A DNA stretch of 64,000 nt from Nanobdellota archaeon (GTDB lineage Archaea; Nanobdellota; Nanobdellia; Pacearchaeales; GW2011-AR1): the NCBI GenBank assembly GCA_038046245.1, contig JBBSWO010000001.1:12761-76760 (forward strand). Reading direction: 5' to 3'. The notes under the pieces were generated by a model that made no database searches, had not been told where the DNA came from, and saw nothing but the letters and a program-made list of their open reading frames with translations. This document shows positions 1 through 64,000 of this stretch, piece by piece. The position numbers were made by a program, and so were the translations under genes. The number at the start of each line of letters is the position of its first letter. Within the stretch, counting starts at the first letter, position 1.

Positions 1-3000
1 CAATTATCTCCAGTACTTAAGCAAGTGACATTTAAAGTTACATTGAAAAATTTATTCTGGGAAGCATTAAGACTCAAAATCGGATATGTGTTATTAATCA
101 TAACAGAGGCAGGAGTATTGTTCACAGTCATGTTCCATGTGTGTTGGTCCTCTCCGAAAGAGTTTGACACATTGACTTTTATTGAATAGAATCCCTCTTG
201 ACTGAAATTTCCTACCCATACAAACTGAGTATTGTTGTCATAATTAGTTTGTTGAGTCCCGTTGACGAACCATTTTATGTAAACAGGAGTTGTGTTACTT
301 ATGACTATAGAGAATGTTTGGTTGTTAGGTTCAGCAATCGAAAATACATCTGTGCTTGGGACGTAAGCTTGTATGAATGGAGTAGATATTGTAAGCTGTA
401 TGAATCTTGACTGATACATGTCCACATTTGTGTAATTCACGGAATAACCTGTTTTGAAAGCTGTGACATTATGCGGAGTATGATTCGTTAGCAGAGAGCT
501 TGATTTATTAAAAGTCTGGATAAGTGTCCAGGCAGTTAAACCGTTTGCATCAGTGGTTATAGTATTTTCAGGACTTCCACTGCCAGTAGAATTCGTGATA
601 TTAACACTTGCAGAATTTAGACCGTTGGAACTTTGGTCAGTGATATTAGCCTTGAGATAATAATAATTATAAAAAGTTCCTGTTCCCTGAACAAAAGCAG
701 CAGATTGATTGTATGTCACATTGTAAAAACTTATGTTTGTAGCACCAGTAGCAATAACGGTTGCATTTTGGGCGTTTGTAATGGAATCGTTGAAGACTTG
801 TGAATTGCCGCTACCAGAAACAAAAGAATAACCCTGAGTTACGTTTGTGAAATTATTTCCAATTGCAGTTATCGTAGCTGCAGAATATACTGCAAAACTC
901 CCAGAACCTGTAATGTTGAATAAAGTATTATTCTTAAATGATTGAAGGTTAGTTGTTGAGGCTAATCTTACAGCCCCGCTTGCTGTCGCAGCAAGATGCT
1001 GAACTGTATTGTTCTCAATTTTTCCCCCAGTTATACTGCTAAATTGCACAGCGAACCCGCTTCCAGAGCCAATTATATTATAACCGACGGTGGGATAATT
1101 TGACGAAGTAGAAAAAATCAGATTATTCCCTGTGGCATTATAAATTTGGTTGTTTGTAACGTTTGCATACGGACTTGAGGCAAACTGGATGTTATTATTT
1201 GAGTTGTTAAAAATACTGTAAGTTATATAATTTAAATAAGAGGATTTAAAATATGCTGAAATGCCTGCTGATGGAAAGTTGAAGAATGAAAAATTGCTTT
1301 GAGTTATATTTGTGTAGTTGCTTGATGTTGAATTAATTCCATAATATCCAGTATTAAGACTTGTGTTCACAATTGTTGAATTGTGTGAAAAGTCCATCTG
1401 AATTTCTTCACCAAGACTTATTCTATTATTGACCAAACACCCATCAAAAGAATCGAAAAATCCCTGAGACTCCCCAGTGACGTTAGAGATTATAGTGCTG
1501 TTTATTTTTGTGAAATTAGAGTTAGCTATCCAGATTGCTCTGCTATAGGAGTTATTATAACACGAAGTCACTGAAGTTGAATTTGCAAAAACCAATGTTA
1601 TGTTAACTCCATCGATTAAAGAATTGTTTGAGTAATTCCCGATGCTTATTGCAATAGCATTGACATCGCCGGTAGTTCTGTCAGTCAAATTGTAAAATGT
1701 TGTGTTTGAAATATTTGAGTTGGTTGTATTATAATAAGATATTCCATGTGTCCAGTTTGTAAAATAACAATTTTTAACCGTAACATTTGTCAGATTTTGT
1801 GCCAGAACAGCCCAGTCTTCAACATTGTTATATCTTGAGATTTTATATCCATTGCAGTCCAGATAAATATTGCTTGCAGTGAAGTTATACCAATCACAGG
1901 TATCATTTGATTGTATTGTGCTGGTTGAAATGTTTGTTGAAGCGCAGGCATCATTGTAGACTGTAAAATTGTTGCTTGCCCAGGCAGAGTTAGAATCATT
2001 ATCATAGGCTGAACAGCTCCATAAAAAAGTTCCTTCAGGAAGGGCGACGCTAAAGTTCGTATTGTTGGATGTCCCAGAAACATTGTTTGTCTGGTTAATC
2101 GCCCAACTTCCACTCCAATTTCCATAAAGACTTATATTTTGGAGCCCAATATCATCAGTCGCATTGCAATTAAAAGTGATTCCGTTAAGAACTCTTGAAT
2201 TGTTTGAAGGAGAAACCACTGAGACGGTTGGAGGTCTGGAAGTAAGAATTATTGTGGAGTTTATAGCAAGCGTTCCGTCGGCTCTAGCGTTGTTTGGAGT
2301 TACCTGGCAAGTCCAGTTTTCACCAGCATTAGTTTCTGTGTAAATAATGCTTGAGTTGGTATAATTATTTGCACCTTCCAAATAAAGTTGGTTTACTTGT
2401 TCAGGGCTCAAGGATCTGTTCCATACTCTTAAGTTATCTATATTTCCAACAAACGGATTTTCAGCATCAGTCATCATTCCAATAGAAAAATTATTGTTCA
2501 AATCTAAAAATGGACCACTTGTCACGACACTGTCTGTAGCATTTAGAGCACCGTTTATATACAGCTTGTAATTGCTTCCGCTAGTCATCACAGCAGCAAC
2601 GTGATACCATTGATTTGCAGAAATTGTACTTGAAACCACATTGTTTGATGCTTCATTAAAAGAGTTTATAGTATTTCCATTTACGTAAAGCAAGAAATTT
2701 CCGTTCACAACACTTCCTCCAGCATAATTGTCAAAGATATAATAAGTTCCGGAAGTGATATCAGGCCTTATCCAAACATCGACGCTGAAATTAAAAGTAT
2801 TGTTCAAAGTTCCAGATTTAGTTACATTAATTGTGTCATTTATTCCATCAAAAGTATATGCCCCCCCGATTTTCCCTGAAGAATTCCACACTGGCGCAGA
2901 TGAAGAGCCATTCCCCCCACCCAAAGTTCCATGGTTTTCAAAACCACTGTAGTCTTTAATTCCATTATTAGAAACGTTTGAAGTATTGGTATCAAATGGT

Positions 3001-6000
3001 AAGTAAAGCAAAGTTGCCGAAAGACTCGTTGCATTTGTAACATTGACAAGCCAGTTGTAGACATTTGTAACAGCACGTCCACCAACATCAACCGTGCTTT
3101 GGTTTACACAAGTCATATTATCTGCATTATAAACTGAAGTAGGAACAATTATAGGAGTTGATTGTGTTGGGGCATTTGGTAATATTATTGTAGAGTTTAT
3201 TGCAAGAGCTCCATCATTTTGAGCATCATTTGGAATTACCTGGCAAGTCCAATTCTCTCCAGAATTAAGTTCTGTGTAAATAATGCTTGAGTTGGTATAA
3301 TTATTTGCTCCTTCCAAATAAAGTTGGTTCACTTGTTCGGGGCTTAAGGATCTGTTCCATACTCTTAGATTATCAATGTCCCCACTAAATGGATTTGCCC
3401 CATTAGTCATGTCACCTATAGAAAAATTACCCCCCGAGTCCAAAAATGGCCCGCTGCCAACACTAGAATCTGTTTTGTTTAAAGCCCCATTGATATAAAG
3501 CTTGTAATTGCTTCCGCTAGTCATCACAACAGCAACGTGATACCATTGATTTGCAACTATTGTATCTGAAACAACGTTAGCAGCTAATTCATTGAAAGAA
3601 TTTATTGTGTTTGAGTTTATGTAAAGCAAAAAGTTTCCATCTCCAACAGCTCCACCAGGATAATTGTCAAAGATGTAATAAGTTCCTGATGTAATATTGG
3701 GCCTTACCCAAACATCAACACTAAAATTATAGGTGGCATTTAATGTTCCAGACTTAGATATGTTGATAAAATTACCAACACCATTAAAAGTATATGCTCC
3801 CCCAATTTTCCCACTTGAGTTCCATGTTGAAGCGTTAGCTGAATTTCCTCCACCCAAAGTCCCGTTATTTCCAAAACCGCTATAATCTCTGATTGCATTG
3901 TTTGAAGTGTTTGCAGAATTTATGTCAAATGGATAATAAAGCAAGGTTGTTGAGACACTTGTGCCAGTAGTATTAACAAGCCAGTTGTAGACATTTGTAA
4001 CAGCATCACCATCAGCATCGGTCGTGCTCTGGTTTACGCAAGTTATATTATCAACATTATAAGCGGTAGTAGGAACAATTATTGGAGTTGACTGCGTTGG
4101 AGGATTGTTAGTTGATGAATTTGTATAATTAACCTGAACTTCCATTCTGTCTGTGAAAACAGTATAATATTTTCTAGTAGTTGGAGTAAGATTATTAATT
4201 CCCCTAGAATTAGCAGTGTCATTAAGATATTCTATTTCTGGTTTTTCTCCAACATCGGCCAACAGTTCTGAACCTTCAAATTCTGCAACCAAAAGCCAAA
4301 CATATCCCGTACTGTTGATTATATCAGAAAATCCGGAAGAAATTTGAGCCGTCAGATTTTTTTGAGTAGCTGAAGAAGTGCAAGCATTATTTTCACAGCT
4401 AGTGTTTCTGCTGCTACCCCATGAACCAGAAGTGAAATTGTAAACATAGAGGTATAGGTCATTCTGAGAAGCAAGTTCAAATCCTTTCGTGTTATATCCT
4501 TCCCAAGTAAAGTTTATTGAATTAATACTAGAAACACTCTCAGTTATCTTAAAAACAGCCTTGTGAATGTTATACCAGTTAACTCCCGCATCACTTCCAC
4601 TTGTAGAATGATACTTATCATCGCTAATGTTAAGATTAAAAAGGTTAGTGGAATTGAGCACTGTTGGTCCACTAACCCAAGGATCAGTTGGAGGATTAGA
4701 ACCATCGCTTCCATTATAAGCTTTATTGTTTGTAGTGTCACTAAAATTGTAATAATGTATTGCCGTATCCAAAAGCTGGAAAGTTTGGTTCTGGGTCACA
4801 TTAGATTGATTTGCAAAATAGTTATATGGCTCCATGGTTTTATTGTTTATAACAGCGTTATAAATGTCTAGCCTTGAAATATTAATCTGGGTTGATGAAT
4901 TAAGGTCGTAGAATATGGGCGTTCCAGTACTTCTTAGCCGGTACTTTAAATCAGAGGGAGACAAGGATTCATTTTGTAAAACAATGGAAGCCCCAGCAGC
5001 AACCATTGGTGCGCTTATCGAAGTTCCAGACTTTAATGCAGAACCTCCTCCTAGAACAGGGACATTTATACTAACACCAGGAGCAAAAACATCAACTTTT
5101 TCTCCACCACTTGAGAACACAGCAATTTCGTCCTGTTTTGTCGTTGATCCAACTCTTGTAACATTTGAAGCACAAGCAGGAGTTTTTAGAGAAAGGTTCC
5201 CATCATTACCGGTCGCAGCCACGACAAACATTCTTTTAGAGACTGCATTGTTTGCAAGTTCTGCAACAAGATCAGCGTCACAAAATCCGTCATAGCTCCC
5301 AGCACCAATACTAAACGAAATCACATTCACATTCTGGTCAATGCACCATTGCAGCCCTTGAAGAACTGTACTTTCATAGCCTGTCCCGTTGGCATAAATA
5401 ACTTTTGCAATATAAAGTTCAGAGCCGGGAGCAATTCTAGAAACAACTCCTGCAACGCTTGTTCCGTGCCCATTATCGTCCATAGGGTCAGAATCATTGT
5501 TAGCGAAATCAAAACCAGCAATATAGTTGGTTATATCAGAATTATTATAATCAACGCCTGTATCAATTACACAAACTTTTTCTCCGCTACCATTCAGGCT
5601 AAAATTATTTTTTACCTCCGTCGATCTAATGATTTGTTCAGAATCGTTTAACAGCAAAGAAACTGGCTGGTCTTCCATCACACTTTCAATATTAGGATCA
5701 TTCTTAAGAGAGGCGACGTTGTCTTCGTTAACTGAAATGACCTCAAGATTATTTTTTTCTGTTTTTATTGTTTTTTCCGACTCACCAAAATTACCAATGT
5801 CCACTTTTGTTTTTTTGTCTTTTAATTTTACAATAAGTCTAATCTCTCTTCCACCTGTTTTGAGCAGATAAGTCTGTAAATAACCCAAATTCGGCACAAC
5901 CCATTCAACCCTATCAATCAAATTATTATTGTTAGAATCAATGAAAGAAAGATTAACTTCTGTTTGATTTCCGTCTGTAATGGAATAAAGCCTAATTTTT

Positions 6001-7361
6001 GATTTGATAGTTTCATTTTCTAACTCGGTGAAAGCCAAGACATTCTTGTAATCGACTCCTTCTGGGCCTATAATTGAAATTTGCTTGCTTACATTAGTAA
6101 CATTGGTTTCCTGAGCATAAGGAGCACCAGTATAATATTCAACAATCAGTTCGTCTTGATTTTGCACAGAAGAAGAAATTTCAACACTCACATTTTGAGT
6201 GTCTCCCTCATTAACAACATTTCCCGTAAATCTTATGATCCCCAAAATGAAATTAAAGGCCGTAGTAAAGAAATTTCCTTGAGAAGTCTTTTCCCCATTT
6301 GGTGAAACTTCTTGAATAGTTTTTTCATTGTTTACAATCACATCAACTTTTTCCTCACCAGCATCTGAAATCTTTTTGACAGAAACATTTCCAGCAGCAT
6401 CTGGAAGGTCAACCCTTAGGTTTGAAACAGAATCGTTCCCCTCAACAAAGACTTTTACTTTCTTTTCCCATTTTACAGGTTTTCCAAGAACAGCGCCATA
6501 TTGTTTTACAGAAGTTTCCAGGGTCACGTTAGATGTTGCATTCTTGATTGTTTCATTAACGATAGTTTCATTCGTGATATTTGTTCCAGTTACATTAGCA
6601 ATACTAAAATTATTAAGGGATTCATTCCCAATCGTTGTTCCATTTGTAACGTTAGAGATGCCTGCTCCAGATGTTCCACCATTTGGATTTTCTATTGTTA
6701 TATTTTCCGGAGCAGTAGTATTTGTTTCGTTAAACTCTGTTGTTTGATTTGTTGCAGAATTATTTGATTCTATGGTGGGTATTACATCAGTATTATTTGC
6801 TTCGGGAGTTTGTGTTGTGTTTTCGCTAATAGAAGAACTTGAAGTTTCATTGTTTGTTTGCTCAGAGGTAGTTGTTTCAGAAGCTGTAGTTTCTGTTGGA
6901 GGAGCTTCAGCAGTAGTTGTCTCTGTAGGAGAAGCTTCAGACGTTGTTGTAGCCTCAGTTGGTGTTGAACCAGAGCCAGTGTCTGAAGTTCCAGAACTTG
7001 TTTCACTTGGGGTTGTAGGAGTTGTTGTGTCAGGAGTTGAACCTTCTGTTGTGAATCCTGTAAAGAAAGAGTAAACCTTGCTCCCAACATTTTCAAAAAA
7101 ACTATTGCCAGTTTTCTGCTGTTTTTCGGAAAACTGATAGCTTAAAAAAGAAATTGAGAGAAAAATGATTATTATTGCTCCAAGCAAAATAAAAAGCATT
7201 GAATGTTTCTTGAATAAATTATTTTCAGAAGTTACAGCACGTGGTTCTTTGTAATTTTCAAGGTATTTTGTGTGAGTGTTTCCTTTTTCATCCCTATAGC
7301 TCTCATAATAATACGGTCCAAACTTCTTTCCATTCCTATGAATATATCTCTTAAAAACCAT
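1..7361 (-). CDS. Giant multidomain surface protein, C-terminus cut by the window edge: N-terminal cytoplasmic motif + TM anchor, Thr/Ser/Pro-rich stalk, subtilisin-like (S8) peptidase domain, 2x LamG/concanavalin-like modules, parallel beta-helix repeats
   Basis: Absent from the ORF track because it has no stop inside the window. ATG at 7361-7359 reads MVFKRYIHRNGKKFGPYYYESYRDEKG..., followed by a hydrophobic segment (MLFILLGAIIIIFLSISFL). Hand translation stays in this one frame at 5585 (GEKVCVIDTGVD ... DDNGHGTSVAG ... SGTSISAPMVAAG, the Asp/His/Ser subtilase motifs). It is also in frame at 3419 (GDIDNLRVWNRSLSPEQVNQLYLEGANN) and at 200-3 (KVNVSNSFGEDQHTWNMTVNNTPASV). Other frames hold only short shadow ORFs. 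Paralogue of 24647..34522. Confidence 0.8.
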   Translation of the reverse strand, partial: MVFKRYIHRNGKKFGPYYYESYRDEKGNTHTKYLENYKEPRAVTSENNLFKKHSMLFILLGAIIIIFLSISFLSYQFSEKQQKTGNSFFENVGSKVYSFFTGFTTEGSTPDTTTPTTPSETSSGTSDTGSGSTPTEATTTSEASPTETTTAEAPPTETTASETTTSEQTNNETSSSSISENTTQTPEANNTDVIPTIESNNSATNQTTEFNETNTTAPENITIENPNGGTSGAGISNVTNGTTIGNESLNNFSIANVTGTNITNETIVNETIKNATSNVTLETSVKQYGAVLGKPVKWEKKVKVFVEGNDSVSNLRVDLPDAAGNVSVKKISDAGEEKVDVIVNNEKTIQEVSPNGEKTSQGNFFTTAFNFILGIIRFTGNVVNEGDTQNVSVEISSSVQNQDELIVEYYTGAPYAQETNVTNVSKQISIIGPEGVDYKNVLAFTELENETIKSKIRLYSITDGNQTEVNLSFIDSNNNNLIDRVEWVVPNLGYLQTYLLKTGGREIRLIVKLKDKKTKVDIGNFGESEKTIKTEKNNLEVISVNEDNVASLKNDPNIESVMEDQPVSLLLNDSEQIIRSTEVKNNFSLNGSGEKVCVIDTGVDYNNSDITNYIAGFDFANNDSDPMDDNGHGTSVAGVVSRIAPGSELYIAKVIYANGTGYESTVLQGLQWCIDQNVNVISFSIGAGSYDGFCDADLVAELANNAVSKRMFVVAATGNDGNLSLKTPACASNVTRVGSTTKQDEIAVFSSGGEKVDVFAPGVSINVPVLGGGSALKSGTSISAPMVAAGASIVLQNESLSPSDLKYRLRSTGTPIFYDLNSSTQINISRLDIYNAVINNKTMEPYNYFANQSNVTQNQTFQLLDTAIHYYNFSDTTNNKAYNGSDGSNPPTDPWVSGPTVLNSTNLFNLNISDDKYHSTSGSDAGVNWYNIHKAVFKITESVSSINSINFTWEGYNTKGFELASQNDLYLYVYNFTSGSWGSSRNTSCENNACTSSATQKNLTAQISSGFSDIINSTGYVWLLVAEFEGSELLADVGEKPEIEYLNDTANSRGINNLTPTTRKYYTVFTDRMEVQVNYTNSSTNNPPTQSTPIIVPTTAYNVDNITCVNQSTTDADGDAVTNVYNWLVNTTGTSVSTTLLYYPFDINSANTSNNAIRDYSGFGNNGTLGGGNSANASTWNSSGKIGGAYTFNGVGNFINISKSGTLNATYNFSVDVWVRPNITSGTYYIFDNYPGGAVGDGNFLLYINSNTINSFNELAANVVSDTIVANQWYHVAVVMTSGSNYKLYINGALNKTDSSVGSGPFLDSGGNFSIGDMTNGANPFSGDIDNLRVWNRSLSPEQVNQLYLEGANNYTNSSIIYTELNSGENWTCQVIPNDAQNDGALAINSTIILPNAPTQSTPIIVPTSVYNADNMTCVNQSTVDVGGRAVTNVYNWLVNVTNATSLSATLLYLPFDTNTSNVSNNGIKDYSGFENHGTLGGGNGSSSAPVWNSSGKIGGAYTFDGINDTINVTKSGTLNNTFNFSVDVWIRPDITSGTYYIFDNYAGGSVVNGNFLLYVNGNTINSFNEASNNVVSSTISANQWYHVAAVMTSGSNYKLYINGALNATDSVVTSGPFLDLNNNFSIGMMTDAENPFVGNIDNLRVWNRSLSPEQVNQLYLEGANNYTNSSIIYTETNAGENWTCQVTPNNARADGTLAINSTIILTSRPPTVSVVSPSNNSRVLNGITFNCNATDDIGLQNISLYGNWSGSWAINQTNNVSGTSNNTNFSVALPEGTFLWSCSAYDNDSNSAWASNNFTVYNDACASTNISTSTIQSNDTCDWYNFTASNIYLDCNGYKISRYNNVEDWAVLAQNLTNVTVKNCYFTNWTHGISYYNTTNSNISNTTFYNLTDRTTGDVNAIAISIGNYSNNSLIDGVNITLVFANSTSVTSCYNNSYSRAIWIANSNFTKINSTIISNVTGESQGFFDSFDGCLVNNRISLGEEIQMDFSHNSTIVNTSLNTGYYGINSTSSNYTNITQSNFSFFNFPSAGISAYFKSSYLNYITYSIFNNSNNNIQFASSPYANVTNNQIYNATGNNLIFSTSSNYPTVGYNIIGSGSGFAVQFSSITGGKIENNTVQHLAATASGAVRLASTTNLQSFKNNTLFNITGSGSFAVYSAATITAIGNNFTNVTQGYSFVSGSGNSQVFNDSITNAQNATVIATGATNISFYNVTYNQSAAFVQGTGTFYNYYYLKANITDQSSNGLNSASVNITNSTGSGSPENTITTDANGLTAWTLIQTFNKSSSLLTNHTPHNVTAFKTGYSVNYTNVDMYQSRFIQLTISTPFIQAYVPSTDVFSIAEPNNQTFSIVISNTTPVYIKWFVNGTQQTNYDNNTQFVWVGNFSQEGFYSIKVNVSNSFGEDQHTWNMTVNNTPASVMINNTYPILSLNASQNKFFNVTLNVTCLSTGDN
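2248..4115 (-). repeat. Tandem duplication (2 x ~935 bp) inside the first giant gene, each unit encoding one LamG-like module
   Basis: attattgtGgagtttatAgcaag... at 2248 recurs as attattgtAgagtttatTgcaag... at 3185. aggaacaatt at 3141 recurs at 4071. Long near-identical runs are shared, e.g. ctgtgtaaataatgcttgagttggtataattatttgc and ggatctgttccatactctta. Offset is 930-937 bp. Confidence 0.85.
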
Positions 7362-7364
7362 CCC

Positions 7365-7391
7365 TTTTTCCGTCCTCTTTTGACGGAAAAA
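7365..7391 (-). promoter_or_regulatory. Perfect 10-bp inverted repeat (tttttccgtc / gacggaaaaa, 7-nt loop) in the leader 4 nt upstream of the giant gene's ATG
   Basis: Read directly: 7365-7374 pairs with 7382-7391. It lies between the TATA-like box and the start codon, and its 3' arm overlaps the purine-rich stretch where an SD would sit. Confidence 0.4.
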
Positions 7392-7400
7392 TTATGTGCT

Positions 7401-7413
7401 GTAACTATTTAAA
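7401..7413 (-). promoter_or_regulatory. Putative archaeal TATA-box promoter of the first giant gene (TTTAAATAGTTAC on the coding strand)
   Basis: The same 13-mer occurs at 34567..34579, at the equivalent distance (~40-57 nt) upstream of the paralogous giant gene. Confidence 0.35.
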
Positions 7414-7458
7414 TATAATGGTGAAAAGGTTTAAATACAAAAATTTACCATTTTCTTT

Positions 7459-8169
7459 ATGAAAGAAGTATATTTTAAAGGGTTTAGGAGAATGGGAACA
7501 AATTCTCCCCTAGAGTCAATCATGTTTGATCCAGAAACCAAAAGCTTATCCACTTGTCAAACATTGAATGAGGCTCTAACTAGCAGAGTATTAAAAGCAA
7601 ACACGCTCCACCCAGTTTTACCAAAAAGACTGTCAGTCTCACTTCCAACAACAGAGTTTCCAGGAGCGTATAGGCCAGAGGGAATTTTATTTACGACAAC
7701 TCAAAAACCTTCTTACTGCACCCCATTTGATTTAATGGCATTAACAGATGGAGATAAATTTAATCATGAAGATTATGGATCAAATTTTCTAAAAGGATAT
7801 CAAGAATTCGTTTTTTCTAATTTTGATTCTATGTCTGCATCATTCCAGAATTCCAGTCAAGCAGTTAAGGCTCTTAATATTTTTAGAACGTTACAAGGGT
7901 TAACACCTCTTAAGGTAAATCTTGGTTACAATGAAATTTGTTTTGAAGAGGACATTAGATTCAAACCAATTGCTCTAGTCGGAGTTTCTCCAGAAATAAA
8001 AGAATTAAGTGCAAAACACAGACTGAAAAAGCATGGCACAGTTAATGCTTACCTCATTCACATAAATCATCCTGTAAGACATCCTATTAAAAATTTTAGA
8101 GAATTAGTTCATCTAAGCTTAGGTTCTATGTTTGACGGATATCAGGGCTTAGCTCAAGAAAGAGGATAA
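7459..8169 (+). CDS. Hypothetical protein (236 aa)
   Basis: ORF track. ATG start, divergent from the giant gene, no recognisable motif. Confidence 0.55.
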   Translation: MKEVYFKGFRRMGTNSPLESIMFDPETKSLSTCQTLNEALTSRVLKANTLHPVLPKRLSVSLPTTEFPGAYRPEGILFTTTQKPSYCTPFDLMALTDGDKFNHEDYGSNFLKGYQEFVFSNFDSMSASFQNSSQAVKALNIFRTLQGLTPLKVNLGYNEICFEEDIRFKPIALVGVSPEIKELSAKHRLKKHGTVNAYLIHINHPVRHPIKNFRELVHLSLGSMFDGYQGLAQERG

Positions 8170-8174
8170 ATTCT

Positions 8175-9356
8175 TCACTTCGCCACAATCTCCAAAGCAT
8201 CTCTATTTTTTAAAAGATATGTTTTGCCCAAAGCCCTTTTTGACCTTGCATCTATCGCTTTGACAAAGTTTTTTCCAAAGTCTGTATGTAAAAAATAAGC
8301 AAAGTCCAAAGCTGTGCTTCCTTCAGGCAATAAAAAACAATCGGGAAGAACATGCCCCTTTGAATCAGCAAGCTTTGAAGCGCTTGCAGGAAAGATTGCA
8401 ACACATTTTAATATGTCAAACACAGCCATATTAAGTATTTTCTGGACTCCCGTACTTCCAAACTCTTTCAAGACATTATCTTTTATTTTATGTAAAGCTT
8501 CTTTTTGTTTTTCGTTCAAATCTTTAATTATTTTGAAATCAGAATCTCCAGGAAGATATTCAATTAGTCCTGCCTTTGAAGCCTGCCTCAAAGCAACTTC
8601 AGAGTCAGCAGAGCAAGGAAGGATAATCATGCCCGGAAATTCTTTCTTTAATTTATTGTAGTTCTCAAGACCTTTTTCCATATCAACTTTGTTTGCAGCA
8701 AGAATCATTGGTTTGCTTAGATGTCTTAATTGTGAAACAAAAGCTTTCAAGTTCTCATCCCCCCATGAACTAGGTCTTTCAGGCAAATTTAATTTGATAA
8801 TTGCTCTTTTAACATCATCTTCCTTGACTTTTAATCCTGAAAACTGCTTTGCAACAGCCTCGGAAAACTTTATTTTCTCTTGCTCCGCTTTTCTGGAGAA
8901 AGTCTTCCAGACTTTTAAGAAAATATTATACCACCATGCGTTAAGCTCGTCTTCTAAAAACCTGACGTCATTGCAAGGATCATAGTTTTTAGTCGGCTTT
9001 CCTCCCTCATCTGTCTCTCCTGAAGCGTCAATTATATAAATAAAAACATCTGCCTGTCTCAAGTCATCTAAAAATTGGTTTCCAAGCCCTTTTCCTTCAG
9101 AAGCTCCAGGCACTAATCCTGCAACATCCATTAAATCTATAGGAACAAATCTCTGCCCTTTAATGCAATAACCATGATTAGGCTGGCACTGAGCCTTAAA
9201 CTCCTTGTCAATGCATTCAACTCTTACATAACCTACTCCATGATTTGGTTTTATAGTTGTAAAAGGATAAGAGGCAATCTCAATCTCTGCCAAAGTCGCT
9301 GCTTTGAAAAACGTGCTTTTCCCGACAGAAGGTTTTCCGACTAAACCGATTAACAT
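8175..9356 (-). CDS. Obg-family P-loop GTPase/ATPase, YchF/Ygr210-like, with C-terminal TGS-like domain
   Basis: N-terminus MLIGLVGKPSVGKSTFF (G1), FTTIKPN (G2), DVAGLV (G3), NKVD (G4). Length and C-terminal beta-grasp-like tail are typical of archaeal YchF-like proteins. Confidence 0.8.
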   Translation of the reverse strand: MLIGLVGKPSVGKSTFFKAATLAEIEIASYPFTTIKPNHGVGYVRVECIDKEFKAQCQPNHGYCIKGQRFVPIDLMDVAGLVPGASEGKGLGNQFLDDLRQADVFIYIIDASGETDEGGKPTKNYDPCNDVRFLEDELNAWWYNIFLKVWKTFSRKAEQEKIKFSEAVAKQFSGLKVKEDDVKRAIIKLNLPERPSSWGDENLKAFVSQLRHLSKPMILAANKVDMEKGLENYNKLKKEFPGMIILPCSADSEVALRQASKAGLIEYLPGDSDFKIIKDLNEKQKEALHKIKDNVLKEFGSTGVQKILNMAVFDILKCVAIFPASASKLADSKGHVLPDCFLLPEGSTALDFAYFLHTDFGKNFVKAIDARSKRALGKTYLLKNRDALEIVAK

Positions 9357-9428
9357 TAATATAGAGAAAAAAACAAGTTTAAATTAGTTTCGAACCGCTA
9401 ACTTTTTAAGTTAACCAAACATAATATT

Positions 9429-9950
9429 ATGGAAATGACAGTGCTTGAAAACATAGGTTATATTTTGGTAGGATTTATCGCAATAGTATCAATATTCTTA
9501 GTAATTTTGGCACTTATGGAAAAAAAGTTGAAAATAAGAGTTTTCCACGGGAAAAAAGCAAGAAACCAATTCTATATTGAAGAGATTGCAAAAATAAATA
9601 TAAACATGCCTGAAGAATCATTGAAGACATTAAGCAAGCAGGCAAAATCTTTTTTCAGAGAGGCGTTCCATTTGGGAGGAAGCCCTGATTATTCTTGGCT
9701 TCAGAACTACTTCGCAAAAAAGAACAACAAAAAAGCATTTGAGTTCTGCACAGAAATGATAAAATATTTTTACTCTGGCCAAAAAATAAACACCGAACTT
9801 CTGCAGAAACAAATCGCGCTTCTCGCAGAAATTATAAGCAGCAATAGGATTGTGACAAAAGAGGAGCAAAAAGAGTTAGATAAGCAAAGTCAGAAAAACA
9901 TACCAATAACACAAAGAAATTTCTTACTGAGAGCCTTGAAGAAGAAATAA
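9429..9950 (+). CDS. Hypothetical membrane protein (one N-terminal TM)
   Basis: ORF track. Hydrophobic IGYILVGFIAIVSIFLVILAL near the N-terminus. Confidence 0.55.
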   Translation: MEMTVLENIGYILVGFIAIVSIFLVILALMEKKLKIRVFHGKKARNQFYIEEIAKININMPEESLKTLSKQAKSFFREAFHLGGSPDYSWLQNYFAKKNNKKAFEFCTEMIKYFYSGQKINTELLQKQIALLAEIISSNRIVTKEEQKELDKQSQKNIPITQRNFLLRALKKK

Positions 9951-10355
9951 CTAAGTAGATAAAGATTCAAAATATTGAGAAACATCTACAAATTTCAAAC
10001 TTCCGGGATATAAAATTTTAACACTCATTTCTCCACCAAAATTCTCTGGAGGGATAATTCTAAGATTACCCTTAGTAGAATCAAAAATAGATGCAGAAAT
10101 TCTCACATCCTTTAAAACGCCATGAGGAATGTAAACATGTATATCGCTGCTTACTAGGTTAAATTCTGCATATTGAGAGCTAATAAACTCCAGCCTAGAA
10201 CTGGTACTATTAGAGTCAATTGGAATAATCCTATGAACAATCAGTTTGTTGTCTCCATCATATCTATCTCCTATATCTTCTCCGCTTTCCAGTCTTTGCC
10301 AATCTTCCCATCTAAGAATAGCTTCTATGTTAAAACCATTTTTGTTGATTATCAT
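9951..10355 (-). CDS. Hypothetical protein (134 aa), last gene of the minus-strand array
   Basis: ORF track. Same strand and 54 nt downstream of the VWA gene. No motif recognised. Confidence 0.5.
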   Translation of the reverse strand: MIINKNGFNIEAILRWEDWQRLESGEDIGDRYDGDNKLIVHRIIPIDSNSTSSRLEFISSQYAEFNLVSSDIHVYIPHGVLKDVRISASIFDSTKGNLRIIPPENFGGEMSVKILYPGSLKFVDVSQYFESLST

Positions 10356-10409
10356 GGATTAATTATTCTTACAGAGGTTAATAAGTTCATTGGTAATCAA
10401 TTGCAATTA

Positions 10410-11333
10410 TCAAGGCAAACTTACATACTTAGTGTTGCTCAAGAAAAATTCTAATACTAAAAGAACTATCGCAAAAATAAGAAGATAATCCTGTAACTTT
10501 ATAGCAACTTCTTTTTCAGTTATGTTAAACATCTCGGTGAATGCTCCCGACAAATTAGCCTTGTTCTCAGCTGAAAAATATTTTCCATGAGTGTTGTAAG
10601 CAAGGCTTTTCAATGAATCCTCATCTAGTTTAGACAAACCAAATTCAGTCGCCCCGCCTTCTTTAGTTCCCATTCCGATTGTGTTTATTACAACACCATA
10701 ATAATCTGCATAATCAATAGCTTCCTGAACACTTCCAACATTTAACTGGCCATCACTTAATATTACAATTGCTTTATTATCTTCGTTCTTTAACAGATTA
10801 GTTGATGTAAGAACAGACTCGTAAATGTCAGTCCCACCAAGACCACCAATCTCTATGGAATTGACGGCATTCCTTAGCTCGTCTTTTCTATCGGTCATGT
10901 CAATCTGTATCTTGCTGCCTCCCGAAAAAGAGATAACACCCATTTTTGTTCCCAAAGGAGAATTAGAAATAAAATCTTTAGCAGTATCTTTAGCCACTTC
11001 TATTCTGCTTGGAGAAAAATCAGTCGCCTCCATACTTTTGGAAGAATCTATAGCTATAACAAATGAAAATGAGCTTGCCTTCGTAAGAACATTAATTGTT
11101 AATCCTGAAACTGCAAAAACCAGAGCCAAAATTACTAGAGCATTAAGCGTAAGCAGTATAACATTTTTGGAGAAAAAATCTATCCCTTCTATTCTTGCTA
11201 TAGCATCAAAGTTTGCAAATTTCAAAGATTTTTTCTTCTTATTACTCAAAGCTAGAAAGTGTATGAAAAAGATAAGAGGTATCGCAAATAGGAAAAAAAG
11301 ATATTCTGGATGAGAGAAATAAAATAAAGCCAT
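10410..11333 (-). CDS. von Willebrand factor A (VWA) domain membrane protein, BatA-like
   Basis: The MIDAS-like FVIAIDSSKSM and ILSDGQ motifs are flanked by TM segments. I prefer the ATG at 11333 (MALFYFSHPEYL...) over the TTG at 11351; it sits 1 nt after the DUF58 stop. Confidence 0.75.
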   Translation of the reverse strand: MALFYFSHPEYLFFLFAIPLIFFIHFLALSNKKKKSLKFANFDAIARIEGIDFFSKNVILLTLNALVILALVFAVSGLTINVLTKASSFSFVIAIDSSKSMEATDFSPSRIEVAKDTAKDFISNSPLGTKMGVISFSGGSKIQIDMTDRKDELRNAVNSIEIGGLGGTDIYESVLTSTNLLKNEDNKAIVILSDGQLNVGSVQEAIDYADYYGVVINTIGMGTKEGGATEFGLSKLDEDSLKSLAYNTHGKYFSAENKANLSGAFTEMFNITEKEVAIKLQDYLLIFAIVLLVLEFFLSNTKYVSLP

Positions 11334-11334
11334 A

Positions 11335-12225
11335 TTAAATTTTCTTTTCAAGCCTCTCTTTCAAAAATACTGCAAGAGGAACTGAAAATGACCTTGAAGT
11401 CACCAAATCTAAATAATCAGCCTCAGTCTTCTTAAAAATCTCCTCAACAAATTTTGCCTGCTCTCTCGCATATTTTTCATAAGGTGCTCTTGCAACTTTA
11501 GGATTTATTATAACCTGATCTCCAGATAGAGAGCTTTCAACAACTATCTCTCCCTCAACATTTGGTAAAGTTATGTCTAGAGGATCTCTGACCCTTACCA
11601 AGATAGTTTCAAATAATTCTGAAAGTAAAGTAAGTCTTTTTTCAGATTCAGGTGTGACCCTCAAGAAATCAGATATCAAAATAACAGAGTTTATTGATTT
11701 GTTTAGATATCTCATTGCAAAATCCAGCCCTTTGTCCAGATCAGTAACACCCCCATAAGTTTCTGTGTTAGTCATTAAGTCCATCAAAAACTGAAAATGT
11801 TTCTCACCGTTTCTGGGGGTTATAAAATGTTTTACATCATTGCTAAACAAAAAAAATCCCACCCTGTCACCCTCTTCCATTATAAGTTTTGCAAATGCAG
11901 CAGTCAACTCAGCAATAAATTCGCACTTTAATTTTTTCCCAGAACCAAAAACCATGCTGCTACCCACATCAATCAAAAACATTATCTTAAGGTCTCTCTC
12001 TTCCTTGTATTGTTTGACCAAAAGTTTTTGTGCCCTTGAACTTGATTTCCAGTCAATTTCAGAAGCATCATCATCTGGAGAAAAATCTCTGTACGATTCA
12101 AACTCTAATCCTTTGCCTCTAAATAAAATTCTGTAGATATCTCTCTTAAGCCTAAATTCCTTCATGACGGCCTTGAATTCAGTTATTGCTTCAGGAATGT
12201 CCGTGTTGAGTCGTTTTTCAACCAT
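11335..12225 (-). CDS. DUF58 family protein (MoxR-associated)
   Basis: ESYRDFSPDDDASEIDWKSSSRAQKLLVKQYKEERD matches the DUF58 signature (Y/R-x-GDD-x-R-x-IDWK-x-SAR). Located directly between the MoxR and VWA genes. Confidence 0.75.
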   Translation of the reverse strand: MVEKRLNTDIPEAITEFKAVMKEFRLKRDIYRILFRGKGLEFESYRDFSPDDDASEIDWKSSSRAQKLLVKQYKEERDLKIMFLIDVGSSMVFGSGKKLKCEFIAELTAAFAKLIMEEGDRVGFFLFSNDVKHFITPRNGEKHFQFLMDLMTNTETYGGVTDLDKGLDFAMRYLNKSINSVILISDFLRVTPESEKRLTLLSELFETILVRVRDPLDITLPNVEGEIVVESSLSGDQVIINPKVARAPYEKYAREQAKFVEEIFKKTEADYLDLVTSRSFSVPLAVFLKERLEKKI

Positions 12226-13398
12226 TCAAACCCCCACCATGAACAAAATTTCGTCTATAATTTTGTCAGAGGTAACTCCTTCTGCCCTTGCTTTATAGTT
12301 GAGAATAATTCTGTGTCTTAAGACATAATGCGCAACCGACTTAACATCATTTGGAATGACGTAATTTCTCCCGTTTATCAAAGCCCACGCCTTAGCAGCA
12401 ATGAAAAGTCCAATGTTTGCTCTAGGCGATCCACCCCATTCAATGTATTTCCCATGGGGAAAATCTTTTTTTCTCGTTTTATCGACTATCCTGACAATGT
12501 AATCTTTGACTTTCTCACTCATGAATATGCTTTTTGTCATTTCCTGCATCTTAAGTATTTTTTCTGGAGACAAAATCGGTTTGACATTAAAGCTTTCAAA
12601 ACTTCTTAACGTAGAATTGTCAATCATGATCATCTTTTCTTCTTCTTTTGTCGGATATCCCATCAATATCTTGAACAAAAACCTGTCAACTTGAGCTTCA
12701 GGAAGATCATAGACCCCGCTGGACTCCAAAGGATTATTGTTTGCCATGACAAAAAAAGGTTTTGGAAGAGGATAAGTCTCTTTGGCAATCGTAACCTGTT
12801 TCTCCTGCATCGCTTCAATCATAGCAGACTGGGTCTTAGGAGGACTTCTGTTTATTTCATCAGCAATTATAAAATTTGCAAATATCGGTCCCTTAATTGT
12901 TTCAAATCCTTTATTAGGAGTATAAGTCGTGATTCCAATGATATCACTAGGTAATAAATCAACTGTGAACTGGATTCTCTTTGCAGAACATCCAGAAGCC
13001 TGCGCAAGTGTTTTTACAAGAAGCGTCTTTGCAATTCCAGGAACTCCTTCAAGCAAAACGTGTCCGTCACAAAGCAAAGCGCACATGAACGCATCAACAG
13101 CGTCTTTCTGTCCGACAATCACTTTCCCAACTTCTTCTTTAACTTTAAAAATCAAATCGTAAGCTTCTTTTATTTCAACAGGGACCTCATCCAAGTTCAT
13201 CTTCTCAAGAACCGGCGCCTTGGAGCTCTTCAGTTTATTCTTTATTTTCAACTCAGCTCTGACAGAAAGAACTTCATTTATTTCTTCATCAGTATAATTA
13301 TTATTCTTTAGTATCCCTCTTATCTGCTCGTTATCATACCTCTGCTCAACTGCTTTTTTCACCCAAGCTTCTATTTCCCCTTTTTTTTGGTCATCCAT
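12226..13398 (-). CDS. MoxR-like AAA+ ATPase with ~85-aa N-terminal extension
   Basis: HVLLEGVPGIAKTLLVKTLA (Walker A), FIIADEINR (Walker B), RIQFTVDLLPSDIIG, typical MoxR. The ATG overlaps the stop of the upstream adhesin gene (ATGGATGA). Confidence 0.85.
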   Translation of the reverse strand: MDDQKKGEIEAWVKKAVEQRYDNEQIRGILKNNNYTDEEINEVLSVRAELKIKNKLKSSKAPVLEKMNLDEVPVEIKEAYDLIFKVKEEVGKVIVGQKDAVDAFMCALLCDGHVLLEGVPGIAKTLLVKTLAQASGCSAKRIQFTVDLLPSDIIGITTYTPNKGFETIKGPIFANFIIADEINRSPPKTQSAMIEAMQEKQVTIAKETYPLPKPFFVMANNNPLESSGVYDLPEAQVDRFLFKILMGYPTKEEEKMIMIDNSTLRSFESFNVKPILSPEKILKMQEMTKSIFMSEKVKDYIVRIVDKTRKKDFPHGKYIEWGGSPRANIGLFIAAKAWALINGRNYVIPNDVKSVAHYVLRHRIILNYKARAEGVTSDKIIDEILFMVGV

Positions 13399-16300
13399 AA
13401 CGACTTACACCTCTGTTATAATTATCAGAATACGTATTGTTTTTTATACTTTCCTGTGTGTACAAACCTTTTTTCCTTCTCAAATTGATTCTTTTGTAGG
13501 AATAAAAAGCGACTCCGACAACAAAAACGGCGATTGTGGAAACAGCAAGGTATCTGTAAAGCTTATTCTCGGCTATTTTGGATAAAACCGGCTTTCCGGC
13601 CTGCGCAATTGCATTTTTACATGCATTCAAAGCCTCATCTGCCTTTTGATTGGCCAATGCAGTGTTTCCCTGCGAGGCATATCTTTTTGCTTCATCAACT
13701 AATTCTTTTATTTCAATGCACTCCGGATTTGACGCAATAAATTCTTCTGTGAAAACAATTTTTTCCCCGACATTCTCTCCCTCTTTTATTGTCAAAAATA
13801 TTTTTCCCCAATCCATGTATCTTGGACTGCTTGAGGTAGCATTGACAGTGATCTCAAAAGTCCCGACGTTCTGCGTGTCAACATTGAGAATCATTGTCAA
13901 ATTTTCCTTTTTTCCAGGTTGCAAGCTGGCAAATTCTCTCTTGCTGAATGAGATGTTTACATCATTCGCCAAAACATTGTCTTTAGCAACACTTCCATCC
14001 AAATTTATCATATAGAGGGTTGTACTGCCGGTATTATACAATGTTAAAGGCACTTCTATCTTGTCTTTCTGATAAGCAGAGATAGGCCCAGGCATTATTA
14101 TTTTCAAAGAAACCGGAACCTCAGTGCTTCCACCTCCAGAAGAGCTTGAAGTAGAAGTTCCCGTTGGTGCAACAAATCTAACAGTAAAAGAATTGCTGGA
14201 AGCAGTAGAAGAGCTATCGCTACCATTGACAGTAATTAACCCAGCAACAGCAGTTGTAGCAGACAAAGTCATTGTAAATCCAGAAAAGCTAGAGGTTATT
14301 GATGAGGTATTACTAGACAGAGTAAACGTAGGGCTTTGGGCATAATAAGGGTCGTTATAATCTAGATCTGTAAAATAAGAACTCAGGTCCAAGGTTATAG
14401 CTGTGCCATAAGTTGTTGGTCCAAGATCTGCAATATGCCCGCTAAAACTTACATTATAATTTGTATGGGTTATGTTAAGCTTAAATACAATTGTCGTATT
14501 CAGCAAAGATGCGTTTGTCAAATTGCTGTTTGACGGATAAACAACTAAAGTTAAATTTTTCAATAAACCATAAGTTTCATCAGTCATGTTGGAAGTAAAA
14601 CTCCAGTTATAGCTTGTTCCATTCCCATAATATGAAAGATTGTCTCTTAACAAAGATGAGGTGTAATTACAATTGGAGCTTGAGCCAAGAGGACAATTTA
14701 TTCCATCAACATAAAAATCATAAGTTAGGTTATCTCCAACAGAATGATTGACTGTAAAATTAAGCACAGATGTTACATTTTCAGTTAAATTGAAGACGTA
14801 GCTTGCAGCAGGAGAGGTAATATTTGGAAGCCCGTAAACACTAACCCAAAAATCTCCATAACCTATAGCACCAGTTGAATCATTCACGCTTATGTTAAGG
14901 TGGTATTTTCCATCTTGGCTTGAATTAAATGTTAGATTTATTATTCCAGTAGTTGAATTAAAAACACTTGTGTTTAAAAAACTCAAAGTGCTACCATCAT
15001 TCAAAAACGAATAAGAGAAAGTGAAATTTGTATTAGTTGCAGAGGTGTCATTGCCATCTTCAGTGTCTGTAACATTCATATCGTAATAAAAACTCCTGTT
15101 CACGGCAGAAGATTGGTTTGATAAATTTGAAAGAACTGGGTTGTGGTTTATCGCTAAAACGCTGAGATTAAATGAAAACGACGTTGAGTTGCTTGTTGAG
15201 TCAGTCACATTTATAGTGATGTTATAATTTCCAACAGACGCTTTGTTTGGAACAAAAATTGCTTGATATTCTGTTCTGTTTGGATATTGTGTTGTTGGGA
15301 AAGAATTTGTCAAAGAGAAATTGAACAAAGAAGTATTAATGCCCTGAATTGTTAAATTTACGCTAAAGCTCTCATTATAAAATCTTCTTTGACTAGTAGG
15401 GATTTTCACATCATCGTCATCTATCCACAGCTTTATCACAGTATAATTGTCTTCCGTCACATTCAAGGATGCGTTCCCAGCAACCTGCGCAGGAGTGGCA
15501 TTGACTGTTTGAAGTTGTTGTATGCTCGGACCATCGTTTATGTTTAGTATTGTAAAATTAAATGAAGTTGTGTTTGTGAGATAGCTGTCATTTATTGTAA
15601 TGTTAACAATATGCTGGCCAATATCCACATCCAACCCCGTGAAATTTATTATTCCTCCGCTTGTCAGATTAAAATTATCGAATCTTGTGTCATTGGCAAA
15701 ACTGAATGTTAGAGTATTCCCATCAGCGTCGGTAACATTTTCTGAAAGATTAAGATACAAATTGCTGTTTTCATAAATTACAATAGTTGTGTTAAGAGGA
15801 GAATTCCATGTTGGTGCGCTGTTGTTTATTATTGTGAGATTAAATGTGGTGTACGTTGAAAAATTATAGCTATCTTTTGCAGTGACGTTAATAGTGTAGC
15901 TTCCAGCATCGCTAGAATTGGGAGTAAATCTTATTTCAGCGCTGGTCCTGTTTGTTCCCGCAACAGGCATCTGTAAAATCGTTATGCTAAAATTAGACAA
16001 GCTAAGCTGTTGAGTTGGATTAGAGCTGTTCAATATTGTTCTGGTAAAATTAATCGTTTCATTGAATCCCCCATAACTCGCATTTTTATCTGGAACAAGA
16101 GTGTCATTATCGTAAACGCTGAGGTTTATGACAGTCAACAAATTTATCGAAGTGTTGACGTTGCCCACTGAAGCGATAGATGGAGTGGCATTTATAGTTC
16201 TGTTTACATAAACATAAATCTGGGTTATGTTCGTGTCACCATTGCTGTCAGCCACAGTAAAGTTTATTGTCCAATTTCCGACTTCTGTTTTTTGAGGAGT

Positions 16301-17368
16301 CACATCTATAGTGGCATTATACTGGAAATTGCTTGAACTGTTTGTCATATTGGCAAAAAACCAGCTGGTATTAGAAACGCCACTCTGCCCTGCAGCATAA
16401 TTTCTCAATACGGCATAGCTTGAAATGTTCAGCGTATCACTTGGATTCTTAGATCTTATTGAAATGTTGCATGCGCCAGACTGATTTTCCTGGAAAATTT
16501 TATTCTGACAATTGCTTATGTCAACCGAAAGAGAGGCCAAAACATTAAATGTGACTATGGTTGAATAATTAGTTGTCTTATTCACTTTGTAGGTTGAGTT
16601 ATCACAATAAGCATGTGGGCAACTGTAATTTGACCCGTAATCCCTGACAGAAATATTCGCATAGTAGACTCCAACTTCATTATTTGTAGGAGTCATGTTT
16701 ATCAAAGCAGAGATATTGTCAAGGCTAGTGATGTTAAAACCCATATCAAAAAGCGAACAGTTTTGATTGTCAACTGTATAATTACTCCAGGCAGCATGGG
16801 TGCACCTTGTAGCATTGAAAGTCACAGTAAAATTCAAAGGATAATGACTTTCTTCGTCGGTGGCATTCAAGTAAGAGCTAAGAGGATTTGCATTTGAAAA
16901 ATTATATGTTGTGTTTATATTTGTAAAATTTGGTGCATCATTTGTGGCGTTGATTATAAATTCAAACGAAACAGTCGTAGAACCGCCGCCAGAGCTGGTA
17001 TTTGTAGCCTGTATTGGTATTGAAAAAAATCCTGTTTGGTTGTCATAGGTTGCATTAATTGTTAAATTTCCAACAGAGGAGTTAGTTATAGACATCCAAC
17101 GGGAAACAATGCTGGTATCTGAAACGTTATAAGTTCCACTTGAATTTGTGATAGTAATGTTATTATCAACAGTGTTAATTGCAAAACTAACGTCATTATT
17201 AAAATTAGTTATGTTGGCACTGAAATTATGATAGTACACAGAATCTTCTATTGTTGTATAATTGGTCGTATCAGAACCGCTTTTCCAGCTAGGAGGTGTT
17301 GCCAACACAAAACCTAAAAAGATTATTCCAACAAAAATTGTGAATAGTACAACTCTACTTTTTTCCAT
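13391..17368 (-). CDS. Large secreted, C-terminally anchored surface protein with cadherin/Ig-like repeats; extremely rich in N-X-S/T sequons
   Basis: N-terminal signal peptide (VVLFTIFVGIIFLGFVLA). Repeat-boundary motifs NDAPNFT, NSAPTWN, INDGPSI and INHNPVL, as in cadherin-like domains. C-terminal TM (YLAVSTIAVFVVGVAFYSY) plus basic tail. Confidence 0.8.
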   Translation of the reverse strand: MEKSRVVLFTIFVGIIFLGFVLATPPSWKSGSDTTNYTTIEDSVYYHNFSANITNFNNDVSFAINTVDNNITITNSSGTYNVSDTSIVSRWMSITNSSVGNLTINATYDNQTGFFSIPIQATNTSSGGGSTTVSFEFIINATNDAPNFTNINTTYNFSNANPLSSYLNATDEESHYPLNFTVTFNATRCTHAAWSNYTVDNQNCSLFDMGFNITSLDNISALINMTPTNNEVGVYYANISVRDYGSNYSCPHAYCDNSTYKVNKTTNYSTIVTFNVLASLSVDISNCQNKIFQENQSGACNISIRSKNPSDTLNISSYAVLRNYAAGQSGVSNTSWFFANMTNSSSNFQYNATIDVTPQKTEVGNWTINFTVADSNGDTNITQIYVYVNRTINATPSIASVGNVNTSINLLTVINLSVYDNDTLVPDKNASYGGFNETINFTRTILNSSNPTQQLSLSNFSITILQMPVAGTNRTSAEIRFTPNSSDAGSYTINVTAKDSYNFSTYTTFNLTIINNSAPTWNSPLNTTIVIYENSNLYLNLSENVTDADGNTLTFSFANDTRFDNFNLTSGGIINFTGLDVDIGQHIVNITINDSYLTNTTSFNFTILNINDGPSIQQLQTVNATPAQVAGNASLNVTEDNYTVIKLWIDDDDVKIPTSQRRFYNESFSVNLTIQGINTSLFNFSLTNSFPTTQYPNRTEYQAIFVPNKASVGNYNITINVTDSTSNSTSFSFNLSVLAINHNPVLSNLSNQSSAVNRSFYYDMNVTDTEDGNDTSATNTNFTFSYSFLNDGSTLSFLNTSVFNSTTGIINLTFNSSQDGKYHLNISVNDSTGAIGYGDFWVSVYGLPNITSPAASYVFNLTENVTSVLNFTVNHSVGDNLTYDFYVDGINCPLGSSSNCNYTSSLLRDNLSYYGNGTSYNWSFTSNMTDETYGLLKNLTLVVYPSNSNLTNASLLNTTIVFKLNITHTNYNVSFSGHIADLGPTTYGTAITLDLSSYFTDLDYNDPYYAQSPTFTLSSNTSSITSSFSGFTMTLSATTAVAGLITVNGSDSSSTASSNSFTVRFVAPTGTSTSSSSGGGSTEVPVSLKIIMPGPISAYQKDKIEVPLTLYNTGSTTLYMINLDGSVAKDNVLANDVNISFSKREFASLQPGKKENLTMILNVDTQNVGTFEITVNATSSSPRYMDWGKIFLTIKEGENVGEKIVFTEEFIASNPECIEIKELVDEAKRYASQGNTALANQKADEALNACKNAIAQAGKPVLSKIAENKLYRYLAVSTIAVFVVGVAFYSYKRINLRRKKGLYTQESIKNNTYSDNYNRGVSRYG

Positions 17369-17531
17369 TTTTCTCCTCCATTCTTTTCAAAAAATCATTG
17401 ACAGCCAGGTCAATAAATTGTTTTTTATTTACAAATTTAAGCCTGTTTTCATCCTTGCTTATGAAATCTTCCACTTCTTCAAATAGTTTAGAATCAATTT
17501 TTACAACACTCCCATCATTCTTTTTCCCCAT
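17355..17531 (-). CDS. Small ribbon-helix-helix (CopG/Arc-like) protein, 58 aa, not in the ORF track (below cut-off)
   Basis: Hand translation from the ATG at 17531: MGKKNDGSVVKIDSKLFEEVEDFISKDENRLKFVNKKQFIDLAVNDFLKRMEEKNGKK*. This is a strand-helix-helix pattern. The stop at 17355 overlaps the next gene's ATG (17368) by 14 nt. Confidence 0.55.
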   Translation of the reverse strand: MGKKNDGSVVKIDSKLFEEVEDFISKDENRLKFVNKKQFIDLAVNDFLKRMEEKNGKK

Positions 17532-17583
17532 AGTTACTAAAAGTTACTATTTATTACCTAAAGTAACTAATAAAAATGGATAT

Positions 17584-19665
17584 TTAAACGTTTGGTCTCT
17601 TGGTAGAATCAATGATCTTTCTATATCTTATTATTCTTATAAGCTTGGTTATTATGAAGGCGATTATTATGAGTATGAGTAATAAAAAGCTATAAATTAT
17701 ATTCTTTCTCTTTAACAATGGAACAGCCGGCTCACATATCCAAGGACATGGCCCGCCACAATCAACACCCTCTTCACCCTGATTTTGCTTCTTGTCCGTA
17801 CAACTGGCACAAACGTTGCATGGCCCGCCACAGTCAATCAGAATCTCACAGTCTCCATCATGGCAATTCTTTATTCCATCACTACAGCTAGGATTTGGCG
17901 TGTAAAGACAAGATTGAACCTCTTCTGGTTTCTGGACTTTAGGAGAGCAGTTATTCAAGTCTGGACACACCCTTATCTGGAATCCACATCTGTCAGGAGT
18001 TAAAGCATTAGCCTGGCACTGATCGCTCACGATTCTGTAATCCTGTCTTGATAAAATCCCAAGATTCAACGAGGATTCAGCATTCTGGCAAACATTCCAA
18101 GAGGTACATCCCCATTGGGGTTTGCACGAAACTATTCCCCCGCCTCCACCGCCTCCGCCTCCACCACTTGGCTGACTACAGGAGACGACGGAAACACTAA
18201 AATTCCAGTAAACACTATCATTGAATTCTCCGTCGGTGATTTCCGCCTTGACATCATGTTTGCCAGAAATCCCGCAAGGGAAAACGTAATCAAAGATATC
18301 AGTGGAATTGCCCTCAAAATAACTTACCAAAACATTATCTATATACCAATATGAATCTGGAATCGTGAAATCAGGATCATACTTCGTTATGTTAAATCTG
18401 ATGTTCTGTGTTCCACTCACATTTATCACTGCGCTATTGTTTGGAGAAAACGCAGTTATTGTTGGAGGTCTATTTTGATTGGTGATAGTAAGCTGGAAAT
18501 ATTCACATGTTGTTTGAGCCAGGCCAGTTTGGTTACAGTAAGTTTGAATCAAAGGATGTCTGTTTGTCAATCCTGTATCACTAACACAAATGTTTACATT
18601 ATAAATCCCAACAGGAGTTGAGTTTGTCGACGTAAAATTAATTGTTCCAACAGTCCCATTTCTAGAAACATTAAACAAGTTGACAAGACTTCCCGTAGAA
18701 TTAACAATAGTGGTGTTAATGCTCAAACTTCCGTAATTCCAAGGAGGGGAGTATTCAATGTCACCAAAACTGAAATTTTTGTAAAGTGTAGAATTTTCTC
18801 CAGTATGCCATATCGTCTGAACGCCAATTGGATCAATCCAAGGAGGATTGTTGATCTCTACAAGAGTGACATTGGTAAGATTTGTATCTGAATACTGACC
18901 ATCACTGACGCTAATGCTAATTGGAAAATTTCTGAATCCAGTATTTACCCCAAAAAGGTTTGATTTGAAAAGGTTTCCAGAAAACATTGCAAAATAATTC
19001 ATTGTAACGGCTCTCCACAAATGTTGCGAGAAAAACAGTCCGCTAGGATCTCCAATATAAGACATGATGGGATCGTAAACATTGTCATCTTCATCAACAT
19101 CTGTTGCATTAAACAAATAGTTTAATGAGCTGCCCTCACAGACATAAATCGGATTGTCTATAGGCAATAGAATAGGCGCAGAATTGGGCACGCTGACAAA
19201 AAAAGTCACATTTGCAGAAGCAGTTTTTCCGCCAGAAGTTGAAGCATTTACAAAAAATGCATTACCCCATCTGACCGCAGCAAAGGTAGTATTAGAAGAA
19301 AATGCAACATCTCTATAAGCCCACCAATTATGTTTTAAATCATAAATAGAGTACGTCCAAAGAGAAATCGGAGTGTCTGAAGTAACATTTAAGTCTATGA
19401 TGTAAGGTTGGCCTATGCTGAAATTATAAGTTATATTCTGAGGGCTAAAAATTTTTAGGTATGGATTTCCTTCAATCGCAAATATCACGGAAGCAGTGGC
19501 ACTTGTGTCAAATCCCGTCGGCCTATGGGCTTTTTGAGAAAAAATGAGGTAGATATTCAAGACAATCACTACAATGAAAAAAGTAACTAAAAAATATTTG
19601 GTCACTCTAGAAAGAGAGTTTACTTTTTTGTAAAAAGAATTCCTTTTGCCTCTTTTGGTAGCCAT
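17584..19665 (-). CDS. Surface protein with cadherin-like repeats, Gly10 linker, Cys-rich C-terminal module and C-terminal TM
   Basis: N-terminal anchor (YFLVTFFIVVIVLNIYLIF). Motifs NSAPILLP, INNPPWIDP, NRPPTITAF. GGGGGGGGGG at 18136..18165. Two ...DCGGPC... cysteine motifs. C-terminal TM IIYSFLLLILIIIAFII. Confidence 0.8.
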   Translation of the reverse strand: MATKRGKRNSFYKKVNSLSRVTKYFLVTFFIVVIVLNIYLIFSQKAHRPTGFDTSATASVIFAIEGNPYLKIFSPQNITYNFSIGQPYIIDLNVTSDTPISLWTYSIYDLKHNWWAYRDVAFSSNTTFAAVRWGNAFFVNASTSGGKTASANVTFFVSVPNSAPILLPIDNPIYVCEGSSLNYLFNATDVDEDDNVYDPIMSYIGDPSGLFFSQHLWRAVTMNYFAMFSGNLFKSNLFGVNTGFRNFPISISVSDGQYSDTNLTNVTLVEINNPPWIDPIGVQTIWHTGENSTLYKNFSFGDIEYSPPWNYGSLSINTTIVNSTGSLVNLFNVSRNGTVGTINFTSTNSTPVGIYNVNICVSDTGLTNRHPLIQTYCNQTGLAQTTCEYFQLTITNQNRPPTITAFSPNNSAVINVSGTQNIRFNITKYDPDFTIPDSYWYIDNVLVSYFEGNSTDIFDYVFPCGISGKHDVKAEITDGEFNDSVYWNFSVSVVSCSQPSGGGGGGGGGGIVSCKPQWGCTSWNVCQNAESSLNLGILSRQDYRIVSDQCQANALTPDRCGFQIRVCPDLNNCSPKVQKPEEVQSCLYTPNPSCSDGIKNCHDGDCEILIDCGGPCNVCASCTDKKQNQGEEGVDCGGPCPWICEPAVPLLKRKNIIYSFLLLILIIIAFIITKLIRIIRYRKIIDSTKRPNV

Positions 19666-19702
19666 GAAAAATAAAAGGAAGTAGCATTAATAAAATTAAC
19701 CA

Positions 19703-20179
19703 TTAATATATTACTGCAACAAGCACGGATTCAATATCTTGAAGCCTTATTTTACCATCATCGATATTATTATTGTCGCCTTTCGTAACAAAATAAACTC
19801 CATTTCCATCATAATTTTTTTCTATAACTCTGTGCACTATCAACTCTCCGTTTTTCCTAAACGTGACTATGTCTCCAACATTCACTTCGCCTTCAGTTTT
19901 TGGAGTTATCACAACACCTGTCGAGTTCACACCCAAAGTCGGAGCCATACTTCCAGAATCTTCATATCTTATGAAAGACGGCTTCTCAATAAAAAAAGTC
20001 ACACTGGTATTGTTTGCAGTTATGGAACTTTCATTCAAAAAATCAGATGGAGACTCAAAATTGCCGTTTGAAATAACAAATCCAGATATTATCCCTCTGT
20101 CTAAGACATATAATATGAACACTGCATTAAGAATTAATATTGCTAGGACAAAAATTAAGATTAGGTTTATAGTCTTCAT
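19703..20179 (-). CDS. Type I signal peptidase, archaeal/ER (SipW/Sec11-like, S26B)
   Basis: N-terminal TM, catalytic-Ser box SGSMAPTL, His box IVHRVIE, and TKGDNN near the C-terminus. Confidence 0.8.
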   Translation of the reverse strand: MKTINLILIFVLAILILNAVFILYVLDRGIISGFVISNGNFESPSDFLNESSITANNTSVTFFIEKPSFIRYEDSGSMAPTLGVNSTGVVITPKTEGEVNVGDIVTFRKNGELIVHRVIEKNYDGNGVYFVTKGDNNNIDDGKIRLQDIESVLVAVIY

Positions 20180-20210
20180 AAGAACCAGTATTAAACCTTA
20201 TTTTTAAGAA

Positions 20211-20669
20211 TTATTGTTTTCTAAGATCTCTTTTGTAAGTTGCAGTAAAGTTTCCGGTATAGTTGCCAAGGGATTGATTGGTAAAAACAATTGTCGAGAC
20301 ACTTATTTCCTTCATCTCATCCTTTTTCAGATAAATCGGGCTGTCAAATACTATAAAGTCCTTGACCTGGCCAGAAACTTCAAAGTCAACCTTTACCCCA
20401 AAATTATAATAGTTTTGTATTTTTATTTTCTTTTCAGCACTCGATTCTAAGGGAGTAATCCCAAAATCGAGAGTTTGATTCTGAACAGCAAGACCGCCAA
20501 CCTTACCTATCCTGACAATTATGGGAATTTCTTTAGTCCCAAGAATATCGTTCCTGTTTACAAAAGATATTATAAACAATGTCAAAACAGCTAAAGAAAA
20601 CAATATGGCTGAAATGACGTAAAAACTTTTCAAACTCTTATTTTTTGCGAGGTCTCTTAAGCGTTCCAT
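20211..20669 (-). CDS. Membrane-anchored beta-sandwich protein (152 aa), related to the N-terminal domain of the 390/399-aa paralogues
   Basis: N-terminal TM. LDFGITP...KIKIQN...VDFEVSGQVKDFIVFD resembles GITPGRTTLDFEPG...FSVINS...VVFVVKGELASYI of 22957..24156. The ATG start overlaps the upstream gene by 32 nt. Confidence 0.65.
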   Translation of the reverse strand: MERLRDLAKNKSLKSFYVISAILFSLAVLTLFIISFVNRNDILGTKEIPIIVRIGKVGGLAVQNQTLDFGITPLESSAEKKIKIQNYYNFGVKVDFEVSGQVKDFIVFDSPIYLKKDEMKEISVSTIVFTNQSLGNYTGNFTATYKRDLRKQ

Positions 20670-21810
20670 TTTCTTTTATATATCTAATTGCCCTTATAAA
20701 TTTTACAGCAGCCAAAGTCAAGATAATCAAAACTCCAATACCTCCGATTATAAACCAAATTAGCATAGACGGTCTATTGTAAAATTGAACCTTAACAATC
20801 TTATTTGTCTCTCCCCTTTCGTCTCTCCCATAATAGTTTAGCGTGATATTTGCATCGTAGAATCCCTCACTGAAATTTGAGGTATCCAGATATCCCGTAA
20901 TTGTTTTCTTCTCCCAAGCCGTCAGAGAGGTTGATGTTGTTTTAAAAGAAGCCAAACTCACTGAATTGTTTAGAATTTCAACATCTGCAAAGACTCCATC
21001 AATGTCGTTGTTCCAATTGCTCAAGATTTCAACGTCAAACGACTGCAGCTTGCTTATGGGGATGAAATTGGAGTAGTTAATTATACTTATACTGAGATTG
21101 CCTATCTTAAAATTAAATCGGTCCTTTGCCACATCCCCATAATCGACTAACGCGACTGCAGTGTAATTTCCAGAGTTCAAGCCAGAGGTGTCAAACTGCT
21201 TCTGCAAAGCAATTGATTCTTGGCTCCTCAAAAGTCTCTTTTGAAAAGAGAATTCCTTAACTTGGGTCTCTCCGGAATATATCTCAACTTTGGGCGTAAT
21301 AGTCACGTCTTCCGTCCCCTTGCTGGTTATGCTCAATTCAAAATTGATAGGCTCACCAACATTCGCATCATGCCCAGTCAGTCCTATCTCAACATATTTT
21401 CCAGGATAAGGCACATAAACATCGATAGCCCCAACAACAACGACTCTTGTCCCTATAAACCCTGAAGCCAATTCAGGATCAACTTTCTGACCAACAACTA
21501 TGCCAAGTCTATGCCTTCCGGGTTTTTCAATAACATGAGGAAATTTAATTGTTGCATCAAACTCGCCTCCACCCACAAGATTTGTTTTGTCAAAGGAAAT
21601 ATATTGTGCCAGATCACCTTCCGCAGAAACTTCCACTTCCATATTGGCAGCAGAGAGAACATTATAATGGATAGTTTCCACACTATCAGGGATAAAATTA
21701 TATGTCTCTATTGCTGGTGTAAGGCCCAAGGACGAAACATTTTGCAAAGTGATTATAATAACTGCTGACACAATTAAACAAATAAAAAACCCCCCTCTTT
21801 TTTCTGGCAT
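20638..21810 (-). CDS. Secreted multi-beta-sandwich protein with C-terminal TM anchor (paralogue of 22957..24156)
   Basis: Signal peptide ending SSLGLTPA, shared motif VYVPYPGKYVE, C-terminal TM (LIWFIIGGIGVLIILTLAAV) plus basic tail. Confidence 0.7.
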   Translation of the reverse strand: MPEKRGGFFICLIVSAVIIITLQNVSSLGLTPAIETYNFIPDSVETIHYNVLSAANMEVEVSAEGDLAQYISFDKTNLVGGGEFDATIKFPHVIEKPGRHRLGIVVGQKVDPELASGFIGTRVVVVGAIDVYVPYPGKYVEIGLTGHDANVGEPINFELSITSKGTEDVTITPKVEIYSGETQVKEFSFQKRLLRSQESIALQKQFDTSGLNSGNYTAVALVDYGDVAKDRFNFKIGNLSISIINYSNFIPISKLQSFDVEILSNWNNDIDGVFADVEILNNSVSLASFKTTSTSLTAWEKKTITGYLDTSNFSEGFYDANITLNYYGRDERGETNKIVKVQFYNRPSMLIWFIIGGIGVLIILTLAAVKFIRAIRYIKENGTLKRPRKK

Positions 21811-22014
21811 AGTAATTAAAGTAAAAAATTATTTTTATATCTTACTGTTTTTGATTTTGCCATCTTAACCGCTTTTGTTGAGTGTTAATAATTTTAGAAT
21901 AATCTCTTATTACAGAACCCATCAACAGAATAAACAAAATTAAATCACAACAAAGAATCAAAGCAATGTAGCATAATCTACAAACACTATCGAGAATAAT
22001 ATAAAAAAATAAAA

Positions 22015-22680
22015 CTAAGGAAGATACCCAGTAGCAGTGATTTGTGCAGTCCTATATCCTGATTGAGCAGGAGCGTTGTTCGAAACATTCAGCTGGAAAT
22101 CTATTCTCAATTCATCTCTGTCTGGGTTGAATTGCGTTTGGTTGCAAACTCTGACTACCTGATTAGTCTGAATATCCGTGTATGAAAGTGGTGTAAGAGT
22201 GGCATCACAGGTGTTAGGCTCACTCCCATCAGCAATGTTAAACTCCGAAAGCTTCCACTTAAATGTAGAACCGAAATTTGCACCATTGTCAAGCAAGAGT
22301 GAAGCATTTCTGTTAGAAGTTAAATTAATAGCTATAGGCAAAGTTGATCCGAATGTAGTAAGTATTAATCCCCTATTCTGGGTTTGCCAACCAGCACCGC
22401 ATATTATTGGGGATGCAGTGTTATTCGTGTCTAATATTGCATATAAACCAGTACCACACGAAGTGTTAACATAACCAGAACTCCAGTTGATTAAGTTATT
22501 TGTAAAATTAAGACTAATAACTTGTTGAATTTCTAAGGTAACATTTCCTTGTCCTGATGAAGCAAATCCAGAACTCTTAAGATTTAATGTACTGAAAACC
22601 CCAATCACGGAAGTGATTACAGCAAGGACGGCAACAACCATCAAGACTTTTGTAACTCCCGATGTCTCTTCTTCAGCCAT
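22015..22680 (-). CDS. Secreted beta-rich protein with TasA/camelysin-like (SipW-substrate-like) N-terminal region; candidate fibre subunit
   Basis: The hydrophobic segment is followed by GVFSTLNLKSSGFASSGQGNVTLEI. Compare the Bacillus TasA/CalY pattern ...(A/Y)F(S/N)D...F(A)(S/A)GTLDL. A type I signal peptidase gene lies 1.8 kb downstream on the same strand. Confidence 0.6.
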   Translation of the reverse strand: MAEEETSGVTKVLMVVAVLAVITSVIGVFSTLNLKSSGFASSGQGNVTLEIQQVISLNFTNNLINWSSGYVNTSCGTGLYAILDTNNTASPIICGAGWQTQNRGLILTTFGSTLPIAINLTSNRNASLLLDNGANFGSTFKWKLSEFNIADGSEPNTCDATLTPLSYTDIQTNQVVRVCNQTQFNPDRDELRIDFQLNVSNNAPAQSGYRTAQITATGYLP

Positions 22681-22880
22681 TATTGTATTCCTCCTCTTTC
22701 TGATGTTGGAGCGATTTTAAATGAAATCTGACCGGTTGATGGCCCCTGATTGTTAATTGTCTTCTCAACAGTTTTTTGCGAACCGATAAGATTAGTAGAA
22801 AATGTTAATACAACGCTAACGACAGAAAGTATAATTGTTATCAACAACAATATCACCACAATTTTTTGACTGTTAACCAT
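22680..22880 (-). CDS. Small secreted/anchored protein (66 aa) sharing the post-TM FST motif
   Basis: TM then LTFSTNLIGSQK, similar to GVFSTLNLKSSG in the next gene. Its stop overlaps the next gene's ATG (TAATG). Confidence 0.55.
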   Translation of the reverse strand: MVNSQKIVVILLLITIILSVVSVVLTFSTNLIGSQKTVEKTINNQGPSTGQISFKIAPTSERGGIQ

Positions 22881-22956
22881 TTTATCCTCTTTTGATTCTT
22901 ATAACCAACTAAAATCAGAACCCTTTATAAACTTTTTGATGATTCAAAATATTCGT

Positions 22957-24156
22957 TCATTTTTTTCTCTTCATTAATTTTCTTATCAAAACAAACCATA
23001 CAATATTTGCAACAATCAATCCAATCACTAAAATTATAAGCAAGTTATTAACATTCAATCCGCCTTTACCCTTGACGATAACTTTTCCTGTGACCCCAAT
23101 AATCTCGAGGCTGTCGCTGCCTATTTTAAGCTGTATATTTTTCTCGACAGAACTTTCTCCATATTTCAAAATTAATTTTCCATCATAAGTTCCTTGTTTA
23201 ACTCCAACCGTATCCCAATATGCAACCATTTCTTCTTTACTCAAGGAATCTATATCATAATTAGGAGATTTGAAATCAGCCATGATTTCTCCCTGCGTGT
23301 TGTAAACCAAAATGTTCAAATAAACGTCCTTAAGCTGCTCTGACCACTTGCTTTCGACCATTGCATTGAACTTCGCAATCTCGCCAAGCCTAAAATCTTT
23401 GACATCTACGGCAATTATGTCAATGAGTTTCTGCCCAACTTCAAACGGCTTCTCAACTTTAGTAACCTCGTTGTCATAAACAACAGAAACAACAGCAAGA
23501 TATTTTCCAGAATTGACGCCGCTGCTGTCCCACTCAGCAATGAGTTCTTTTCTCTGCAAACTTAGAAGTGAATCGGAATTGGATTCAATCGTTGCAACTT
23601 TTTCATTTAAAGAAGTGTAAACGTCCACAACAGCCTTGATGTTCCCAATATCTAATTTACCACGATTTATTGACGGAACCAAAAACAGGGTTTTCCCTTT
23701 GTCATTAATCACATTGACCTCTGCTTCGACATATTTATTGGGGTAAGGAACATAGATATGCAATTGCGTCGCAACCCCAACGGTTGCTCCGACAAAGGTC
23801 CCCTGCTGTTTGATATCTTTAGGAAGCTCCAAAGCGACAACTTCTGCCTCGTACAATCCGGGCTTGTCAAATTTTTCTGGAAGATTAAAAGTATAGCTAA
23901 ATGACCTAGATTCATCGCTAGACAAAAAGTCTTCATACGCTTTGTTCATCGTTATGTAACTTGCCAATTCCCCTTTCACAACAAAAACAACACTCATGTC
24001 TTTATGTTCTGAATTGATTACTGAAAAAGCGACCTCCCTGTGCATGCCAGGCTCAAAATCCAAAGTCGTTCTTCCAGGAGTTATTCCTATTGCTGAAATA
24101 AAACTGGTTAAAGCTAACAAAAGCACAAAACCCAAGATTATTTTTTTATTTGTCAT
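22957..24156 (-). CDS. Secreted multi-beta-sandwich protein with C-terminal TM anchor (paralogue of 20638..21810)
   Basis: Signal peptide ending ISAIGITPG, motif IYVPYPNKYVE, C-terminal TM (LLIILVIGLIVANIVWFVLI) plus KRKK tail. Confidence 0.7.
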   Translation of the reverse strand: MTNKKIILGFVLLLALTSFISAIGITPGRTTLDFEPGMHREVAFSVINSEHKDMSVVFVVKGELASYITMNKAYEDFLSSDESRSFSYTFNLPEKFDKPGLYEAEVVALELPKDIKQQGTFVGATVGVATQLHIYVPYPNKYVEAEVNVINDKGKTLFLVPSINRGKLDIGNIKAVVDVYTSLNEKVATIESNSDSLLSLQRKELIAEWDSSGVNSGKYLAVVSVVYDNEVTKVEKPFEVGQKLIDIIAVDVKDFRLGEIAKFNAMVESKWSEQLKDVYLNILVYNTQGEIMADFKSPNYDIDSLSKEEMVAYWDTVGVKQGTYDGKLILKYGESSVEKNIQLKIGSDSLEIIGVTGKVIVKGKGGLNVNNLLIILVIGLIVANIVWFVLIRKLMKRKK

Positions 24157-24647
24157 TTTTGCCCTCCTGTGTAAGCCCCATTATTTTCAACTTCCGTCGA
24201 TGTTCCAACTTCAAGAGGAATGCTTGTAGTAATTCCGCCCTTAGTTTTTTTGACCGCAACTGCAACATTCCCTGAATTTTCCAAAATGTTTTTTTCTTGG
24301 CCTGTTCTTAAATTCAACCCAACCTGCCCTTCTATTGTAAAGGTTTTAATCTCGCTTTCTCTAAGCAAACTCTTGACTTTCCAATAATAAATCCTAGGAG
24401 GCAAAGTGATCTCATCCCCTTCCTGCAGGATGATTGGATCTGTGAACTGCTCATCAAGCGAGATATAAACTTTATCACCATTTTGTATTTCAAAAACAAA
24501 ATCAGGATCAGAAACGACCTGGCCAGAAATTGGAGAAATTGCTTGAGGAGAGTTTAAGAAAAATAAGTACACAAAAATTCCAGCAACCAAAACAGCCTCG
24601 GCTATCAAAATCTTTTTCTCCAATCCGATTTTATTTTTTGTTTCCAT
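24153..24647 (-). CDS. Membrane-anchored hypothetical protein (164 aa)
   Basis: N-terminal TM (ILIAEAVLVAGIFVYLFFL). Start overlaps the giant gene's stop (TAATG) and its stop overlaps the next ATG (ATGA). Confidence 0.6.
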   Translation of the reverse strand: METKNKIGLEKKILIAEAVLVAGIFVYLFFLNSPQAISPISGQVVSDPDFVFEIQNGDKVYISLDEQFTDPIILQEGDEITLPPRIYYWKVKSLLRESEIKTFTIEGQVGLNLRTGQEKNILENSGNVAVAVKKTKGGITTSIPLEVGTSTEVENNGAYTGGQK

Positions 24648-27600
24648 TATTCTGCTAAGCTTGCTGTGAAATTTATAGTTGAACTTCTTATGCCGGCACC
24701 TTCCTGCGCCCCGGGAACAGTTACATTAATGTCGATTTCTGCAGCGTCATTTGCATTCTGCCACCCAAGATATGCAAGTGCGTTCTTCACCTCTCCTTGA
24801 GTGGGAACATTCTTCCAGGCTGTCTGGCTTAAAAACCAATTAAAGCTCCCAGGCTCACTCCTGTTGTCAAATTTGTACTGGAAGTATTGTGATGGATTTG
24901 GCTGAGTTAGCCATAAGTTTGTCGCGTTAATGCTCACATTTACCAGGACATTTCCCAAATTCTCCAAAGCAAATGGCAGAGGAGAACCGTCTGATGTGTC
25001 ATTGATTTCATTTGGCAGCATCAATCCAAAATTAACTCTCAGATTTGTCAGATTGATGTCAATCAAAGCAGTTACATTGAATCTCCATTCATCGCTCCAC
25101 GTTCCAAAGCCAACGGTGTCATTCGCTCTAACTTTCCAAGTATAGTAATAATTTCTGTCGGCCAAATATTTCAAAGGAGTTAATAAAGTGTAATTTTCTA
25201 TAACAGGAGAGCCAGTATTCACAATAATATACCTGTTGTCATCAGTACAAGTACTTCCATCTTGATAATAACAAGTTATATTTATTTCATAAGCTTTGAT
25301 ATCTGATTTCCCGTCTAAATCAGTTCCATTCCAAACAAGCATTGGAGTTCTATTTATGAGGGGGGTATTGTTTAAAGGAGAGTAAAGAGTCACAGTTGGT
25401 AAAGTGTTTCCGATGAATATGCTTGTGTTATTTACTTTAGTTTGATATCCTCCTTTCTCGCATGTGGTATTGTAAAGATAAATACCTGTGCTTACGAATG
25501 TCCTATTGTAGCTCCACAACCTCGAGGTTGTGTTCCATATCATGTCTGCAGAAACAGAATCGTTGAATGCTATCTTGCATGAAACTGGTTGCGTAATGTA
25601 TACTATTCCGTTCGTGCTGAGCGCTACGACATCTGCTATACCATCTTTATTAGAATCACCAGTATCGATTGCCTCGCTGTAACCCAGATCATTACCTATA
25701 CTTCCAACATTCCAGACATATGAAAGCAAAGTTGTTGCATTTGTGGCATTGATATCAAATGCGTTGAGGGTTGAGCTATCACCACCAGTGATAAGCTCTT
25801 GCTGTATATCATCATCAATATTTGCGATTTTCATATTATAAACAACGCTAAGTGTTGGTAAGATGTATGTCCACAGCACTGCATTACTATTATTAATTGC
25901 ACGCAAATTATTATGCTGAGGATTTTGTGAGTCTAAATAAACAAATAAAAGGTCGTCTTTGCCGTCTCCATTAAGGTCTGTCTTCACCAAATCTCTTGAG
26001 ACCCAAGGAGTGTAGCTACTGAACGGACTAAAACTTACAATACTTCCACTTGTCAAGTTCGAAAATCTTATTCCATCACCCCCACCGCTGTTATATCTTC
26101 CATAAAGAATTTCTGAAATATTATCATTGTTGATATCCATAAAGATCGAAGCATCTTCTCCAGTATCAGTATTATTCCAAATTTGTGATCCATTTGTGGC
26201 ATTGATTAAGAAAAGACGCCCCCCCAGACTTCCGGCTATATAATCAGCTACACCATCAATGTTTTTATCATAGAGCTGCAATTCAACAAGTGCGCCAAGT
26301 GCTGTGTTGCTCCAGAACTGTTGTCCTGAACTATTGTATGCAAATAGTCCATTACCTGAACCTAAACCAAAAATAATATCAAGTTGTCCATCTCCATTGA
26401 TATCGCCAAGTTCAAGTGACTCCCCCCAAGATACTCCAGGATCTATGGTTCTTTCAAGTCCCCCAGCCATATTAAAAATAAATAAATCTCCATCATAATA
26501 ATTAATTCCTAATATTTCACTCTGGTTATCTTTGTCTATATCGCCAAGACGTATTGCATATTTAGGATATGGAATTGTGGCAGAAACCCATAATAAACTT
26601 CCATTAAATGCAAATGCTGCAAAGTTTGATCCATTTCCAAGCACATAACCATCAGGTATACCGTCTGTGTTCATATCAATAACTTTGATTGAATGAGAGA
26701 TGTCATTAGTATCCAAATCAGTGCTATTGTGAATCAATTGTTTCACATCCCCAATAACTCCAGAGCTGTAATTCGCAGTGAAAGTTATCGGCTGATTAAT
26801 AACAGGAGCAGATTGTGTAGTTAATATACTCGTAGTGTAGTTTTGGATTATTATCGCTGTTGAACTAGAATTTGACTCAAAAATGTCAAAAGCAACAATG
26901 CTGCAATTAATATTATCATCGTGATAAGTAAGATCCCTTGAAAGATTAACAGATGCTAAAGTGTCATTTTGATATCCTGAAACAGTTTGGTTTAAAATGA
27001 CTGCTCCATTCCTACGCCAGCTGACATTTACATTAAGATTTGTTTGATCTGCGTCATTTATATTAAAAGTACAGTTAAGACTGTCTTTGGTATAAGCCGG
27101 GCTTGGAGTTATTGCCAAACTTTTTATTTGTGGAGCAGTATTCCGGACATGCAAAACCCTTACTCCTGTAGAGTTTGCTCCACCATAGCTGTCATTTGCA
27201 TATCCATAATACGTGTAATCTCCCAATGTTAGATTTGTCTGGTTGGCAAAGAAATTCCATTTGTCAAAATCATATTTGTACAAATTTGAAAGATAAAGCT
27301 GTCTAACTTCTTGTGCAGACAAAGATCTGTTCCAAATTCTAACTTCGTCGATGCTTCCAATAAATCCATCTGGAGATAAGGTTGAACTTCCTATCAAAGT
27401 CGTCCCTCCAATTAAAAAGTTATCATCATTGCTAGCTATTACATTAGTTAAACCATAACCTTGACTAAATTCTCCACCATTTACATAAAATGTAAGATAT
27501 TTGCTCTCATTAATAGTAGCAGTCAAGTACACCCATTGGTTTAAAGGAGGTATATAGTTAGACCTATAATCCGCAACACCAAATGCCGTGAAGGTCAGAT

Positions 27601-30600
27601 TATTTTGAGGTGTTGAATAAAGTCCAAAACACCATCCGTTGACGCTTACATTTCTTGCCAAGCAAACTATCTTTTTGTGGTTTGATGTAGAACTTGAAGT
27701 TACATTTATCCAGGCAGAAACACTGAAGTTTTTTGTCAATGGACTTATATTTTGAGAATAATTCATGATAATAGCATCCCCCCCATCAAAACGATAAGCG
27801 TTTCCAAACTTTCCTAAGTTTGTCAAAGTAGGACAATTAAACGGCAAAGTGCAGTTTCCACTGTTTCCATATTTACCAACATCAACAAAAGAAGTATTGT
27901 TTTCTCCTAAAAGCGAATTATTGTTTAGATTCATCATAAACAATAAACCATCATCATATAAGCTGTAATTTGTCCCATTCCAATTATACACAAAGTTTGC
28001 AAGATTAGATTCATTTATTGAGATATTCACAGGAGCATAGCTGTCTGAAATTGTAGTATCATTAGCATATGTCGGAGGAACAAAACTTATATTAGGCACA
28101 ACACCTACAAAATGTAAAACTCTCGTCTCTGTTGAGTTTGCCCCGCCGTAGCTGTCATTGGCGTATCCATAGTAAGTATAATCTCCAAAAGTTAAATTTG
28201 TCTGGTTTGCAAAGAAATTCCATTTATTAATATCATACTTGTATAAATTTGACATATAAAGCTGTTGGATTTCATTTTGCGAAAAAGTCCTGTTGAAAAC
28301 CATTAAATCGTCTATTGAGCCATTAAATGATAAATACTGTGTACTGCCATAAGAAAGATGGGCTCCAATCATAGAAGGATAAGGATTATTGCTGGTGATT
28401 GTTCCCGTAACACTCACTCCATTTTGATATAATCCATTCACATAAATTTTGAAATTATGTGAACTACCAACATCTTCCCTTGTCATTGTAATAAACGACC
28501 ATTGTCCTTGTGGAACTGAATTAATATTAGAAAAAATTACCTGATCAGCAGGATTTCTGATAGTCAAGCCAACATAATTAGTATTTGCATTACGTCCATC
28601 CCAATAAATCCACCCATCAAAAAGTCCGTATAAATTTATTATATGCTGTTTGTCTGGATTTCCATTGTAATAAGGTTTTATCCAGGTCGAAAAAGTCCAA
28701 TTTTGTGTTGCATTTGTTATTGGATTTGAAAGGTTTATGTATCTCGGGCTTCCTGCACTGTAATTAGTCCCAGTAAAGTTAAATCCGCCGGAGTTCCTCC
28801 CGCCGTTCACCAACCATTCCAATCCATTTTTAACACTCCCATTGTTTTTATATTTGCTTAAGTCAGTAACTTGAGCACTGTTCTCACCTAAAGCCAGGAC
28901 ATTGTTGAAATTCATCATCAAGACCAAACGGTCATCGTAAAAAGAATAATTTATCCCATTCCAATTATAAATAAAGTTCGCCAGATTAGACTCGTTTATT
29001 GAAATGTTTACTGGAACACTTGTAGGAGTATAATTTTCATATATTGTAGCGCCATCATTTCGTGTTGGGCTGATAAAAGCAATTAATGGATTTTCGACGT
29101 CCATGACTATATTAATCTGCATGCTTTGGGTGATATTATAATAAGACCCAATCTTAGAACTTCCTTTGGAAACATTAATTGTGTGATTGTTATACAAAAT
29201 ATCTCCAGATAAAATCTTAACCTTATCTGTAACAGAGTTCCACGAAGTCAGTCCTTGTGAATCTGTTGATTGAGAAGATTCTAAGTTATTGTTTAAATCA
29301 CTAACATTAACCAAAGCCCCCTGAAGAGGAGTTCCGTTAAGGTTTGTAACATTAACTCTTGCATACCATTTTATTGTAATGTTATTTGTTCCTGTTGCTC
29401 CAAATGTAATTCTCGATTCATTAAATGTCGAGTTTAATAAAATGTTATTATAAGCGTTGGAATCAGAATAAATTTGTGAGGACAAATTATTCAGCTGAAC
29501 GCCCGTAAAGATATTGTTAGTAACAGAAAAAGCACCGCCATTAAAGTTGATTGACAGATTTGACGAGTTTATATTATCGCCATAAAACAAATTTCCCGAT
29601 GAGTTGGAGATTAAAGATACTCCATTAGAACTGACATCATTTGTTGTTATATTGTTGTATGAAAAATTGTTATTGTTTGTAAGAAAAATTCTAATTCCAT
29701 CAGAACTGCTGCCAGATGTTATCACTTTATTGTTGAAAATCTTATTTGCATTTGAATCTGAAAAAACATAAATTCCATAGCTAAAAGGCCCAAAAATTGT
29801 AATATTATTGTTGGAAGCATTATTATTTCCTGAAGAGGTAAATAAAATTCCTGAAGAAGAAGTACTGCGTATTGTAATGTTATTTGATGAAATATTATTC
29901 GAATATGATGAAAAAACCACAATTCCTGAGCTAGAGCTAAGGGAAGTATCAATCTGATTTAATAAAATACTATTAGAATTTGAAGCCCCAAGAAGATTAA
30001 TTCCATCTCCCCCAACAGAACTAGTAAAAATTTTATTGTAAGTAATATTGGAGTTTATTGAGCTAGATAGGACTATTGATCTGTAATTATTATTAAAAGT
30101 AGAATTATAAACAACAGCCCCATTAGAATAAATAACTAAACCTGTTTGATTTATATTAGAACTCCAGCCAGCATAACTCAAATAAGAACTGCTCATGTTG
30201 AACAAAGCCCCAGTGTTTACAACAAAGAAATAATTTGCATTCACGTTTTCCCCATTAGTAATATTAGAAGTATTTTTTATTGTCATGTTTCCTGTCGACA
30301 TCACGCTTATTCCCAGATAACCGTTAGTTGTTCCATTCATTCTCAATGTTGTGTTGTCCAAAACATAAATTCCTGAAATTGTCAAATTGCCATTCTGCCA
30401 AATACTATATCTAGAATTCTGAATTGTGAAAATTCCTCCAGAATTTATTGTAGTATTTCCAACAACTAATGTAACATTGCTCAACGTAAGACTTCCACCA
30501 CTTGTGACATTCAAAGACGCAATATTAATTACGGCATTAGAACACGAAGTGGCTCCGTTCACAATCCACCTATTAATTCCAGGAAGAGCTGGATTACATC

Positions 30601-33600
30601 CTGCATTGTTCGTGATGTCTATAGAACTCCAGCTTCCAACCAAACAATATGAGTTTCCATCCGGCGAAGTACTTTTGTTTGCATAACATGCTCCGCTAAT
30701 AACACAACTGTCTTGAGTCGAACAACATGCAGAGTCTCCGGCATTTTGTGCACAATAACCATCCTGGACAAATCCAGAATTATTCACATCACTATCGCAA
30801 GCATTATTCTTAGCACAAGCAGAACACGAAGCATGATAAACTCCTGAGTTTACACAAGTAGTATCAATAGAACAAGTAGGAGTATCAGGATAGCAATTGC
30901 CACCAACAGCACAATAATCTGATGTGCAAACACCATCGGCATAAGTTGCCCAATTTCCACTCTCAGAACCAGATGCATCGCTGTCACACTTCTCCCCCCC
31001 TCCAGAAGTACATCCGTTAACTAAAGTACCAGAGCTATTGTAAACACTTCCAGTCGCGCAAATTCCTCCAGAAGTGCAATATCCTTGAGCAGTATAACTT
31101 CCATCCGCAACATTAGTATCGCATGCATCAACATCACTTGTTAAACTTGAACAAGCAGAGCAATCGCTTCTGTAAGCACCATCATCATTGCAAGCATTTC
31201 CAGAATTATCACAAATCATATTGGTAGTAGAAAGATTACGTGTAGTAACTCCCTCTGCAACAAAACCTCCAATTCTAACATCAGTATCACAACTAGAAGC
31301 AGTACCTGCGCTTGCCTGGGTCATGCCCCAATATGTTGATGAAGACCTAAAAACTGTTGGCCCAATACAAGTAGGGGTGAAAGGAGCGCTATTTCCGCAA
31401 ATCCCATTTATACTACCGTCTCCACCAGAATCACAAAGATAGTTTAAAGTCACCTCTCCGCTTCCACATTCTGCACAGACCAGTTGAGAACTCGTATTGG
31501 AAGTTCCCTGGAAATAAACATTTGCTAAAGTAGCATCATCGCAATAAACTTTGCTAGTTCCATTGCTATAACACCATTGACTGCTTGATGAACAAAAACC
31601 ATTATTAGTTGAAGTTGCAACAGCACCAGCATTACAGCAGCATCCAGACAAAGAACCATTCCATGTTTCTCCGGCATTATTACCACAGCAAGCAGTGTTT
31701 GTTCCAGTAGAACCATTAAGCCATATCCCACCTCCACAAGTGCTACAAGTATAATTATTATCATCCCCAGTTGAATAATACGTTCCTTGATAACAAGAGG
31801 TATATTGTGCACCGCAAAAACTGTCATTAACTCCATCATCACCACAACATAAATTAGTAGAACCTCCAACCCAAGTTTGGCCATAGTAAGACCCAGAATC
31901 ACAAACATTTCCACCAAAACCCCCGCCAGCACAAGTCACCGAACAAGCAACATTACTAGTATCAGGATCTGTGCAATAAAGTGCACTAATTTGATTGTCA
32001 GAAGTAACACAATATCCTCCGTTACAGCAAGCTAATCCATTAGGACAATCAAACAAAGCAACTTGTCCGGCACATTTGCTGCCCAATGAACCAAGAGGAT
32101 CATCTCCAAACAACAAAGTGTAATTGCTCTGATTCGTGACATTCGTCTGATTCAAACTATAATTTCCAAAATTCAAAGAAACATTATTAGTTACAGCACG
32201 ATAAATGTCAAGTCTTGAAAGATTTACAGTTACACTACCTTGATATTCAATTGCTTTTCCTGTTGTTTTTAATCTGTCTCTTAATTCTGAAGGAGATAAA
32301 CTTTCATTTTCCAAAACAATTGCAGCTCCAGCAGCAACCATTGGAGTTGAAGCAGATGTTCCAGAAATAGTTTTGTCAGAATTCCCTAAACTTTTTGTCA
32401 GAATATTTACTCCTGGAGCTAAAACATCAACAGCTTCATTCACGTTTGCAAAACTTGCAATGTTATCGCTTTTGTCAGTTGCAGAAACTCTTGCAACACT
32501 CGAAGCACACGAAGGAGATTTTAAATTTGCTGAGCCATCATTTCCAGTAGCAGCAACAACAAATATTCCATTATTAACAGCAGTGTTAGCTAACTCAGCA
32601 ACAATATTAGAATCACAATATCCGCTGTAGCTTCCTGCACCAATACTGAATGAAATAATATCAACATTCTGATTCATACACCACTGCAACCCTTCCAGAA
32701 CACTGCTTTCATAACCACTTCCGCTAGCATCAAGAACCTTAGCAACATAAACATCAGCTCCCGGAGCAATTGTCTTCAGGATATAAGCGACTTCTGTACC
32801 ATGCCCATTGTCATCACTAGCATCAGAATCATTATTTACAAAGTCAAAGCCGGTAGTGTAACCAACTACAGAAGGATCAACACCAGTATCAATCACACAA
32901 ACTTTCTTTCCACTTCCGATTAATCCAAATTCATTTTTAACATCTAAACTTCTTATTATATTTTCTGAATCGTGAACTAGGAGATTGACAGGTTGATCAA
33001 TTACAATCTCAACATTTTGAAGCAAAGCAAGGTTTTGTTCATCCAACTCTAAAACTTCTAAATCATCAAATCCATCAAGTTTTTCACCAATAACCAATCC
33101 TCTATTTCTTATAATGACTCTTACCTTATTTTTGTTTTGTAAATCATTAACAACTTCACTATCAATCTTTATTCCTTTTTCTGAAATAATCTTATTGATT
33201 CTTTCTATCTTTGTCAGATTAACAGTAACATTGGTTTCATTTAAAGGCATCCCAGTTACGTTTGTGACATTTGTTAGGTTAGTCACATTTAATTGATCTT
33301 TTACTCTGATGTTTACAGATGAAGAAGTTATCTCAACAGTGTTGTAAACAAAACTTATTTTTAATGCTCCTTCATTTGCCTTTAAATTTAAAGGAGTAAA
33401 ATCAATGGGAATCTTAATGACTTCATTTGTTAAGTAATCCTGTCCAAATCCTTCTTTAAATTCAGAGTAATCAGTTGTTATAACTGCTCCATTATCATTA
33501 TATTGAACACTAACAGGGTGTAAAGAATCAACAATTTCTATTTTTTCATTTTTTTTCAACTGATAATTATATGGCTGAGTTTTAGAAACCTGACCCTCAA

Positions 33601-34522
33601 TAATTTCTGCACCAACAACCTGTCCGGTTAAACTTGAGCCAGAATCTTCGGGACTTACAGCAGTTGAGCCAGAACTCCCAGAATCTGAGACAGCGCCAGA
33701 AGTATCTGTACTGGGTTGCGATGTTGAATCTTGTGTTGTAGATGTAGTAGAAGGCTCACTCACAGTAGATGTTGTTTGATCAGAGGTTGTAGGGGTGGTT
33801 TCAGCAGGAGTAGTAATTTCAGGAGGCTGGGAAGGAGTTTCTGTTGTTGGTTGAGTTTCAGGTGAAGCTTCGGCTGGAGGGGCAGATGGTTCAGAAGTTG
33901 TTGCTTCGGTGTTAGTACTGTTGGTATCGTTGAAACTTTCATTCTTTACAACATCAACAGCAGTTTCCTTTTCCTTAAGGACTTTAAATTTAAAATCAAC
34001 CAAAGGATAGACCTCTTTTTTACCTAAAATACCAAATCCTTGACCGGTCCCATTGATATCTTTTCCCTCAACAAAGAAATTTCCTTGATTTAAGTTATCA
34101 GAAATCAAATCCTTCAGATTATAAGCACTGACAGAACCAGCATTATCAACGATTAGCTTAGAATCAGCAGGCATAAGCTCACCTTGCCTCAGCATAAGGT
34201 TTATATTTCCAGAAATATCTTCCCCAGGAGCATAATTATCTTTTAATTCAACAGAAACTTTTCCTGTAAAATTAAGATTGATTAAAAAGATTAAATTCGC
34301 AGTCAAAAGAATTATTAATAGTGATAAAAATCCAGCGACAAACCAAAATTTCTTTGAAGGCTTTTTTGCACTACCAAAAAAATTTGTTTTTTCTTTATGT
34401 TCGTGATTAGAATCATGAGGCCCAAGATAATGGGTCGTTACCCTACCGTCTTTTTTGATGCTTTCGTACAAGTATGGACCATAAACTTTCCCATCTCTTT
34501 TTATAAATTTTTTATAAACCAT
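24647..34522 (-). CDS. Giant (3,291 aa) multidomain surface protein: N-terminal motif + TM, Thr/Ser/Pro stalk, S8 subtilase, ~490-aa Cys-rich module, beta-helix repeats, 2x LamG, FG-GAP/VCBS-type propeller, C-terminal Ig/FN3-like domains
   Basis: From the ORF track translation: VCVIDTGVD / DDNGHGTEVA / SGTSASTPMVAAG (S8 triad). NNITIRSTSSSGILF-type PbH1 repeats. IDDLMVFNRTFSQNEIQQLY and IDEVRIWNRSLSAQEVRQLY (LamG). About 8 repeats of D-x-N/D-x-DG-x-x-D/E (e.g. GDINGDGQLDIIFG, TDLNGDGKDDLLFV) at about 25600..26700. I prefer the ATG at 34522 (MVYKKF...), preceded by GAGGGAG, over the GTG at 34525. Confidence 0.85.
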   Translation of the reverse strand: MVYKKFIKRDGKVYGPYLYESIKKDGRVTTHYLGPHDSNHEHKEKTNFFGSAKKPSKKFWFVAGFLSLLIILLTANLIFLINLNFTGKVSVELKDNYAPGEDISGNINLMLRQGELMPADSKLIVDNAGSVSAYNLKDLISDNLNQGNFFVEGKDINGTGQGFGILGKKEVYPLVDFKFKVLKEKETAVDVVKNESFNDTNSTNTEATTSEPSAPPAEASPETQPTTETPSQPPEITTPAETTPTTSDQTTSTVSEPSTTSTTQDSTSQPSTDTSGAVSDSGSSGSTAVSPEDSGSSLTGQVVGAEIIEGQVSKTQPYNYQLKKNEKIEIVDSLHPVSVQYNDNGAVITTDYSEFKEGFGQDYLTNEVIKIPIDFTPLNLKANEGALKISFVYNTVEITSSSVNIRVKDQLNVTNLTNVTNVTGMPLNETNVTVNLTKIERINKIISEKGIKIDSEVVNDLQNKNKVRVIIRNRGLVIGEKLDGFDDLEVLELDEQNLALLQNVEIVIDQPVNLLVHDSENIIRSLDVKNEFGLIGSGKKVCVIDTGVDPSVVGYTTGFDFVNNDSDASDDNGHGTEVAYILKTIAPGADVYVAKVLDASGSGYESSVLEGLQWCMNQNVDIISFSIGAGSYSGYCDSNIVAELANTAVNNGIFVVAATGNDGSANLKSPSCASSVARVSATDKSDNIASFANVNEAVDVLAPGVNILTKSLGNSDKTISGTSASTPMVAAGAAIVLENESLSPSELRDRLKTTGKAIEYQGSVTVNLSRLDIYRAVTNNVSLNFGNYSLNQTNVTNQSNYTLLFGDDPLGSLGSKCAGQVALFDCPNGLACCNGGYCVTSDNQISALYCTDPDTSNVACSVTCAGGGFGGNVCDSGSYYGQTWVGGSTNLCCGDDGVNDSFCGAQYTSCYQGTYYSTGDDNNYTCSTCGGGIWLNGSTGTNTACCGNNAGETWNGSLSGCCCNAGAVATSTNNGFCSSSSQWCYSNGTSKVYCDDATLANVYFQGTSNTSSQLVCAECGSGEVTLNYLCDSGGDGSINGICGNSAPFTPTCIGPTVFRSSSTYWGMTQASAGTASSCDTDVRIGGFVAEGVTTRNLSTTNMICDNSGNACNDDGAYRSDCSACSSLTSDVDACDTNVADGSYTAQGYCTSGGICATGSVYNSSGTLVNGCTSGGGEKCDSDASGSESGNWATYADGVCTSDYCAVGGNCYPDTPTCSIDTTCVNSGVYHASCSACAKNNACDSDVNNSGFVQDGYCAQNAGDSACCSTQDSCVISGACYANKSTSPDGNSYCLVGSWSSIDITNNAGCNPALPGINRWIVNGATSCSNAVINIASLNVTSGGSLTLSNVTLVVGNTTINSGGIFTIQNSRYSIWQNGNLTISGIYVLDNTTLRMNGTTNGYLGISVMSTGNMTIKNTSNITNGENVNANYFFVVNTGALFNMSSSYLSYAGWSSNINQTGLVIYSNGAVVYNSTFNNNYRSIVLSSSINSNITYNKIFTSSVGGDGINLLGASNSNSILLNQIDTSLSSSSGIVVFSSYSNNISSNNITIRSTSSSGILFTSSGNNNASNNNITIFGPFSYGIYVFSDSNANKIFNNKVITSGSSSDGIRIFLTNNNNFSYNNITTNDVSSNGVSLISNSSGNLFYGDNINSSNLSINFNGGAFSVTNNIFTGVQLNNLSSQIYSDSNAYNNILLNSTFNESRITFGATGTNNITIKWYARVNVTNLNGTPLQGALVNVSDLNNNLESSQSTDSQGLTSWNSVTDKVKILSGDILYNNHTINVSKGSSKIGSYYNITQSMQINIVMDVENPLIAFISPTRNDGATIYENYTPTSVPVNISINESNLANFIYNWNGINYSFYDDRLVLMMNFNNVLALGENSAQVTDLSKYKNNGSVKNGLEWLVNGGRNSGGFNFTGTNYSAGSPRYINLSNPITNATQNWTFSTWIKPYYNGNPDKQHIINLYGLFDGWIYWDGRNANTNYVGLTIRNPADQVIFSNINSVPQGQWSFITMTREDVGSSHNFKIYVNGLYQNGVSVTGTITSNNPYPSMIGAHLSYGSTQYLSFNGSIDDLMVFNRTFSQNEIQQLYMSNLYKYDINKWNFFANQTNLTFGDYTYYGYANDSYGGANSTETRVLHFVGVVPNISFVPPTYANDTTISDSYAPVNISINESNLANFVYNWNGTNYSLYDDGLLFMMNLNNNSLLGENNTSFVDVGKYGNSGNCTLPFNCPTLTNLGKFGNAYRFDGGDAIIMNYSQNISPLTKNFSVSAWINVTSSSTSNHKKIVCLARNVSVNGWCFGLYSTPQNNLTFTAFGVADYRSNYIPPLNQWVYLTATINESKYLTFYVNGGEFSQGYGLTNVIASNDDNFLIGGTTLIGSSTLSPDGFIGSIDEVRIWNRSLSAQEVRQLYLSNLYKYDFDKWNFFANQTNLTLGDYTYYGYANDSYGGANSTGVRVLHVRNTAPQIKSLAITPSPAYTKDSLNCTFNINDADQTNLNVNVSWRRNGAVILNQTVSGYQNDTLASVNLSRDLTYHDDNINCSIVAFDIFESNSSSTAIIIQNYTTSILTTQSAPVINQPITFTANYSSGVIGDVKQLIHNSTDLDTNDISHSIKVIDMNTDGIPDGYVLGNGSNFAAFAFNGSLLWVSATIPYPKYAIRLGDIDKDNQSEILGINYYDGDLFIFNMAGGLERTIDPGVSWGESLELGDINGDGQLDIIFGLGSGNGLFAYNSSGQQFWSNTALGALVELQLYDKNIDGVADYIAGSLGGRLFLINATNGSQIWNNTDTGEDASIFMDINNDNISEILYGRYNSGGGDGIRFSNLTSGSIVSFSPFSSYTPWVSRDLVKTDLNGDGKDDLLFVYLDSQNPQHNNLRAINNSNAVLWTYILPTLSVVYNMKIANIDDDIQQELITGGDSSTLNAFDINATNATTLLSYVWNVGSIGNDLGYSEAIDTGDSNKDGIADVVALSTNGIVYITQPVSCKIAFNDSVSADMIWNTTSRLWSYNRTFVSTGIYLYNTTCEKGGYQTKVNNTSIFIGNTLPTVTLYSPLNNTPLINRTPMLVWNGTDLDGKSDIKAYEINITCYYQDGSTCTDDNRYIIVNTGSPVIENYTLLTPLKYLADRNYYYTWKVRANDTVGFGTWSDEWRFNVTALIDINLTNLRVNFGLMLPNEINDTSDGSPLPFALENLGNVLVNVSINATNLWLTQPNPSQYFQYKFDNRSEPGSFNWFLSQTAWKNVPTQGEVKNALAYLGWQNANDAAEIDINVTVPGAQEGAGIRSSTINFTASLAE
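27160..29090 (-). repeat. Tandem duplication (2 x ~963 bp) inside the second giant gene, each unit encoding one LamG-like module
   Basis: ccaccatagctgtcatttgcatatccata at ~27181 matches ccgccgtagctgtcattggcgtatccata at ~28144. At protein level ...VNISINESNLANFIYNWNGINYS... matches ...VNISINESNLANFVYNWNGTNYS..., and both units end ...DKWNFFANQTNLT.GDYTYYGYANDSYGGANST. Boundaries are approximate. Confidence 0.8.
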
Positions 34523-34566
34523 CACTCCCTCTTTTTTAAATAAAAACCTTAGAAAATAATGGTAGG

Positions 34567-34579
34567 GTAACTATTTAAA
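34567..34579 (-). promoter_or_regulatory. Putative TATA-box promoter of the second giant gene (same 13-mer as 7401..7413)
   Basis: gtaactatttaaa on the plus strand, 45-57 nt upstream of the ATG at 34522. An SD-like GAGGGAG lies just before the start. Confidence 0.35.
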
Positions 34580-34584
34580 GATTT

Positions 34585-34869
34585 TTATGAAGAACCTTCA
34601 TGGAAAAAAACAGACCTGCCACCAGAGGTTAATTTGTACAATCCCATATTTTTCTCAAAATATGCATGCTTAATGCCCAAGTCCAATGCATCTCTTCCAA
34701 TAGTAGCAATATAACGTTCATTCAAATCTTGAAAAATTTCACTGCTCGTAATGCCTTTTTCAGCCCCTTCAATAAGTTTACAAGAAATTCTAGATACCTC
34801 ACGAGCAATTTCTTCAGGTGCACCCATCTCTATAAAAAATCTAATAACAGTTTTGTTTTCCAAACTCAT
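34585..34869 (-). CDS. Hypothetical small protein (94 aa from the ATG; the track uses an upstream TTG)
   Basis: ORF track 34585..34887. The ATG at 34869 gives MSLENKTVIRFF.... No motif recognised. Confidence 0.5.
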   Translation of the reverse strand: MSLENKTVIRFFIEMGAPEEIAREVSRISCKLIEGAEKGITSSEIFQDLNERYIATIGRDALDLGIKHAYFEKNMGLYKLTSGGRSVFFHEGSS

Positions 34870-34925
34870 AAAATTCCACCAACCCAAACTTTTTAAACAT
34901 AATTAATCCTGATTATATATGTCAG

Positions 34926-35047
34926 GAGCCTATAGCTCAGCCTGGTAGAGCACCGCTCTTATAGGAATGCAATTCATGAGGATTGCAACTCACACAGAGA
35001 AATTCTAAGTGAGGCGGGGGTCCACGGTTCAAATCCGTGTAGGCTCA
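34926..35047 (+). tRNA. tRNA-Ile (anticodon UAU) with a 48-nt canonical intron (34964..35011) at position 37/38
   Basis: Hand fold. Acceptor GAGCCTA/TAGGCTC. D arm GCTC-AGCCTGGTA-GAGC. Anticodon stem CCGCT/GGCGG. Loop after splicing C-U-UAU-A-A. T arm CACGG-TTCAAAT-CCGTG. Discriminator A. BHB: 4-bp central helix CTTA/TAAG flanked by 3-nt bulges (TA|G and TG|A) and an outer helix GAAT/ATTC. Confidence 0.85.
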
Positions 35048-35100
35048 TATGCTGTATTGAAAATACAGCTAGGATTTGTAAGATAGCAAAATATTGAACA

Positions 35101-35177
35101 TTCAAATCCCGAGAGTTTTGACTTTGGCAAACTTTGTGATTAATTTCAAAGTCGGGGCTCGAGTTGTGTAGGCTCAT
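35101..35177 (+). repeat. Second, interrupted copy of the last 21 nt of tRNA-Ile (TTCAAATCC ... GTGTAGGCTCAT) split by a 56-nt hairpin-forming insert (35110..35165)
   Basis: tRNA 35028..35048 is ttcaaatccgtgtaggctcat. Downstream, ttcaaatcc (35101..35109) and gtgtaggctcat (35166..35177) recur. The insert contains gactttg...caaagtc and cgag...ctcg pairings. Confidence 0.6.
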
Positions 35178-35236
35178 TATTTAATTTTTTAAGAAAACAT
35201 TTAAAAAGAAAAAAAATCTTATAAGTAAAGAAAAAG

Positions 35237-35578
35237 ATGGCAAAAATAAAAGAAGCAAAAGGGAGTAAAAAGCAGAATGACGAAAAACTCTTTGCTTTTA
35301 TAGCAACTTTCTTGAGTATACTAGGATTCATAATTGCCTTATTGACAAAAAAAGAAAATAAATATGTAATGTTCTATGCAAGACAATCATTATTAATATT
35401 CATAGTTTTCATTGTTTCAGGAGTCTCGGCTTTAATACCTGTAGTCGGAGGGTTTGCAAAAGCCGTCCTTTCTATAGCAGGAACAATTCTTTGGATATTC
35501 AGCTGGGTTTACGCATTAAGCGGCGAAATGAAAGAGATTCCATTGATCGGTCAGTACCAAGAAGATATAAAAATCTAA
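35237..35578 (+). CDS. Small membrane protein, DUF4870-like (3 TM)
   Basis: Basic N-terminus, three hydrophobic segments, a YARQSL motif between TM1 and TM2. Confidence 0.55.
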   Translation: MAKIKEAKGSKKQNDEKLFAFIATFLSILGFIIALLTKKENKYVMFYARQSLLIFIVFIVSGVSALIPVVGGFAKAVLSIAGTILWIFSWVYALSGEMKEIPLIGQYQEDIKI

Positions 35579-35593
35579 ATTCTACGGAATAAA

Positions 35594-36187
35594 ATGACAA
35601 AGACTCTTAAAGATATAGAAGAAAAAATTCTGAAAATTGCGATTGAAATTGCAAAATCTGGAGAAGGATGTTTGTTTGTTATTGGAGAAAATGCAAAGTA
35701 TTCAAAACTGATAAAGCAAAAATTCACAAAATTGAATATCTTTGAAAACGGGGCAGAGAAAATCCTCAAAGGTCTTGCAGTAATTGACGGTGCGGTTGTA
35801 ATAGACAAAAAAGGTAATTTGGTCGATTATGGAGTCATGATAAAGAACACCAAGCCTTTTGTGGGTTATGGAACAAGACACGCAGCAGCATTCACAGCTT
35901 CAAAAGGAAACATAGCCATTCTTGTTTCTGAAGAAGAAAGGAAGATAAAAATATTCAAAGAAGGAAAATACATAATGCAAGTTGATGCTCTTCAAAAAAA
36001 CGTTGAAAAAAACATTCCTTTAATGTCCAAAGTCCTCGAAAGTACTGGAGCAGGATTAATAGGGACGATAGGCACGGCCGTTCTCGCACCAACACTTGGG
36101 ATAGCATTGATACCGGGAATAATTGTGTTTGGTGGAGGATATTACGCAGTCAAGTCATTCTTCGAAAATCATAAGAAAGGGAAGTAG
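35594..36187 (+). CDS. DisA_N/DAC-domain protein (putative diadenylate cyclase) with C-terminal TM helices
   Basis: GEGCLFVIGE, VIDGAVVIDKKGN and GYGTRHAAAFTAS...AILVSEEERKIKIF match the DAC motifs (GALIVI / DGA / GTRHRAA / vSEE). The C-terminal GAGLIGTIGTAVLAPTLGIALIPGIIVFGGGYYAV is hydrophobic. Confidence 0.6.
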   Translation: MTKTLKDIEEKILKIAIEIAKSGEGCLFVIGENAKYSKLIKQKFTKLNIFENGAEKILKGLAVIDGAVVIDKKGNLVDYGVMIKNTKPFVGYGTRHAAAFTASKGNIAILVSEEERKIKIFKEGKYIMQVDALQKNVEKNIPLMSKVLESTGAGLIGTIGTAVLAPTLGIALIPGIIVFGGGYYAVKSFFENHKKGK

Positions 36188-36189
36188 AA

Positions 36190-36942
36190 TCATTTCTCTG
36201 CAACAAAAAGCATGCTTCTTCTTTTTTTACCCTCGAAGATAAAATTGACTGGCTTCACTACAGGATTAAAAAAACCCACATTTTTTGAAAAGTCTAAAAA
36301 ATACTCTTTAATCTCATTAAAGTCTCCAGGGTTAATAAAAACAATAAATTTACCTTTACTAAGAGCTTTGTAACAGCGTTCAAATTTTTGTGAAAACATA
36401 GGATGCTCTTCCTTTTTAAAACTATAATAAATACAATGTGTCTCAAACAATGAGTTCTCAGAAAGAACAGCGTCAAATTGCTGATCGAATTCCATTTTAG
36501 TCATATCCACATTTTCAAATCTAACATTTTTGCAACCATGTTTTTCTGCCCTTTCTCTCGCTTTTTTAAGTGAAACATTGGAGAGGTCAATTCCTGTAAA
36601 CTGCGTATCGGGCATATTCAGTGCATAAAAGACGGTTTTCAGTCCAGAATTACATCCTATATCCAATACAGAACTGCTTCTTTTTAATTCAGCCAAAATT
36701 AATGGAGAAGAAGAAAGAGCCCTATCCCAGTATAAAGACTCATAAAGCAAGTCAATGCCCTCTCCAACTGCATGATCATAAAACTTTGAGATGTTTTCTT
36801 GAACATTATACGCACAAAATCTATCCGCCAGATCATGATGAACCCTAAGCTGCTCTTCTGTCAAAGCAGATTTAACAGCATCCCAATTAAGTAAAGAAAA
36901 ATCTTTAAGTCCTTCCCTAGCCAAATAATCTGTTAATTCCAT
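36190..36942 (-). CDS. Class I SAM-dependent methyltransferase
   Basis: Motif I VLDIGCNSGLKT. Rossmann-like pattern with the post-I acidic residue (GIDLS). Confidence 0.7.
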   Translation of the reverse strand: MELTDYLAREGLKDFSLLNWDAVKSALTEEQLRVHHDLADRFCAYNVQENISKFYDHAVGEGIDLLYESLYWDRALSSSPLILAELKRSSSVLDIGCNSGLKTVFYALNMPDTQFTGIDLSNVSLKKARERAEKHGCKNVRFENVDMTKMEFDQQFDAVLSENSLFETHCIYYSFKKEEHPMFSQKFERCYKALSKGKFIVFINPGDFNEIKEYFLDFSKNVGFFNPVVKPVNFIFEGKKRRSMLFVAEK

Positions 36943-37053
36943 AAAAGAACCATTAAACCACCGGTTTTTAAACTTGGCGGATAAAGAAAATAGTAGTATT
37001 CCTTGGTTATCTTTAAAAACTATTTCATCTTTATGCAGTCAGATGCAAACAAT

Positions 37054-37225
37054 AGAGGTGTGCCTTTGCCAGGTCTTTAGACCTAAGGACAGGCTCCCAA
37101 CAGATGCTTCTAGAGGAGATTGCACTATTTGCTCCCCTGACCCAGAGAATAACAAAAATTGTTCGGGATACTATCCCATAAGATTAGTGACTGTAGAAAT
37201 TAATAAAGAATATGAACACACCTCT
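37054..37225. ncRNA. Candidate structured RNA of unknown class in the 327-nt gap upstream of tRNA-Glu
   Basis: Locally more GC-rich than its surroundings. A 9-nt terminal complementarity (agaggtgtg 37054..37062 with cacacctct 37217..37225) encloses hairpins aggtc-ttta-gacct and ggga-tacta-tccc. No coding signal that I trust. Confidence 0.2.
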
Positions 37226-37270
37226 TAGTTACCTTTAAAAAGCATTTTTCTTTTTGAGATGTGTACCTTT

Positions 37271-37343
37271 GCCCCGTTAGTTCAGTGGCCAAGAATGCGG
37301 CCCTTTCACGGCCGTGACCCGAGTTCGAATCTCGGACGGGGCG
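37271..37343 (+). tRNA. tRNA-Glu (anticodon UUC)
   Basis: Hand fold. Acceptor GCCCCGT/ACGGGGC. D arm GTTC-AGTGGCCAA-GAAT. Anticodon arm CGGCC-CTTTCAC-GGCCG. Variable TGAC. T arm CCGAG-TTCGAAT-CTCGG. Discriminator G. A TTTAAAAA box lies ~30-37 nt upstream. Confidence 0.9.
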
Positions 37344-37377
37344 TTAAACTTTAAAACATCAAAGCCTTCTATCTTTC

Positions 37378-37587
37378 ATGAAAAACGATGAATGTGTAAT
37401 CTACATGACTACTAATGGTGGCAGCACGCAGATTTACAAAAAAGACGCCAAAGGATGGACGCAAAAAAGCTCAAAAGGCACAATTCGAAGAATGACAGCG
37501 GAACAATTCTTGTCTCACCTTTTGCCGGCACTTACACCAAAATACAAAAATAAAGTTTGGATAAGAGTGGAAAGGAAAAAGAAGTGA
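37378..37587 (+). CDS. Hypothetical small basic protein (69 aa)
   Basis: ORF track. ATG start, no motif recognised. Confidence 0.4.
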   Translation: MKNDECVIYMTTNGGSTQIYKKDAKGWTQKSSKGTIRRMTAEQFLSHLLPALTPKYKNKVWIRVERKKK

Positions 37588-37590
37588 AAA

Positions 37591-38502
37591 CTAGCTTTTT
37601 AATAACTCTTCCTCAGAAATTTTATTTAGAACTTCACTTAAGATTAGGTATGTATGTAGTGCAATCATACTAGCATCATAATGAGATAAACGCTTATGAA
37701 CTCCATCCTGCGCCTCTTCAGTAGTTTCTTTAAAATATTTTTCCATAATTTCACATTCAGATTTCACAATATCCGATGCAGAATTTTTGTCCATAAAGCA
37801 TAATAAACGATTTCTGAAATTGTTCTCCTTTACTTCCCATTCTCTCCCATCTCTAGTTTTATATTTCTGTTCTTGAGCTGGAAATACTCTATCTGCTAAA
37901 GATTTTAAAATCTGACGGCATGAAAGCGCAACCTTAGGATAGTCTGTAGGATTATTACTTTTTAGATTAATATAAAGTGATTGCAATTCTTGATAGACAG
38001 TTAAATCAACAAAACCAAGTTTTTTGTCTACTTCATTTCGAATAGTCTCGAAAAAAGATTGAATATAGCCTCCATATTGCAGTTTTGAGATGCAATCATT
38101 TAAGAAAAAAAGACATTTATTTGAAACTCGGTCAATTATCCTTCTCCCATCTAACGCTCGTAAAGTAACATTTTCAGATTCATAAGTGATATTTTCGTCT
38201 TTAATAGCAAGATCATAAAGCAATTTTATTTCGAAAGGAATTTTACATTCTTTCAATTTACCAGTGGCTTTATCGGGACAAGAAAGAACCCTGTAGCCAG
38301 GTATTTTGTTTTTATCAAAAATTCCCTCCAACTCCTTCTTTATCCATTCAATATCACTTTCCTTTGATAAGTTTATAGCAACAACCAAACAATTTCTGAG
38401 AACAGAGATTATATCTTCTTTTCCATCAAGCAATTTTCTTCTAATCGTCAAAGCTATTTCTAATGCCTCATCTTGCGGAGACTCAAATTTGTCTTCAACC
38501 AT
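37591..38502 (-). CDS. AbiTii-like domain protein (possible abortive-infection/defence protein)
   Basis: The N-terminal ISVLRNCLVVAINLSKESDIEWIKKELEGIFDKNKIPGYRVL fits my recollection of the AbiTii signature (...lL.kalvLA..l....l..Wi..EL.GY.....iP.YR.v). The C-terminal helical region is unassigned. Confidence 0.4.
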   Translation of the reverse strand: MVEDKFESPQDEALEIALTIRRKLLDGKEDIISVLRNCLVVAINLSKESDIEWIKKELEGIFDKNKIPGYRVLSCPDKATGKLKECKIPFEIKLLYDLAIKDENITYESENVTLRALDGRRIIDRVSNKCLFFLNDCISKLQYGGYIQSFFETIRNEVDKKLGFVDLTVYQELQSLYINLKSNNPTDYPKVALSCRQILKSLADRVFPAQEQKYKTRDGREWEVKENNFRNRLLCFMDKNSASDIVKSECEIMEKYFKETTEEAQDGVHKRLSHYDASMIALHTYLILSEVLNKISEEELLKS

Positions 38503-38550
38503 AAAAAAAGATATATTGATAATTTATAATAATTTATGTGATAAAAAACC

Positions 38551-39927
38551 CTAAAATCTCTTCACAACATAAGCTCCTTCTAATTCATACCCAATCTTCC
38601 TGTAATATTCCCTCACTCCAACTCCAGAAATAACAGCCAGCCTTTTTATTCCGTTCTCTTTTGTTATTTTCTCAGCTTCTTCCATTAGCCACTTTCCCAA
38701 ACCCTGATGCTGTGAAGCTTCTCCAGATTTGTGGCCTATCATCAAAGCCTGCCCATAAACGTGCAATTCTCTTACAATTGCCTTCTTTGTTTTTCCTTCC
38801 TCAAAAATCCTCAACCTCAAAAGCCCAAACAAAATATTATCCTTATTAACAACCTGTAAGAAGAACTCTTTCCCATCTGAAGCTTCATACTCTTTTATCT
38901 TTAATTTTATCTTCTGATTAACATCAACATTAAATCCAACTTCTCTCATTCTTATTTCTTTAATCTTCTCACCAGTTTTTCTTAAATTATCTTCAACATC
39001 TTTTCTCAAGTCCAACTTCAAAGGCTCGAAAACCATTCTTTCTTTTGGAATCTCCCTCATGACCCTCATCACTCTGCAGTATTCAGGAATGATTTTCATC
39101 ATCTTGTTCAGTAAATCTCTAGTTTGCTCCTCTGAATAAGGCTCGTAACCAATTTCTTTGTAAGTTTTTTCCAATGGTGAATCCTGCACAATCTGGCAAG
39201 GATAGATTTTCAATTGATCTGGCCTGAATCTTTTGTCAGAAAAAACTTTTTTAAATAATTTCAAATCTTTTTCAGGATTGCTGTAAGGCAACCCCGGCAT
39301 GATGTGGTATCCAAGTTTAAACCCTGCATTTTTCAGATTCCTTGTCGCATCAATTACATCTTTTACAGTGTGGCCTCTATTTGTCTTTCTGTAGAGTTTA
39401 TCGTCTAAAATCTGGACACCAATCTCAACTCTCGTACAACCAAACTCCAGCATCCTTTTTATCTCTTCTTTTGAACAATTATCTGGCCTATTCTCAATGC
39501 ACATTGCAACACACCTGTGCTCAGCAGTCTCATTCCATTTTTTCGCCTCTTCCAAATCTTTTGCAACTCTTCCATTCATAGCATCAAAACTTCTTTTTAT
39601 CACATCGTACTGATATTCAAGAGGATATTGTAAGAAAGTTCCTCCAAGAATTATTAACTCAATTTTATCGGTCGGATGCCCCATTCTTTCCAGATTCTCA
39701 AGTCTCTTCTTGGTCTGTTCATAAGGATCATAATTCAACGCCATTGCCCTCATTATTGCCGGACTTTTGTCCGTATAGCTTTGGGGTGTGTAATCTCCGC
39801 CAGGACAATAAATGCAAGTTCCATGATTGCACTTTCTAGGTTTAAGAACAACGGTTAATGGAGTGACTCCTGAGATAGTTCTTACTGGTTTCTTGGGGTT
39901 TTCCTTAGAATAAATTTTATCGTGCAT
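38551..39927 (-). CDS. elp3: Elp3-family radical-SAM/GNAT tRNA U34 carboxymethyl-modification enzyme
   Basis: Radical SAM cluster CNHGTCIYCPGG, the core IENRPD...VEIGVQ, and a C-terminal GNAT (QHQGLGKWLMEEAEKI). Confidence 0.85.
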   Translation of the reverse strand: MHDKIYSKENPKKPVRTISGVTPLTVVLKPRKCNHGTCIYCPGGDYTPQSYTDKSPAIMRAMALNYDPYEQTKKRLENLERMGHPTDKIELIILGGTFLQYPLEYQYDVIKRSFDAMNGRVAKDLEEAKKWNETAEHRCVAMCIENRPDNCSKEEIKRMLEFGCTRVEIGVQILDDKLYRKTNRGHTVKDVIDATRNLKNAGFKLGYHIMPGLPYSNPEKDLKLFKKVFSDKRFRPDQLKIYPCQIVQDSPLEKTYKEIGYEPYSEEQTRDLLNKMMKIIPEYCRVMRVMREIPKERMVFEPLKLDLRKDVEDNLRKTGEKIKEIRMREVGFNVDVNQKIKLKIKEYEASDGKEFFLQVVNKDNILFGLLRLRIFEEGKTKKAIVRELHVYGQALMIGHKSGEASQHQGLGKWLMEEAEKITKENGIKRLAVISGVGVREYYRKIGYELEGAYVVKRF

Positions 39928-39976
39928 AAAACTTGAAATTATTTACATTTTTAAATCTTGATTATTTACTTGTTAA

Positions 39977-40612
39977 ATGAAAATACCCAACACAGAAAAG
40001 GTTTGGAATAAAGTTGCTTCTCCTTGGAAAGAGGTTAGAAAAAAACCAGTCGAAGAGGTTATTAATTTTCTAAAAACAAAGAAAGGAAAAATACTCGATC
40101 TTGGATGTGGGAGTGGGAGAAACTTCACAAAAGTAGATGGAGTAATTTACGGAGTTGATTTCTCTGAGAACATGTTGAAGTATGCAAAATCTTTAGCCAA
40201 AGAAAGAGATGTTAAAGTCAAATTAACAAAATCCAGAGCTGAAAACCTTCCATTTAAAGATAACTTTTTTGACGCAGCAATATTTGTCGCTACACTCCAT
40301 TGCATTCCAAAAGAAAAGGAAAGAAAAAAAGCATTGCAGGAATTGTATAGAGTTTTAAAAAAAGGAAAAGAGGCAATAATAACTGTCTGGGACAAAAATC
40401 AAGAAAAATTTAAGAACGCAGAAAAAGAGGTTTTACTGTCCTGGAAACAAGAGGGAAAAGAATACAGAAGATATTATTACCTTTATGAAAAAGATGAAAT
40501 TGAAAAATTAGTTAAAAGTGTTGGCTTTAAAATAAAAAAAGTCATTGATTGGGAAAACCCAGAGTTCTTTTATTCAAAGAAAAACATAATTCTTGTTGTG
40601 GAAAAACCCTAA
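39977..40612 (+). CDS. Trm9/ALKBH8-type SAM-dependent methyltransferase (putative tRNA cm5U34 methyl esterase-forming enzyme)
   Basis: VWNKVASPWKEVRKKPVEEVINFL resembles yeast Trm9 VYNEIAPHFSQTRYKPWPIVTEFL. Motif I ILDLGCGSGRN. LPFKDNFFDAAIFVATLHCIP..ERKKALQELYRVLKKGKEAIITVWDKNQE parallels Trm9 LPHKNETFDFAISIAVVHH...ERR...L..GGQALIYCWALEQ. Confidence 0.6.
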   Translation: MKIPNTEKVWNKVASPWKEVRKKPVEEVINFLKTKKGKILDLGCGSGRNFTKVDGVIYGVDFSENMLKYAKSLAKERDVKVKLTKSRAENLPFKDNFFDAAIFVATLHCIPKEKERKKALQELYRVLKKGKEAIITVWDKNQEKFKNAEKEVLLSWKQEGKEYRRYYYLYEKDEIEKLVKSVGFKIKKVIDWENPEFFYSKKNIILVVEKP

Positions 40613-41341
40613 TCACTTCGTCGCAACCATAGCGGCAAAGGGTGGTCCTTCAAAAAATTCTTCCCAGTAACTTTTAGACCTTTTAACAGCATTAGAAGAT
40701 TCATCACGCAAAACATCTCTCCAGCTAAATCTGGAAAACCCAGCTTCTCTGAATGCTCTTTCATAAGTCTTATGAGACAAAAAATAATTTGTTATTGGAT
40801 CAGTTAACCCTTGAACTCTGTATATAACTTCTCCACCTTCTTTATCGCCATGCATTTCTTTTTCAAAGCCGTATAATTTGTATTTTGTTCCATCAAAAAT
40901 ATCAAACGGGCTATTATTAAATCCGACAAACATTCCTCCTTTTTTTAAATGAGAAGCTATTGCTCTACAATAGGTCACAGCTTCTTCTAAATTTTTTGGA
41001 TAACTGAGAATATAAGCCCCAATAGCAATGTCTCTATCTTGATTCCCGAAAAAATTCTGCATAAATGCCAGATGATAATCAATTTTTCCCTCATATCCTT
41101 TATTTTTACCTATGGCTAAGTCAATAAAATCACGAAAAGCATCAACTCCAAGAACATGGCTTGCTCCCCTATCAACTGACACTCGAGCATAAATCCCGTC
41201 TCCGCATCCAGCATCTAAAATTCTTTTTCCAGCAAGATTCCCAGCCAAAGTGAAGATAGTATGTCTCTCCACATCCAATCTGAAAGGAAGTTGCTTTGTT
41301 TCGGCATATTCCGGTGCGCTATATTTAACTTCTTCGCCCAT
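40613..41341 (-). CDS. Class I SAM-dependent methyltransferase
   Basis: Motif I ILDAGCGDGIYA. Motif post-I GVDAF. Confidence 0.7.
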   Translation of the reverse strand: MGEEVKYSAPEYAETKQLPFRLDVERHTIFTLAGNLAGKRILDAGCGDGIYARVSVDRGASHVLGVDAFRDFIDLAIGKNKGYEGKIDYHLAFMQNFFGNQDRDIAIGAYILSYPKNLEEAVTYCRAIASHLKKGGMFVGFNNSPFDIFDGTKYKLYGFEKEMHGDKEGGEVIYRVQGLTDPITNYFLSHKTYERAFREAGFSRFSWRDVLRDESSNAVKRSKSYWEEFFEGPPFAAMVATK

Positions 41342-41395
41342 TCGAAAAGATAACTACATTTATTTTTAAAGATTTAGATAAAATATTAACAACAG

Positions 41396-41896
41396 TCACT
41401 TCTGCTTTATTATCTTAAACATATCAAAGAAACTTTTTTTCTCAAAACTGCTTATTTCTTTTTTCTTGACATCAATAATAATTTTTAATAAAGCCATTTT
41501 GGAAATGAATACGGTCCCGATTAAAGCAAGTTTCCCTTCAGACTTTTGCAAGGAAAAGAGTAGTTTTTGAAGATTATTTTTTATTTTTTCTTTCTCCATC
41601 CTGTCTAAAACCATATCTTCCACAGTCTGAAAATCCAGATCAATGTTAAAATCTATTTTGTCTGGAACGTTAGTTTCATTCCTTTCAGTCTCAACAAGCT
41701 TCATATTATCTTCTCCATAAAAGCTAAAAATTTTCTTTGTTTCCGGAACATAAAAATCAAAATGCTGTTTGAAATCTTTTCCTTCTTTATCAATCACAAA
41801 AAAACCTGAACAAAAAAATGCTTTGGGATTCTCTTTCATGAATTTCTTATATTCTTCAGATTCTTTTAATTTCTCAACATAAAACTGCATGTTCAT
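41396..41896 (-). CDS. Hypothetical protein (166 aa)
   Basis: ORF track only. Confidence 0.5.
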   Translation of the reverse strand: MNMQFYVEKLKESEEYKKFMKENPKAFFCSGFFVIDKEGKDFKQHFDFYVPETKKIFSFYGEDNMKLVETERNETNVPDKIDFNIDLDFQTVEDMVLDRMEKEKIKNNLQKLLFSLQKSEGKLALIGTVFISKMALLKIIIDVKKKEISSFEKKSFFDMFKIIKQK

Positions 41897-41933
41897 AAAA
41901 TCTTATAGAAATAACACTTTAAAAAATTTGGGG

Positions 41934-42950
41934 TTAATGCCCTGTGTTTGCAATCCTAACACTATCAACCCAAGCTGAATCAACTTTAGAGATAAAATAT
42001 TCATTTCCCTCATTCCAGCGTTTGTAAATGCCAGTATTCAAATTATGTTCAAAAATAGAAAATGCAATTTCTTTTATGTTTTTTTCAATATCACCAATAG
42101 CCATATTTCCACGACTTATTTCCCCAGAAAGAGAGTCAACCTTACCGCTCAAACCCAACTCTGTAGTTGTTTTCATTAATTTTCTCAATTCTTTTTTAGT
42201 AAGAACATTTCCCTTTGCTAATGAAGGCAAAGATCCAGAACTCTTCCAAAATTCATTAAACCATCCTTTTTTATACCCTAGTTTTTGGTGCAAAGCGTCC
42301 CTTAATACATTGTAATTGCCAACTACTCCATTATAAAATCCAGCTCGAATAGAATCAAGATTCCCACTAACAACATCTCCAATATATTTGACTTCCTTTG
42401 AAATATTTACTAACCTGCTTTCTGTATTGTCAATCCTGGCAGAATCTTTTGCAATTGATGTTGAGTCTGTCTTATGCAACGCTAAATACTGTTCTTTATT
42501 CAAATCATCGTTTTCTCTATTGGCTGCCAATGAATCTTCCAAAGCAGAGCGTCTTGATTTTTCTGAAGATAATTCAGAATATAATTTTGATATTGCATTT
42601 GTCTGAGCTTCATTAACAGAATCACTATACAATTTGAAAGAGTCAAAATTACTTGAAAGTTTGGCGTAGCTAGAATCTAAAACACTATCTCTTGCTCTAT
42701 CAGCTTGATCTTCTTGGACTAAAGGTTCAATTTTTTTGTCTTGTCGATTAGCTAAATAATTTCCGCCAATAACTCCAGCCAAACCAAGCACAGCAACACT
42801 AGCTACAACAGTTGTCCAAAATTTCCCTTTAGAAATATATCTTTTGTCAAATCTAGTAACGTATTCTCTTTCAGGATCATGAGGAGGACTGGAAAAACGC
42901 CCAACACTACCTTCCTCTCGATGATCATTGCCCATACTAAAAAATAACAT
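41934..42950 (-). CDS. Hypothetical membrane-anchored coiled-coil protein
   Basis: Single TM (FWTTVVASVAVLGLAGVIGG) followed by a long helical, Ser/Asn/Asp-rich region. Confidence 0.55.
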   Translation of the reverse strand: MLFFSMGNDHREEGSVGRFSSPPHDPEREYVTRFDKRYISKGKFWTTVVASVAVLGLAGVIGGNYLANRQDKKIEPLVQEDQADRARDSVLDSSYAKLSSNFDSFKLYSDSVNEAQTNAISKLYSELSSEKSRRSALEDSLAANRENDDLNKEQYLALHKTDSTSIAKDSARIDNTESRLVNISKEVKYIGDVVSGNLDSIRAGFYNGVVGNYNVLRDALHQKLGYKKGWFNEFWKSSGSLPSLAKGNVLTKKELRKLMKTTTELGLSGKVDSLSGEISRGNMAIGDIEKNIKEIAFSIFEHNLNTGIYKRWNEGNEYFISKVDSAWVDSVRIANTGH

Positions 42951-42983
42951 CCATTCTTTTTAAGCATTTATGTATAGAAATAA

Positions 42984-44711
42984 TTATTTTCTTTCGCTTA
43001 TCTCTTTCTTCAATTTTTCAATAAAAACATCAACTTTCATACTCTCGACTTTTCCGCCTTTTGTCCTCACAGCGACCGTTTTTTCTTTCTCTTCTTTGTC
43101 TCCAACAACTATCACATAAGGTATTCTCATAATCTCCGCGTCTCTTACTTTGCCTGGAACAGGATTTTGTCTAAAATCAGCATCAAGTCTGATGTTGGGA
43201 ATTTCCTCTCCAATCTTTTTAACTATTTTTTGTGCATAATTCATATTCCTGTCCGTGAAGCTTATGATTCTTGTCTGTATCGGTGCAAGCCATGTTGGAA
43301 GTCTTCCGTTAGTGTGTTCCAAAAGTATTCCAATAAATCTCTCAACGCTCCCGTAGATAACTCTATGGAGCATCACAGGCCTTTTTCTTGAATTGTCTTT
43401 GTCAACATATTCAAGCTGGAATCTCTCAGGAAACGAAAAATCCAGCTGAATTGTCGAGCACTGCCAGGTTCTTCCAAGAGAATCTTTTATATGAACGTCA
43501 ATTTTTGGCCCGTAAAATGCCCCGTCACCTTTATTCAATTTGAATTTTATTTTCTTTCTCTTCAAAGCACTTTCCAAAACGCTCTCGGCCTTATCCCAAA
43601 TATCGTCGCTGCCTATCCTTTTTTCAGGTCTTGTAGACAATTCGTAATGATCTACGCCGATGTTGAACTTTTCATAAACTAAGTTTATCAAATCGATTAA
43701 TTTTACAACCTCATCTTCAAGCTGCTCTTCTGTGCAGAATATATGTGCGTCATCTTGTGTAAACTCAACAACTCTCAATAATCCCGCCAAGACTCCAGAA
43801 AGCTCTTGTCTGTGAACGACTCCAAACTCTCCCATCCTCAAAGGTAATTCTTTGTAACTTTTAGGCGAAGTTCTGTAAACTAAAACTCCCCCAGGACAGT
43901 TCATAGGCTTTACCAAAAAATCCCTGTTCTCATATTTTGTGACAAAATTATTTTCCTTATACTTATCCCAATGTCCTGAAACCTGCCACAACTTTTTGTC
44001 CATTATCTGAGGAGTAGAAATTTCCTTGTACTCATGCTTCATCATAACTTCCCTCATAAAGTTAATAAGTTCATTTTTTATTACCAAACCATTGTGATGC
44101 CAAAAAGGCATTCCTGGAGCAACATCGCTGAATGAAAAAAGATCCATCTGTCCGCCAACAATTCTATGATCATTATCTTTAAGTTTTGAAGTATCGAGTT
44201 TTGCCTTGGTTATCTCTCTCAAAAGCTGGTTAGTATCAATGACTTTTTCTTTTTCTAGAGTAGCATGAACAATGGGGGCTTTACTTGCAGAAACAGAACT
44301 TCCAATCTGTCTGCTCAACTCAGACAAAGGATGTCCTTTGACTTTAAGTTCAAATTCCTTGTAATACCCAAAAGGAGCCCTTGAGACTTTGAATTCTTTA
44401 GATAAAACTTTTTCAGCTTCAATCAAAACGTTAACTGCTGTCTCAGGATCAGAGAGTTCTCTGGACAAATGAGCATAGGGATACAAAACAATATTCTTAG
44501 CCTTGACACTTCCAGCAACCTCTTTAATATTCTTTACAAGTTCAGGCACGATGTTAACACCATCTCCTTTCTCGACAGCACTAAGAACAACAAGACACTC
44601 TTTGACTTCATGTTCTTTCTTGTCTTTCTCGGAAAGCTCTTCAACACTTTTCAAGGCTTTTTTCAACGCCTTGAATCTTATATAATCGCAATGCAATAAT
44701 AGGATTTTCAT
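42984..44711 (-). CDS. thrS: Threonine--tRNA ligase, archaeal type with N-terminal DTD-like editing domain
   Basis: The N-terminus MKILLLHCDYIRFKA...VLYPYAHLS...APFGYYKEFELKVKGHPLSELSR closely parallels Pyrococcus-type ThrRS editing domains. Class II core and anticodon-binding domain follow. Confidence 0.9.
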   Translation of the reverse strand: MKILLLHCDYIRFKALKKALKSVEELSEKDKKEHEVKECLVVLSAVEKGDGVNIVPELVKNIKEVAGSVKAKNIVLYPYAHLSRELSDPETAVNVLIEAEKVLSKEFKVSRAPFGYYKEFELKVKGHPLSELSRQIGSSVSASKAPIVHATLEKEKVIDTNQLLREITKAKLDTSKLKDNDHRIVGGQMDLFSFSDVAPGMPFWHHNGLVIKNELINFMREVMMKHEYKEISTPQIMDKKLWQVSGHWDKYKENNFVTKYENRDFLVKPMNCPGGVLVYRTSPKSYKELPLRMGEFGVVHRQELSGVLAGLLRVVEFTQDDAHIFCTEEQLEDEVVKLIDLINLVYEKFNIGVDHYELSTRPEKRIGSDDIWDKAESVLESALKRKKIKFKLNKGDGAFYGPKIDVHIKDSLGRTWQCSTIQLDFSFPERFQLEYVDKDNSRKRPVMLHRVIYGSVERFIGILLEHTNGRLPTWLAPIQTRIISFTDRNMNYAQKIVKKIGEEIPNIRLDADFRQNPVPGKVRDAEIMRIPYVIVVGDKEEKEKTVAVRTKGGKVESMKVDVFIEKLKKEISERK

Positions 44712-44850
44712 AAAAAGAGTAGTTAAGAGGATTTTATAAATTTAATCAATGTTTTCCATTCAATTTTCTTTGAATTTATAGAAATGTTTATAAACGCTCT
44801 CCTATTGTCAAACTAATTTTTAAGTTTAAAATAAAAATTACAAACAAAAA

Positions 44851-45483
44851 ATGAAAAATTTAGCATCAAAACTGGCAATAATTGGAACAGCTTTGGGAGT
44901 TGGAACTCTCTACAATGGTTCAACAAAAGCTCCTGAAATCTCTGCAAATCAAACACCCTCTCATCAAAACCAGAACACTCATAGTTCTTACTCTGGAGAC
45001 TTTTGCGAATACAATTCAGATTTAATAAGATTAAGAGACAAATTTGTATATGAGCCTGGGAAAAAACAGGTAAACTTAACAGATGAAATAGATTTGTTAG
45101 CAACATTAGCATTTGAAGAAGCAAAAGACTGTCCACGAGAAGAAAAAGCGGCTGTAATGTACACTGCAATAAATAGGCTCAAAGAGGGTAGGGGAAAAAG
45201 TTTGCTTTATGTTATCTTAGAAGGGAATCAATATTCTTGTTTTAACAGCTATGATCCAAGAAAAGGTAAAAGAGTAGATGTTGACAAAAACCATGTTGGA
45301 GAATGGAATGAATGTGTTGAAGTGGCTTATGAAATCTTAAATGGAAGATATTCTGACCCAACAAATGGTGCAACAAATTATTTTAATCCTAAAAAGGTAA
45401 ATCCAGAGTGGCAGACAGAGCTAAAAAAAGTCCAAATGCGTAAAGGCACTGTACACGAATTCTACAAAAACCCAACAGCTTAA
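44851..45483 (+). CDS. Secreted SleB-like cell-wall (peptidoglycan) hydrolase domain protein
   Basis: Signal/anchor (LAIIGTALGVGTL). LATLAFEEAKDCPREEKAAVMYTAINRL ... QYSCFN ... DPTNGATNYFNP matches the Hydrolase_2/SleB pattern (ArtiygEArgE...avA.VilNR...qfs...gAt.y.np). Confidence 0.6.
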   Translation: MKNLASKLAIIGTALGVGTLYNGSTKAPEISANQTPSHQNQNTHSSYSGDFCEYNSDLIRLRDKFVYEPGKKQVNLTDEIDLLATLAFEEAKDCPREEKAAVMYTAINRLKEGRGKSLLYVILEGNQYSCFNSYDPRKGKRVDVDKNHVGEWNECVEVAYEILNGRYSDPTNGATNYFNPKKVNPEWQTELKKVQMRKGTVHEFYKNPTA

Positions 45484-45815
45484 TTTAAATCGCTCGCAGA
45501 GGATTGTGCTGACGAAAAAGCACTCTTAAAACAATTTCTCGCATTTGTCCAACAGTCTCCTGAAGCACGCCTACATTCATCTACTTGGGACTGCGGACAA
45601 TCATATCTATTCCCACTATTATCATAACATTCGTTGCAATGATCATCTGCGTCAAAACAAAATTCCCTATATGCCATACAGGCTTCGAAAGTAAAATAAT
45701 TTCCAGAGATTTTTGGCTCCCATATAAATGTGATAACCCAAAGAATTGCTGCAAGAATAATTATTGCAGCAGCAATCTTGTAAACAAGATTCCAATCAAA
45801 CCCTCTTTTCACCAT
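45480..45815 (-). CDS. Small membrane-anchored Cys-rich protein (111 aa)
   Basis: N-terminal TM, then 10 Cys in about 60 residues (CMAYREFCFDADDHCNECYD...CPQSQVDECRRASGDCWTNARNC). Confidence 0.5.
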   Translation of the reverse strand: MVKRGFDWNLVYKIAAAIIILAAILWVITFIWEPKISGNYFTFEACMAYREFCFDADDHCNECYDNSGNRYDCPQSQVDECRRASGDCWTNARNCFKSAFSSAQSSASDLN

Positions 45816-45845
45816 TTTAACATTATGTTTTTTTAGTATTTAAAT

Positions 45846-46949
45846 TTAATCCAAAAATTTCCGAACTAATTTTCTGGCAGCTTCTCTTTTCTTCTGATGC
45901 GCTTTCAAAAAATTGTTTATCTTCTCAATTGTTATCGCTTTCAATTCCCCTGTTGTCAATTTTCCAGACCTATAATCCTGCTCAATCTTTTTTAGCTTCT
46001 TATCATCTTCTTCAAACAAGAATTTCAAATACTGGAATGAAACATCAATATCAGGATTTCCGCCAAGTTTTCTATGCTCTTCTAATGTATCCCTACCCCC
46101 GGAAAAAGCATATTTCTTTATCTTTGTTTCAACTTCTTTTTCAGAGTCTGTCAAGGCAATATATGAATTTGGATCGGAGGAAGACATTTTTCCGCCCCCA
46201 AGGCCTGGAATAAAAATATTGTAAGTTGAGCTTAATTGCATAAAAGACGGTTTTATTCTCTGCGAGATATCTCTTGCCAACCTTAAATGTGGATCTTGGT
46301 CAAACCCGACAGGCACCAAAACAGGAACTTTGCCTTCAAACTCAGGAAGTTGAGGGTGCAACATGTCTGCAGCCTGCAACAAAGAAGAAAGCATTTTTCC
46401 AGGACTTATCTCTCCATAAACAGCCTTAAATTCATTGAAACTTGCATGTCTGGCCAATAAATTCTGCAGCCTGTAATAAGCAGAAGCTTTTTTCCCATCT
46501 TTGCTCCTATCACTCTGAAAATAAAAATCACAATTCTTTGGACTTAAACCCAAAGCAATGTAATTCAAAAGATAATCTTCAATCGCGTTTTTCCTGCTAT
46601 CCTCTAAACTCTGACCCCGGGCATTATAAGCCTCCAGATCAGCCACAGCAATATACAATTTAGCCCCAAGTTTCTGGTAAAAAATAAACTGCCGAGCAAT
46701 TGTCAAGTGACCTATGTGAAACTTTCCTGTAGGCATTAATCCTGTCATGACAACAAATGGCTTTTTTGATTTCATGGCTTCAAGAATTTTTTGGATATCC
46801 CTATGTCCAACCACAAGTTTCCTTCTAAACAAGATTTCATCATTGAAAACACTTGGAAGTTCTTTCAAAGGGCTAACACCAAACTCTTTTATCAGTTTGT
46901 CATAATCAACACTGCCCTGAACTTCCCAAGGAGTCACCTTATTTGCCAT
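45846..46949 (-). CDS. trpS: Tryptophan--tRNA ligase (archaeal/eukaryal type)
   Basis: VTPWEVQGSVDYDKLIKEFG at the N-terminus, a HIGH-like FHIGHL, and a KMSKS-like KMSSS. Confidence 0.85.
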   Translation of the reverse strand: MANKVTPWEVQGSVDYDKLIKEFGVSPLKELPSVFNDEILFRRKLVVGHRDIQKILEAMKSKKPFVVMTGLMPTGKFHIGHLTIARQFIFYQKLGAKLYIAVADLEAYNARGQSLEDSRKNAIEDYLLNYIALGLSPKNCDFYFQSDRSKDGKKASAYYRLQNLLARHASFNEFKAVYGEISPGKMLSSLLQAADMLHPQLPEFEGKVPVLVPVGFDQDPHLRLARDISQRIKPSFMQLSSTYNIFIPGLGGGKMSSSDPNSYIALTDSEKEVETKIKKYAFSGGRDTLEEHRKLGGNPDIDVSFQYLKFLFEEDDKKLKKIEQDYRSGKLTTGELKAITIEKINNFLKAHQKKREAARKLVRKFLD

Positions 46950-47043
46950 ATGTAAATAAAATCCTCCAGTTTTTTAAAACTATGCAAAGCCCAATAATAT
47001 TTATAAACAAGTCCTAACTAATTTTCAATATAGAAGGTGTAAA

Positions 47044-49257
47044 ATGAGGAAATTAATAATATTGGTAATATTGGGTGTGATTCTTGTCTCTAGCATATCT
47101 GCAGAAATAATATTTACTGTTCAGCCAAACTCAGTTTACAACCTCGGAGAAATAATAAAAGCCCCATTAACCATAAAGACAACTCAGGATGTCACGGGTG
47201 TCCTGGACGTCAATCTCATCTGTGGCGGAAAAGAAGTAAACTTTTTCAGGAATGGGGTAACACTCTCTGCAGGAGCAGAGCAAAAATTTGACACCTCTTT
47301 GATTTTAAGAAAGAGTTTTATAGGCGACCTTGAAGGAAGCTGTTTAATCAAAGCAGTTATAGATAATGAATACGCCTTAACAAATAATTTTAAGATATCT
47401 TCCTCAATAAATTCCCAAGAAGTATTCTCAGCGCAGGAAATCTCTCCAGGAGAGCCTTTAGTGATAACTGGAACTGCAACAAAGGAGAGTGGCGCAAGTG
47501 TTGAAGGTTTTGTCCAAGCAGAAATCAAAGCACCAAACTCAACAAACATAGATCCTGCTTTGTTGTCTCAGATAGCGACTGTAAATAACGGTGCATTCAC
47601 AATAAGTTTGACGACACAAAAAAACATGCCTGCAGGAGAGTATGGGCTGACACTTACTATTTATGAAAGAGATTCTTCAAACGAAGTAACTAATCAGGAA
47701 ATAAAAGAACTTTCTTTCACAGTGAAACAAGTTCCAACAAACATAGAAATAATCCTTGATAATCGAACAGTAAATCCTAGCGCACAAGTAAAAATTTCAC
47801 CAATTCTTTATGACCAATCTGGATTATATATCTCTTCTCCAATCGACATTGAGATAAAAAACAGCAAGGGAAAGATTGTTGAAAAAACCCAGATAGAAAG
47901 TGGAGAGAATACAAACTTCCTGATTAACTCAAACGAACCTCCATCAACATTCACAATAACTGCAACTTACGGTTCAATACAAAAACAGGCCACATTTGAT
48001 ATAAATCCAAAAGCAGACATAAGAATCCAAACAGAAAACGAAACAGTGACGTTGACAAACATAGGAAATGTCCCCTATTGCAATAAGACAATTCTTGTTA
48101 GAATAGGCAACAATCCTTTGAACCTAAATCCATGTCTTCAGGTTGATGAAGTGCAAAAATACTCTTTGAGCGCCCCGAACGGAGAATACCCAATTGAGAT
48201 AATTGCAGACAATCAAAAAATATCTGGAAGCGCCGTTTTGACGGGAAGCGCAATAAACATAAAAGAGATATCCAACAGCGTTTTAAGCAGAAAACCGTTC
48301 ATATGGATTTTTGTTGTCCTTATTTTTGGATTGATGGCATTCACAGTTTACAAAAAAGGTTACAAAAGAAGTCTCGTTGGAGGTTATGTTGAGATTAAAA
48401 GGAAATCTCCTCCATCATCTTCATCATCGTTATCTTCAAAGCCTTTGGCACAAAAATCAAATCAATCACAACAGTCTTTTTCGCAGCAAAGACAACAAAC
48501 TAAAGAAACTCCTTCGAGAATGGCGTTATCATCTTTAGAATATACTCCAAAATTTTACCAACAACCAATGCAAAAATCAGAGCCAACGAAAAGCATTCCC
48601 AATCAATTGCCATCAAGGGTAAGAAAAATTTCCGCCAATGAATCTCTAATGGAAAATGTTATTACATCAAACATAAGCAAAGCACAACTTTCTCTTTCTA
48701 TTCAGGGACAAAGCCAGACTGCATGTGTTGTTTGCTTGAAAGTAAGAAACTACAATGAATGGAAAGCTAACAGCGGTGTACAAGAGACACTATCAAAAGC
48801 TATTGAAGCCGGAAAATCCGCAAAAGCAATAGTCTATGAAAATCAGGAAAATACTTTCTTTATTCTTGCTCCCGTAAAAACAAGATCTTTAAAGAATGAT
48901 AAGGATGGAATTACTCTTGCACAAAAAGTAAAAGACATACTGAATTATCACAATAGAATTCAAAGACAAAAAATGAATTTTGGACTTTCTGTAAGCACTG
49001 GAAACTTAATAATAAAACTTAACAGGGATATTTTCGAATTCGCTCCTCTTGGAGACACAATGACCAAAGCCAGAAGGTTAGCATCCATAGCTAATGAAAA
49101 TGTTTTGTTGGATGAAAAACTAAGGGCTCTTCTTGCAGGAGAAATAAAGACAGAAAGAGTTGTCGGAGAAGGAATTGTAGGGCACTCAATAACAGAAGTA
49201 AGAGACAGGGAAGAGCACGAAAAATTCTTGAAAAGATTCACAGAAAGAAATAGATGA
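47044..49257 (+). CDS. Single-pass membrane protein: extracellular Ig-like domains, TM, Ser/Gln-rich linker, cytoplasmic class III nucleotidyl-cyclase-homology domain (apparently degenerate)
   Basis: Signal peptide, TM FIWIFVVLIFGLMAFTV. The C-terminal ACVVCLKVRNY...FFILAP...FGLSVSTGNLIIK...FAPLGDTMTKARRLASIANENVLLDEKL follows the CYCc pattern, but the usual metal-binding Asp positions are not Asp. Confidence 0.45.
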   Translation: MRKLIILVILGVILVSSISAEIIFTVQPNSVYNLGEIIKAPLTIKTTQDVTGVLDVNLICGGKEVNFFRNGVTLSAGAEQKFDTSLILRKSFIGDLEGSCLIKAVIDNEYALTNNFKISSSINSQEVFSAQEISPGEPLVITGTATKESGASVEGFVQAEIKAPNSTNIDPALLSQIATVNNGAFTISLTTQKNMPAGEYGLTLTIYERDSSNEVTNQEIKELSFTVKQVPTNIEIILDNRTVNPSAQVKISPILYDQSGLYISSPIDIEIKNSKGKIVEKTQIESGENTNFLINSNEPPSTFTITATYGSIQKQATFDINPKADIRIQTENETVTLTNIGNVPYCNKTILVRIGNNPLNLNPCLQVDEVQKYSLSAPNGEYPIEIIADNQKISGSAVLTGSAINIKEISNSVLSRKPFIWIFVVLIFGLMAFTVYKKGYKRSLVGGYVEIKRKSPPSSSSSLSSKPLAQKSNQSQQSFSQQRQQTKETPSRMALSSLEYTPKFYQQPMQKSEPTKSIPNQLPSRVRKISANESLMENVITSNISKAQLSLSIQGQSQTACVVCLKVRNYNEWKANSGVQETLSKAIEAGKSAKAIVYENQENTFFILAPVKTRSLKNDKDGITLAQKVKDILNYHNRIQRQKMNFGLSVSTGNLIIKLNRDIFEFAPLGDTMTKARRLASIANENVLLDEKLRALLAGEIKTERVVGEGIVGHSITEVRDREEHEKFLKRFTERNR

Positions 49258-50097
49258 TTACTTCTTCCTCTTCTTTTCATCCTTTGATTTAGCAACTTCT
49301 TTTTTGACAATTTCTTTTACTTCGTCCTTGGACATGCTATTTTTTCTCAGCCTTATCTTCTCCATCAAGTTTGAAAACTTAAATCCAGTCTTGAAAATCT
49401 TTAGTATTATTCCGATGATTATAATTCCTATTCCAAAGAATAAGAATTTCAAAAAGACGTAAAAAGACTGGTTAAAAAATACTGAAATGAACTGATAAAG
49501 TGTTTGCCCAAAAAGCGAGAACAAAACGTCAACTTTCAAGACGATTAATCCTGAAACAATCATGAAGGCTCCAACAATAAAAGGAACACCAGTTCTATCT
49601 TTGGCAAAAAGCAAAACCAAAGCCAGCAATATCAGCGAAGTCAATAAGACAAAATAAAGTTTGCTCTGCCAGTAATCATGTGCTTGTTTTGAAGCCAAGA
49701 AGAAAGGAATGTCTCCCTGTTTGAAGCAATTCCAAAAACCACAGGAATATTCGGTGTAATAAGACCTATCAATAAAATTTGCAACAACATTTTTTGCGAC
49801 CGCTTCCTGTCCTTGCCCCGCAACATCGCAAGACACTACAAAGACCTGTCCATTCTCCTGAAAGACATAATCAGTATTATTTTGACAATAACTCTGAATA
49901 ACTGGAAGTCTGTCTTGTATTGACTGAATTCCCCCATAATGCTGTTCAATCTGACCAACAACGATATCTGCAAGATTACTTTTTAAATTCTGATTCTCCA
50001 AAGATAATGTCAAATTCCAGAAAATTGCGGTGGCAAGAATTGAGATAAAAAGCAATATTCCAAAAATTATAAGCAATCCACCCCTTATTAGACCCAT
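49258..50097 (-). CDS. Hypothetical polytopic membrane protein
   Basis: ORF track. Several hydrophobic segments and a Lys-rich tail. Confidence 0.55.
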   Translation of the reverse strand: MGLIRGGLLIIFGILLFISILATAIFWNLTLSLENQNLKSNLADIVVGQIEQHYGGIQSIQDRLPVIQSYCQNNTDYVFQENGQVFVVSCDVAGQGQEAVAKNVVANFIDRSYYTEYSCGFWNCFKQGDIPFFLASKQAHDYWQSKLYFVLLTSLILLALVLLFAKDRTGVPFIVGAFMIVSGLIVLKVDVLFSLFGQTLYQFISVFFNQSFYVFLKFLFFGIGIIIIGIILKIFKTGFKFSNLMEKIRLRKNSMSKDEVKEIVKKEVAKSKDEKKRKK

Positions 50098-50131
50098 AAA
50101 GTGAATAAAGAATTGAGATTTATAAAACTAA

Positions 50132-51019
50132 TCACATTCTTTCCAAAACTTTTATCCTTTCTTCAATTGGAGGATGCGTGCTTCCGATGTTCCTGAAAGG
50201 ATTTGCAAAAAACAATGGAGCAATGGATTTAGCAACTTTTTTCTCAGGAGGAGCGTTATCTTTTTGTATTTTCTTCAATGCTCCAATCAAACCTTGAGGA
50301 TATCTTGTAAAAGCCACAGAAGTTGCGTCAGCACTGTATTCTCTCTTTCGAGAAATTGCAAGTTGCACAAGCTGCACAATTATTGGAGCAAGAATTGCAA
50401 ATATGATTCCAATGACTAAAAATATCAGGTTTCCTTTATTATCACTATCACTGCTCTTAAACCACAAGCTTCTCAAAAAAATCTCAGATATGATTGCAAT
50501 CATTCCGACCATGACTGCAGCCAGAGTCATGTATCTTATGTCAAAGTTTGCGACATGTCCAAGCTCGTGAGCCAAAACTCCTTCAAGTTCTTTCTTGTCA
50601 AGTTTTTCCAAAGCTCCAGTCGTAACACAAATAACTGCCTTTTGGGGATTTCTCCCGGAAGCAAAAGCATTAATCATTGGAGACTCCATAATATAAAGTC
50701 TTGGCATCGGCAGTCCTGAAGCTAAAGTCAATCCCTCAACCAAATCATAGTATTGTTTATACTGCTGTCTTGAAGCTTCCTTAGCTCTAACACTTGCCAA
50801 AGCAATCCGGTCAGAATTATAATAACTGATTAAGATGTAAAGTATAGAGATTATTATTGACAAAATCATTATTACAAAAAAGTACGAAGGATCGGTCGCC
50901 ATGGAAATGACATATCCTAAAATAAGAAAAACAATGAAGATGCAAAATATAAGGAAAAAAGACTTCCATTTATTTTTTGAAATTTGATCACGAAAATCAA
51001 TTCTTTTTATCTCAACCAT
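50132..51019 (-). CDS. htpX: HtpX-like M48 zinc metalloprotease
   Basis: HELGHV zinc motif, downstream E...REYSAD, four TM segments in the typical HtpX layout. Confidence 0.85.
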   Translation of the reverse strand: MVEIKRIDFRDQISKNKWKSFFLIFCIFIVFLILGYVISMATDPSYFFVIMILSIIISILYILISYYNSDRIALASVRAKEASRQQYKQYYDLVEGLTLASGLPMPRLYIMESPMINAFASGRNPQKAVICVTTGALEKLDKKELEGVLAHELGHVANFDIRYMTLAAVMVGMIAIISEIFLRSLWFKSSDSDNKGNLIFLVIGIIFAILAPIIVQLVQLAISRKREYSADATSVAFTRYPQGLIGALKKIQKDNAPPEKKVAKSIAPLFFANPFRNIGSTHPPIEERIKVLERM

Positions 51020-51058
51020 TGTAAAATATACAATAAAAAAGAGTTTTTAAGGTTTAAG

Positions 51059-51520
51059 CTAGGCAGCCTTCAAATTCTTAACAAAAACAATGTCTTCTTC
51101 ATTTTCGTCATATAATGGACCTCTAAAAACCTCTCTGTAATCCAGGAGTTTTAGCAGATTAACAACATGAATTTGCGAAACCCTTGCGTCACAGATTATT
51201 CCATCATATTCCTTTTCGGCTTCAGCCTGTTTCAGCATAAATGACCCAAAATATCTTCTCTGGACTTTAGGATGGATTCTCATATTTTTTAGTTCAAGCA
51301 TTCTGGGCAATTCTTTATGGGGCTGAAAAATCAAATCTCCCACTAAATATCCTCCACTGAAAGCTATTATTCCTTGTTTATATCCTGCCAAAATTTCTCC
51401 AACCGCTTTCCTAACCCAGCCTTCATAGGATGGATAATTCAATGACTGAGACAAAAGAAATCTCTCAAGCCTTGCAACATCGTTCTCATCTTGTATAGAC
51501 CTAAACTGAAAGTCCATCAA
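51059..51520 (-). CDS. GNAT-family acetyltransferase-like protein
   Basis: LKNMRIHPKVQRRYFGSFMLKQAE resembles the GNAT motif A (acetyl-CoA binding). Confidence 0.45.
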   Translation of the reverse strand: MMDFQFRSIQDENDVARLERFLLSQSLNYPSYEGWVRKAVGEILAGYKQGIIAFSGGYLVGDLIFQPHKELPRMLELKNMRIHPKVQRRYFGSFMLKQAEAEKEYDGIICDARVSQIHVVNLLKLLDYREVFRGPLYDENEEDIVFVKNLKAA

Positions 51521-51567
51521 TCTTAAGAAAATAAAACATTAATAAGCATTTGTATGCTCAAATTAAA

Positions 51568-51714
51568 ATGAAACGCAGACCAAACATAAAAGTAATAATA
51601 TACTCAATTATTGCCTTAGGATTTCTGGCACTGACTTTTCTCGTTGACTGGATATTTATAGTCGGTGCAGTGATATTAATGTATATGAATCAAAGAGAGT
51701 TGAAGAAAAAATAA
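51568..51714 (+). CDS. Small membrane protein (48 aa), below the ORF-track cut-off
   Basis: Hand translation: MKRRPNIKVIIYSIIALGFLALTFLVDWIFIVGAVILMYMNQRELKKK*. It fills an otherwise empty 196-nt gap. Confidence 0.4.
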   Translation: MKRRPNIKVIIYSIIALGFLALTFLVDWIFIVGAVILMYMNQRELKKK

Positions 51715-51716
51715 TT

Positions 51717-52268
51717 TTACTCAAAATCAACTTTCACAACTTTCTTTTCAGCTTCTGCAATTTGAAGATACTCTTTCTGCTTTCTTCCATACATTGATGC
51801 AAATATACTTCCGGGGAAAGTTGTGCAAAGGTTATTGAATGACAATATTGAATCGTTGTAGAACTGTCTTGAATAAGCGATCTTGTCTTCAGTAGTTGTA
51901 AGCTCGCCTTGTAACTGTAAGAAGCTCGTGTTTGCTTTTAAGTCCGGATAATTTTCAGCGATTGCGAAAAGCTTTCCTAAAAATCCAGTTAATTTGTCAT
52001 TAGCCTTGACCCTTGAGGGCAAATCACCAGAAATCAAAGACTTTCTTGCATCAGTAACAGCCTTTATTGCAGCCTTTTCATGCTTCATATACCCCTTAAC
52101 GCTTTCTACAAGGTTAGGTATCAAATCAGCCCTTCGCTTTAATTGAACATCTATCTGAGATAATGAATTGTCTATCCTGTTTGAAAGAACTGCGAATCTG
52201 TTGTAATATGATATGAATACGATTATTAAAATCGCTGCAATGGCAATCAGTATCCATAAAAACAACAT
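51717..52268 (-). CDS. lemA: LemA family protein
   Basis: N-terminal TM, YNRF...IDVQLKRRADLIPNLVESVKGYMKHEK, and the C-terminal YNDSILSFNN pattern. Confidence 0.8.
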   Translation of the reverse strand: MLFLWILIAIAAILIIVFISYYNRFAVLSNRIDNSLSQIDVQLKRRADLIPNLVESVKGYMKHEKAAIKAVTDARKSLISGDLPSRVKANDKLTGFLGKLFAIAENYPDLKANTSFLQLQGELTTTEDKIAYSRQFYNDSILSFNNLCTTFPGSIFASMYGRKQKEYLQIAEAEKKVVKVDFE

Positions 52269-52298
52269 ACAAAGAAAAATAAGTCCTACTTTATAAAA

Positions 52299-52802
52299 TT
52301 ATCGAATGGTGTGTTCTCTAAAACTTACTAAAAAATCTCCCCAAATATCAGAATTTTCTTCCATAAACTTTTCTAGGAGATTAAAAGATTCCTGCCTAAA
52401 CGGGCCTTCTCTTATTTTTGGCCAGTGTTTAGCATACCATCCAGCTACATGAGATGACTCAAGATGTGAAGCACCAGCATTAGGGTCAGGACAAGCATAA
52501 ACTATCTCATTAATCCTTGAACTTACTGAAGCGCCCAAGCACATAAGGCAGGGCTCCCAGGTAGTATAAAGAACATTTCTTTTAGATTTATTCTTTTTTA
52601 TTTCGCTAGAATACTTGTACAAAAGACTAAGTTCTGCGTGAGATATCCAAGTTCCATCAACATTAGCAGTATTTCGAGAGGCTCCGATAAAATTTCCATC
52701 AATAGCTAAAACGGCTCCAACAGGAAGATTTCCATTTTTACATGTTAGCTCTGCTTCTTTTAAAGCAAGTTTCATAAAATAATTATCTTGTTCGCTAAAC
52801 AT
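52299..52802 (-). CDS. CMP/dCMP-type zinc deaminase (TadA/nucleoside deaminase-like)
   Basis: HAELSLL (H-A-E) and PCLMCLGA (PCxxC) zinc-binding motifs. Confidence 0.75.
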   Translation of the reverse strand: MFSEQDNYFMKLALKEAELTCKNGNLPVGAVLAIDGNFIGASRNTANVDGTWISHAELSLLYKYSSEIKKNKSKRNVLYTTWEPCLMCLGASVSSRINEIVYACPDPNAGASHLESSHVAGWYAKHWPKIREGPFRQESFNLLEKFMEENSDIWGDFLVSFREHTIR

Positions 52803-52884
52803 TAATCAATTTAAAATAAGAGGTATAAAAACATTTATGTGATTTTTTCCAAAAATTTAAATATAATATCCTCTAACTTAATTT

Positions 52885-53136
52885 ATGGTCAAAAAAGAAA
52901 CCAATATTAACGTACCTCATAAAATGCCTGCAGATTTACAGAAGGCTATCGATTCTATTCCAACATTGAAAACAATATGGAAAGACATCACTCCCCTAGC
53001 CAAAAATGAATGGATTTGCTGGGTCACATCAGGCAAAAAATCTGAAACTAGAGACATTCGTATAAAAAAGGCACTCTCAAAGCTAAAGGATGGGATGCGC
53101 CGACCTTGCTGTTGGGCTGGCTGTCCCCATAGATGA
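52885..53136 (+). CDS. YdeI/OmpD-associated family small protein
   Basis: MPADLQKAI...LAKNEWICWVTSGKKSETRDIRIKKALSKLKDG matches the YdeI C-terminal pattern (P.DL..AL...eyi.WI..AKk.eTR..Ri). Confidence 0.55.
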   Translation: MVKKETNINVPHKMPADLQKAIDSIPTLKTIWKDITPLAKNEWICWVTSGKKSETRDIRIKKALSKLKDGMRRPCCWAGCPHR

Positions 53137-53201
53137 AATAAATAATATAAAGTTTCATGTTTCTTCTAAAAATTTAAAAACATCCTTCAATAATTATACT
53201 C

Positions 53202-53381
53202 ATGGTAAAAGTGGATAAGCCAAGGTGTATTTCTTGTGGGAACTGCATGGCAGTCTGTCCAGATGTTTTCGAGATGGGAAAAGACGGAAAATCCCAGGTT
53301 AAAAAAGGAAAAGAAAAATCAACGCTTCCTTGCGTTGCTAAGGCAATCACAGAATGCCCAACTCAGTGCATAAGTAAATAA
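53202..53381 (+). CDS. Small ferredoxin (59 aa, single Fe-S cluster type), below the ORF-track cut-off
   Basis: Hand translation: MVKVDKPRCISCGNCMAVCPDVFEMGKDGKSQVKKGKEKSTLPCVAKAITECPTQCISK*. It has CxxCxxC...CP plus a distal C...CP. Confidence 0.7.
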   Translation: MVKVDKPRCISCGNCMAVCPDVFEMGKDGKSQVKKGKEKSTLPCVAKAITECPTQCISK

Positions 53382-53429
53382 AATTTTCATCAAAACCTTT
53401 ATTAATCACTTTGCTTTTTATAAAATATC

Positions 53430-55853
53430 ATGGAAAAAGAGGAAGGGTTAGACTTTGTAAAGTGGTTTTCTGAGATGGATAAGAACTCCGGAAAGGTTGC
53501 AGGAGGGAAAGGGGCGAATTTATCCGAAATTTACAATCTTAAAGTTCCTGTGCCACCAGGATTTGTAATAACAGCACAGGCTTATGACTATTTCATAAGA
53601 AAAGCCGGATTGGATAACAAAATAAAACTTCTTCTCTCTTCAATAAGTTATGAGAACACAAAACAACTGGACGAAGTAACTCATCAAATAAGAACTCTTA
53701 TTACCAACGCTGAAATGCCTGAAGAAATGGAAAAAGAAATCATCGAAGCCTATGACATCTTAAGTTTCAAGGATCCAGGAATATCTTCTGGCCCAATACA
53801 TAATATTTTCAAGAACGCGGCAGAGCCGGCATTCGTAGCAGTAAGAAGTTCAGCGACGACAGAAGACTTAGCAGAGGCAAGTTTTGCGGGACAGCAGGAT
53901 ACTTATCTAAATGTCAAGGGAAGATCTGATTTGATAATAAACGTAAAAAAATGTTTCGCGTCATTGTTCACATCGAGAGCAACATATTACAGGATAAAAA
54001 AAGGATTCAAACATGAGCAAGCAAGTTTAGCGGTTGTCATTCAAAAAATGGTAGATTCAGACAAGTCGGGAGTCATATTTTCTAAAGACCCCTCTTACAA
54101 AAATGATCATGTAATTGTAGAGGCTGTTTTCGGCCTCGGGGAAGGAATTGTCTCGGGAGCGGTAACACCAGACACTTATTTAGTCTCTCCAGAAATGAAA
54201 ATAGTTGACAAAAAAATTGCGATAAAGAGAACAGCATACACAAGAGACTCTTCAGGAAATGAAGAGATTGTAAAATTAAAAGATGAAAAATCTAAGTCTC
54301 AGGTTTTGAAAGACCATGAAATAATAAAGCTTGCAAATATTGCAAAACATCTTGAAGAACACTACAAAAAACCCCAAGACATAGAATTTGCAATAGAAGG
54401 GGATGAGATTTTTATTGTCCAGACAAGACCAATAACAACAATTGAAAAACGTATTGAAAACAGGCAAGAAGTCAAAGGGGAAGAAATCCTGAAAGGACTT
54501 GCAGCCTCACCAGGAATTGGTGCAGGGGTTGTAAGGATAGTCCATAATTTGCAAGATCTCGAAAAAATAAAGAAAGGAGACATTATGGTGACAAAAATGA
54601 CAAATCCAGATATGGTTGTTGCAATGCAAAAATCAGCAGCAATAGTCACAGATGAAGGCGGCCTAACAGCTCACGCAGCAATTGTCTCAAGAGAAATGGG
54701 AATTCCTGCCGTCGTTGGAACCCAAGAAGCAACTCATATATTGAAAGATGGAGATTTGGTAACGGTTGACGGCTACACTGGAAAAGTGTACAAAGGAAAA
54801 ATCGGCGAATCTCATTCCCAAGAAATTCTTCCAGTAACAGCAAAAACTCACACGAAATTAAAAGTGATTGTAGACCTCCCACATTTCGCAGAAAGAGCTG
54901 CAAAAACAGGAATTAAAAAAGTTGGGTTAACGAGAATGGAAGGAATCATTGCAGAATCAGGAAAGCATCCAGAATACTTTTTGAAAAAAGGTGATATAAA
55001 AGATTATGAGGAAATAATTTACAAAGGGGTTCATGGGATCGCAAAATACTTTGATGAAATTGTTGTAAGAACCTCGGACATAAGAACAGATGAATATCAA
55101 CATCTTGAAGGAGCTCCGCAACAAGTGGAAGCAAATCCAATGTTGGGAATGCATGGAATAAGATACAGCTTAAAAAATCTTCCAATACTAAAAGCAGAGC
55201 TTAATGCATTAAAGAGAGTCGCAAAAGAAGGGAAAAAAATAGGAGTTTTAATGCCTCAGGTGATTATGGTTGAAGAAGTGCAAAAAGTAAAAGAAATTCT
55301 AAAAGAAATAAATTTCCATGAAGCGAGAGTTGGAGTCATGATTGAAACTCCTGCAGCTGTCCAGATAATAAGAGACCTCTGTGAAGAAGGAATAGACTTT
55401 ATCTCATTCGGAACAAATGATTTAACACAGTATATTTTAGCCATCGATAGAGGAAATGAGGAAGTGCAATACCTTTACAACGAAATGCATCCAGCAGTTC
55501 TTTACCAATTGGGATATGTTATAAGAGTTTGTAAAAAGAACAATGTTGAATCCAGCATTTGCGGTCAGGCAGGAAGTAAAAAAGAGATGGTAAAATTTTT
55601 AATTGAAAATGGAATAGACAGCATAACGGTAAATGCTGACAAAGCCGCAGAAATAGCTGAGGTTATAGCGGAAACTGAAAAATCACTTGTTGCCGGAACT
55701 GACAAAGAGCCAAGACAATACCAGCCAGAACACAAAAGCGAAAAAGAAAAGAAAGAAGAGAGAATAAAAAAAGATATTGAAGCTATCGAAGAAGAAAAGG
55801 AAGAATATCTAAAAGAACATCCTGGGGAAGAGATTTTTGAGAAAGACCAGTAG
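53430..55853 (+). CDS. ppsA: Phosphoenolpyruvate synthase (pyruvate, water dikinase) with acidic/basic C-terminal tail
   Basis: GGKGANLSE ATP-grasp start, the phospho-His swivel TDEGGLTAHAAIVSREMGIPAVVG, and the PEP-utilising TIM barrel (GTNDLTQY). Confidence 0.9.
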   Translation: MEKEEGLDFVKWFSEMDKNSGKVAGGKGANLSEIYNLKVPVPPGFVITAQAYDYFIRKAGLDNKIKLLLSSISYENTKQLDEVTHQIRTLITNAEMPEEMEKEIIEAYDILSFKDPGISSGPIHNIFKNAAEPAFVAVRSSATTEDLAEASFAGQQDTYLNVKGRSDLIINVKKCFASLFTSRATYYRIKKGFKHEQASLAVVIQKMVDSDKSGVIFSKDPSYKNDHVIVEAVFGLGEGIVSGAVTPDTYLVSPEMKIVDKKIAIKRTAYTRDSSGNEEIVKLKDEKSKSQVLKDHEIIKLANIAKHLEEHYKKPQDIEFAIEGDEIFIVQTRPITTIEKRIENRQEVKGEEILKGLAASPGIGAGVVRIVHNLQDLEKIKKGDIMVTKMTNPDMVVAMQKSAAIVTDEGGLTAHAAIVSREMGIPAVVGTQEATHILKDGDLVTVDGYTGKVYKGKIGESHSQEILPVTAKTHTKLKVIVDLPHFAERAAKTGIKKVGLTRMEGIIAESGKHPEYFLKKGDIKDYEEIIYKGVHGIAKYFDEIVVRTSDIRTDEYQHLEGAPQQVEANPMLGMHGIRYSLKNLPILKAELNALKRVAKEGKKIGVLMPQVIMVEEVQKVKEILKEINFHEARVGVMIETPAAVQIIRDLCEEGIDFISFGTNDLTQYILAIDRGNEEVQYLYNEMHPAVLYQLGYVIRVCKKNNVESSICGQAGSKKEMVKFLIENGIDSITVNADKAAEIAEVIAETEKSLVAGTDKEPRQYQPEHKSEKEKKEERIKKDIEAIEEEKEEYLKEHPGEEIFEKDQ

Positions 55854-55898
55854 TATAAATTTAAGAAAATTTATAAACACATTATCCTTCTATAAATC

Positions 55899-56546
55899 AT
55901 GATAAAAAAGGGGCACCACAAACAGAAATCTCATCATATAGAACATAAAACTCATCATGTAGAGCATCATGAAGCCAACCACCCAACTCACCACCAAGAG
56001 CATCATCCCCACCACACACAACATCCGCACAAACAAACACATCATCAAGTTCCCGTAACAATAAACATGCCTGCACCAAAAGAAACAGGATCCAACAGTA
56101 TTCTTTTAGAAAATTTTGTCTCGCTGCAGAGAGTAATGACAAATCTTGCCGTCAAGCTTGACGACTTATCTTCCAACATATCAAAACTTTTGGAGTTATT
56201 CGAAATATCTGCAAAGGCACTCGCAGAAAAAGATTTTGATGTTGAAAAAGACAATAGGGATATTCTAGACAAACTTAATGGGCTTGTAGACCAAAATAAA
56301 ATTCTAGCAAGGGGTATGGCATTGATGCATGAAAGAATCCCAAGAGAGCAACAGCAATATTACCCTCCGCAAGTTCCGCAACAAATGCCTCAACAAGCAC
56401 CTCCACAAATGAGCCAACAATATATGCCCAGCTTGTCTTTGATTAGAGACGTCAATGAATCTCCATCACAGACATCAGAACAACAAACAATGAATGACGA
56501 AACACAATCTTCTCCACAAAGGCCACCGTTCGAGTCTCCAATATAA
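55899..56546 (+). CDS. Histidine-rich protein with coiled-coil and Gln/Pro-rich tail
   Basis: The first ~60 residues are about one-third His (HHKQKSHHIEHKTHHVEHHEANHPTHHQEHHPHHTQHPHKQTHHQ). Confidence 0.6.
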   Translation: MIKKGHHKQKSHHIEHKTHHVEHHEANHPTHHQEHHPHHTQHPHKQTHHQVPVTINMPAPKETGSNSILLENFVSLQRVMTNLAVKLDDLSSNISKLLELFEISAKALAEKDFDVEKDNRDILDKLNGLVDQNKILARGMALMHERIPREQQQYYPPQVPQQMPQQAPPQMSQQYMPSLSLIRDVNESPSQTSEQQTMNDETQSSPQRPPFESPI

Positions 56547-56547
56547 A

Positions 56548-57399
56548 ATGGAAGAAGAATCTATCCCTCAACTCCAGACAAAACTTTCCAGCACATCACA
56601 AGGTTTCAGAAAATACTTTCTCTTATTGTTCACAAAAGAATTGATAAAACAAACAAAAGTTGAAGAATTCTTTACATTAAACCACGTTATAAAAAAGAAG
56701 AATAAAGAAGTTGAAGAAATAGAAAACCTAAGAAAAGAAATTGAAGAAGCGGAAAAAGAAAAAATAAGGACTGGGGTGTTTAGACCTCAAAGAGTTCTCA
56801 CGCCTGTAAAAACATACACAGCAATGCAGCTTCCACCACAAAAACAGGAAGAACAATTCATACCAAGTTTAATGCACACCGAAAAACCGCTAGTAAAACA
56901 ATACACACAACCTCTTCCAGAACAAATAACCCAAACTCTCTCCCAACAACCACAGGTACAGCAAAGAACGCCAATGCCTCGTGCACCAAGAATCCCCCCT
57001 CCATTGATTATTCCAGAATATCCTTTGCCTCCAACTGTTCAGTATTTAAGACCATACCCCACAAATATTCAAGTAGATTTAGGGAAACTGAATATATTAG
57101 TGAACGACCAAAATGTGAGAGCGATTGAATGTAATGGCCCAGAAGAGCCCATAGTCGTCAGAGGAGGTATGGGTGCAAAAAATACAAACATCGTGCTGAA
57201 TGAGGAAGAAGTAAATGACGTCCTAAGAAAATTTTCAGAAGCATCCAGGATACCTATAAGCGAGGGTATTTTCAAAATAGTTGTCGGTAAATTAATTCTT
57301 TCAGCCATTGTTTCAGAAGTTGTTGGGAGTAAGTTCATAATAAGAAAAATGGCTCCACCTTCTCCTTTTGGGAACATGCCGGGCATGTATGGATTTTAA
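56548..57399 (+). CDS. Protein with a stand-alone N-terminal domain of type II/IV secretion (GspE/FlaI/PilB-type) ATPases, lacking the ATPase domain
   Basis: I prefer the ATG at 56548, 1 nt after the previous stop. The C-terminal VRAIECNGPEEPIVVRGGMGAKNTNIVLNEEEVNDVLRKFSEASRIPISEGIFKIVVGKLILSAIVSEVVGSKFIIRK follows the T2SSE_N pattern (.DI.vNG...v.v...g....t...l..ee....i.ria...gr.i....p......l.dGsR......p....g..f.IRK) and stops at the domain boundary. Confidence 0.5.
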   Translation: MEEESIPQLQTKLSSTSQGFRKYFLLLFTKELIKQTKVEEFFTLNHVIKKKNKEVEEIENLRKEIEEAEKEKIRTGVFRPQRVLTPVKTYTAMQLPPQKQEEQFIPSLMHTEKPLVKQYTQPLPEQITQTLSQQPQVQQRTPMPRAPRIPPPLIIPEYPLPPTVQYLRPYPTNIQVDLGKLNILVNDQNVRAIECNGPEEPIVVRGGMGAKNTNIVLNEEEVNDVLRKFSEASRIPISEGIFKIVVGKLILSAIVSEVVGSKFIIRKMAPPSPFGNMPGMYGF

Positions 57400-57434
57400 A
57401 AACATTTTAAAAACACGATTCTCTTTCTTAAATC

Positions 57435-57716
57435 ATGGAAAAAACAATCACAAAAGAAAAACTTGAAAAATATTTCACATTAACAAGCAAAGCCCTTGAA
57501 CAAGTGAAAAAATCAATAATAAAAGGCAAAGAAAAAGAAGCAAAAGAAATAATTGAAATGACAACAAACTACCTTTTAGACGCAAAGCATTTTGAAAAAA
57601 AAGGGGATTTCGTAAACGCTTTCGGAGCATTAAATTACGCTCACGGTTGGCTCGACTCAGGAGTAAGATTAGAGATATTTGACGTTAAAGATAACAAATT
57701 GTTTACAGTAAAATAA
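57435..57716 (+). CDS. DUF357 family protein
   Basis: NAFGALNYAHGWLDSGVRL matches the DUF357 C-terminal signature. Confidence 0.6.
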   Translation: MEKTITKEKLEKYFTLTSKALEQVKKSIIKGKEKEAKEIIEMTTNYLLDAKHFEKKGDFVNAFGALNYAHGWLDSGVRLEIFDVKDNKLFTVK

Positions 57717-57753
57717 TCACATACTTTAAAAAAACCAAATGCTATAATAAGTC

Positions 57754-58434
57754 ATGAAAAAACTGGTGATAATGAGTCTTGGAGGTAGTATAATAATCCC
57801 TGAAGACGTTGACAAAGAATTTCTGTTAAAATTCAAAAAATTAATACTTAGAAACACCAATAAATGTAAATTTATCATAGTTTGTGGCGGAGGCAGTTTA
57901 GCAAGAAAATACATCGCTGCTTTAAAAGATAAACCAAATATAATCCGAGGAGTTGCGGGGATTTCAGCAACAAGAACAAATGCAAAATTCATGTCTTTAT
58001 TCTTTGATCAAGATCCTGAAAAAGAAGTTCCAAGAAAGTTTAATGAAGTCAGAGAATTGATAAAAAAACAAGATATTGTTTTTTGTGGAGGCTTAGAATT
58101 AAAGCCGCATCAAACAACAGACACAAATGCTGCAGATCTTGCAGCTGCATTCAAAGTTCCTTTCATAAATTTAACAAATGTTTTAGGATTGTATGATAAA
58201 AACCCAAGAAAAAACAAAAGCGCAAAATTCATTTCAAGAATAAGCTGGAAAGAATTCCATAAGATGGCAAACTCAATAAAATTCGAACCAGGACAACACT
58301 TTGTATTGGACCAGGAAGCATCAGAGATAATATTAAAGAACAAGATAACAACTTACATTTTAGGAAAAAACGCAAAAAACCTTGAGAATTACCTCAATGG
58401 AAAAAGCTTCAAAGGGACTGTGATTGAAGGATAA
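57754..58434 (+). CDS. pyrH: UMP kinase, archaeal type
   Basis: Amino-acid-kinase fold: LVIMSLGGSII, IVCGGGSLARKYI, GISATRTNA, TTDTNAADLAA, with the ~225-aa archaeal size. Confidence 0.75.
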   Translation: MKKLVIMSLGGSIIIPEDVDKEFLLKFKKLILRNTNKCKFIIVCGGGSLARKYIAALKDKPNIIRGVAGISATRTNAKFMSLFFDQDPEKEVPRKFNEVRELIKKQDIVFCGGLELKPHQTTDTNAADLAAAFKVPFINLTNVLGLYDKNPRKNKSAKFISRISWKEFHKMANSIKFEPGQHFVLDQEASEIILKNKITTYILGKNAKNLENYLNGKSFKGTVIEG

Positions 58435-58444
58435 AAATTATTTC

Positions 58445-59461
58445 TTACAGATTTGCCATAACAGCAGTAATATCACTTATGTCTGTCCTATTATCGCTAT
58501 TAACATCTAAATGTTTATAGTTATTCCAGTCAATATCTGCATTATTTTTTCCCTGCCATCTTATTACTAAAACCAAGTCAATTATGTTTACTTTGCCGTC
58601 AGAGTTTACATCCGGAAAAATTGAAGAAGTGGATGCCAGTGGTCCAATAGGAGAACGTGAAACCACAAGATTGTCTACATAAATATACTGAGTTCCTATG
58701 GTATTTGGCATATATGGAATAAAAACTATAACGTTCAGTTTTAGATTTGTTGTATTTCTCCAGCTCATATTTTGAACTGATATTTTTAGAGTATTATTTA
58801 TGTATAATTCCTGCAATCCATCATGCAACCCTATATTGTTTACTTCTACAGTGTTTACTTTAACTCTTGCCTCCACCAACTGCCACTGCCCACCTACAAG
58901 CGGAGTCTGCGGAGTCGTTTGACGAAACACATTGCCCCAAATTCCCACCATTTCAGGAAAATATGAATAAAATGTAAAGGGCATCAATGTGCCACTGCCA
59001 TCAGTGTGATCTGGATCAACAGCTGTCGTGAATCTATCAAAACCAGTAGGCACAGTTCCAGAATTTCCATAAGGCATGTTGCCAGCAATTCCAAACAAAT
59101 GCATTCCATTTCCATCACTTCTTAAATTCTGAAATCCTGGCTGAAATTTGACATAAAATCTAGCATAAATCTCATCATATCCTGGCAAGAACCATTCCTC
59201 CATTACATCTCCGCCATCTCCTACAGTATTGATCATAATTTGAAGTGAATGATTTCCATCCAAAATATTCTGTGAGTTGGAATTTATCGTATTTTTGACT
59301 CCAGTTACATCCCATCTTGCCAAATTTCCATTTTCAAAATCATCACAAAAAATCCATTCAGGATGTAATGTTTGCCAATTCACGGGGCACTCATTAGCAG
59401 AAGCAAAGCTGATGAACATAAACAAAAATATTGCTCCAAAAAATATTTTCTCTTGTTTCAT
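58445..59461 (-). CDS. Secreted jelly-roll-like protein with C-terminal dockerin-type repeat pair
   Basis: Signal peptide (FGAIFLFMFISFASA). The C-terminal DVNSDGKVNIIDLVLVI...LDVNSDNRTDISDITAVMANL is two Ca-binding dockerin segments. Confidence 0.65.
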   Translation of the reverse strand: MKQEKIFFGAIFLFMFISFASANECPVNWQTLHPEWIFCDDFENGNLARWDVTGVKNTINSNSQNILDGNHSLQIMINTVGDGGDVMEEWFLPGYDEIYARFYVKFQPGFQNLRSDGNGMHLFGIAGNMPYGNSGTVPTGFDRFTTAVDPDHTDGSGTLMPFTFYSYFPEMVGIWGNVFRQTTPQTPLVGGQWQLVEARVKVNTVEVNNIGLHDGLQELYINNTLKISVQNMSWRNTTNLKLNVIVFIPYMPNTIGTQYIYVDNLVVSRSPIGPLASTSSIFPDVNSDGKVNIIDLVLVIRWQGKNNADIDWNNYKHLDVNSDNRTDISDITAVMANL

Positions 59462-59470
59462 TTTTTATTC

Positions 59471-62413
59471 TCACATGTTTCCTATAACAACCAACGCGTC
59501 ATTCCAATTGATTGAAGAGTCATTGTTCAAATCTAAATGGCCATAATTTCCAGTTGGTGTTCTACCTTGATTGAAGATAACAATTGATAAATCTTTGACA
59601 TTAACACTTCCATCATTGTTTACATCTGGTGAGTTTTGCTGACTTTGTGTTTGACCAGCATAATAGCCCATATCGGTGCAAGGACTTCCAGTAGCAGGTC
59701 TTAAAAAATTAATATTGGAAGAGTTGGTTGACATTAGTTGCGGATCTGCAAAAACTGAATTGGTGTCTAAGTTAAACAGTTGTTGTGCTTGGGTAAAATT
59801 GTATAAATTACCTCCTGAACCAAGATATTGTAGAAAGGTTCTCGTGCTTGGAGTATAATAGACACAGTTGTTATTTGAATGTATGCTTAAAATTGAAGCT
59901 TGCATTGGATCATATGGTGCATAGTTTGCACAGTCAACACCATATTTACATACATTATACATGCCCTCACTTCCAATGCATTGATAGAAAATATTTTTTT
60001 GTATTGTAAGATTTTTTCCTTCCCAATACAATAACGTCTGCCCGCAGGAAACAAAAGTATTGTATTCGATTGTTGAATTTTGATTATTATACACATCAGG
60101 GTTTGAATAATCAGCCAGTCCCCCATAAGAATCGACTGCATTTTGACTGATATTGAATAAAAGGTTATGGTGAAAATGAGTATTCCTATTTCTTATTTTT
60201 GTGCCCTGATAGTTGTTGTAGATAGTGTTATTGTAAATTTCTAGACCTCCCACTCCAGGATGTTTCTGGAAGATACCAGTAACTCTGCTGTCATGAATAA
60301 TATTATTTCGAATCGTGATGTTTTGTGAATCATGGATGTAATCTGGAGAGTGAATAGTGATATCTCCACAATTGTCTCCAAGAGAGTCTGCATTATGGAC
60401 ATTGTTATTTTCTATTAGAGTATTATCAACATACCAAAACTGCATCTGTCCGTCAGTACCATCACAATTAATTGTAGTTCCATACACTTCTAGATTATGA
60501 ACAACAGTGTAATTGCCATATTCTACCCTGAGTGAGGAAGCTCCAACTGTTCCTGTTTCTTGTCCATTTATAATAACCAAATTCTCAACATTGACGAAGT
60601 TTGGAAAACTAAGCCACATTGCAGGAAAAACGTGATTTCCATCGACTATTGCTGTTTCGCCAGGATATCCTTTTATAGTAATATGATCCAAAGCATTTCC
60701 AGTAAGTGTATCTCTTCTTGTATTCTCAACATAAGTTCCTTCTCTAATGTAAAGAATATCACCAGGAATACCTATAGCATTTAGTCCTCTTTGTACATTT
60801 CTGAATGGATTTGTGAAATTTCCTGAATTTGTGTCAAGCCCAGTTGTTGAAACATAATAACACTTTCCTGTTCCTGTCGCTTCACAAGTTGGTGCTGTTG
60901 AAACATATTCCAATGCGCCAATGTCCGGGGCTAAACCACTCCAATGTCTACAATTTGTTAAACTGCTTCCCCCATTGCTATCAGATAACGCACAATGAAA
61001 TCCCGGAATAAATGTCCCGTTATCAACTCCTGGGCTGATATCTTGAAGGCGATAATTGTAATTATTTTGGTTAAAAAATAATGGATCTGCGCTGATTGAA
61101 TTCTGGCCGTTATTCGAACCTTGTGTTTGCCAATAACTTCTCCAGCCAGTTAAGTTATACGGGATAAAATACCAGCAGAAATTGTAATTACCTAAAGAAT
61201 TGTATATAATATTGTTGTTTTCTTTGAAATTTACAGCATAATCTGGGAGATTTTGGGTACCATCATAATCGCTTCCTGCTCCCTTGTTTGCAAATTCTCT
61301 TTGGTAATCATCATAAGGTTGGACTGCATTGCAGCTTGTAGTTGATGCCCTATAATCGCAGTTCGTCAAAATATTATTATAGACATTTGTGTTGGTTGTA
61401 TTTTTGTAAAAGAAACAAACACCATTCCCCGGAGTATAGTTTCCCGTCCCTACAACAGTGTTTTGATACCATGAAAAATTTTCGTGTTCAGGATACAAAA
61501 GGTTTGTAGCTGCTGATTGCCCAATCCCCATATAAGAGAAATTGAAAACCAGATTATCATAAACCTTCACGTTATTGCTGCCATGAAAATAAATTCCTTG
61601 ATCCACATTATAAATGGTGTTATTGTAAATATTTACAATATTTAATGATTCCCAATTCATAGTGCCTGGAGGATCCTCAACCCAAAGATTACCCTTGGCA
61701 AAAACTCCACCATACTCATCATGAATAGTGTTATTACGAATAGTCACATTGTATGCACCATACATTTCAATTCCAGCCCCCGTACCAACAAAACAAGTTG
61801 GGTCTTTATTGTCATGTATATTGTTGTTTTCAATGAGAACATTTCTCAGGCCAGGTACGGTTGAATAAGTAAAAATGAAGAATATTCCTCCCCCATTGTT
61901 ATTTCCAGGGGGAACTTGTGGCCCTTTATTATCGTGAATATGAGAATTTCTGATTGTTAAATTTTCAACATTGCTCACTGTTATACCCCTATATCCATTT
62001 ACTACTTCAAGAGAATCATAAATTATATTTGAATATCTTACATAAACCGAATATCTAGCCTGGCCTCCCCCCATTATAACCGGCAAGGAATCACCAGGAT
62101 ATCCTTTAAAGGTTATTGGATTTCCGACAGTGCCGCTTCGAATTGCATATAAAGTGCCGCAATTTCTGCTGTCTGCACAATTATTAAGCGAATCAACCTC
62201 ATCATAAGTTCCAGCTCTTATGAAAACAATATCGCCTGCAAATGCCATGCTTACTCCTTTATGAACAGTACAAAATGGAAAGAATGTAGAGGTTCCAGTA
62301 TTAGAATCACTGCAAGTCCCATCAACAGAATTAATGTCAACATAATAATCAGTTGCACTAACAAAACTTGTTAATGCAAAAAGCAACATTACTACAAAAA
62401 ATATCTTCCTCAT
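59471..62413 (-). CDS. Secreted protein with two right-handed parallel beta-helix (pectate-lyase-fold/PbH1) modules and a C-terminal dockerin-type repeat pair
   Basis: Signal peptide (FFVVMLLFALTSFVSA). Two modules start YYVD...GDIVFIRAGTYDE and YYVS...GDILYIREGTYVEN. Many N-x-I-x-(N/D) rungs such as IRNSHIHDN, IENNNIHDN, IRNNTIHDE. C-terminal DVNNDGSVNVKDLSIVI...LDLNNDSSINWNDALVVIGNM. Confidence 0.75.
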   Translation of the reverse strand: MRKIFFVVMLLFALTSFVSATDYYVDINSVDGTCSDSNTGTSTFFPFCTVHKGVSMAFAGDIVFIRAGTYDEVDSLNNCADSRNCGTLYAIRSGTVGNPITFKGYPGDSLPVIMGGGQARYSVYVRYSNIIYDSLEVVNGYRGITVSNVENLTIRNSHIHDNKGPQVPPGNNNGGGIFFIFTYSTVPGLRNVLIENNNIHDNKDPTCFVGTGAGIEMYGAYNVTIRNNTIHDEYGGVFAKGNLWVEDPPGTMNWESLNIVNIYNNTIYNVDQGIYFHGSNNVKVYDNLVFNFSYMGIGQSAATNLLYPEHENFSWYQNTVVGTGNYTPGNGVCFFYKNTTNTNVYNNILTNCDYRASTTSCNAVQPYDDYQREFANKGAGSDYDGTQNLPDYAVNFKENNNIIYNSLGNYNFCWYFIPYNLTGWRSYWQTQGSNNGQNSISADPLFFNQNNYNYRLQDISPGVDNGTFIPGFHCALSDSNGGSSLTNCRHWSGLAPDIGALEYVSTAPTCEATGTGKCYYVSTTGLDTNSGNFTNPFRNVQRGLNAIGIPGDILYIREGTYVENTRRDTLTGNALDHITIKGYPGETAIVDGNHVFPAMWLSFPNFVNVENLVIINGQETGTVGASSLRVEYGNYTVVHNLEVYGTTINCDGTDGQMQFWYVDNTLIENNNVHNADSLGDNCGDITIHSPDYIHDSQNITIRNNIIHDSRVTGIFQKHPGVGGLEIYNNTIYNNYQGTKIRNRNTHFHHNLLFNISQNAVDSYGGLADYSNPDVYNNQNSTIEYNTFVSCGQTLLYWEGKNLTIQKNIFYQCIGSEGMYNVCKYGVDCANYAPYDPMQASILSIHSNNNCVYYTPSTRTFLQYLGSGGNLYNFTQAQQLFNLDTNSVFADPQLMSTNSSNINFLRPATGSPCTDMGYYAGQTQSQQNSPDVNNDGSVNVKDLSIVIFNQGRTPTGNYGHLDLNNDSSINWNDALVVIGNM

Positions 62414-62493
62414 TTTAACAATAAATCAACATTATTTGGATTTAAAACATTATCGTCAATCAAGTTTATAAAATCCTTTGATATTGATATTTC

Positions 62494-62952
62494 ATGCCCA
62501 CAACCTTAATCCACGAAAACACTTTTGAGAAAGCAAGAAATGCAATAAAAAAACATAAAGGAAACTCTATAATTTTCTCAAGCGATGACGAAGATGTAGC
62601 AAGAAAAGTCCTTGAAAAAGAAGAGATAAATATTCTTCTAGTAAACCAAAAAGGAAGAAAAGACTTCCAAAAGCAAAGAAATTCTGGCTTAGATAATGTG
62701 ATGGCAAAAGAAGCAAAAAAATCAAATGTTGCCATAGGAATAAATCTTGATGAAATCTTAAATTCAAAAGATAAAGAAAAAATAGAGATTTTTGCAAGGA
62801 TAAGGCAGAACATAGAGTTGTGCAAAAAAAACAAGCTTAAGATGATGTTTGTAAGCAAGGATAAAAGAGATATTTATGACCTTAAATCCCTTGCTTTGGT
62901 TCTTGGAATGCCTACCTGGATGACAAATACTATTGAGAACAAAACTTTTTAA
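62494..62952 (+). CDS. RNase P protein component 3 (Rpp30/Rnp3)-like, unusually short (152 aa)
   Basis: DNVMAKEAKKSNVAIGINLDEIL...RIRQNIELCKKNKLKMMFVSKDKRDIYDLKSLALVLGM follows the C-terminal two-thirds of Rpp30 (d.vla.lA.e..vaiEi.l..ll.....r..i.l..k..v..i.sS.A....lr.p.....l...lG). Confidence 0.5.
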   Translation: MPTTLIHENTFEKARNAIKKHKGNSIIFSSDDEDVARKVLEKEEINILLVNQKGRKDFQKQRNSGLDNVMAKEAKKSNVAIGINLDEILNSKDKEKIEIFARIRQNIELCKKNKLKMMFVSKDKRDIYDLKSLALVLGMPTWMTNTIENKTF

Positions 62953-62974
62953 TCCCTTTACCCGTTCTATAAAA

Positions 62975-64000
62975 ATGGACATAAACAAACTAATAGACTC
63001 TCTAAGCCCAAATGAAAGAAAGATACTGCCTCATCTTGGAGAAAGAGAGATAAGTGAAATAGCAAAAAAATCAAACCTTGACAAGGTCTCAGTTGCAAGA
63101 TCACTTGAATACCTGAAAAACAAAGGAATCGTAAACCTAAACTACGAAAAGAAAAAGATAATAGAGCTCGGAGTCAATGGGGCATTATACAAGAAAAAAG
63201 GCCTTCCGGAAAGAAGACTTCTGCATTTAGTCTCAGAAAAAAGAATAATCCCTTTGGAAGAATGCAAAAAGCTCTCAGAATTGAGCGACGATGAGTTTAA
63301 GGCATCTTTAGGGGTGCTAAAGAAAAAATCAGCTATAGACATAAAAAACGGAAAAATAATATTAAGCTCAAACGAAGACATATCAAAAAACACGCCGGAA
63401 GAATCATTCCTTAAAGTTCTCCCGATAGAATTAGAATCATTAAACCCCGGACAATTGAATACATTAAAGGCTCTGCAGGACAGAAAAGAGATGGTTGAAA
63501 TAATTGAGATAAAAGTTGAAAAAATTGAAATAACCGAGCTTGGCAAAAAAATTGTCAAAACGAAGATTGATGAAAAAAATCTTGTAGAACAAATAACTCC
63601 TGAAATTTTGAAAAAAGAGTCTTTATGGAAAAAGAAAAAGTTCAGAAGATATGATGTAACCTCTCCAATTTCCTCAGTTTATGGGGGCAAGAGACATTTT
63701 GTAAATCAGTCTACAGATTATGCAAGAAAAATTTGGACAGAATTAGGTTTTAAAGAAATGTCTGGGAATTTAGTGCAAACATCATTCTGGAATTTCGATG
63801 CTCTGTTTACCGCACAAGATCATCCAGTAAGAGAGATGCAAGACACATTCTTTTTGGAAAAAAATGGGGAACTTCCAGATAAAAAGATTGTAAAAGCTGT
63901 GAAAGACGCGCATGAAAAGGGGACTAATAGCAAAGGTTGGAACTATAATTGGAACGAAGAGGAGGCAAAAACTCTCGTTTTGAGAACTCACACAACTTGT
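62975..64000 (+). CDS. pheS: Phenylalanine--tRNA ligase alpha subunit (archaeal), 3'-truncated by the window edge
   Basis: Not in the ORF track (no stop in the window). The ATG at 62975 gives MDINKLIDSLSPNERKILPHL... (winged-helix repeats), then GGKRHFVNQ...FWNFDALFTAQDHPVREMQDTFF, the class II motif region of archaeal PheS. Confidence 0.85.
   Translation, partial: MDINKLIDSLSPNERKILPHLGEREISEIAKKSNLDKVSVARSLEYLKNKGIVNLNYEKKKIIELGVNGALYKKKGLPERRLLHLVSEKRIIPLEECKKLSELSDDEFKASLGVLKKKSAIDIKNGKIILSSNEDISKNTPEESFLKVLPIELESLNPGQLNTLKALQDRKEMVEIIEIKVEKIEITELGKKIVKTKIDEKNLVEQITPEILKKESLWKKKKFRRYDVTSPISSVYGGKRHFVNQSTDYARKIWTELGFKEMSGNLVQTSFWNFDALFTAQDHPVREMQDTFFLEKNGELPDKKIVKAVKDAHEKGTNSKGWNYNWNEEEAKTLVLRTHTTC

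Follow-up and report, generated by a model that had tools for sequence, protein, structure and literature searches.

Which structure, if any, is encoded by the long run of minus-strand genes at positions 9951-34522 of this window (the whole 64-kb stretch of DNA analyzed here)? The window originates from a DPANN archaeon of the 0.1-um groundwater fraction, and archaea of this group generally depend on contact with other cells. Their reliance on cell-cell contact has also been reported in the literature (PMC6642349). The preliminary description regarded the run as sixteen uninterrupted genes, with a surface fibre or attachment structure as a plausible product. The same-strand array was recovered in the ORF listing of the window, but with 15 consecutive non-nested minus-strand ORFs instead of sixteen; all plus-strand ORFs within these limits are nested in minus-strand genes. 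Sixteen ORFs are reached if the conserved gene gU (34585-34887, minus strand), just beyond the run, is included. The genes are joined as follows, and every junction listed before was exact on re-check:

24647, minus strand: 1-nt TAATG overlap of g1 and g2
24153-24156, minus strand: ATGA overlap of g2 and g3
22680, minus strand: TAATG overlap of g4 and g5
20638-20669, minus strand: 32-nt overlap of g6 and g7
17355-17368, minus strand: 14-nt overlap of g10 and g11
13391-13398, minus strand: 8-nt overlap of g11 and g12
g12/g13, minus strand: abutting genes
11334, minus strand: 1-nt gap between g13 and g14, with ATG at 11333

Outside the cluster, 10 of 23 gene transitions involve a strand switch, and same-strand runs reach five genes at most; from this switch rate, a 15-gene run is expected by chance with a probability of ~0.565^14 = 3e-4. 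The array is more than chance, and its conserved gene order weighs more than the run probability. The order g1C-g2-g3-g4-g5-g6-g7-(g8)-g9-g10-g11-MoxR-DUF58-VWA, in which g1C is the C-terminal domain of g1, is kept in about 30 independent loci of Woesearchaeota, Pacearchaeota and Nanoarchaeota MAGs from different sites. Gene order unconserved in relatives had been named beforehand as the finding that would speak against a common system, and synteny across these MAGs is clear. Thus, g1-g14 (10410-34522) is a real gene cluster, conserved in many tiny groundwater DPANN archaea (Woesearchaeota/Pacearchaeota). The 134-aa ORF at 9951-10355, with a homologue in 0 of 44 other loci, was ruled out as a member. 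Nearly all products are secreted or membrane-anchored, as had been stated for every assignable one apart from MoxR, DUF58 and RHH, and family matches agree with the former gene calls S8, signal peptidase I, MoxR, DUF58 and VWA. No description of this cluster was found in the searchable literature. The claim that no described system has this combination holds for the whole, but not for its parts, for which WxL/Csc clusters and the Bat MoxR-DUF58-BatA module are partial precedents.

The first part of the cluster contains a giant protein and a small one, each followed or preceded by a tiny anchored partner:

24647-34522, minus strand: g1, giant surface protein of 3291 aa (Pfam matches, catalytic triad, TM helix)
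about 32258-32917, minus strand: S8 protease domain of g1 (Peptidase_S8, E 3e-34)
about 27305-27754, minus strand: one of two Laminin_G_3 copies of g1 (Pfam)
about 26366-26542, minus strand: FG-GAP domain of g1 (Pfam)
24650-25120, minus strand: g1C, C-terminal g5-like "docking" domain of g1, ~150 aa (profile comparison)
24153-24647, minus strand: g2, 164 aa, N-terminal TM anchor, Ig-like "YYWKV" domain and half g5-like segment (LENSGNV motif)
22680-22880, minus strand: g4, 66 aa, conserved TM helix and short amphipathic strand (sGnvxlxI; alignment of 14 orthologues)
22015-22680, minus strand: g5, 221 aa, signal anchor, G-x-A site and ~180-aa glycosylated beta-rich domain

From the N-terminus, g1 consists of a cytoplasmic motif, a TM helix (aa 64-82), the S8 protease with an intact catalytic triad (D546, H575, S723), two LamG domains, FG-GAP and the g5-like domain; it carries 143 N-glycosylation sequons, and a protein of identical sequence is present in a Nanoarchaeota MAG (MEK6945198.1). 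By profile comparison, the C-terminal domain of the giant is homologous to the small protein g5: aligning the C-termini of giants with the g5 family in hhalign gave a probability of 98.6% (E 7e-16), and an HMM built from small g5-type proteins only matched giants at their extreme C-termini in six loci (E 1e-6 to 1e-11). With the g1C HMM, the C-terminus of the AR13 giant was matched too (E 1e-69); this protein of 7847 aa with RCC1/WD40 comes from another lineage, and its remainder is unrelated to g1. In an exhaustive search, proteins of 1879, 2662 and 4089 aa ended with the g5 domain, and it is found in 11 of 11 loci where the 3' end of the giant is visible, AR13 included. The small g5 consists of this domain only and evolves fast (median identity about 30% among loci, 9 sequons), while G38 and A40 of the G-x-A site are nearly invariant across its family (2268 clusters at E<=1e-3, mostly 195-240 aa). 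Both partners resemble part of the domain: g2 aligns with the start of g1C (hhalign probability 81%, E 1e-5) and g4 with residues 1-51 of g5 (58%, E 1e-4). Except in AR13, g2 was found wherever the 3' end of the giant is visible, and the g4-g5 pair multiplies as a unit, with two duplications in L007 and three in L025.

Such a layout could also belong to a donor-strand-exchange fibre in the style of TasA/TapA/SipW, archaeal bundling pili or Tat-fimbriae. After signal peptidase cleavage, g5 would polymerise head-to-tail into a thin pilus, with g1 at the tip, as FimH is, via its g5-like (pilin-like) domain, g4 starting or ending and anchoring the fibre, and g3, g6 and g7 as chaperone or platform. 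A variable N-terminus followed by a C-terminal subunit-like domain is indeed the layout of a tip adhesin, g4 is essentially a TM helix with one amphipathic strand like the g5 N-terminus, and the pairs occur in tandem copies. In addition, the LamG region of the giants weakly matches the TafC tip protein, and jelly rolls were weak Foldseek matches of the g5 model, which is itself poor (pLDDT 53). However, the g5 family matched no Pfam or PDB sequence, neither Peptidase_M73/TasA, DUF1102 nor the SipW-cognate signal model, and a sequence link to TafA or AbpA is likewise absent, so that the label "TasA-like" was dropped. The Tat motif and DUF5305/TafG are absent as well, and NVTLEI, the strand of g5 that could serve as donor, is matched within g1C by NVTALIDI and need not be an extension. 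We regard such a fibre as possible, with rather low confidence.

The proteins that might receive the shared domain are Ig-like:

22957-24156, minus strand: g3, 399 aa, signal peptide, three Ig-like beta-sandwich domains and C-terminal TM helix
20638-21810, minus strand: g6, 390 aa, g3 paralogue with Ig-like domains and C-terminal TM helix
20211-20669, minus strand: g7, 152 aa, N-terminal TM anchor and single ASH/PapD-like Ig domain

The AF2 model of g3 (pLDDT 88.6) retrieved HYDIN/ASH Ig domains, WxLIP (9i25/9i1y) and RbmA in Foldseek (E 1e-8 to 1e-10), in line with the Ig fold proposed earlier for the 390/399-aa family. PF11797 (WxLIP_HBD) was matched by 37 of 47 g3-family members (best E 5.8e-8), two of them above the Pfam cutoff. 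Judged from this model and these matches, g3 resembles a WxLIP/DUF3324-like membrane-anchored scaffold. Among the surface proteins of the cluster it is the best conserved (321 homologues, the best 120 of which share 53-77% identity), and its paralogue g6 (27% identity in blastp, E 2e-26) has orthologues in 22 loci. The contrast between g3 (53-77%) and g5 (~30% identity, 9 sequons) fits a conserved scaffold that lies under a variable component exposed at the surface. In the g7 family, Cep192_D4 was matched by 13 of 18 members (best E 1.2e-6), ASH by eight (best E 2e-5) and PapD-like by two, all below Pfam cutoffs; the weak PapD/ASH likeness would also suit a fibre chaperone.

In Gram-positive WxL/Csc clusters the same set is found, namely an Ig-Ig-TM anchor, a domain-only small protein, a large adhesin whose C-terminus is formed by the domain, and an anchored protein of small size; the architecture described here agrees point by point with the published definition (PMC10599100, PMC9772566). 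Also shared is a domain copy that is shorter in the large protein than in the small one (PMC10599100, PMC9772566). In contrast, the g5 domain resembles neither the WxL domain (0 of 68 members) nor any PDB chain in sequence, the WxLIP similarity of g3 concerns generic Ig-like domains only, with the DUF916 part undetected, and archaea have no peptidoglycan, the ligand of WxL domains. With moderate confidence, we favour the reading that g1-g14 form an archaeal surface-display/attachment complex with WxL/Csc-like logic and a Bat-like module, which displays a lineage-variable giant adhesin-protease; the surface attachment structure suggested before remains the best reading. Here, the giant (with S8, LamG and FG-GAP) and the small, abundant, glycosylated g5 share one beta-rich domain, extreme C-terminal in the giant, and both would be exported by Sec via N-terminal signal anchors. 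Signal peptidase I, either g8 or a housekeeping enzyme, may release at least g5 at the G-x-A site. The shared domain might then dock onto the membrane-anchored g3, g6 and g7 and onto g2 and g4, probably by beta-strand/beta-sheet complementation. The tiny proteins g2 and g4 both mimic a portion of this domain and are translationally coupled, through TAATG, to g1 and g5, respectively. The firm level of this reading consists of homologous domains, folds, signals of topology and conserved gene order, whereas we infer the physical interactions, the cleavage, what MoxR does and the biological purpose of attaching to a host.

The remaining genes extend the cluster to its 3' end:

19703-20179, minus strand: g8, archaeal/ER-type signal peptidase I (TIGR02228, 63.2 bits, cutoff 51.85)
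17584-19665, minus strand: g9, 693 aa, conserved, a TM helix at each terminus, poly-Gly linker and modules rich in Cys ("C.DG..N..E.G.DCGG.C")
17355-17531, minus strand: g10, 58-aa conserved cytosolic protein with a strand-helix-helix pattern
13391-17368, minus strand: g11, 1325-aa N-glycosylated Ig-repeat glycoprotein with signal peptide and C-terminal TM helix
12226-13398, minus strand: g12, MoxR-type AAA+ ATPase (AAA_3 191 bits, AAA_lid_2 76 bits)
11335-12225, minus strand: g13, DUF58 (VWA-fold), cytosolic, no TM helix (DUF58 133 bits)
10410-11333, minus strand: g14, BatA-like VWA with three TM helices (VWA_2 75.7 bits; BatA_N 26.6 bits, cutoff 25.9)

The signal peptidase g8 has the motifs SGSM, HRV and GDNN, and its place in the cluster speaks for a fibre (compare sipW and tafD, PMC11821415). 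However, g8 lies within the cluster in L009, L011, L012, L015, L026, L036 and L052 and is missing from it in L007, L014, L016, L022, L025, L043 and L045-47; being dispensable in roughly half of the loci, it argues against the fibre, counts against the display complex as well and cannot be called "dedicated". The glycoprotein g9 (25 sequons, 24 Cys) has orthologues in 15 loci (E 1e-111 to 0) and matched no family or PDB entry. Strong conservation was found for g11 (20 loci, median identity 53%), which has 112 sequons (8.5 per 100 aa) and DUF4625 and He_PIG Ig-like matches. MoxR-DUF58-VWA always follows g11, with g12 directly 3' of it in every locus reaching that far, and g13 is syntenic in 28 loci. 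The three genes are like the Bat MoxR-DUF58-BatA module; g14 scored 76 bits against VWA_BatA_Lepto, below the cutoff of that model, and its VWA/MIDAS (DSSKS) domain is predicted from the positive-inside rule to face outward. In the favoured display complex, this separately promoted second half, with the g10 regulator and its operator, g9/g11 and the Bat-like module, would mature, stabilise or regulate the surface assembly, the AAA+ ATPase possibly acting via the VWA proteins.

Putative transcription signals were derived from the sequence:

34523-34596, minus strand: putative g1 promoter and leader, TTTAAATA box at 34571-34578
22924-22931, minus strand: TATA-like box TTTATAAA before g4-g5
22003-22014, minus strand: oligo-T run TTTTATTTTTTT, candidate terminator immediately 3' of the g5 stop codon
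21829-21840, minus strand: TATA-like box ATATAAAAATAA, 19-30 nt before the g6 ATG
17532-17589, minus strand: putative g10 promoter and operator, TTTAAATA overlapping the g9 stop codon, AGTTACT/AGTAACT heptad array

In archaea, termination at oligo-T is known, and TTTTATTTTTTT was read on this basis. Because of this run after g5 and the TATA-like boxes before g4, g6 and g10, the array probably comprises several transcription units, and one uninterrupted transcript is unlikely. A box of their own for g4-g5 and an oligo-T run after g5 are also expected of a highly expressed major fibre subunit. The heptad array upstream of g10 is the same in 14 loci, reaches 31 motifs per kb compared to 0.37 per kb elsewhere, and is the sole cluster of at least three such motifs in the window. 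Since these repeats are conserved, g10 (12 orthologues, 55-78% identity) is probably a small DNA-binding regulator; the former RHH assignment was a pattern-level guess with no RHH family or PDB match, while the operator-like repeats favour its DNA-binding role.

The same boxes before g4, g6 and g10 and the T-run after g5 would suit a conserved envelope island whose separate units stay together through genome streamlining and common regulation: an adhesin module (g1-g7), envelope or S-layer-like glycoproteins (g9/g11) regulated by their own g10, and a generic MoxR-DUF58-VWA set of the Bat type. MoxR-DUF58-BatA is widespread as a stand-alone set in both bacteria and archaea, the sequons and C-terminal TM helix of g11 are features of S-layer glycoproteins, and the downstream flank (f1, GTPase) is syntenic too, which shows general collinearity among closer relatives. 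Surface genes also cluster in such genomes, as in L025, where an S-layer candidate (PACE-CTERM protein) and a pacearchaeosortase adjoin the g4/g5 pairs. General collinearity is unlikely, however, in this most distant locus, where g6 is 27% identical and the upstream part is rearranged, yet the order g6-g7-g9-g11-MoxR-DUF58-VWA is kept. Moreover, overlapping start/stop codons join g10-g11-g12-g13, and g9 lies directly 3' of g4-g5 in L043. An island of separate units seems improbable. As counterpoints to the display complex, g9 and g11, like the Bat-like module, might be neighbours with independent functions, and with internal promoter/terminator signals the genes need not be co-expressed.

Upstream of g1, gU encodes a small cytosolic protein of about 94-100 aa that matched no family in profile searches; tblastn showed a counterpart in the corresponding place of L052 (60% identity over 100 aa). 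It is a possible regulator of uncertain cluster membership. The 74 nt 5' of the g1 ATG are identical in L052, whereas the proteins on either side share only 60-93% identity.

The minus-strand array that runs from a giant surface protein to a MoxR-DUF58-VWA module is real, and it is conserved far beyond what the preliminary description of this single stretch could know. The interval from 9951 to 34522 contains 15 minus-strand ORFs that are not nested, here numbered from the giant g1 (24647-34522) down to g15, and each gene junction listed earlier was exact when the sequence was checked again. Outside the cluster, the strand changes at 10 of 23 gene transitions and the longest run comprises at most five genes; from this switch rate, the chance of a 15-gene same-strand run was estimated at about 3e-4. 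Gene contexts were compared in four loci with homologs of g3 (an Ig-like protein of 399 aa), in 15 GTDB loci obtained with an alignment of its paralog g6 (390 aa) and in 26 metagenome loci obtained with the DUF58 protein. The conserved synteny that had been proposed for checking was found throughout the loci examined, with the common order giant-g2-g3-g4-g5-g6-g7-(g8)-g9-g10-g11-MoxR-DUF58-VWA, and the distant locus L025 keeps this order despite a g6 of only 27% identity. The earlier assignments of S8 protease, signal peptidase I, MoxR, DUF58 and VWA hold, as judged from Pfam and NCBIfam matches and motifs. The borders of the cluster are marked by the following features:

9951-10355, minus strand: g15, a 134-aa ORF with no family match, lineage-specific or spurious
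34585-34887, minus strand: small ORF upstream of g1, with 60% identity in locus L052
34926-35047, plus strand: intron-containing tRNA of 122 nt (Rfam, 55 bits; missed by ARAGORN)

The g15 ORF had been counted as a member of the array. It has no homolog in 44 related loci, and in most relatives a convergent flank gene stands directly after the VWA gene; therefore, g15 is not part of the system. The intron-containing tRNA is the upstream cluster boundary and confirms the archaeal origin of the DNA. The 74 nt before the g1 start codon are identical in L052. The g1 protein is identical to MEK6945198.1 from a 'Nanoarchaeota archaeon' MAG, and proteins of the window are also carried by contigs from the 0.1-µm fraction of Hainich groundwater (H43/H41). 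The cluster was not described in the literature searched on DPANN, MoxR, signal peptidase, giant adhesin, DUF3324 and archaea.

The giant g1 harbors a Peptidase_S8 domain (Pfam, 119 bits) with the intact triad D546/H575/S723 and the motifs DTG546, HGT575 and GTSAS722, two LamG domains and FG-GAP. It has a single transmembrane (TM) helix at aa 64-82, and its terminus is a domain resembling the small protein g5 (221 aa). An alignment of giant C-termini from ten loci revealed a constant terminal domain whose motifs (LENxGN...V.V and D.aEID..vtVP...G.k.stv.ftAs) mirror those of g5. Profile-profile comparison of these C-termini with the g5 family gave a probability of 98.6% (E 7e-16, 138 columns), and in six loci an HMM made exclusively from small g5-type proteins finds its match in giants at the extreme C-terminus. 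The HMM of the giant C-termini matches the end of a 7847-aa RCC1/WD40 giant of archaeon GW2011_AR13 (AR13) with E 1e-69, and this protein is unrelated to g1 outside the terminal domain. An exhaustive HMMER search for the g5 domain yielded 2268 clusters (1295 at E<=1e-10), nearly all of them proteins of 195-240 aa. Three of the HMMER matches are giants (1879, 2662 and 4089 aa) that terminate in the domain; S8 is present in two of them, and LamG and/or FG-GAP in all three. Sampled members of the family bear only Woesearchaeota or Nanoarchaeota names. A word-index protein search with the C-terminal domain of g1 gave one match only. Pfam has no model for the g5 family, and profile searches of PDB sequences retrieved no relative. 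An AF2 prediction for g5, based on 7 sequences only, is poor (pLDDT 53); its Foldseek matches are weak viral jelly rolls that are not significant (E>0.03).

Residues G38 and A40 of g5 are nearly invariant and follow a hydrophobic helix, an arrangement that fits a signal-peptidase-I site. The cluster encodes such an enzyme, g8, which is of the archaeal/ER type (TIGR02228, 63.2 bits vs. a cutoff of 51.85; motifs SGSMAPT, HRV and GDNN). The g8 gene lies inside the cluster in seven loci and is missing from it in about nine. The small protein g4 (66 aa; 60-78 aa across loci) has a conserved TM helix and one amphipathic strand, and it aligns weakly with the N-terminus of g5 (58%, E 1e-4, profile comparison). 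Since it is without the G-x-A-type site of g5, we infer that g4 stays anchored. The 164-aa g2 has two parts: an Ig-like domain such as those repeated in the giant, and half a g5-like segment, whose counterpart in the profile comparison is the beginning of the giant's terminal domain (81%, E 1e-5). Two pairs, g1/g2 and g4/g5, are coupled by TAATG, and g4 and g5 duplicate together (twice in AR13, three times in L025).

The anchored Ig-like proteins are the other part of this half of the cluster. The g3 protein has 321 homologs; the best 120 share 53-77% identity, are all annotated as 'hypothetical' and derive from Nanoarchaeota, Pacearchaeota or 'archaeon GW2011_AR13'. It is a paralog of g6 (E 2e-26). 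In its AF2 model (pLDDT 88.6), g3 has a signal peptide followed by three Ig-like sandwiches, and a TM helix lies at the C-terminus. With this model, Foldseek retrieved HYDIN/ASH-type Ig arrays, the WxLIP of Enterococcus faecium (9i25, 9i1y), RbmA and the Vpr fibril, at the low TM-scores to be expected of multi-domain chains; the E value for WxLIP (9i25_C/9i1y) is about 1e-8. At the sequence level, PF11797 (WxLIP_HBD, DUF3324) is matched by domains 2 and 3 in 37 of 47 g3 relatives, two of which pass the gathering cutoff, but the g3 of the window itself does not. The 152-aa g7 is anchored N-terminally and has one ASH/PapD-like Ig domain, matched in 13 of 18 members below Pfam cutoffs. N-glycosylation sequons and cysteines are absent from g2, g3 and g4. 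Elsewhere in the cluster, sequon density reaches 8.5 per 100 aa in the 1325-aa g11 (112 sequons), 4.3 in g1 and 4.1 in g5. The sequon-free proteins may offer glycan-free interaction surfaces on the scaffold.

WxL/Csc clusters are defined by four components: a WxLIP protein with two Ig-like domains and a TM helix, a small WxL protein consisting of the ~180-residue WxL domain alone, a large WxL adhesin with a shorter C-terminal WxL domain and, often, a small LPxTG-anchored protein; in AlphaFold predictions, a strand of the WxLIP is inserted into the WxL domain (PMC10599100, PMC9772566). The architecture of the archaeal cluster is like that of the CscA/WxLIP, small WxL, large WxL and small LPxTG proteins of Lactobacillales and Listeria, an unexpected parallel with Gram-positive surface complexes. 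Here, g3 and g6 are membrane-anchored Ig-like proteins with a C-terminal TM helix and detectable DUF3324/WxLIP_HBD similarity, g5 is a small secreted protein with only the shared ~180-aa domain, g1 corresponds to the large adhesin, having many domains and a shorter copy at its extreme C-terminus, and g4 and g2 are small anchored accessory proteins. However, the archaeal host lacks peptidoglycan, its adhesin, which includes a protease, is larger by a factor of 3-8, and the cluster additionally contains g7, g9, g10, g11, signal peptidase I and MoxR-DUF58-VWA. The pairing of a small domain-only protein with a large adhesin ending in the same domain is present, but with the g5 domain, not the WxL domain: the Pfam WxL model matches none of 68 g5-family members at E<=1, and g5-family profiles found no WxL chain in the PDB. 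A single W-x-[LV] motif is conserved in g5 and is lost in the C-terminal domain of g1, so that the dual WxL motifs are not kept. DUF916 was not detected in the g3 family, in which the WxLIP layout of DUF916, DUF3324 and TM helix was sought, and a tblastn search of plasmids with a g3 relative for WxL sequences gave a chance match only. As the defining WxL domain was not detected, we do not file the cluster as a member; it follows the WxL/Csc logic with another shared domain, however, and these clusters are our best model of its working.

The best explanation of the cluster, which we regard as somewhat probable, is a surface-display and attachment complex. The constant C-terminal domain would couple interchangeable giant adhesin-proteases and the small, variable g5 to the membrane-anchored Ig scaffolds, and the regulated half with MoxR, VWA and glycoproteins would support surface assembly. 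The two-domain tip adhesins of chaperone-usher pili (FimH/PapG) and the C-terminal-domain cargo of type IX secretion similarly combine a variable functional N-terminal part with a constant C-terminal beta-sandwich that couples to the machinery; here, however, outer membrane, usher and T9SS components are all absent, and the likeness is an analogy only. The SPEARE proteins of Nanohaloarchaeota are also giant DPANN surface proteins with protease-like and LamG adhesion domains that are thought to mediate host contact. Yet in SPEARE proteins a C-terminal TM helix is followed by a conserved cytoplasmic domain of ATPase-like/'restriction' type (PMC6642349, PMC10266531), whereas the only TM helix of g1 is N-terminal and the protein terminates in the extracellular g5-like domain, a topology that rules out the assignment of g1 to them. 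A type IV pilus was rejected as well, the cluster having neither a class III signal motif nor a PilB/PilC-type gene.

The main rival is that g5 polymerizes into a donor-strand fiber with the giant at its tip, which we consider unlikely; the evidence obtained does not separate it from the display complex. The cluster resembles TasA-TapA-SipW of Bacillus, the AbpA/AbpB bundling pili and the Tat-fimbriae (tafA-G) in that a secreted beta-rich small subunit and accessory proteins are encoded together with a small regulator and an ER/archaeal-type signal peptidase I, and the LamG region of the giants is like the tip protein TafC. In contrast to these systems, the signal peptidase is not constant here and polymerization of g5 is putative. 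The previous label 'TasA-like' is not supported: neither g5 and 88 relatives in Pfam nor g5 in NCBIfam matched Peptidase_M73/TasA, DUF1102 or the SipW-cognate TIGR04088, and g5-family profiles retrieved no TasA or AbpA chain from PDB sequences. Membership of g5 in TasA/camelysin was rejected after Pfam/NCBIfam scans with single proteins and with 20- and 68-member alignments and after the PDB profile searches. Nor does g5 belong to TafA by sequence. A twin-arginine (RR) motif is absent from the N-termini of g5, g4 and g1, no DUF5305 (TafG) was matched in the cluster by Pfam, and the TafC model matches only the LamG region, at 47 bits vs. a cutoff of 410.

The second half of the cluster, g9-g14, starts with a large membrane glycoprotein, g9 (693 aa); like g11, it is strongly conserved, and PDB sequence searches with both gave nothing informative. 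Part of it is

17584-18200, minus strand: C-terminal third of g9, with 11 consecutive glycines and, after them, repeated C.DG..N..E.G.DCGG.C..C modules

and these Cys-rich modules have no match in Pfam, NCBIfam or PDB. The conserved cytosolic g10 (58 aa), previously described as an RHH protein, shows a strand-helix-helix pattern; it had no Pfam, NCBIfam or PDB match, and the profile search was negative. In 14 loci, a TTTAAATA box is immediately followed by an array of AGTTACT/AGTAACT heptads, which occupies the 50-80 nt before g10. Enrichment of the motif at this site is 85-fold, and the window has no other such cluster. The strand-helix-helix pattern and the upstream array would fit a small DNA-binding protein, and we read the array as a putative autoregulated promoter of g10-g14, genes that are joined by overlapping or abutting codons. 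In several loci, the sequence TTTAAATAGTTAC, a TATA box plus first operator half-site, occurs in the promoter regions of both g1 (34565-34580, minus strand) and g10 (17575-17590, minus strand), a hint that the g10 protein might act at the g1 promoter too. An oligo-T run follows the g5 stop codon and TATA-like boxes precede g4 and g6; because of these signals, the array is probably better viewed as about four units in one orientation (g1-g3, g4-g5, g6-g9 and g10-g14). A bacterial promoter and terminator scan gave counts at chance level and says little about an archaeon. As a further alternative, the modules could be independent and form a looser 'envelope island', which we find distinctly improbable.

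The last three genes encode AAA_3 MoxR, DUF58 and BatA_N plus VWA, adjacent in that order; all three pass Pfam cutoffs, and this order recurs in more than 12 loci. For the VWA/MIDAS domain of g14, the positive-inside rule predicts an outward orientation. Bat (Bacteroides aerotolerance-type) MoxR-DUF58-BatA/BatB modules have the same three families in the same order, but BatB, BatC, BatD and BatE are absent here, and the module is joined to a far larger surface-protein cluster, directly downstream of the 1325-aa glycoprotein. The Leptospira BatA equivalog cutoff was not reached by g14. With this, MoxR-DUF58-VWA, the function of which is a long-standing open question, gains a defined structural context.

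A large part of archaeal diversity belongs to the DPANN, which seem to lead a life attached to other cells. It is tempting to speculate, though doubtful, that the cluster encodes a hitherto unrecognized, lineage-wide host-attachment organelle of Woesearchaeota and Pacearchaeota. Interchangeable giants (protease, lectin, propeller) would plug in by a universal C-terminal domain, this domain would co-assemble with g5 on the Ig platform, perhaps as a fiber, and MoxR/VWA would assemble or mechanically control the structure. If so, it would have no true homolog among known pili, S-layers and secretion systems. The cluster bears on how uncultured Woesearchaeota and Pacearchaeota make contact, the molecular basis of which is not known so far. 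It is conserved across the group, with more than 2000 sequence clusters in the g5 family and unusually strong conservation of the scaffold protein. The well-known giant surface proteins of DPANN genomes are now linked to defined partner genes, which provides a concrete, testable model for the mounting of giant adhesin-proteases on the cell, and the C-terminal g5-like domain is a simple genomic marker for the relevant adhesins.

No sortase was seen in the cluster of the window. On a 635-kb contig of a distant Woesearchaeota member (L025, positions 3281-5531), a PACE-CTERM 'putative S-layer protein' (NF033506, 230 bits) and a pacearchaeosortase (NF033505, 121 bits) are encoded directly upstream of the three tandem g4/g5 pairs, which ties the cluster to envelope biogenesis genes. 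A further giant is present in the window:

3-7361, minus strand: second giant of >2450 aa with S8 and a LamG/TafC-like region, running off the left window end, its C-terminus outside the window

Relatives of this protein occupy the equivalent position, after a GTPase gene, in three loci (L026, L031 and L035). Both giants begin with a cytoplasmic motif of ~35 aa, followed by one TM helix (34420-34522 and 7260-7361, both minus strand). The motif, MV[YF]K[KR][FY]I.R.GK.[YF]GPY.YE[ST]...G...[TS].Y[LV], has no family match; it is kept in 7 giants of 5 loci and occurs nowhere else in the window.

Follow-up and report, generated by a model that had tools for sequence, protein, structure and literature searches.

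The window analysed here, a 64-kb stretch of DNA from a DPANN archaeon, contains the core of a gene cluster, probably for surface assembly, which is previously undescribed yet widely conserved in DPANN archaea, the only group in which it has so far been seen. The cluster probably encodes strand-exchange fibres of a new DPANN type resembling those of the TasA superfamily, and not a member of the TasA family. The best explanation, to which we assign a probability of about 0.5, is that p221 forms a strand-exchange fibre, that p66 tethers or nucleates it, and that a giant protease is displayed at its far end (Table 1). If this is true, the cluster may be a way for tiny DPANN cells to anchor giant surface proteases.

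Table 1. Features of the cluster, in window coordinates.
Feature	Position	Strand	Description
Giant surface protein	24647-34525	-	3292 aa; ORF; upstream of p221
p221-like domain of giant protein	24650-25117	-	~aa 3137-3291; strong match is the last ~110 aa
p164	24153-24647	-	N-terminal TM helix and small beta-rich ectodomain; first small gene of cluster
p399	22957-24156	-	Paralogue of p390; position conserved
TATA-box-like TTTATAAA	22924-22931	-	~45 nt upstream of p66 start codon; read from sequence
p66	22680-22880	-	66 aa; overlaps p221 by 1 nt; ORF
p221	22015-22680	-	221 aa; ORF; proposed major subunit
Oligo-T run TTTTATTTTTTTA	22002-22014	-	Right after p221 stop codon; read from sequence
p390	20638-21810	-	Three beta domains between signal peptide and C-terminal TM anchor; paralogue of p399
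p152	20211-20669	-	N-terminal TM helix and single ASH (ASPM/SPD-2/Hydin) Ig-like domain
Archaeal/ER-type signal peptidase I	19703-20179	-	158 aa; TM helix, ISGF motif, boxes SGSMAPT, VHRV, GDNN
p693	17584-19665	-	Position conserved; paralogous to most of p1325
58-aa soluble protein	17355-17531	-	ORF between p693 and p1325
p1325	13391-17368	-	Many Ig-like repeats with abundant N-x-S/T sequons between signal peptide and C-terminal TM anchor
MoxR AAA+ ATPase	12226-13398	-	Pfam
DUF58	11335-12225	-	Pfam
BatA-type VWA membrane protein	10410-11351	-	Pfam

The genes follow the order giant protease/lectin protein, p164, p399, p66, p221, p390, p152, (signal peptidase), p693, p1325, MoxR, DUF58, VWA. The context given in an earlier note on this DNA (giant protease, MoxR/VWA and anchored Ig-fold proteins) is borne out: a 3292-aa S8 protease, MoxR, DUF58, VWA and anchored Ig-like proteins are present. 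From the giant protease to MoxR/DUF58/VWA, this order recurs in ~40 DPANN loci (the synteny sample comprised 32 GTDB loci and metagenome contigs), with 8–13 genes retaining it down to ~25–30% protein identity in genomes labelled Pace-, Woese-, Nano- and Parvarchaeota. The MoxR/DUF58/VWA trio closes the cluster on its downstream side (10410-13398) and is conserved there. It follows the p1325 homologue in loci L009, L011, L016, L019, L025 and L037 and on contig P0201 (at L019, MoxR alone of the trio lies inside the retrieved stretch); in L032, L035 and L036 it lies alongside in reverse orientation. Such modules usually assist the maturation of complexes. Homologues of p164, which has no match in Pfam, occupy the same position in 16 loci. 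Nearly every protein of the cluster has a membrane anchor at one end, and there are homologies between members: p66 with p221, the C-terminus of the giant protein with p221, the N-terminus of p693 with p221, and p152 with p399.

The three ORFs picked out by the earlier note (p221, p66 and the peptidase) are present on the minus strand, and the motifs quoted for them can be read in the sequence. The p221 protein, whose sequence includes GVFSTLNLKSSGFASSGQGNVTLEI, contains 4 Cys and ends in ITATGYLP. It consists of a TM/signal helix (aa 7–33), SSGFA (36–40), a strand GNVTLEI (45–51) and a beta-sandwich of ~165 aa with two invariant Cys (C158, C179) and ~8 N-glycosylation sequons. Its family comprises 1184 clusters at 50% identity, of ~200–240 aa, and all named sources are DPANN. 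The N-terminal order is TM helix, TG[FY]A (the position of SSGFA in p221), then a strand GxVNLTI. Among 150 members, the consensus is [TS]-G(144/150)-[FY]-A(122/150), 3–4 polar residues, and G(132/150)-x-[VA]-N-[LVI]-T-[IV], a degree of conservation that exceeds chance. Paralogue expansions of p221 occur, and in L019 and L037 the p66-p221 pair has been duplicated as a unit.

By sequence or profile, in searches of Pfam, NCBIfam and the PDB, p221 shows no tie to members of the TasA superfamily. The protein matches no Pfam or NCBIfam model, those for Peptidase_M73/TasA and the SipW-cognate signal included, and no sequence relatives were found in the PDB. The resemblance to SipW-substrate signals proposed earlier was not borne out: at E<=1 p221 matches neither TIGR04088 nor Peptidase_M73 (PF12389), and PF12389 is matched by 0/150 family members at E<=0.1. 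An hhalign comparison with the one AbpX sequence gives a probability of 0.3%. The FST common to p221 and p66, which had been taken as part of that signal, is confined to their closest relatives; other homologues have ISTLNL, FLNLQK, VYHLPT or FTFLTV at this position, which is the end of the hydrophobic helix and no family feature. The TG[FY]A motif presents Gly at -3 and Ala at -1, agreeing with the SPase I rule, and shares an aromatic(-2)/Ala(-1) pattern with the AbpX cleavage site (...T-Y-A↓QW...), which it resembles. The motif [ILV][ST]G[FY] also follows a TM helix in the signal peptidases themselves, which presumably keep their anchor, in p693, in both giant proteins and in an unrelated 111-aa ORF. 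It may mark the membrane interface and not a site of cleavage.

An AlphaFold (AF2) model of p221, built from a 49-sequence alignment (pLDDT 82.5, pTM 0.70), has the TM helix at 7–33 and 10 strands; residues 44–56 are unpaired in the monomer. In a Foldseek search of the PDB, the first match is the Pyrobaculum bundling pilin AbpA (7ueg_A; probability 0.98, E 1.1e-3, TM 0.31–0.37), followed in order of probability by the CS20 pilin (0.95), CanA (0.82), PapE (0.75), chain G of the FimD usher pilus-handover complex 6e14 (0.72) and the Saci_0406 thread (0.60), while generic jelly-rolls (IBDV VP2, cupin, CBM) reach <=0.41. Besides AbpA, the high-probability matches are donor-strand pilins, subunits of true polymers. 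With TM 0.31–0.46 and rmsd 6.5–14 A overall, the predicted fold match is weak in absolute terms. The expected structural likeness to TasA and AbpA was thus found for AbpA, at the modest scores given, and no TasA structure is among the top 50 matches.

The p66 protein, whose sequence includes LTFSTNLIGSQK, lies directly upstream of p221 in essentially every locus. In a 30-sequence alignment it comprises a TM helix, a variable linker of ~20 aa, a conserved strand GQISFKIAP (family consensus GxVxLxIEP) and a short tail, and the TG[FY]A motif is not present. The claimed kinship of the p66 and p221 N-termini holds at profile level: hhalign gives 94% probability (E 1.6e-7) and pairs GQISFKI with GNVTLEI, and the p221 HMM picks up p66 homologues in nearly all loci. 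Judged by these alignments, p66 is a truncated copy of the p221 N-terminus, i.e. TM helix plus first strand, and we propose that it serves as a membrane-anchored strand donor, anchor or nucleator. At the inward-facing strand positions 3, 5 and 7, the strands of cognate p66/p221 pairs are more alike than those of shuffled pairs, scoring 243 against 211 +/- 7.2, a value reached by 0/20000 shuffles, uncorrected for phylogeny; covariation at position 5 alone gives a Fisher p of 1.3e-4, phylogeny again being uncorrected. The TATA-like box (Table 1) is the putative promoter of a p66-p221 transcription unit, and AGAGGA is found 6 nt before the p66 ATG. The oligo-T run is a putative archaeal terminator separating this unit from p390; a ATATAAAAATAA box of its own belongs to the latter. 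The pair therefore looks separately promoted and terminated, as expected of an abundant structural subunit.

The giant protein starts with a cytoplasmic N-terminal motif and a TM helix (then NFTGKVSVEL), followed by an S8 subtilase, two LamG domains, FG-GAP repeats and a C-terminal p221-like domain (Pfam: Peptidase_S8 3.2e-34, Laminin_G_3 7.9e-35, FG-GAP_3). The p221-family HMM matches this C-terminus over its positions 109–214 (38.7 bits, E 1e-13), with a weak match at 45–76. The upstream giants of L006, L026, L029, L030 and L019 also carry such a domain (E 1.6e-10 to 5e-5), and at L006 the match covers 45–213. We propose that the giant protein is the distal cargo or tip of the assembly. Its C-terminal domain seems, from the alignment, to hold a counterpart of the strand region, so that the simple picture of a tip without donor strand may be wrong.

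In p399, a standard signal peptide (FISA↓IG) precedes an ASH/PapD-like first domain, a CARDB-like middle domain with weak PDB profile matches (2kl6/3idu), a third beta domain and a C-terminal TM anchor; hhalign relates it to p390 at 100% probability and its first domain to p152 at 91.7%. The p152 profile (24 homologues) matches Hydin (2.3e-11), FAP65 (2.1e-9) and CEP192 (3.4e-4) in the PDB and, weakly, Cep192_D4, ASH and HYDIN Ig in Pfam; we take its ASH domain to belong to the PapD-like clan of Pfam. In p693, an N-terminal TM helix with PTGF and a strand SVIFAIEG, related to the p221 N-terminus with 72% probability (hhalign), precedes Ig-like repeats, a Cys-rich region and a C-terminal TM anchor. 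Classical signal peptides are found on p399, p390 and p1325.

The peptidase gene, starting 1.8 kb downstream of p221 on the same strand as reported before, encodes an intact archaeal/ER-type SPase I. Its earlier description as SipW/Sec11-type stands as regards a true archaeal type I enzyme (TIGR02228, 63.2 bits, cutoff 51.85) and fails for SipW proper (equivalog NF046067, 45 bits, cutoff 190). To our knowledge, all archaeal SPase I enzymes are of the SipW type, so that this label is little informative in an archaeon. The gene is the sole SPase match within the window. As to its linkage in related genomes, a peptidase lies inside the cluster in 8 loci, at one of two positions (following p152, or separating p399 from p66), and ~30/38 cluster copies are without one in the retrieved DNA, where flanks are often short. 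The in-cluster peptidases belong to different parts of the SPase tree, and the gene has entered the cluster at two positions in different genomes. In four other DPANN contigs, homologues of 40–45% identity sit amid housekeeping genes (TrmB-SPase-SPP-aCPSF1-proteasome).

The family, its motifs, the gene order, the homologies of p66 and the giant protein to p221 and the likeness of fold are observed; cleavage, strand exchange, a polarity, and a fibre rather than a short oligomer are what we infer, along the following lines. The p221 protein would be exported with its long N-terminal signal/anchor helix, and a type I signal peptidase probably cuts at or beside TG[FY]A, which would leave the amphipathic strand GxVNLTI free and within a few residues of the new N-terminus. 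A chain or fibre would then form by donor-strand complementation, each freed strand entering the beta-sandwich of the following subunit in the manner of AbpA, TasA, threads, cannulae and Tafi. Keeping its TM helix, p66 would offer a copy of the strand and fill the groove of the cell-proximal p221, tethering or nucleating the fibre in a role akin to that of the TapA N-terminal strand or the Tafi anchor TafF. The giant S8-protease/LamG protein would join the polymer through its p221-like domain and be displayed at the far end. The cluster peptidase would be an optional, dedicated or relocated processing enzyme, and genomes without an in-cluster copy would use their housekeeping SPase.

A membrane-bound, hetero-oligomeric surface complex, rather than a fibre, is a tentative alternative of lower probability. 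In that case p221, p66, p693 and the giant protein would keep their N-terminal helices as uncleaved signal anchors, and their shared G-x-V-x-L-x-I strands, paired close to the membrane through strand addition or exchange, would hold a defined stalk or patch that retains the giant protease/lectin protein, while the peptidase would process only the classical AxA-signal proteins p399, p390 and p1325. The classical signals on these three would suit such a complex, as would the one-end anchoring of nearly all cluster proteins, the conserved MoxR/DUF58/VWA module, the absence of an own peptidase from most clusters in the DNA retrieved, and the TM helix plus [ST]G[FY] in signal peptidases and many anchored proteins, suggestive of an interface or hinge. 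However, the best fold matches of p221 are subunits of true polymers, its paralogue expansions and duplicated p66-p221 units resemble major/minor pilin sets, the -3 Gly/-1 Ala of TG[FY]A conforms to the SPase I rule, with a likeness to the AbpX site, and p66-p221 seems to have a promoter and a terminator of its own.

It is unlikely that there is no system at all, the proteins being beta-sandwich glycoproteins, secreted or anchored, with no relation to one another (adhesins or proteins associated with the S-layer) and the peptidase a housekeeping Sec11 homologue present by chance. The single SPase in the window, its 40–45% identical relatives in housekeeping context and the weak E-values of the fold matches could be read this way, but gene order is kept across distant genomes, cluster members are homologous to one another, and the peptidase was recruited at two positions. 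Least probable is that p221 is a divergent true TasA/camelysin (Peptidase_M73) member, with a SipW-cognate signal and processing by a SipW orthologue. Its GFASSGQGNVTLEI is superficially similar to TFASGTLDLS, which we take to be TasA sequence, and a strand motif h-x-h-x-N-x-G is common to the p221 family (LVLENIGNVNV) and AbpX (FTLENVGTIPA). The top fold match, AbpA, has moreover been argued to be a TasA homologue (PMC9245690). Against this stand the negative PF12389 and TIGR04088 searches, the SipW equivalog score, the lack of TasA structures among the top 50 fold matches and the lack of conservation of FST, which the earlier note had equated with AF(S/N)D. Overall, its interpretation of a TasA-like fibre locus is partly supported.

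The strand-exchange fibre we prefer can be compared with known systems. Like p221, AbpA of the Pyrobaculum calidifontis bundling pili (7UEG; PMC9245690, with AbpB), the best solved-structure match, is a secreted beta-sandwich/jelly-roll of ~200 aa with a Sec signal and then an N-terminal strand, and its locus also has neighbours of ~400 aa with multiple beta domains and single-TM proteins with beta-rich ectodomains. Sequence similarity is undetectable, however, the lineage is Thermoproteota rather than DPANN, and that locus is without a dedicated peptidase, a strand-only mini-protein, a giant protease with pilin-like C-terminus or MoxR/VWA. In TasA-TapA-SipW of Bacillus subtilis (PMC9674648, PMC10151520), the donor strand directly follows the signal cleavage site, as predicted here, p66 with its copy of the p221 strand has a counterpart in the TapA N-terminus, a mimic of the TasA donor strand (PMC9674648), and an ER/archaeal-type SPase I lies in the locus, as in the minority of DPANN clusters that bear a peptidase. 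The models for Peptidase_M73 and the SipW-cognate signal do not recognise p221, however, and in contrast to the large, secreted TapA, p66 has 66 aa and a TM anchor. Archaeal TasA-superfamily loci with major and minor subunits, tip protein, TM anchor and co-located SPase I have already been described (PMC12337348; bioRxiv 10.64898/2026.01.04.697558): the haloarchaeal Tafi (Tat-fimbriae; TafA/E, TafC, TafF, TafD, TafG; PMC11821415, PMC12337348) and AbpX, a 217-aa protein whose long signal ends in T-Y-A and whose gene has a TIGR02228 peptidase as neighbour (bioRxiv 10.64898/2026.01.04.697558). The AbpX paper does not mention DPANN. The DPANN cluster differs in its 3292-aa protease as tip candidate, in export by Sec rather than the Tat of Tafi, in the bare strand of p66 compared with the TM helix and jelly-roll domain of TafF, and in p221 having no sequence similarity to AbpX; no accessory DUF5305 protein came up in the general searches of this region.

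Several pilins of chaperone-usher pili (Fim, Pap, CS20, Csu) are among the p221 fold matches, and a cargo or adhesin with C-terminal pilin domain, next to subunits with N-terminal extensions, parallels FimH/FimG/FimA. The Ig domains of p152 and the first domains of p399/p390 would likewise fall in the PapD-like clan (ASH), a likeness at clan level; p152 is a single membrane-anchored domain rather than a two-domain periplasmic chaperone, and usher and outer membrane are lacking. The giant protein also recalls the SPEARE-type giant DPANN surface proteins, reportedly described by Hamm et al. in 2019 as multi-thousand-residue proteins with serine protease and adhesion-type domains, thought to act on host cells. 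We know of no C-terminal pilin-like domain or strand-exchange anchoring cluster described for these. As a minor observation, the 58-aa protein between p693 and p1325 has no Pfam match, and our guess would be a small regulator; a 59-aa gene occupies the corresponding position in two other loci.

The genes between 10.4 and 34.5 kb form a single co-directional run on the minus strand, in which several overlap (see the table; core proteins are named by residue count, loci retrieved from other genomes carry L numbers, and signal peptidase homologues or their contigs P numbers). The window has a G+C content of ~35% and contains the gene of a ThrRS of archaeal type, whose editing domain is specific to archaea. 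An earlier note had read part of this run as a candidate TasA-like fibre locus with a SipW-type signal peptidase; all of the strings it quoted occur in the sequence, and p221 has four Cys as claimed, so the underlying observation is real. An oligo-T run lies just 3' of the p221 stop codon, p390 is preceded by a TATA-like box of its own, and upstream of p66 there is TTTATAAA together with a Shine-Dalgarno-like AGAGGA, which suggests that p66 and p221 are a separately expressed unit. Counts from a scan for sigma-70 promoters and terminators equalled the shuffled expectation, and such a scan is not meaningful for an archaeon. No core protein of the cluster reaches the curated threshold of any Pfam or NCBIfam model.

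Positions of the cluster genes and of other features discussed in the text
Feature	Sequence	Position	Strand
Giant 3292-aa protein (S8 subtilase, LamG, FG-GAP)	window	24647-34525	minus
p164	window	24153-24647	minus
p399	window	22957-24156	minus
p66	window	22680-22880	minus
p221	window	22015-22680	minus
p390	window	20638-21810	minus
p152	window	20211-20669	minus
Signal peptidase, 158 aa	window	19703-20179	minus
p693	window	17584-19665	minus
58-aa ORF	window	17355-17531	minus
p1325	window	13391-17368	minus
MoxR	window	12226-13398	minus
DUF58	window	11335-12225	minus
BatA-type VWA protein	window	10410-11351	minus
Second giant protein, >2453 aa	window	1-7361	minus
Diadenylate cyclase (DAC) domain protein	window	35594-36187	plus
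tRNA-Glu	window	37270-37344	
AbiTii-domain protein	window	37591-38502	minus
111-aa ORF	window	45480-45815	minus
59-aa gene	L037	12711-12890	
p66-p221 locus and second p221 copy	L004	2732-4865, 9817-13832	
~340-aa strand/ASH protein	L007	3400-4419	
~340-aa strand/ASH protein	L008	4239-5261	
~340-aa strand/ASH protein	L012	12195-13232	
~340-aa strand/ASH protein	L018	12238-13254	
~340-aa strand/ASH protein	L031	7439-8104	
Housekeeping-context signal peptidase	L038	10001-10486	
Housekeeping-context signal peptidase	L039	10001-10417	
Housekeeping-context signal peptidase	L040	10001-10498	
Housekeeping-context signal peptidase	L041	4695-5174	

By its sequence, p221 founds a large family that is not recognisable as a TasA/camelysin protein. 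A word-indexed search found only 6 relatives, and an exhaustive HMMER search with an alignment of these gave 1184 clusters at 50% identity (E<=1e-3; 698 clusters at E<=1e-10), with members all of 190-250 aa and matching end to end. All named sources are DPANN archaea: Pacearchaeota, Woesearchaeota, Nanoarchaeota and Parvarchaeota. In an alignment of 150 sequences the family begins with a hydrophobic helix, followed by [TS]37-G38 (144/150)-[FY]39-A40 (122/150), 3-4 polar residues and G45 (132/150)-x-[VA]-N-[LVI]-T-[IV]. Other motifs are I-N-F-T, I-N-W-G-S-G-x-V and G-L-x-L-E-N-x-G-N-x-N-V, along with two invariant Cys and a C-terminal T-I-T-A-T-A. Two N-x-T sequons, N48-L-T50 and N58-F-T60, lie in the proposed donor-strand region, their first-position Asn being present in 91 and 111 of the 150 members, respectively; on a strand they would point away from the hydrophobic side, suggesting conserved glycosylation there.

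The profile tests do not bear out the proposed membership of the TasA/camelysin family, or a SipW-cognate signal in p221 and p66. No Pfam or NCBIfam model matched p221 at E<=1, PF12389 (Peptidase_M73) and TIGR04088 included; the NCBIfam scan gave no TIGR04088 match for p66 at that threshold either, and PF12389 matched 0 of the 150 family members at E<=0.1. Scans of eight neighbouring proteins and of the 150 relatives revealed no pilin family, Peptidase_M73 or TIGR04088, and any one Pfam family was matched by at most 5 of the 150, always weakly. Profiles of two family alignments (A1, A2) matched no PDB sequence apart from one chance match at E 0.89, while hhalign against one AbpX sequence from a preprint supplement gave a probability of 0.3%, which is uninformative with a single-sequence target. 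The FST motif, quoted earlier as a shared signal, was rejected: it is not conserved even in the closest relatives (50-65% identity) and sits at the end of the TM helix. Also rejected was a class III (type IV pilin) signal, defined as a short charged leader ending in [KR]-[GA] right before the hydrophobic stretch, as no site of this kind precedes the helix in N-termini of the family like MKTDNALM, METTKVLM and MAEEETSGVTKVLM.

An AlphaFold model of p221 from a 7-sequence alignment was unusable (pLDDT 49.5), and one from 49 sequences (pLDDT 82.5, pTM 0.70) was used instead. It comprises a helix (7-33), a low-confidence linker (35-39) and, after segment 44-56 (GNVTLEIQQVISL), a ten-stranded beta domain; the segment itself pairs with nothing in the monomer model. 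When the PDB was searched with Foldseek, AbpA, the bundling pilin of Pyrobaculum (7ueg_A), ranked first with a probability of 0.98, and further matches were the CS20 chaperone-usher pilin (8eht_B, 0.95), the cannula subunit CanA (9h8b, 0.82), PapE (0.75), chain G of the FimD usher pilus-handover complex (6e14, 0.72) and Saci_0406, a thread subunit from Sulfolobus (7pnb_A, 0.60). The remainder of the list consists of generic jelly-rolls (birnavirus VP2, cupins, CBM22) at 0.41 or below. All matches are weak in absolute terms (TM 0.26-0.46, best E 1.1e-3, large rmsd), partly because of the 40-residue helix and the extended strands. Of the two proteins that the earlier note proposed for structural comparison, AbpA ranks first, though with a weak score, and TasA (5OF1/5OF2) is not among the top 50 matches. 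The model points to the fold class of donor-strand-complemented pilins, on evidence that is real but modest and does not prove homology.

The neighbouring p66 is a shortened version of the N-terminus of p221. Its residues 2-59 align with residues 1-54 of p221 in a profile-profile comparison (probability 94%, E 1.6e-7), with GQISFKI of p66 sitting over GNVTLEI of p221, and a clean p221 HMM, built without p66 sequences, detects a p66 homologue in almost every locus. All that 30 p66 homologues have in common is a TM helix, a variable linker of ~20 residues and one strand, G-x-V-x-L-x-I-E-P, which is followed by a short acidic or Gly-rich tail; TG[FY]A is absent from p66. At the inward-facing positions 3, 5 and 7, neighbouring p66/p221 pairs in 30 dereplicated loci are more alike than shuffled ones, with a BLOSUM sum of 243 against 211 +/- 7.2 (0 of 20000 shuffles reach 243), and a beta-branched position 5 in p221 goes with the same in p66 (7/2 vs 1/20, Fisher p 1.3e-4), all of these figures being without phylogenetic correction. 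L019 and L037 each show a duplication of the pair as a whole. The relation is of the same kind as that of the TapA N-terminus to the TasA donor strand (PMC9674648), and the strand mimicry by p66 and its covariation with p221 give indirect support to the predicted polymerisation by donor-strand exchange.

Traces of p221 are found elsewhere in the cluster. In the giant protease, the C-terminal ~110 residues match positions 109-214 of the p221 HMM (38.7 bits, E 1e-13), just after a weak match to positions 45-76, and large genes upstream of p164 in L006, L026, L029, L030 and L019 encode the same C-terminal domain (E 1.6e-10 to 5e-5). p693 begins with a TM helix, PTGF and SVIFAIEG, an N-terminus similar to the one in p221 (hhalign 72%); save for this TM-TGF-strand segment, there is no p221-like domain in p693 or p1325. 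p152 and p164 were rejected as relatives (hhalign probability <5%). p152 consists of a TM helix and an ASH-type Ig domain, its profile matching Hydin (2.3e-11), FAP65 (2.1e-9) and CEP192 (3.4e-4) in the PDB, and p399 has a homologue of this domain as its first one (hhalign 91.7%). p390 is a paralogue of p399, and the profile of their family has a CARDB-like middle domain, with a C-terminal anchor in both proteins. Only such single ASH-type Ig domains were found (p152, first domain of p399/p390), with no two-domain PapD-type chaperone, and Pfam scans of cluster and window proteins detected no usher-like protein; a chaperone-usher system was rejected on these grounds. Some loci encode, 3' of p152, proteins of ~340 aa in which a TM helix, a p66-like strand (GTVQLVIES, for instance) and a linker rich in Pro, Thr and Ser occur together with an ASH-type Ig domain, so the strand module is reused on other cluster proteins.

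The order p164, p399, p66, p221, p390-like, p152, p693, p1325-like recurs with little variation in 32 GTDB loci, which were retrieved by the motif ENIGNVNV and are therefore biased to that subgroup, and in contigs found through individual proteins. With the same order in dozens of genomes, the cluster is among the most conserved surface loci of Pace-, Woese- and Nanoarchaeota-type genomes. A MoxR-DUF58-VWA set comes next after it in L009, L011, L016, L019, L025, L037 and the P0201 contig, and lies beside it in the opposite orientation in L032, L035 and L036. In the window, this trio of MoxR AAA+, DUF58 and BatA-type VWA genes (10410-13398) resembles a Bat-type operon at the end of the cluster. 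L004, on a 773-kb DPANN contig, has a minimal p66-p221 version with different neighbours and without p390, p152 and p693; the pair is flanked by two paralogous secreted proteins of ~410 aa that contain Cys, and a second p221 copy, in divergent orientation, adjoins a 458-aa S8 protease.

The window peptidase is, by profile and catalytic boxes, an archaeal/ER-type signal peptidase I (SPase): it scores 63.2 bits with TIGR02228 (cutoff 51.85), and SGSMAPT (Ser box), VHRV (His box) and the GDNN box are intact. With the Bacillus SipW equivalog NF046067 it reaches 45.1 bits, far below the cutoff of 190. The SipW label adds little, since to our knowledge all SPase I enzymes of archaea belong to the ER/SipW type. 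No other SPase match occurs within the 64 kb. In 8 of ~38 loci a profile search located an SPase gene among those of the cluster, after p152 (window, L001, L009, L015, L037, P0201 contig) or between p399 and p66 (L006, L023). The DNA retrieved for the other clusters, often with short flanks, contains no such gene, and in our reading most clusters work with a peptidase encoded elsewhere. Four homologues on long contigs (40-45% identity) lie in a conserved block of a TrmB-family regulator, SPase I, signal-peptide peptidase (PF06550), an aCPSF1-like beta-CASP nuclease and a proteasome subunit, those listed for L038-L041 being of this housekeeping context in other DPANN genomes, and one further homologue has another location. 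In a neighbour-joining tree the SPases of the window, L001, L015, P0201 and P0214 form a clade without any enzyme of known housekeeping context, while those of L006, L009 and L023 group among the housekeeping ones. Our reading is that the ancestral position was next to the signal-peptide peptidase and that at least two moves brought the gene, or a copy, into the cluster, which argues for a functional connection.

In TG[FY]A the Gly at -3 and the Ala at -1 fit the -3/-1 rule, and G-x-V-N-L-T-I, unpaired in the monomer model, follows. The motif resembles the T-[WF]-A/ cleavage sites of TasA and CalY (cleavage at the slash) and the experimentally supported AbpX site ...LTYA/QWSE.... Cleavage of p221 is nevertheless only an inference from this pattern. 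The combination of a TM helix with [ILV][ST]G[FY] right behind it is also present in in-cluster peptidases (GIISGFVIS, GGISGFVL), in p693 homologues, many of which lack a small residue at the second position past the Gly, in both giant proteins, in p164 and in an unrelated 111-aa ORF, and classical AxA signals occur in the same window (p399, p390, p1325 and others). TG[FY] may therefore mark processing sites of a second class, or it may just be a motif of the membrane interface. In the in-cluster SPases, as seen in the window enzyme and in the homologues P0196-P0205, L001 and L015, a conserved (G)I[ST]GF[VF] comes right after the enzyme's own TM helix, much like TG[FY]A in p221, the presumed substrate, and ~45 residues separate helix and catalytic Ser box. 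The 111-aa ORF, Cys-rich and outside the cluster, has an N-terminal TM helix and then KISGNYFTFE, again TM, [ST]G and a strand.

The reading we favour is a strand-exchange fibre. After export, and probably trimming at TG[FY]A, each p221 would insert GxVNLTI, the strand near its N-terminus, into the following subunit and so polymerise; p66, remaining in the membrane, would offer this strand to the subunit closest to the cell and thereby anchor or nucleate the fibre. Attachment of the giant protease/lectin would be via its C-terminal p221-like domain, and an accessory part would fall to p152, p399 and p390, which have ASH domains, and to the MoxR/DUF58/VWA module. This mechanism as a whole is still unproven, and we put its probability at about 0.5. 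Its main rival, possible though distinctly less probable, keeps the proposed strand pairing and has it build a membrane-bound hetero-oligomer with uncleaved anchors instead of a fibre.

That there is no system at all, with a housekeeping peptidase present by chance, is unlikely: SPase homologues do occupy a housekeeping block, but the synteny and the internal homologies are hard to reconcile with it. It is very improbable that p221 is a true TasA/M73 member, which fails the profile tests. Returning to the strand-exchange fibre, it can be extended, speculatively and with more doubt than confidence, to an attachment or attack device against host cells. Here a p221 polymer would be tethered to the membrane by the strand-only p66 and carry the giant protease/lectin as distal cargo via its pilin-like C-terminal domain, with processing by the recruited signal peptidase and maturation perhaps aided by MoxR/DUF58/VWA. 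If true, the principle of assembly, with a bare donor strand as anchor and a giant enzyme as tip, would be without precedent among described pili.

DPANN archaea are ultrasmall, mostly uncultured and live attached to other cells, and their hold on hosts and exploitation of them are largely unexplained. Polymerisation of p221 by donor-strand exchange, if real, would bring the TasA-superfamily filament type to a third major archaeal lineage; a strand-only anchor of minimal size would come with it, as would a testable means of mounting a giant protease/adhesin on the cell surface. These hypotheses are directly testable, by EM of recombinant mature p221 with or without p66 peptide and by multimer modelling from the sequences. 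AbpA, AbpX, threads, cannulae and Tafi have been grouped as a TasA superfamily of archaeal donor-strand filaments, whose loci often also encode an SPase I along with tip proteins, anchors and minor subunits (bioRxiv 10.64898/2026.01.04.697558; PMC12337348; PMC9245690). The general idea of a peptidase-linked archaeal locus is thus already known, and a view that none has been described is outdated. A full-text literature search for DPANN donor-strand pili returned nothing beyond one general review, and DPANN does not come up in the AbpX paper (bioRxiv 10.64898/2026.01.04.697558). What appears to be new is the DPANN lineage for such a locus, a protein family that no sequence similarity connects to the members described, the 66-residue strand-only partner, the giant protease with a subunit-like domain and the conserved MoxR/VWA association.

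Several other features of the region deserve mention. The second giant protein, which runs off the window start, has an S8 subtilase domain, two LamG domains and pentaxin-like domains. Both giants carry, before the TM helix, the unusual cytoplasmic N-terminal motif (F/Y)K+(Y/F)I+R(N/D)GK.(F/Y)GPY.YES...YL, which has no Pfam match. The 58-aa protein encoded between p693 and p1325 is soluble, charged and without a Pfam match, and may, as a guess, be a small DNA-binding regulator; a 59-aa gene holds its position in L037 and the P0201 contig. The genes for the DAC protein and the abortive-infection-like AbiTii-domain protein adjoin the only tRNA gene of the window.
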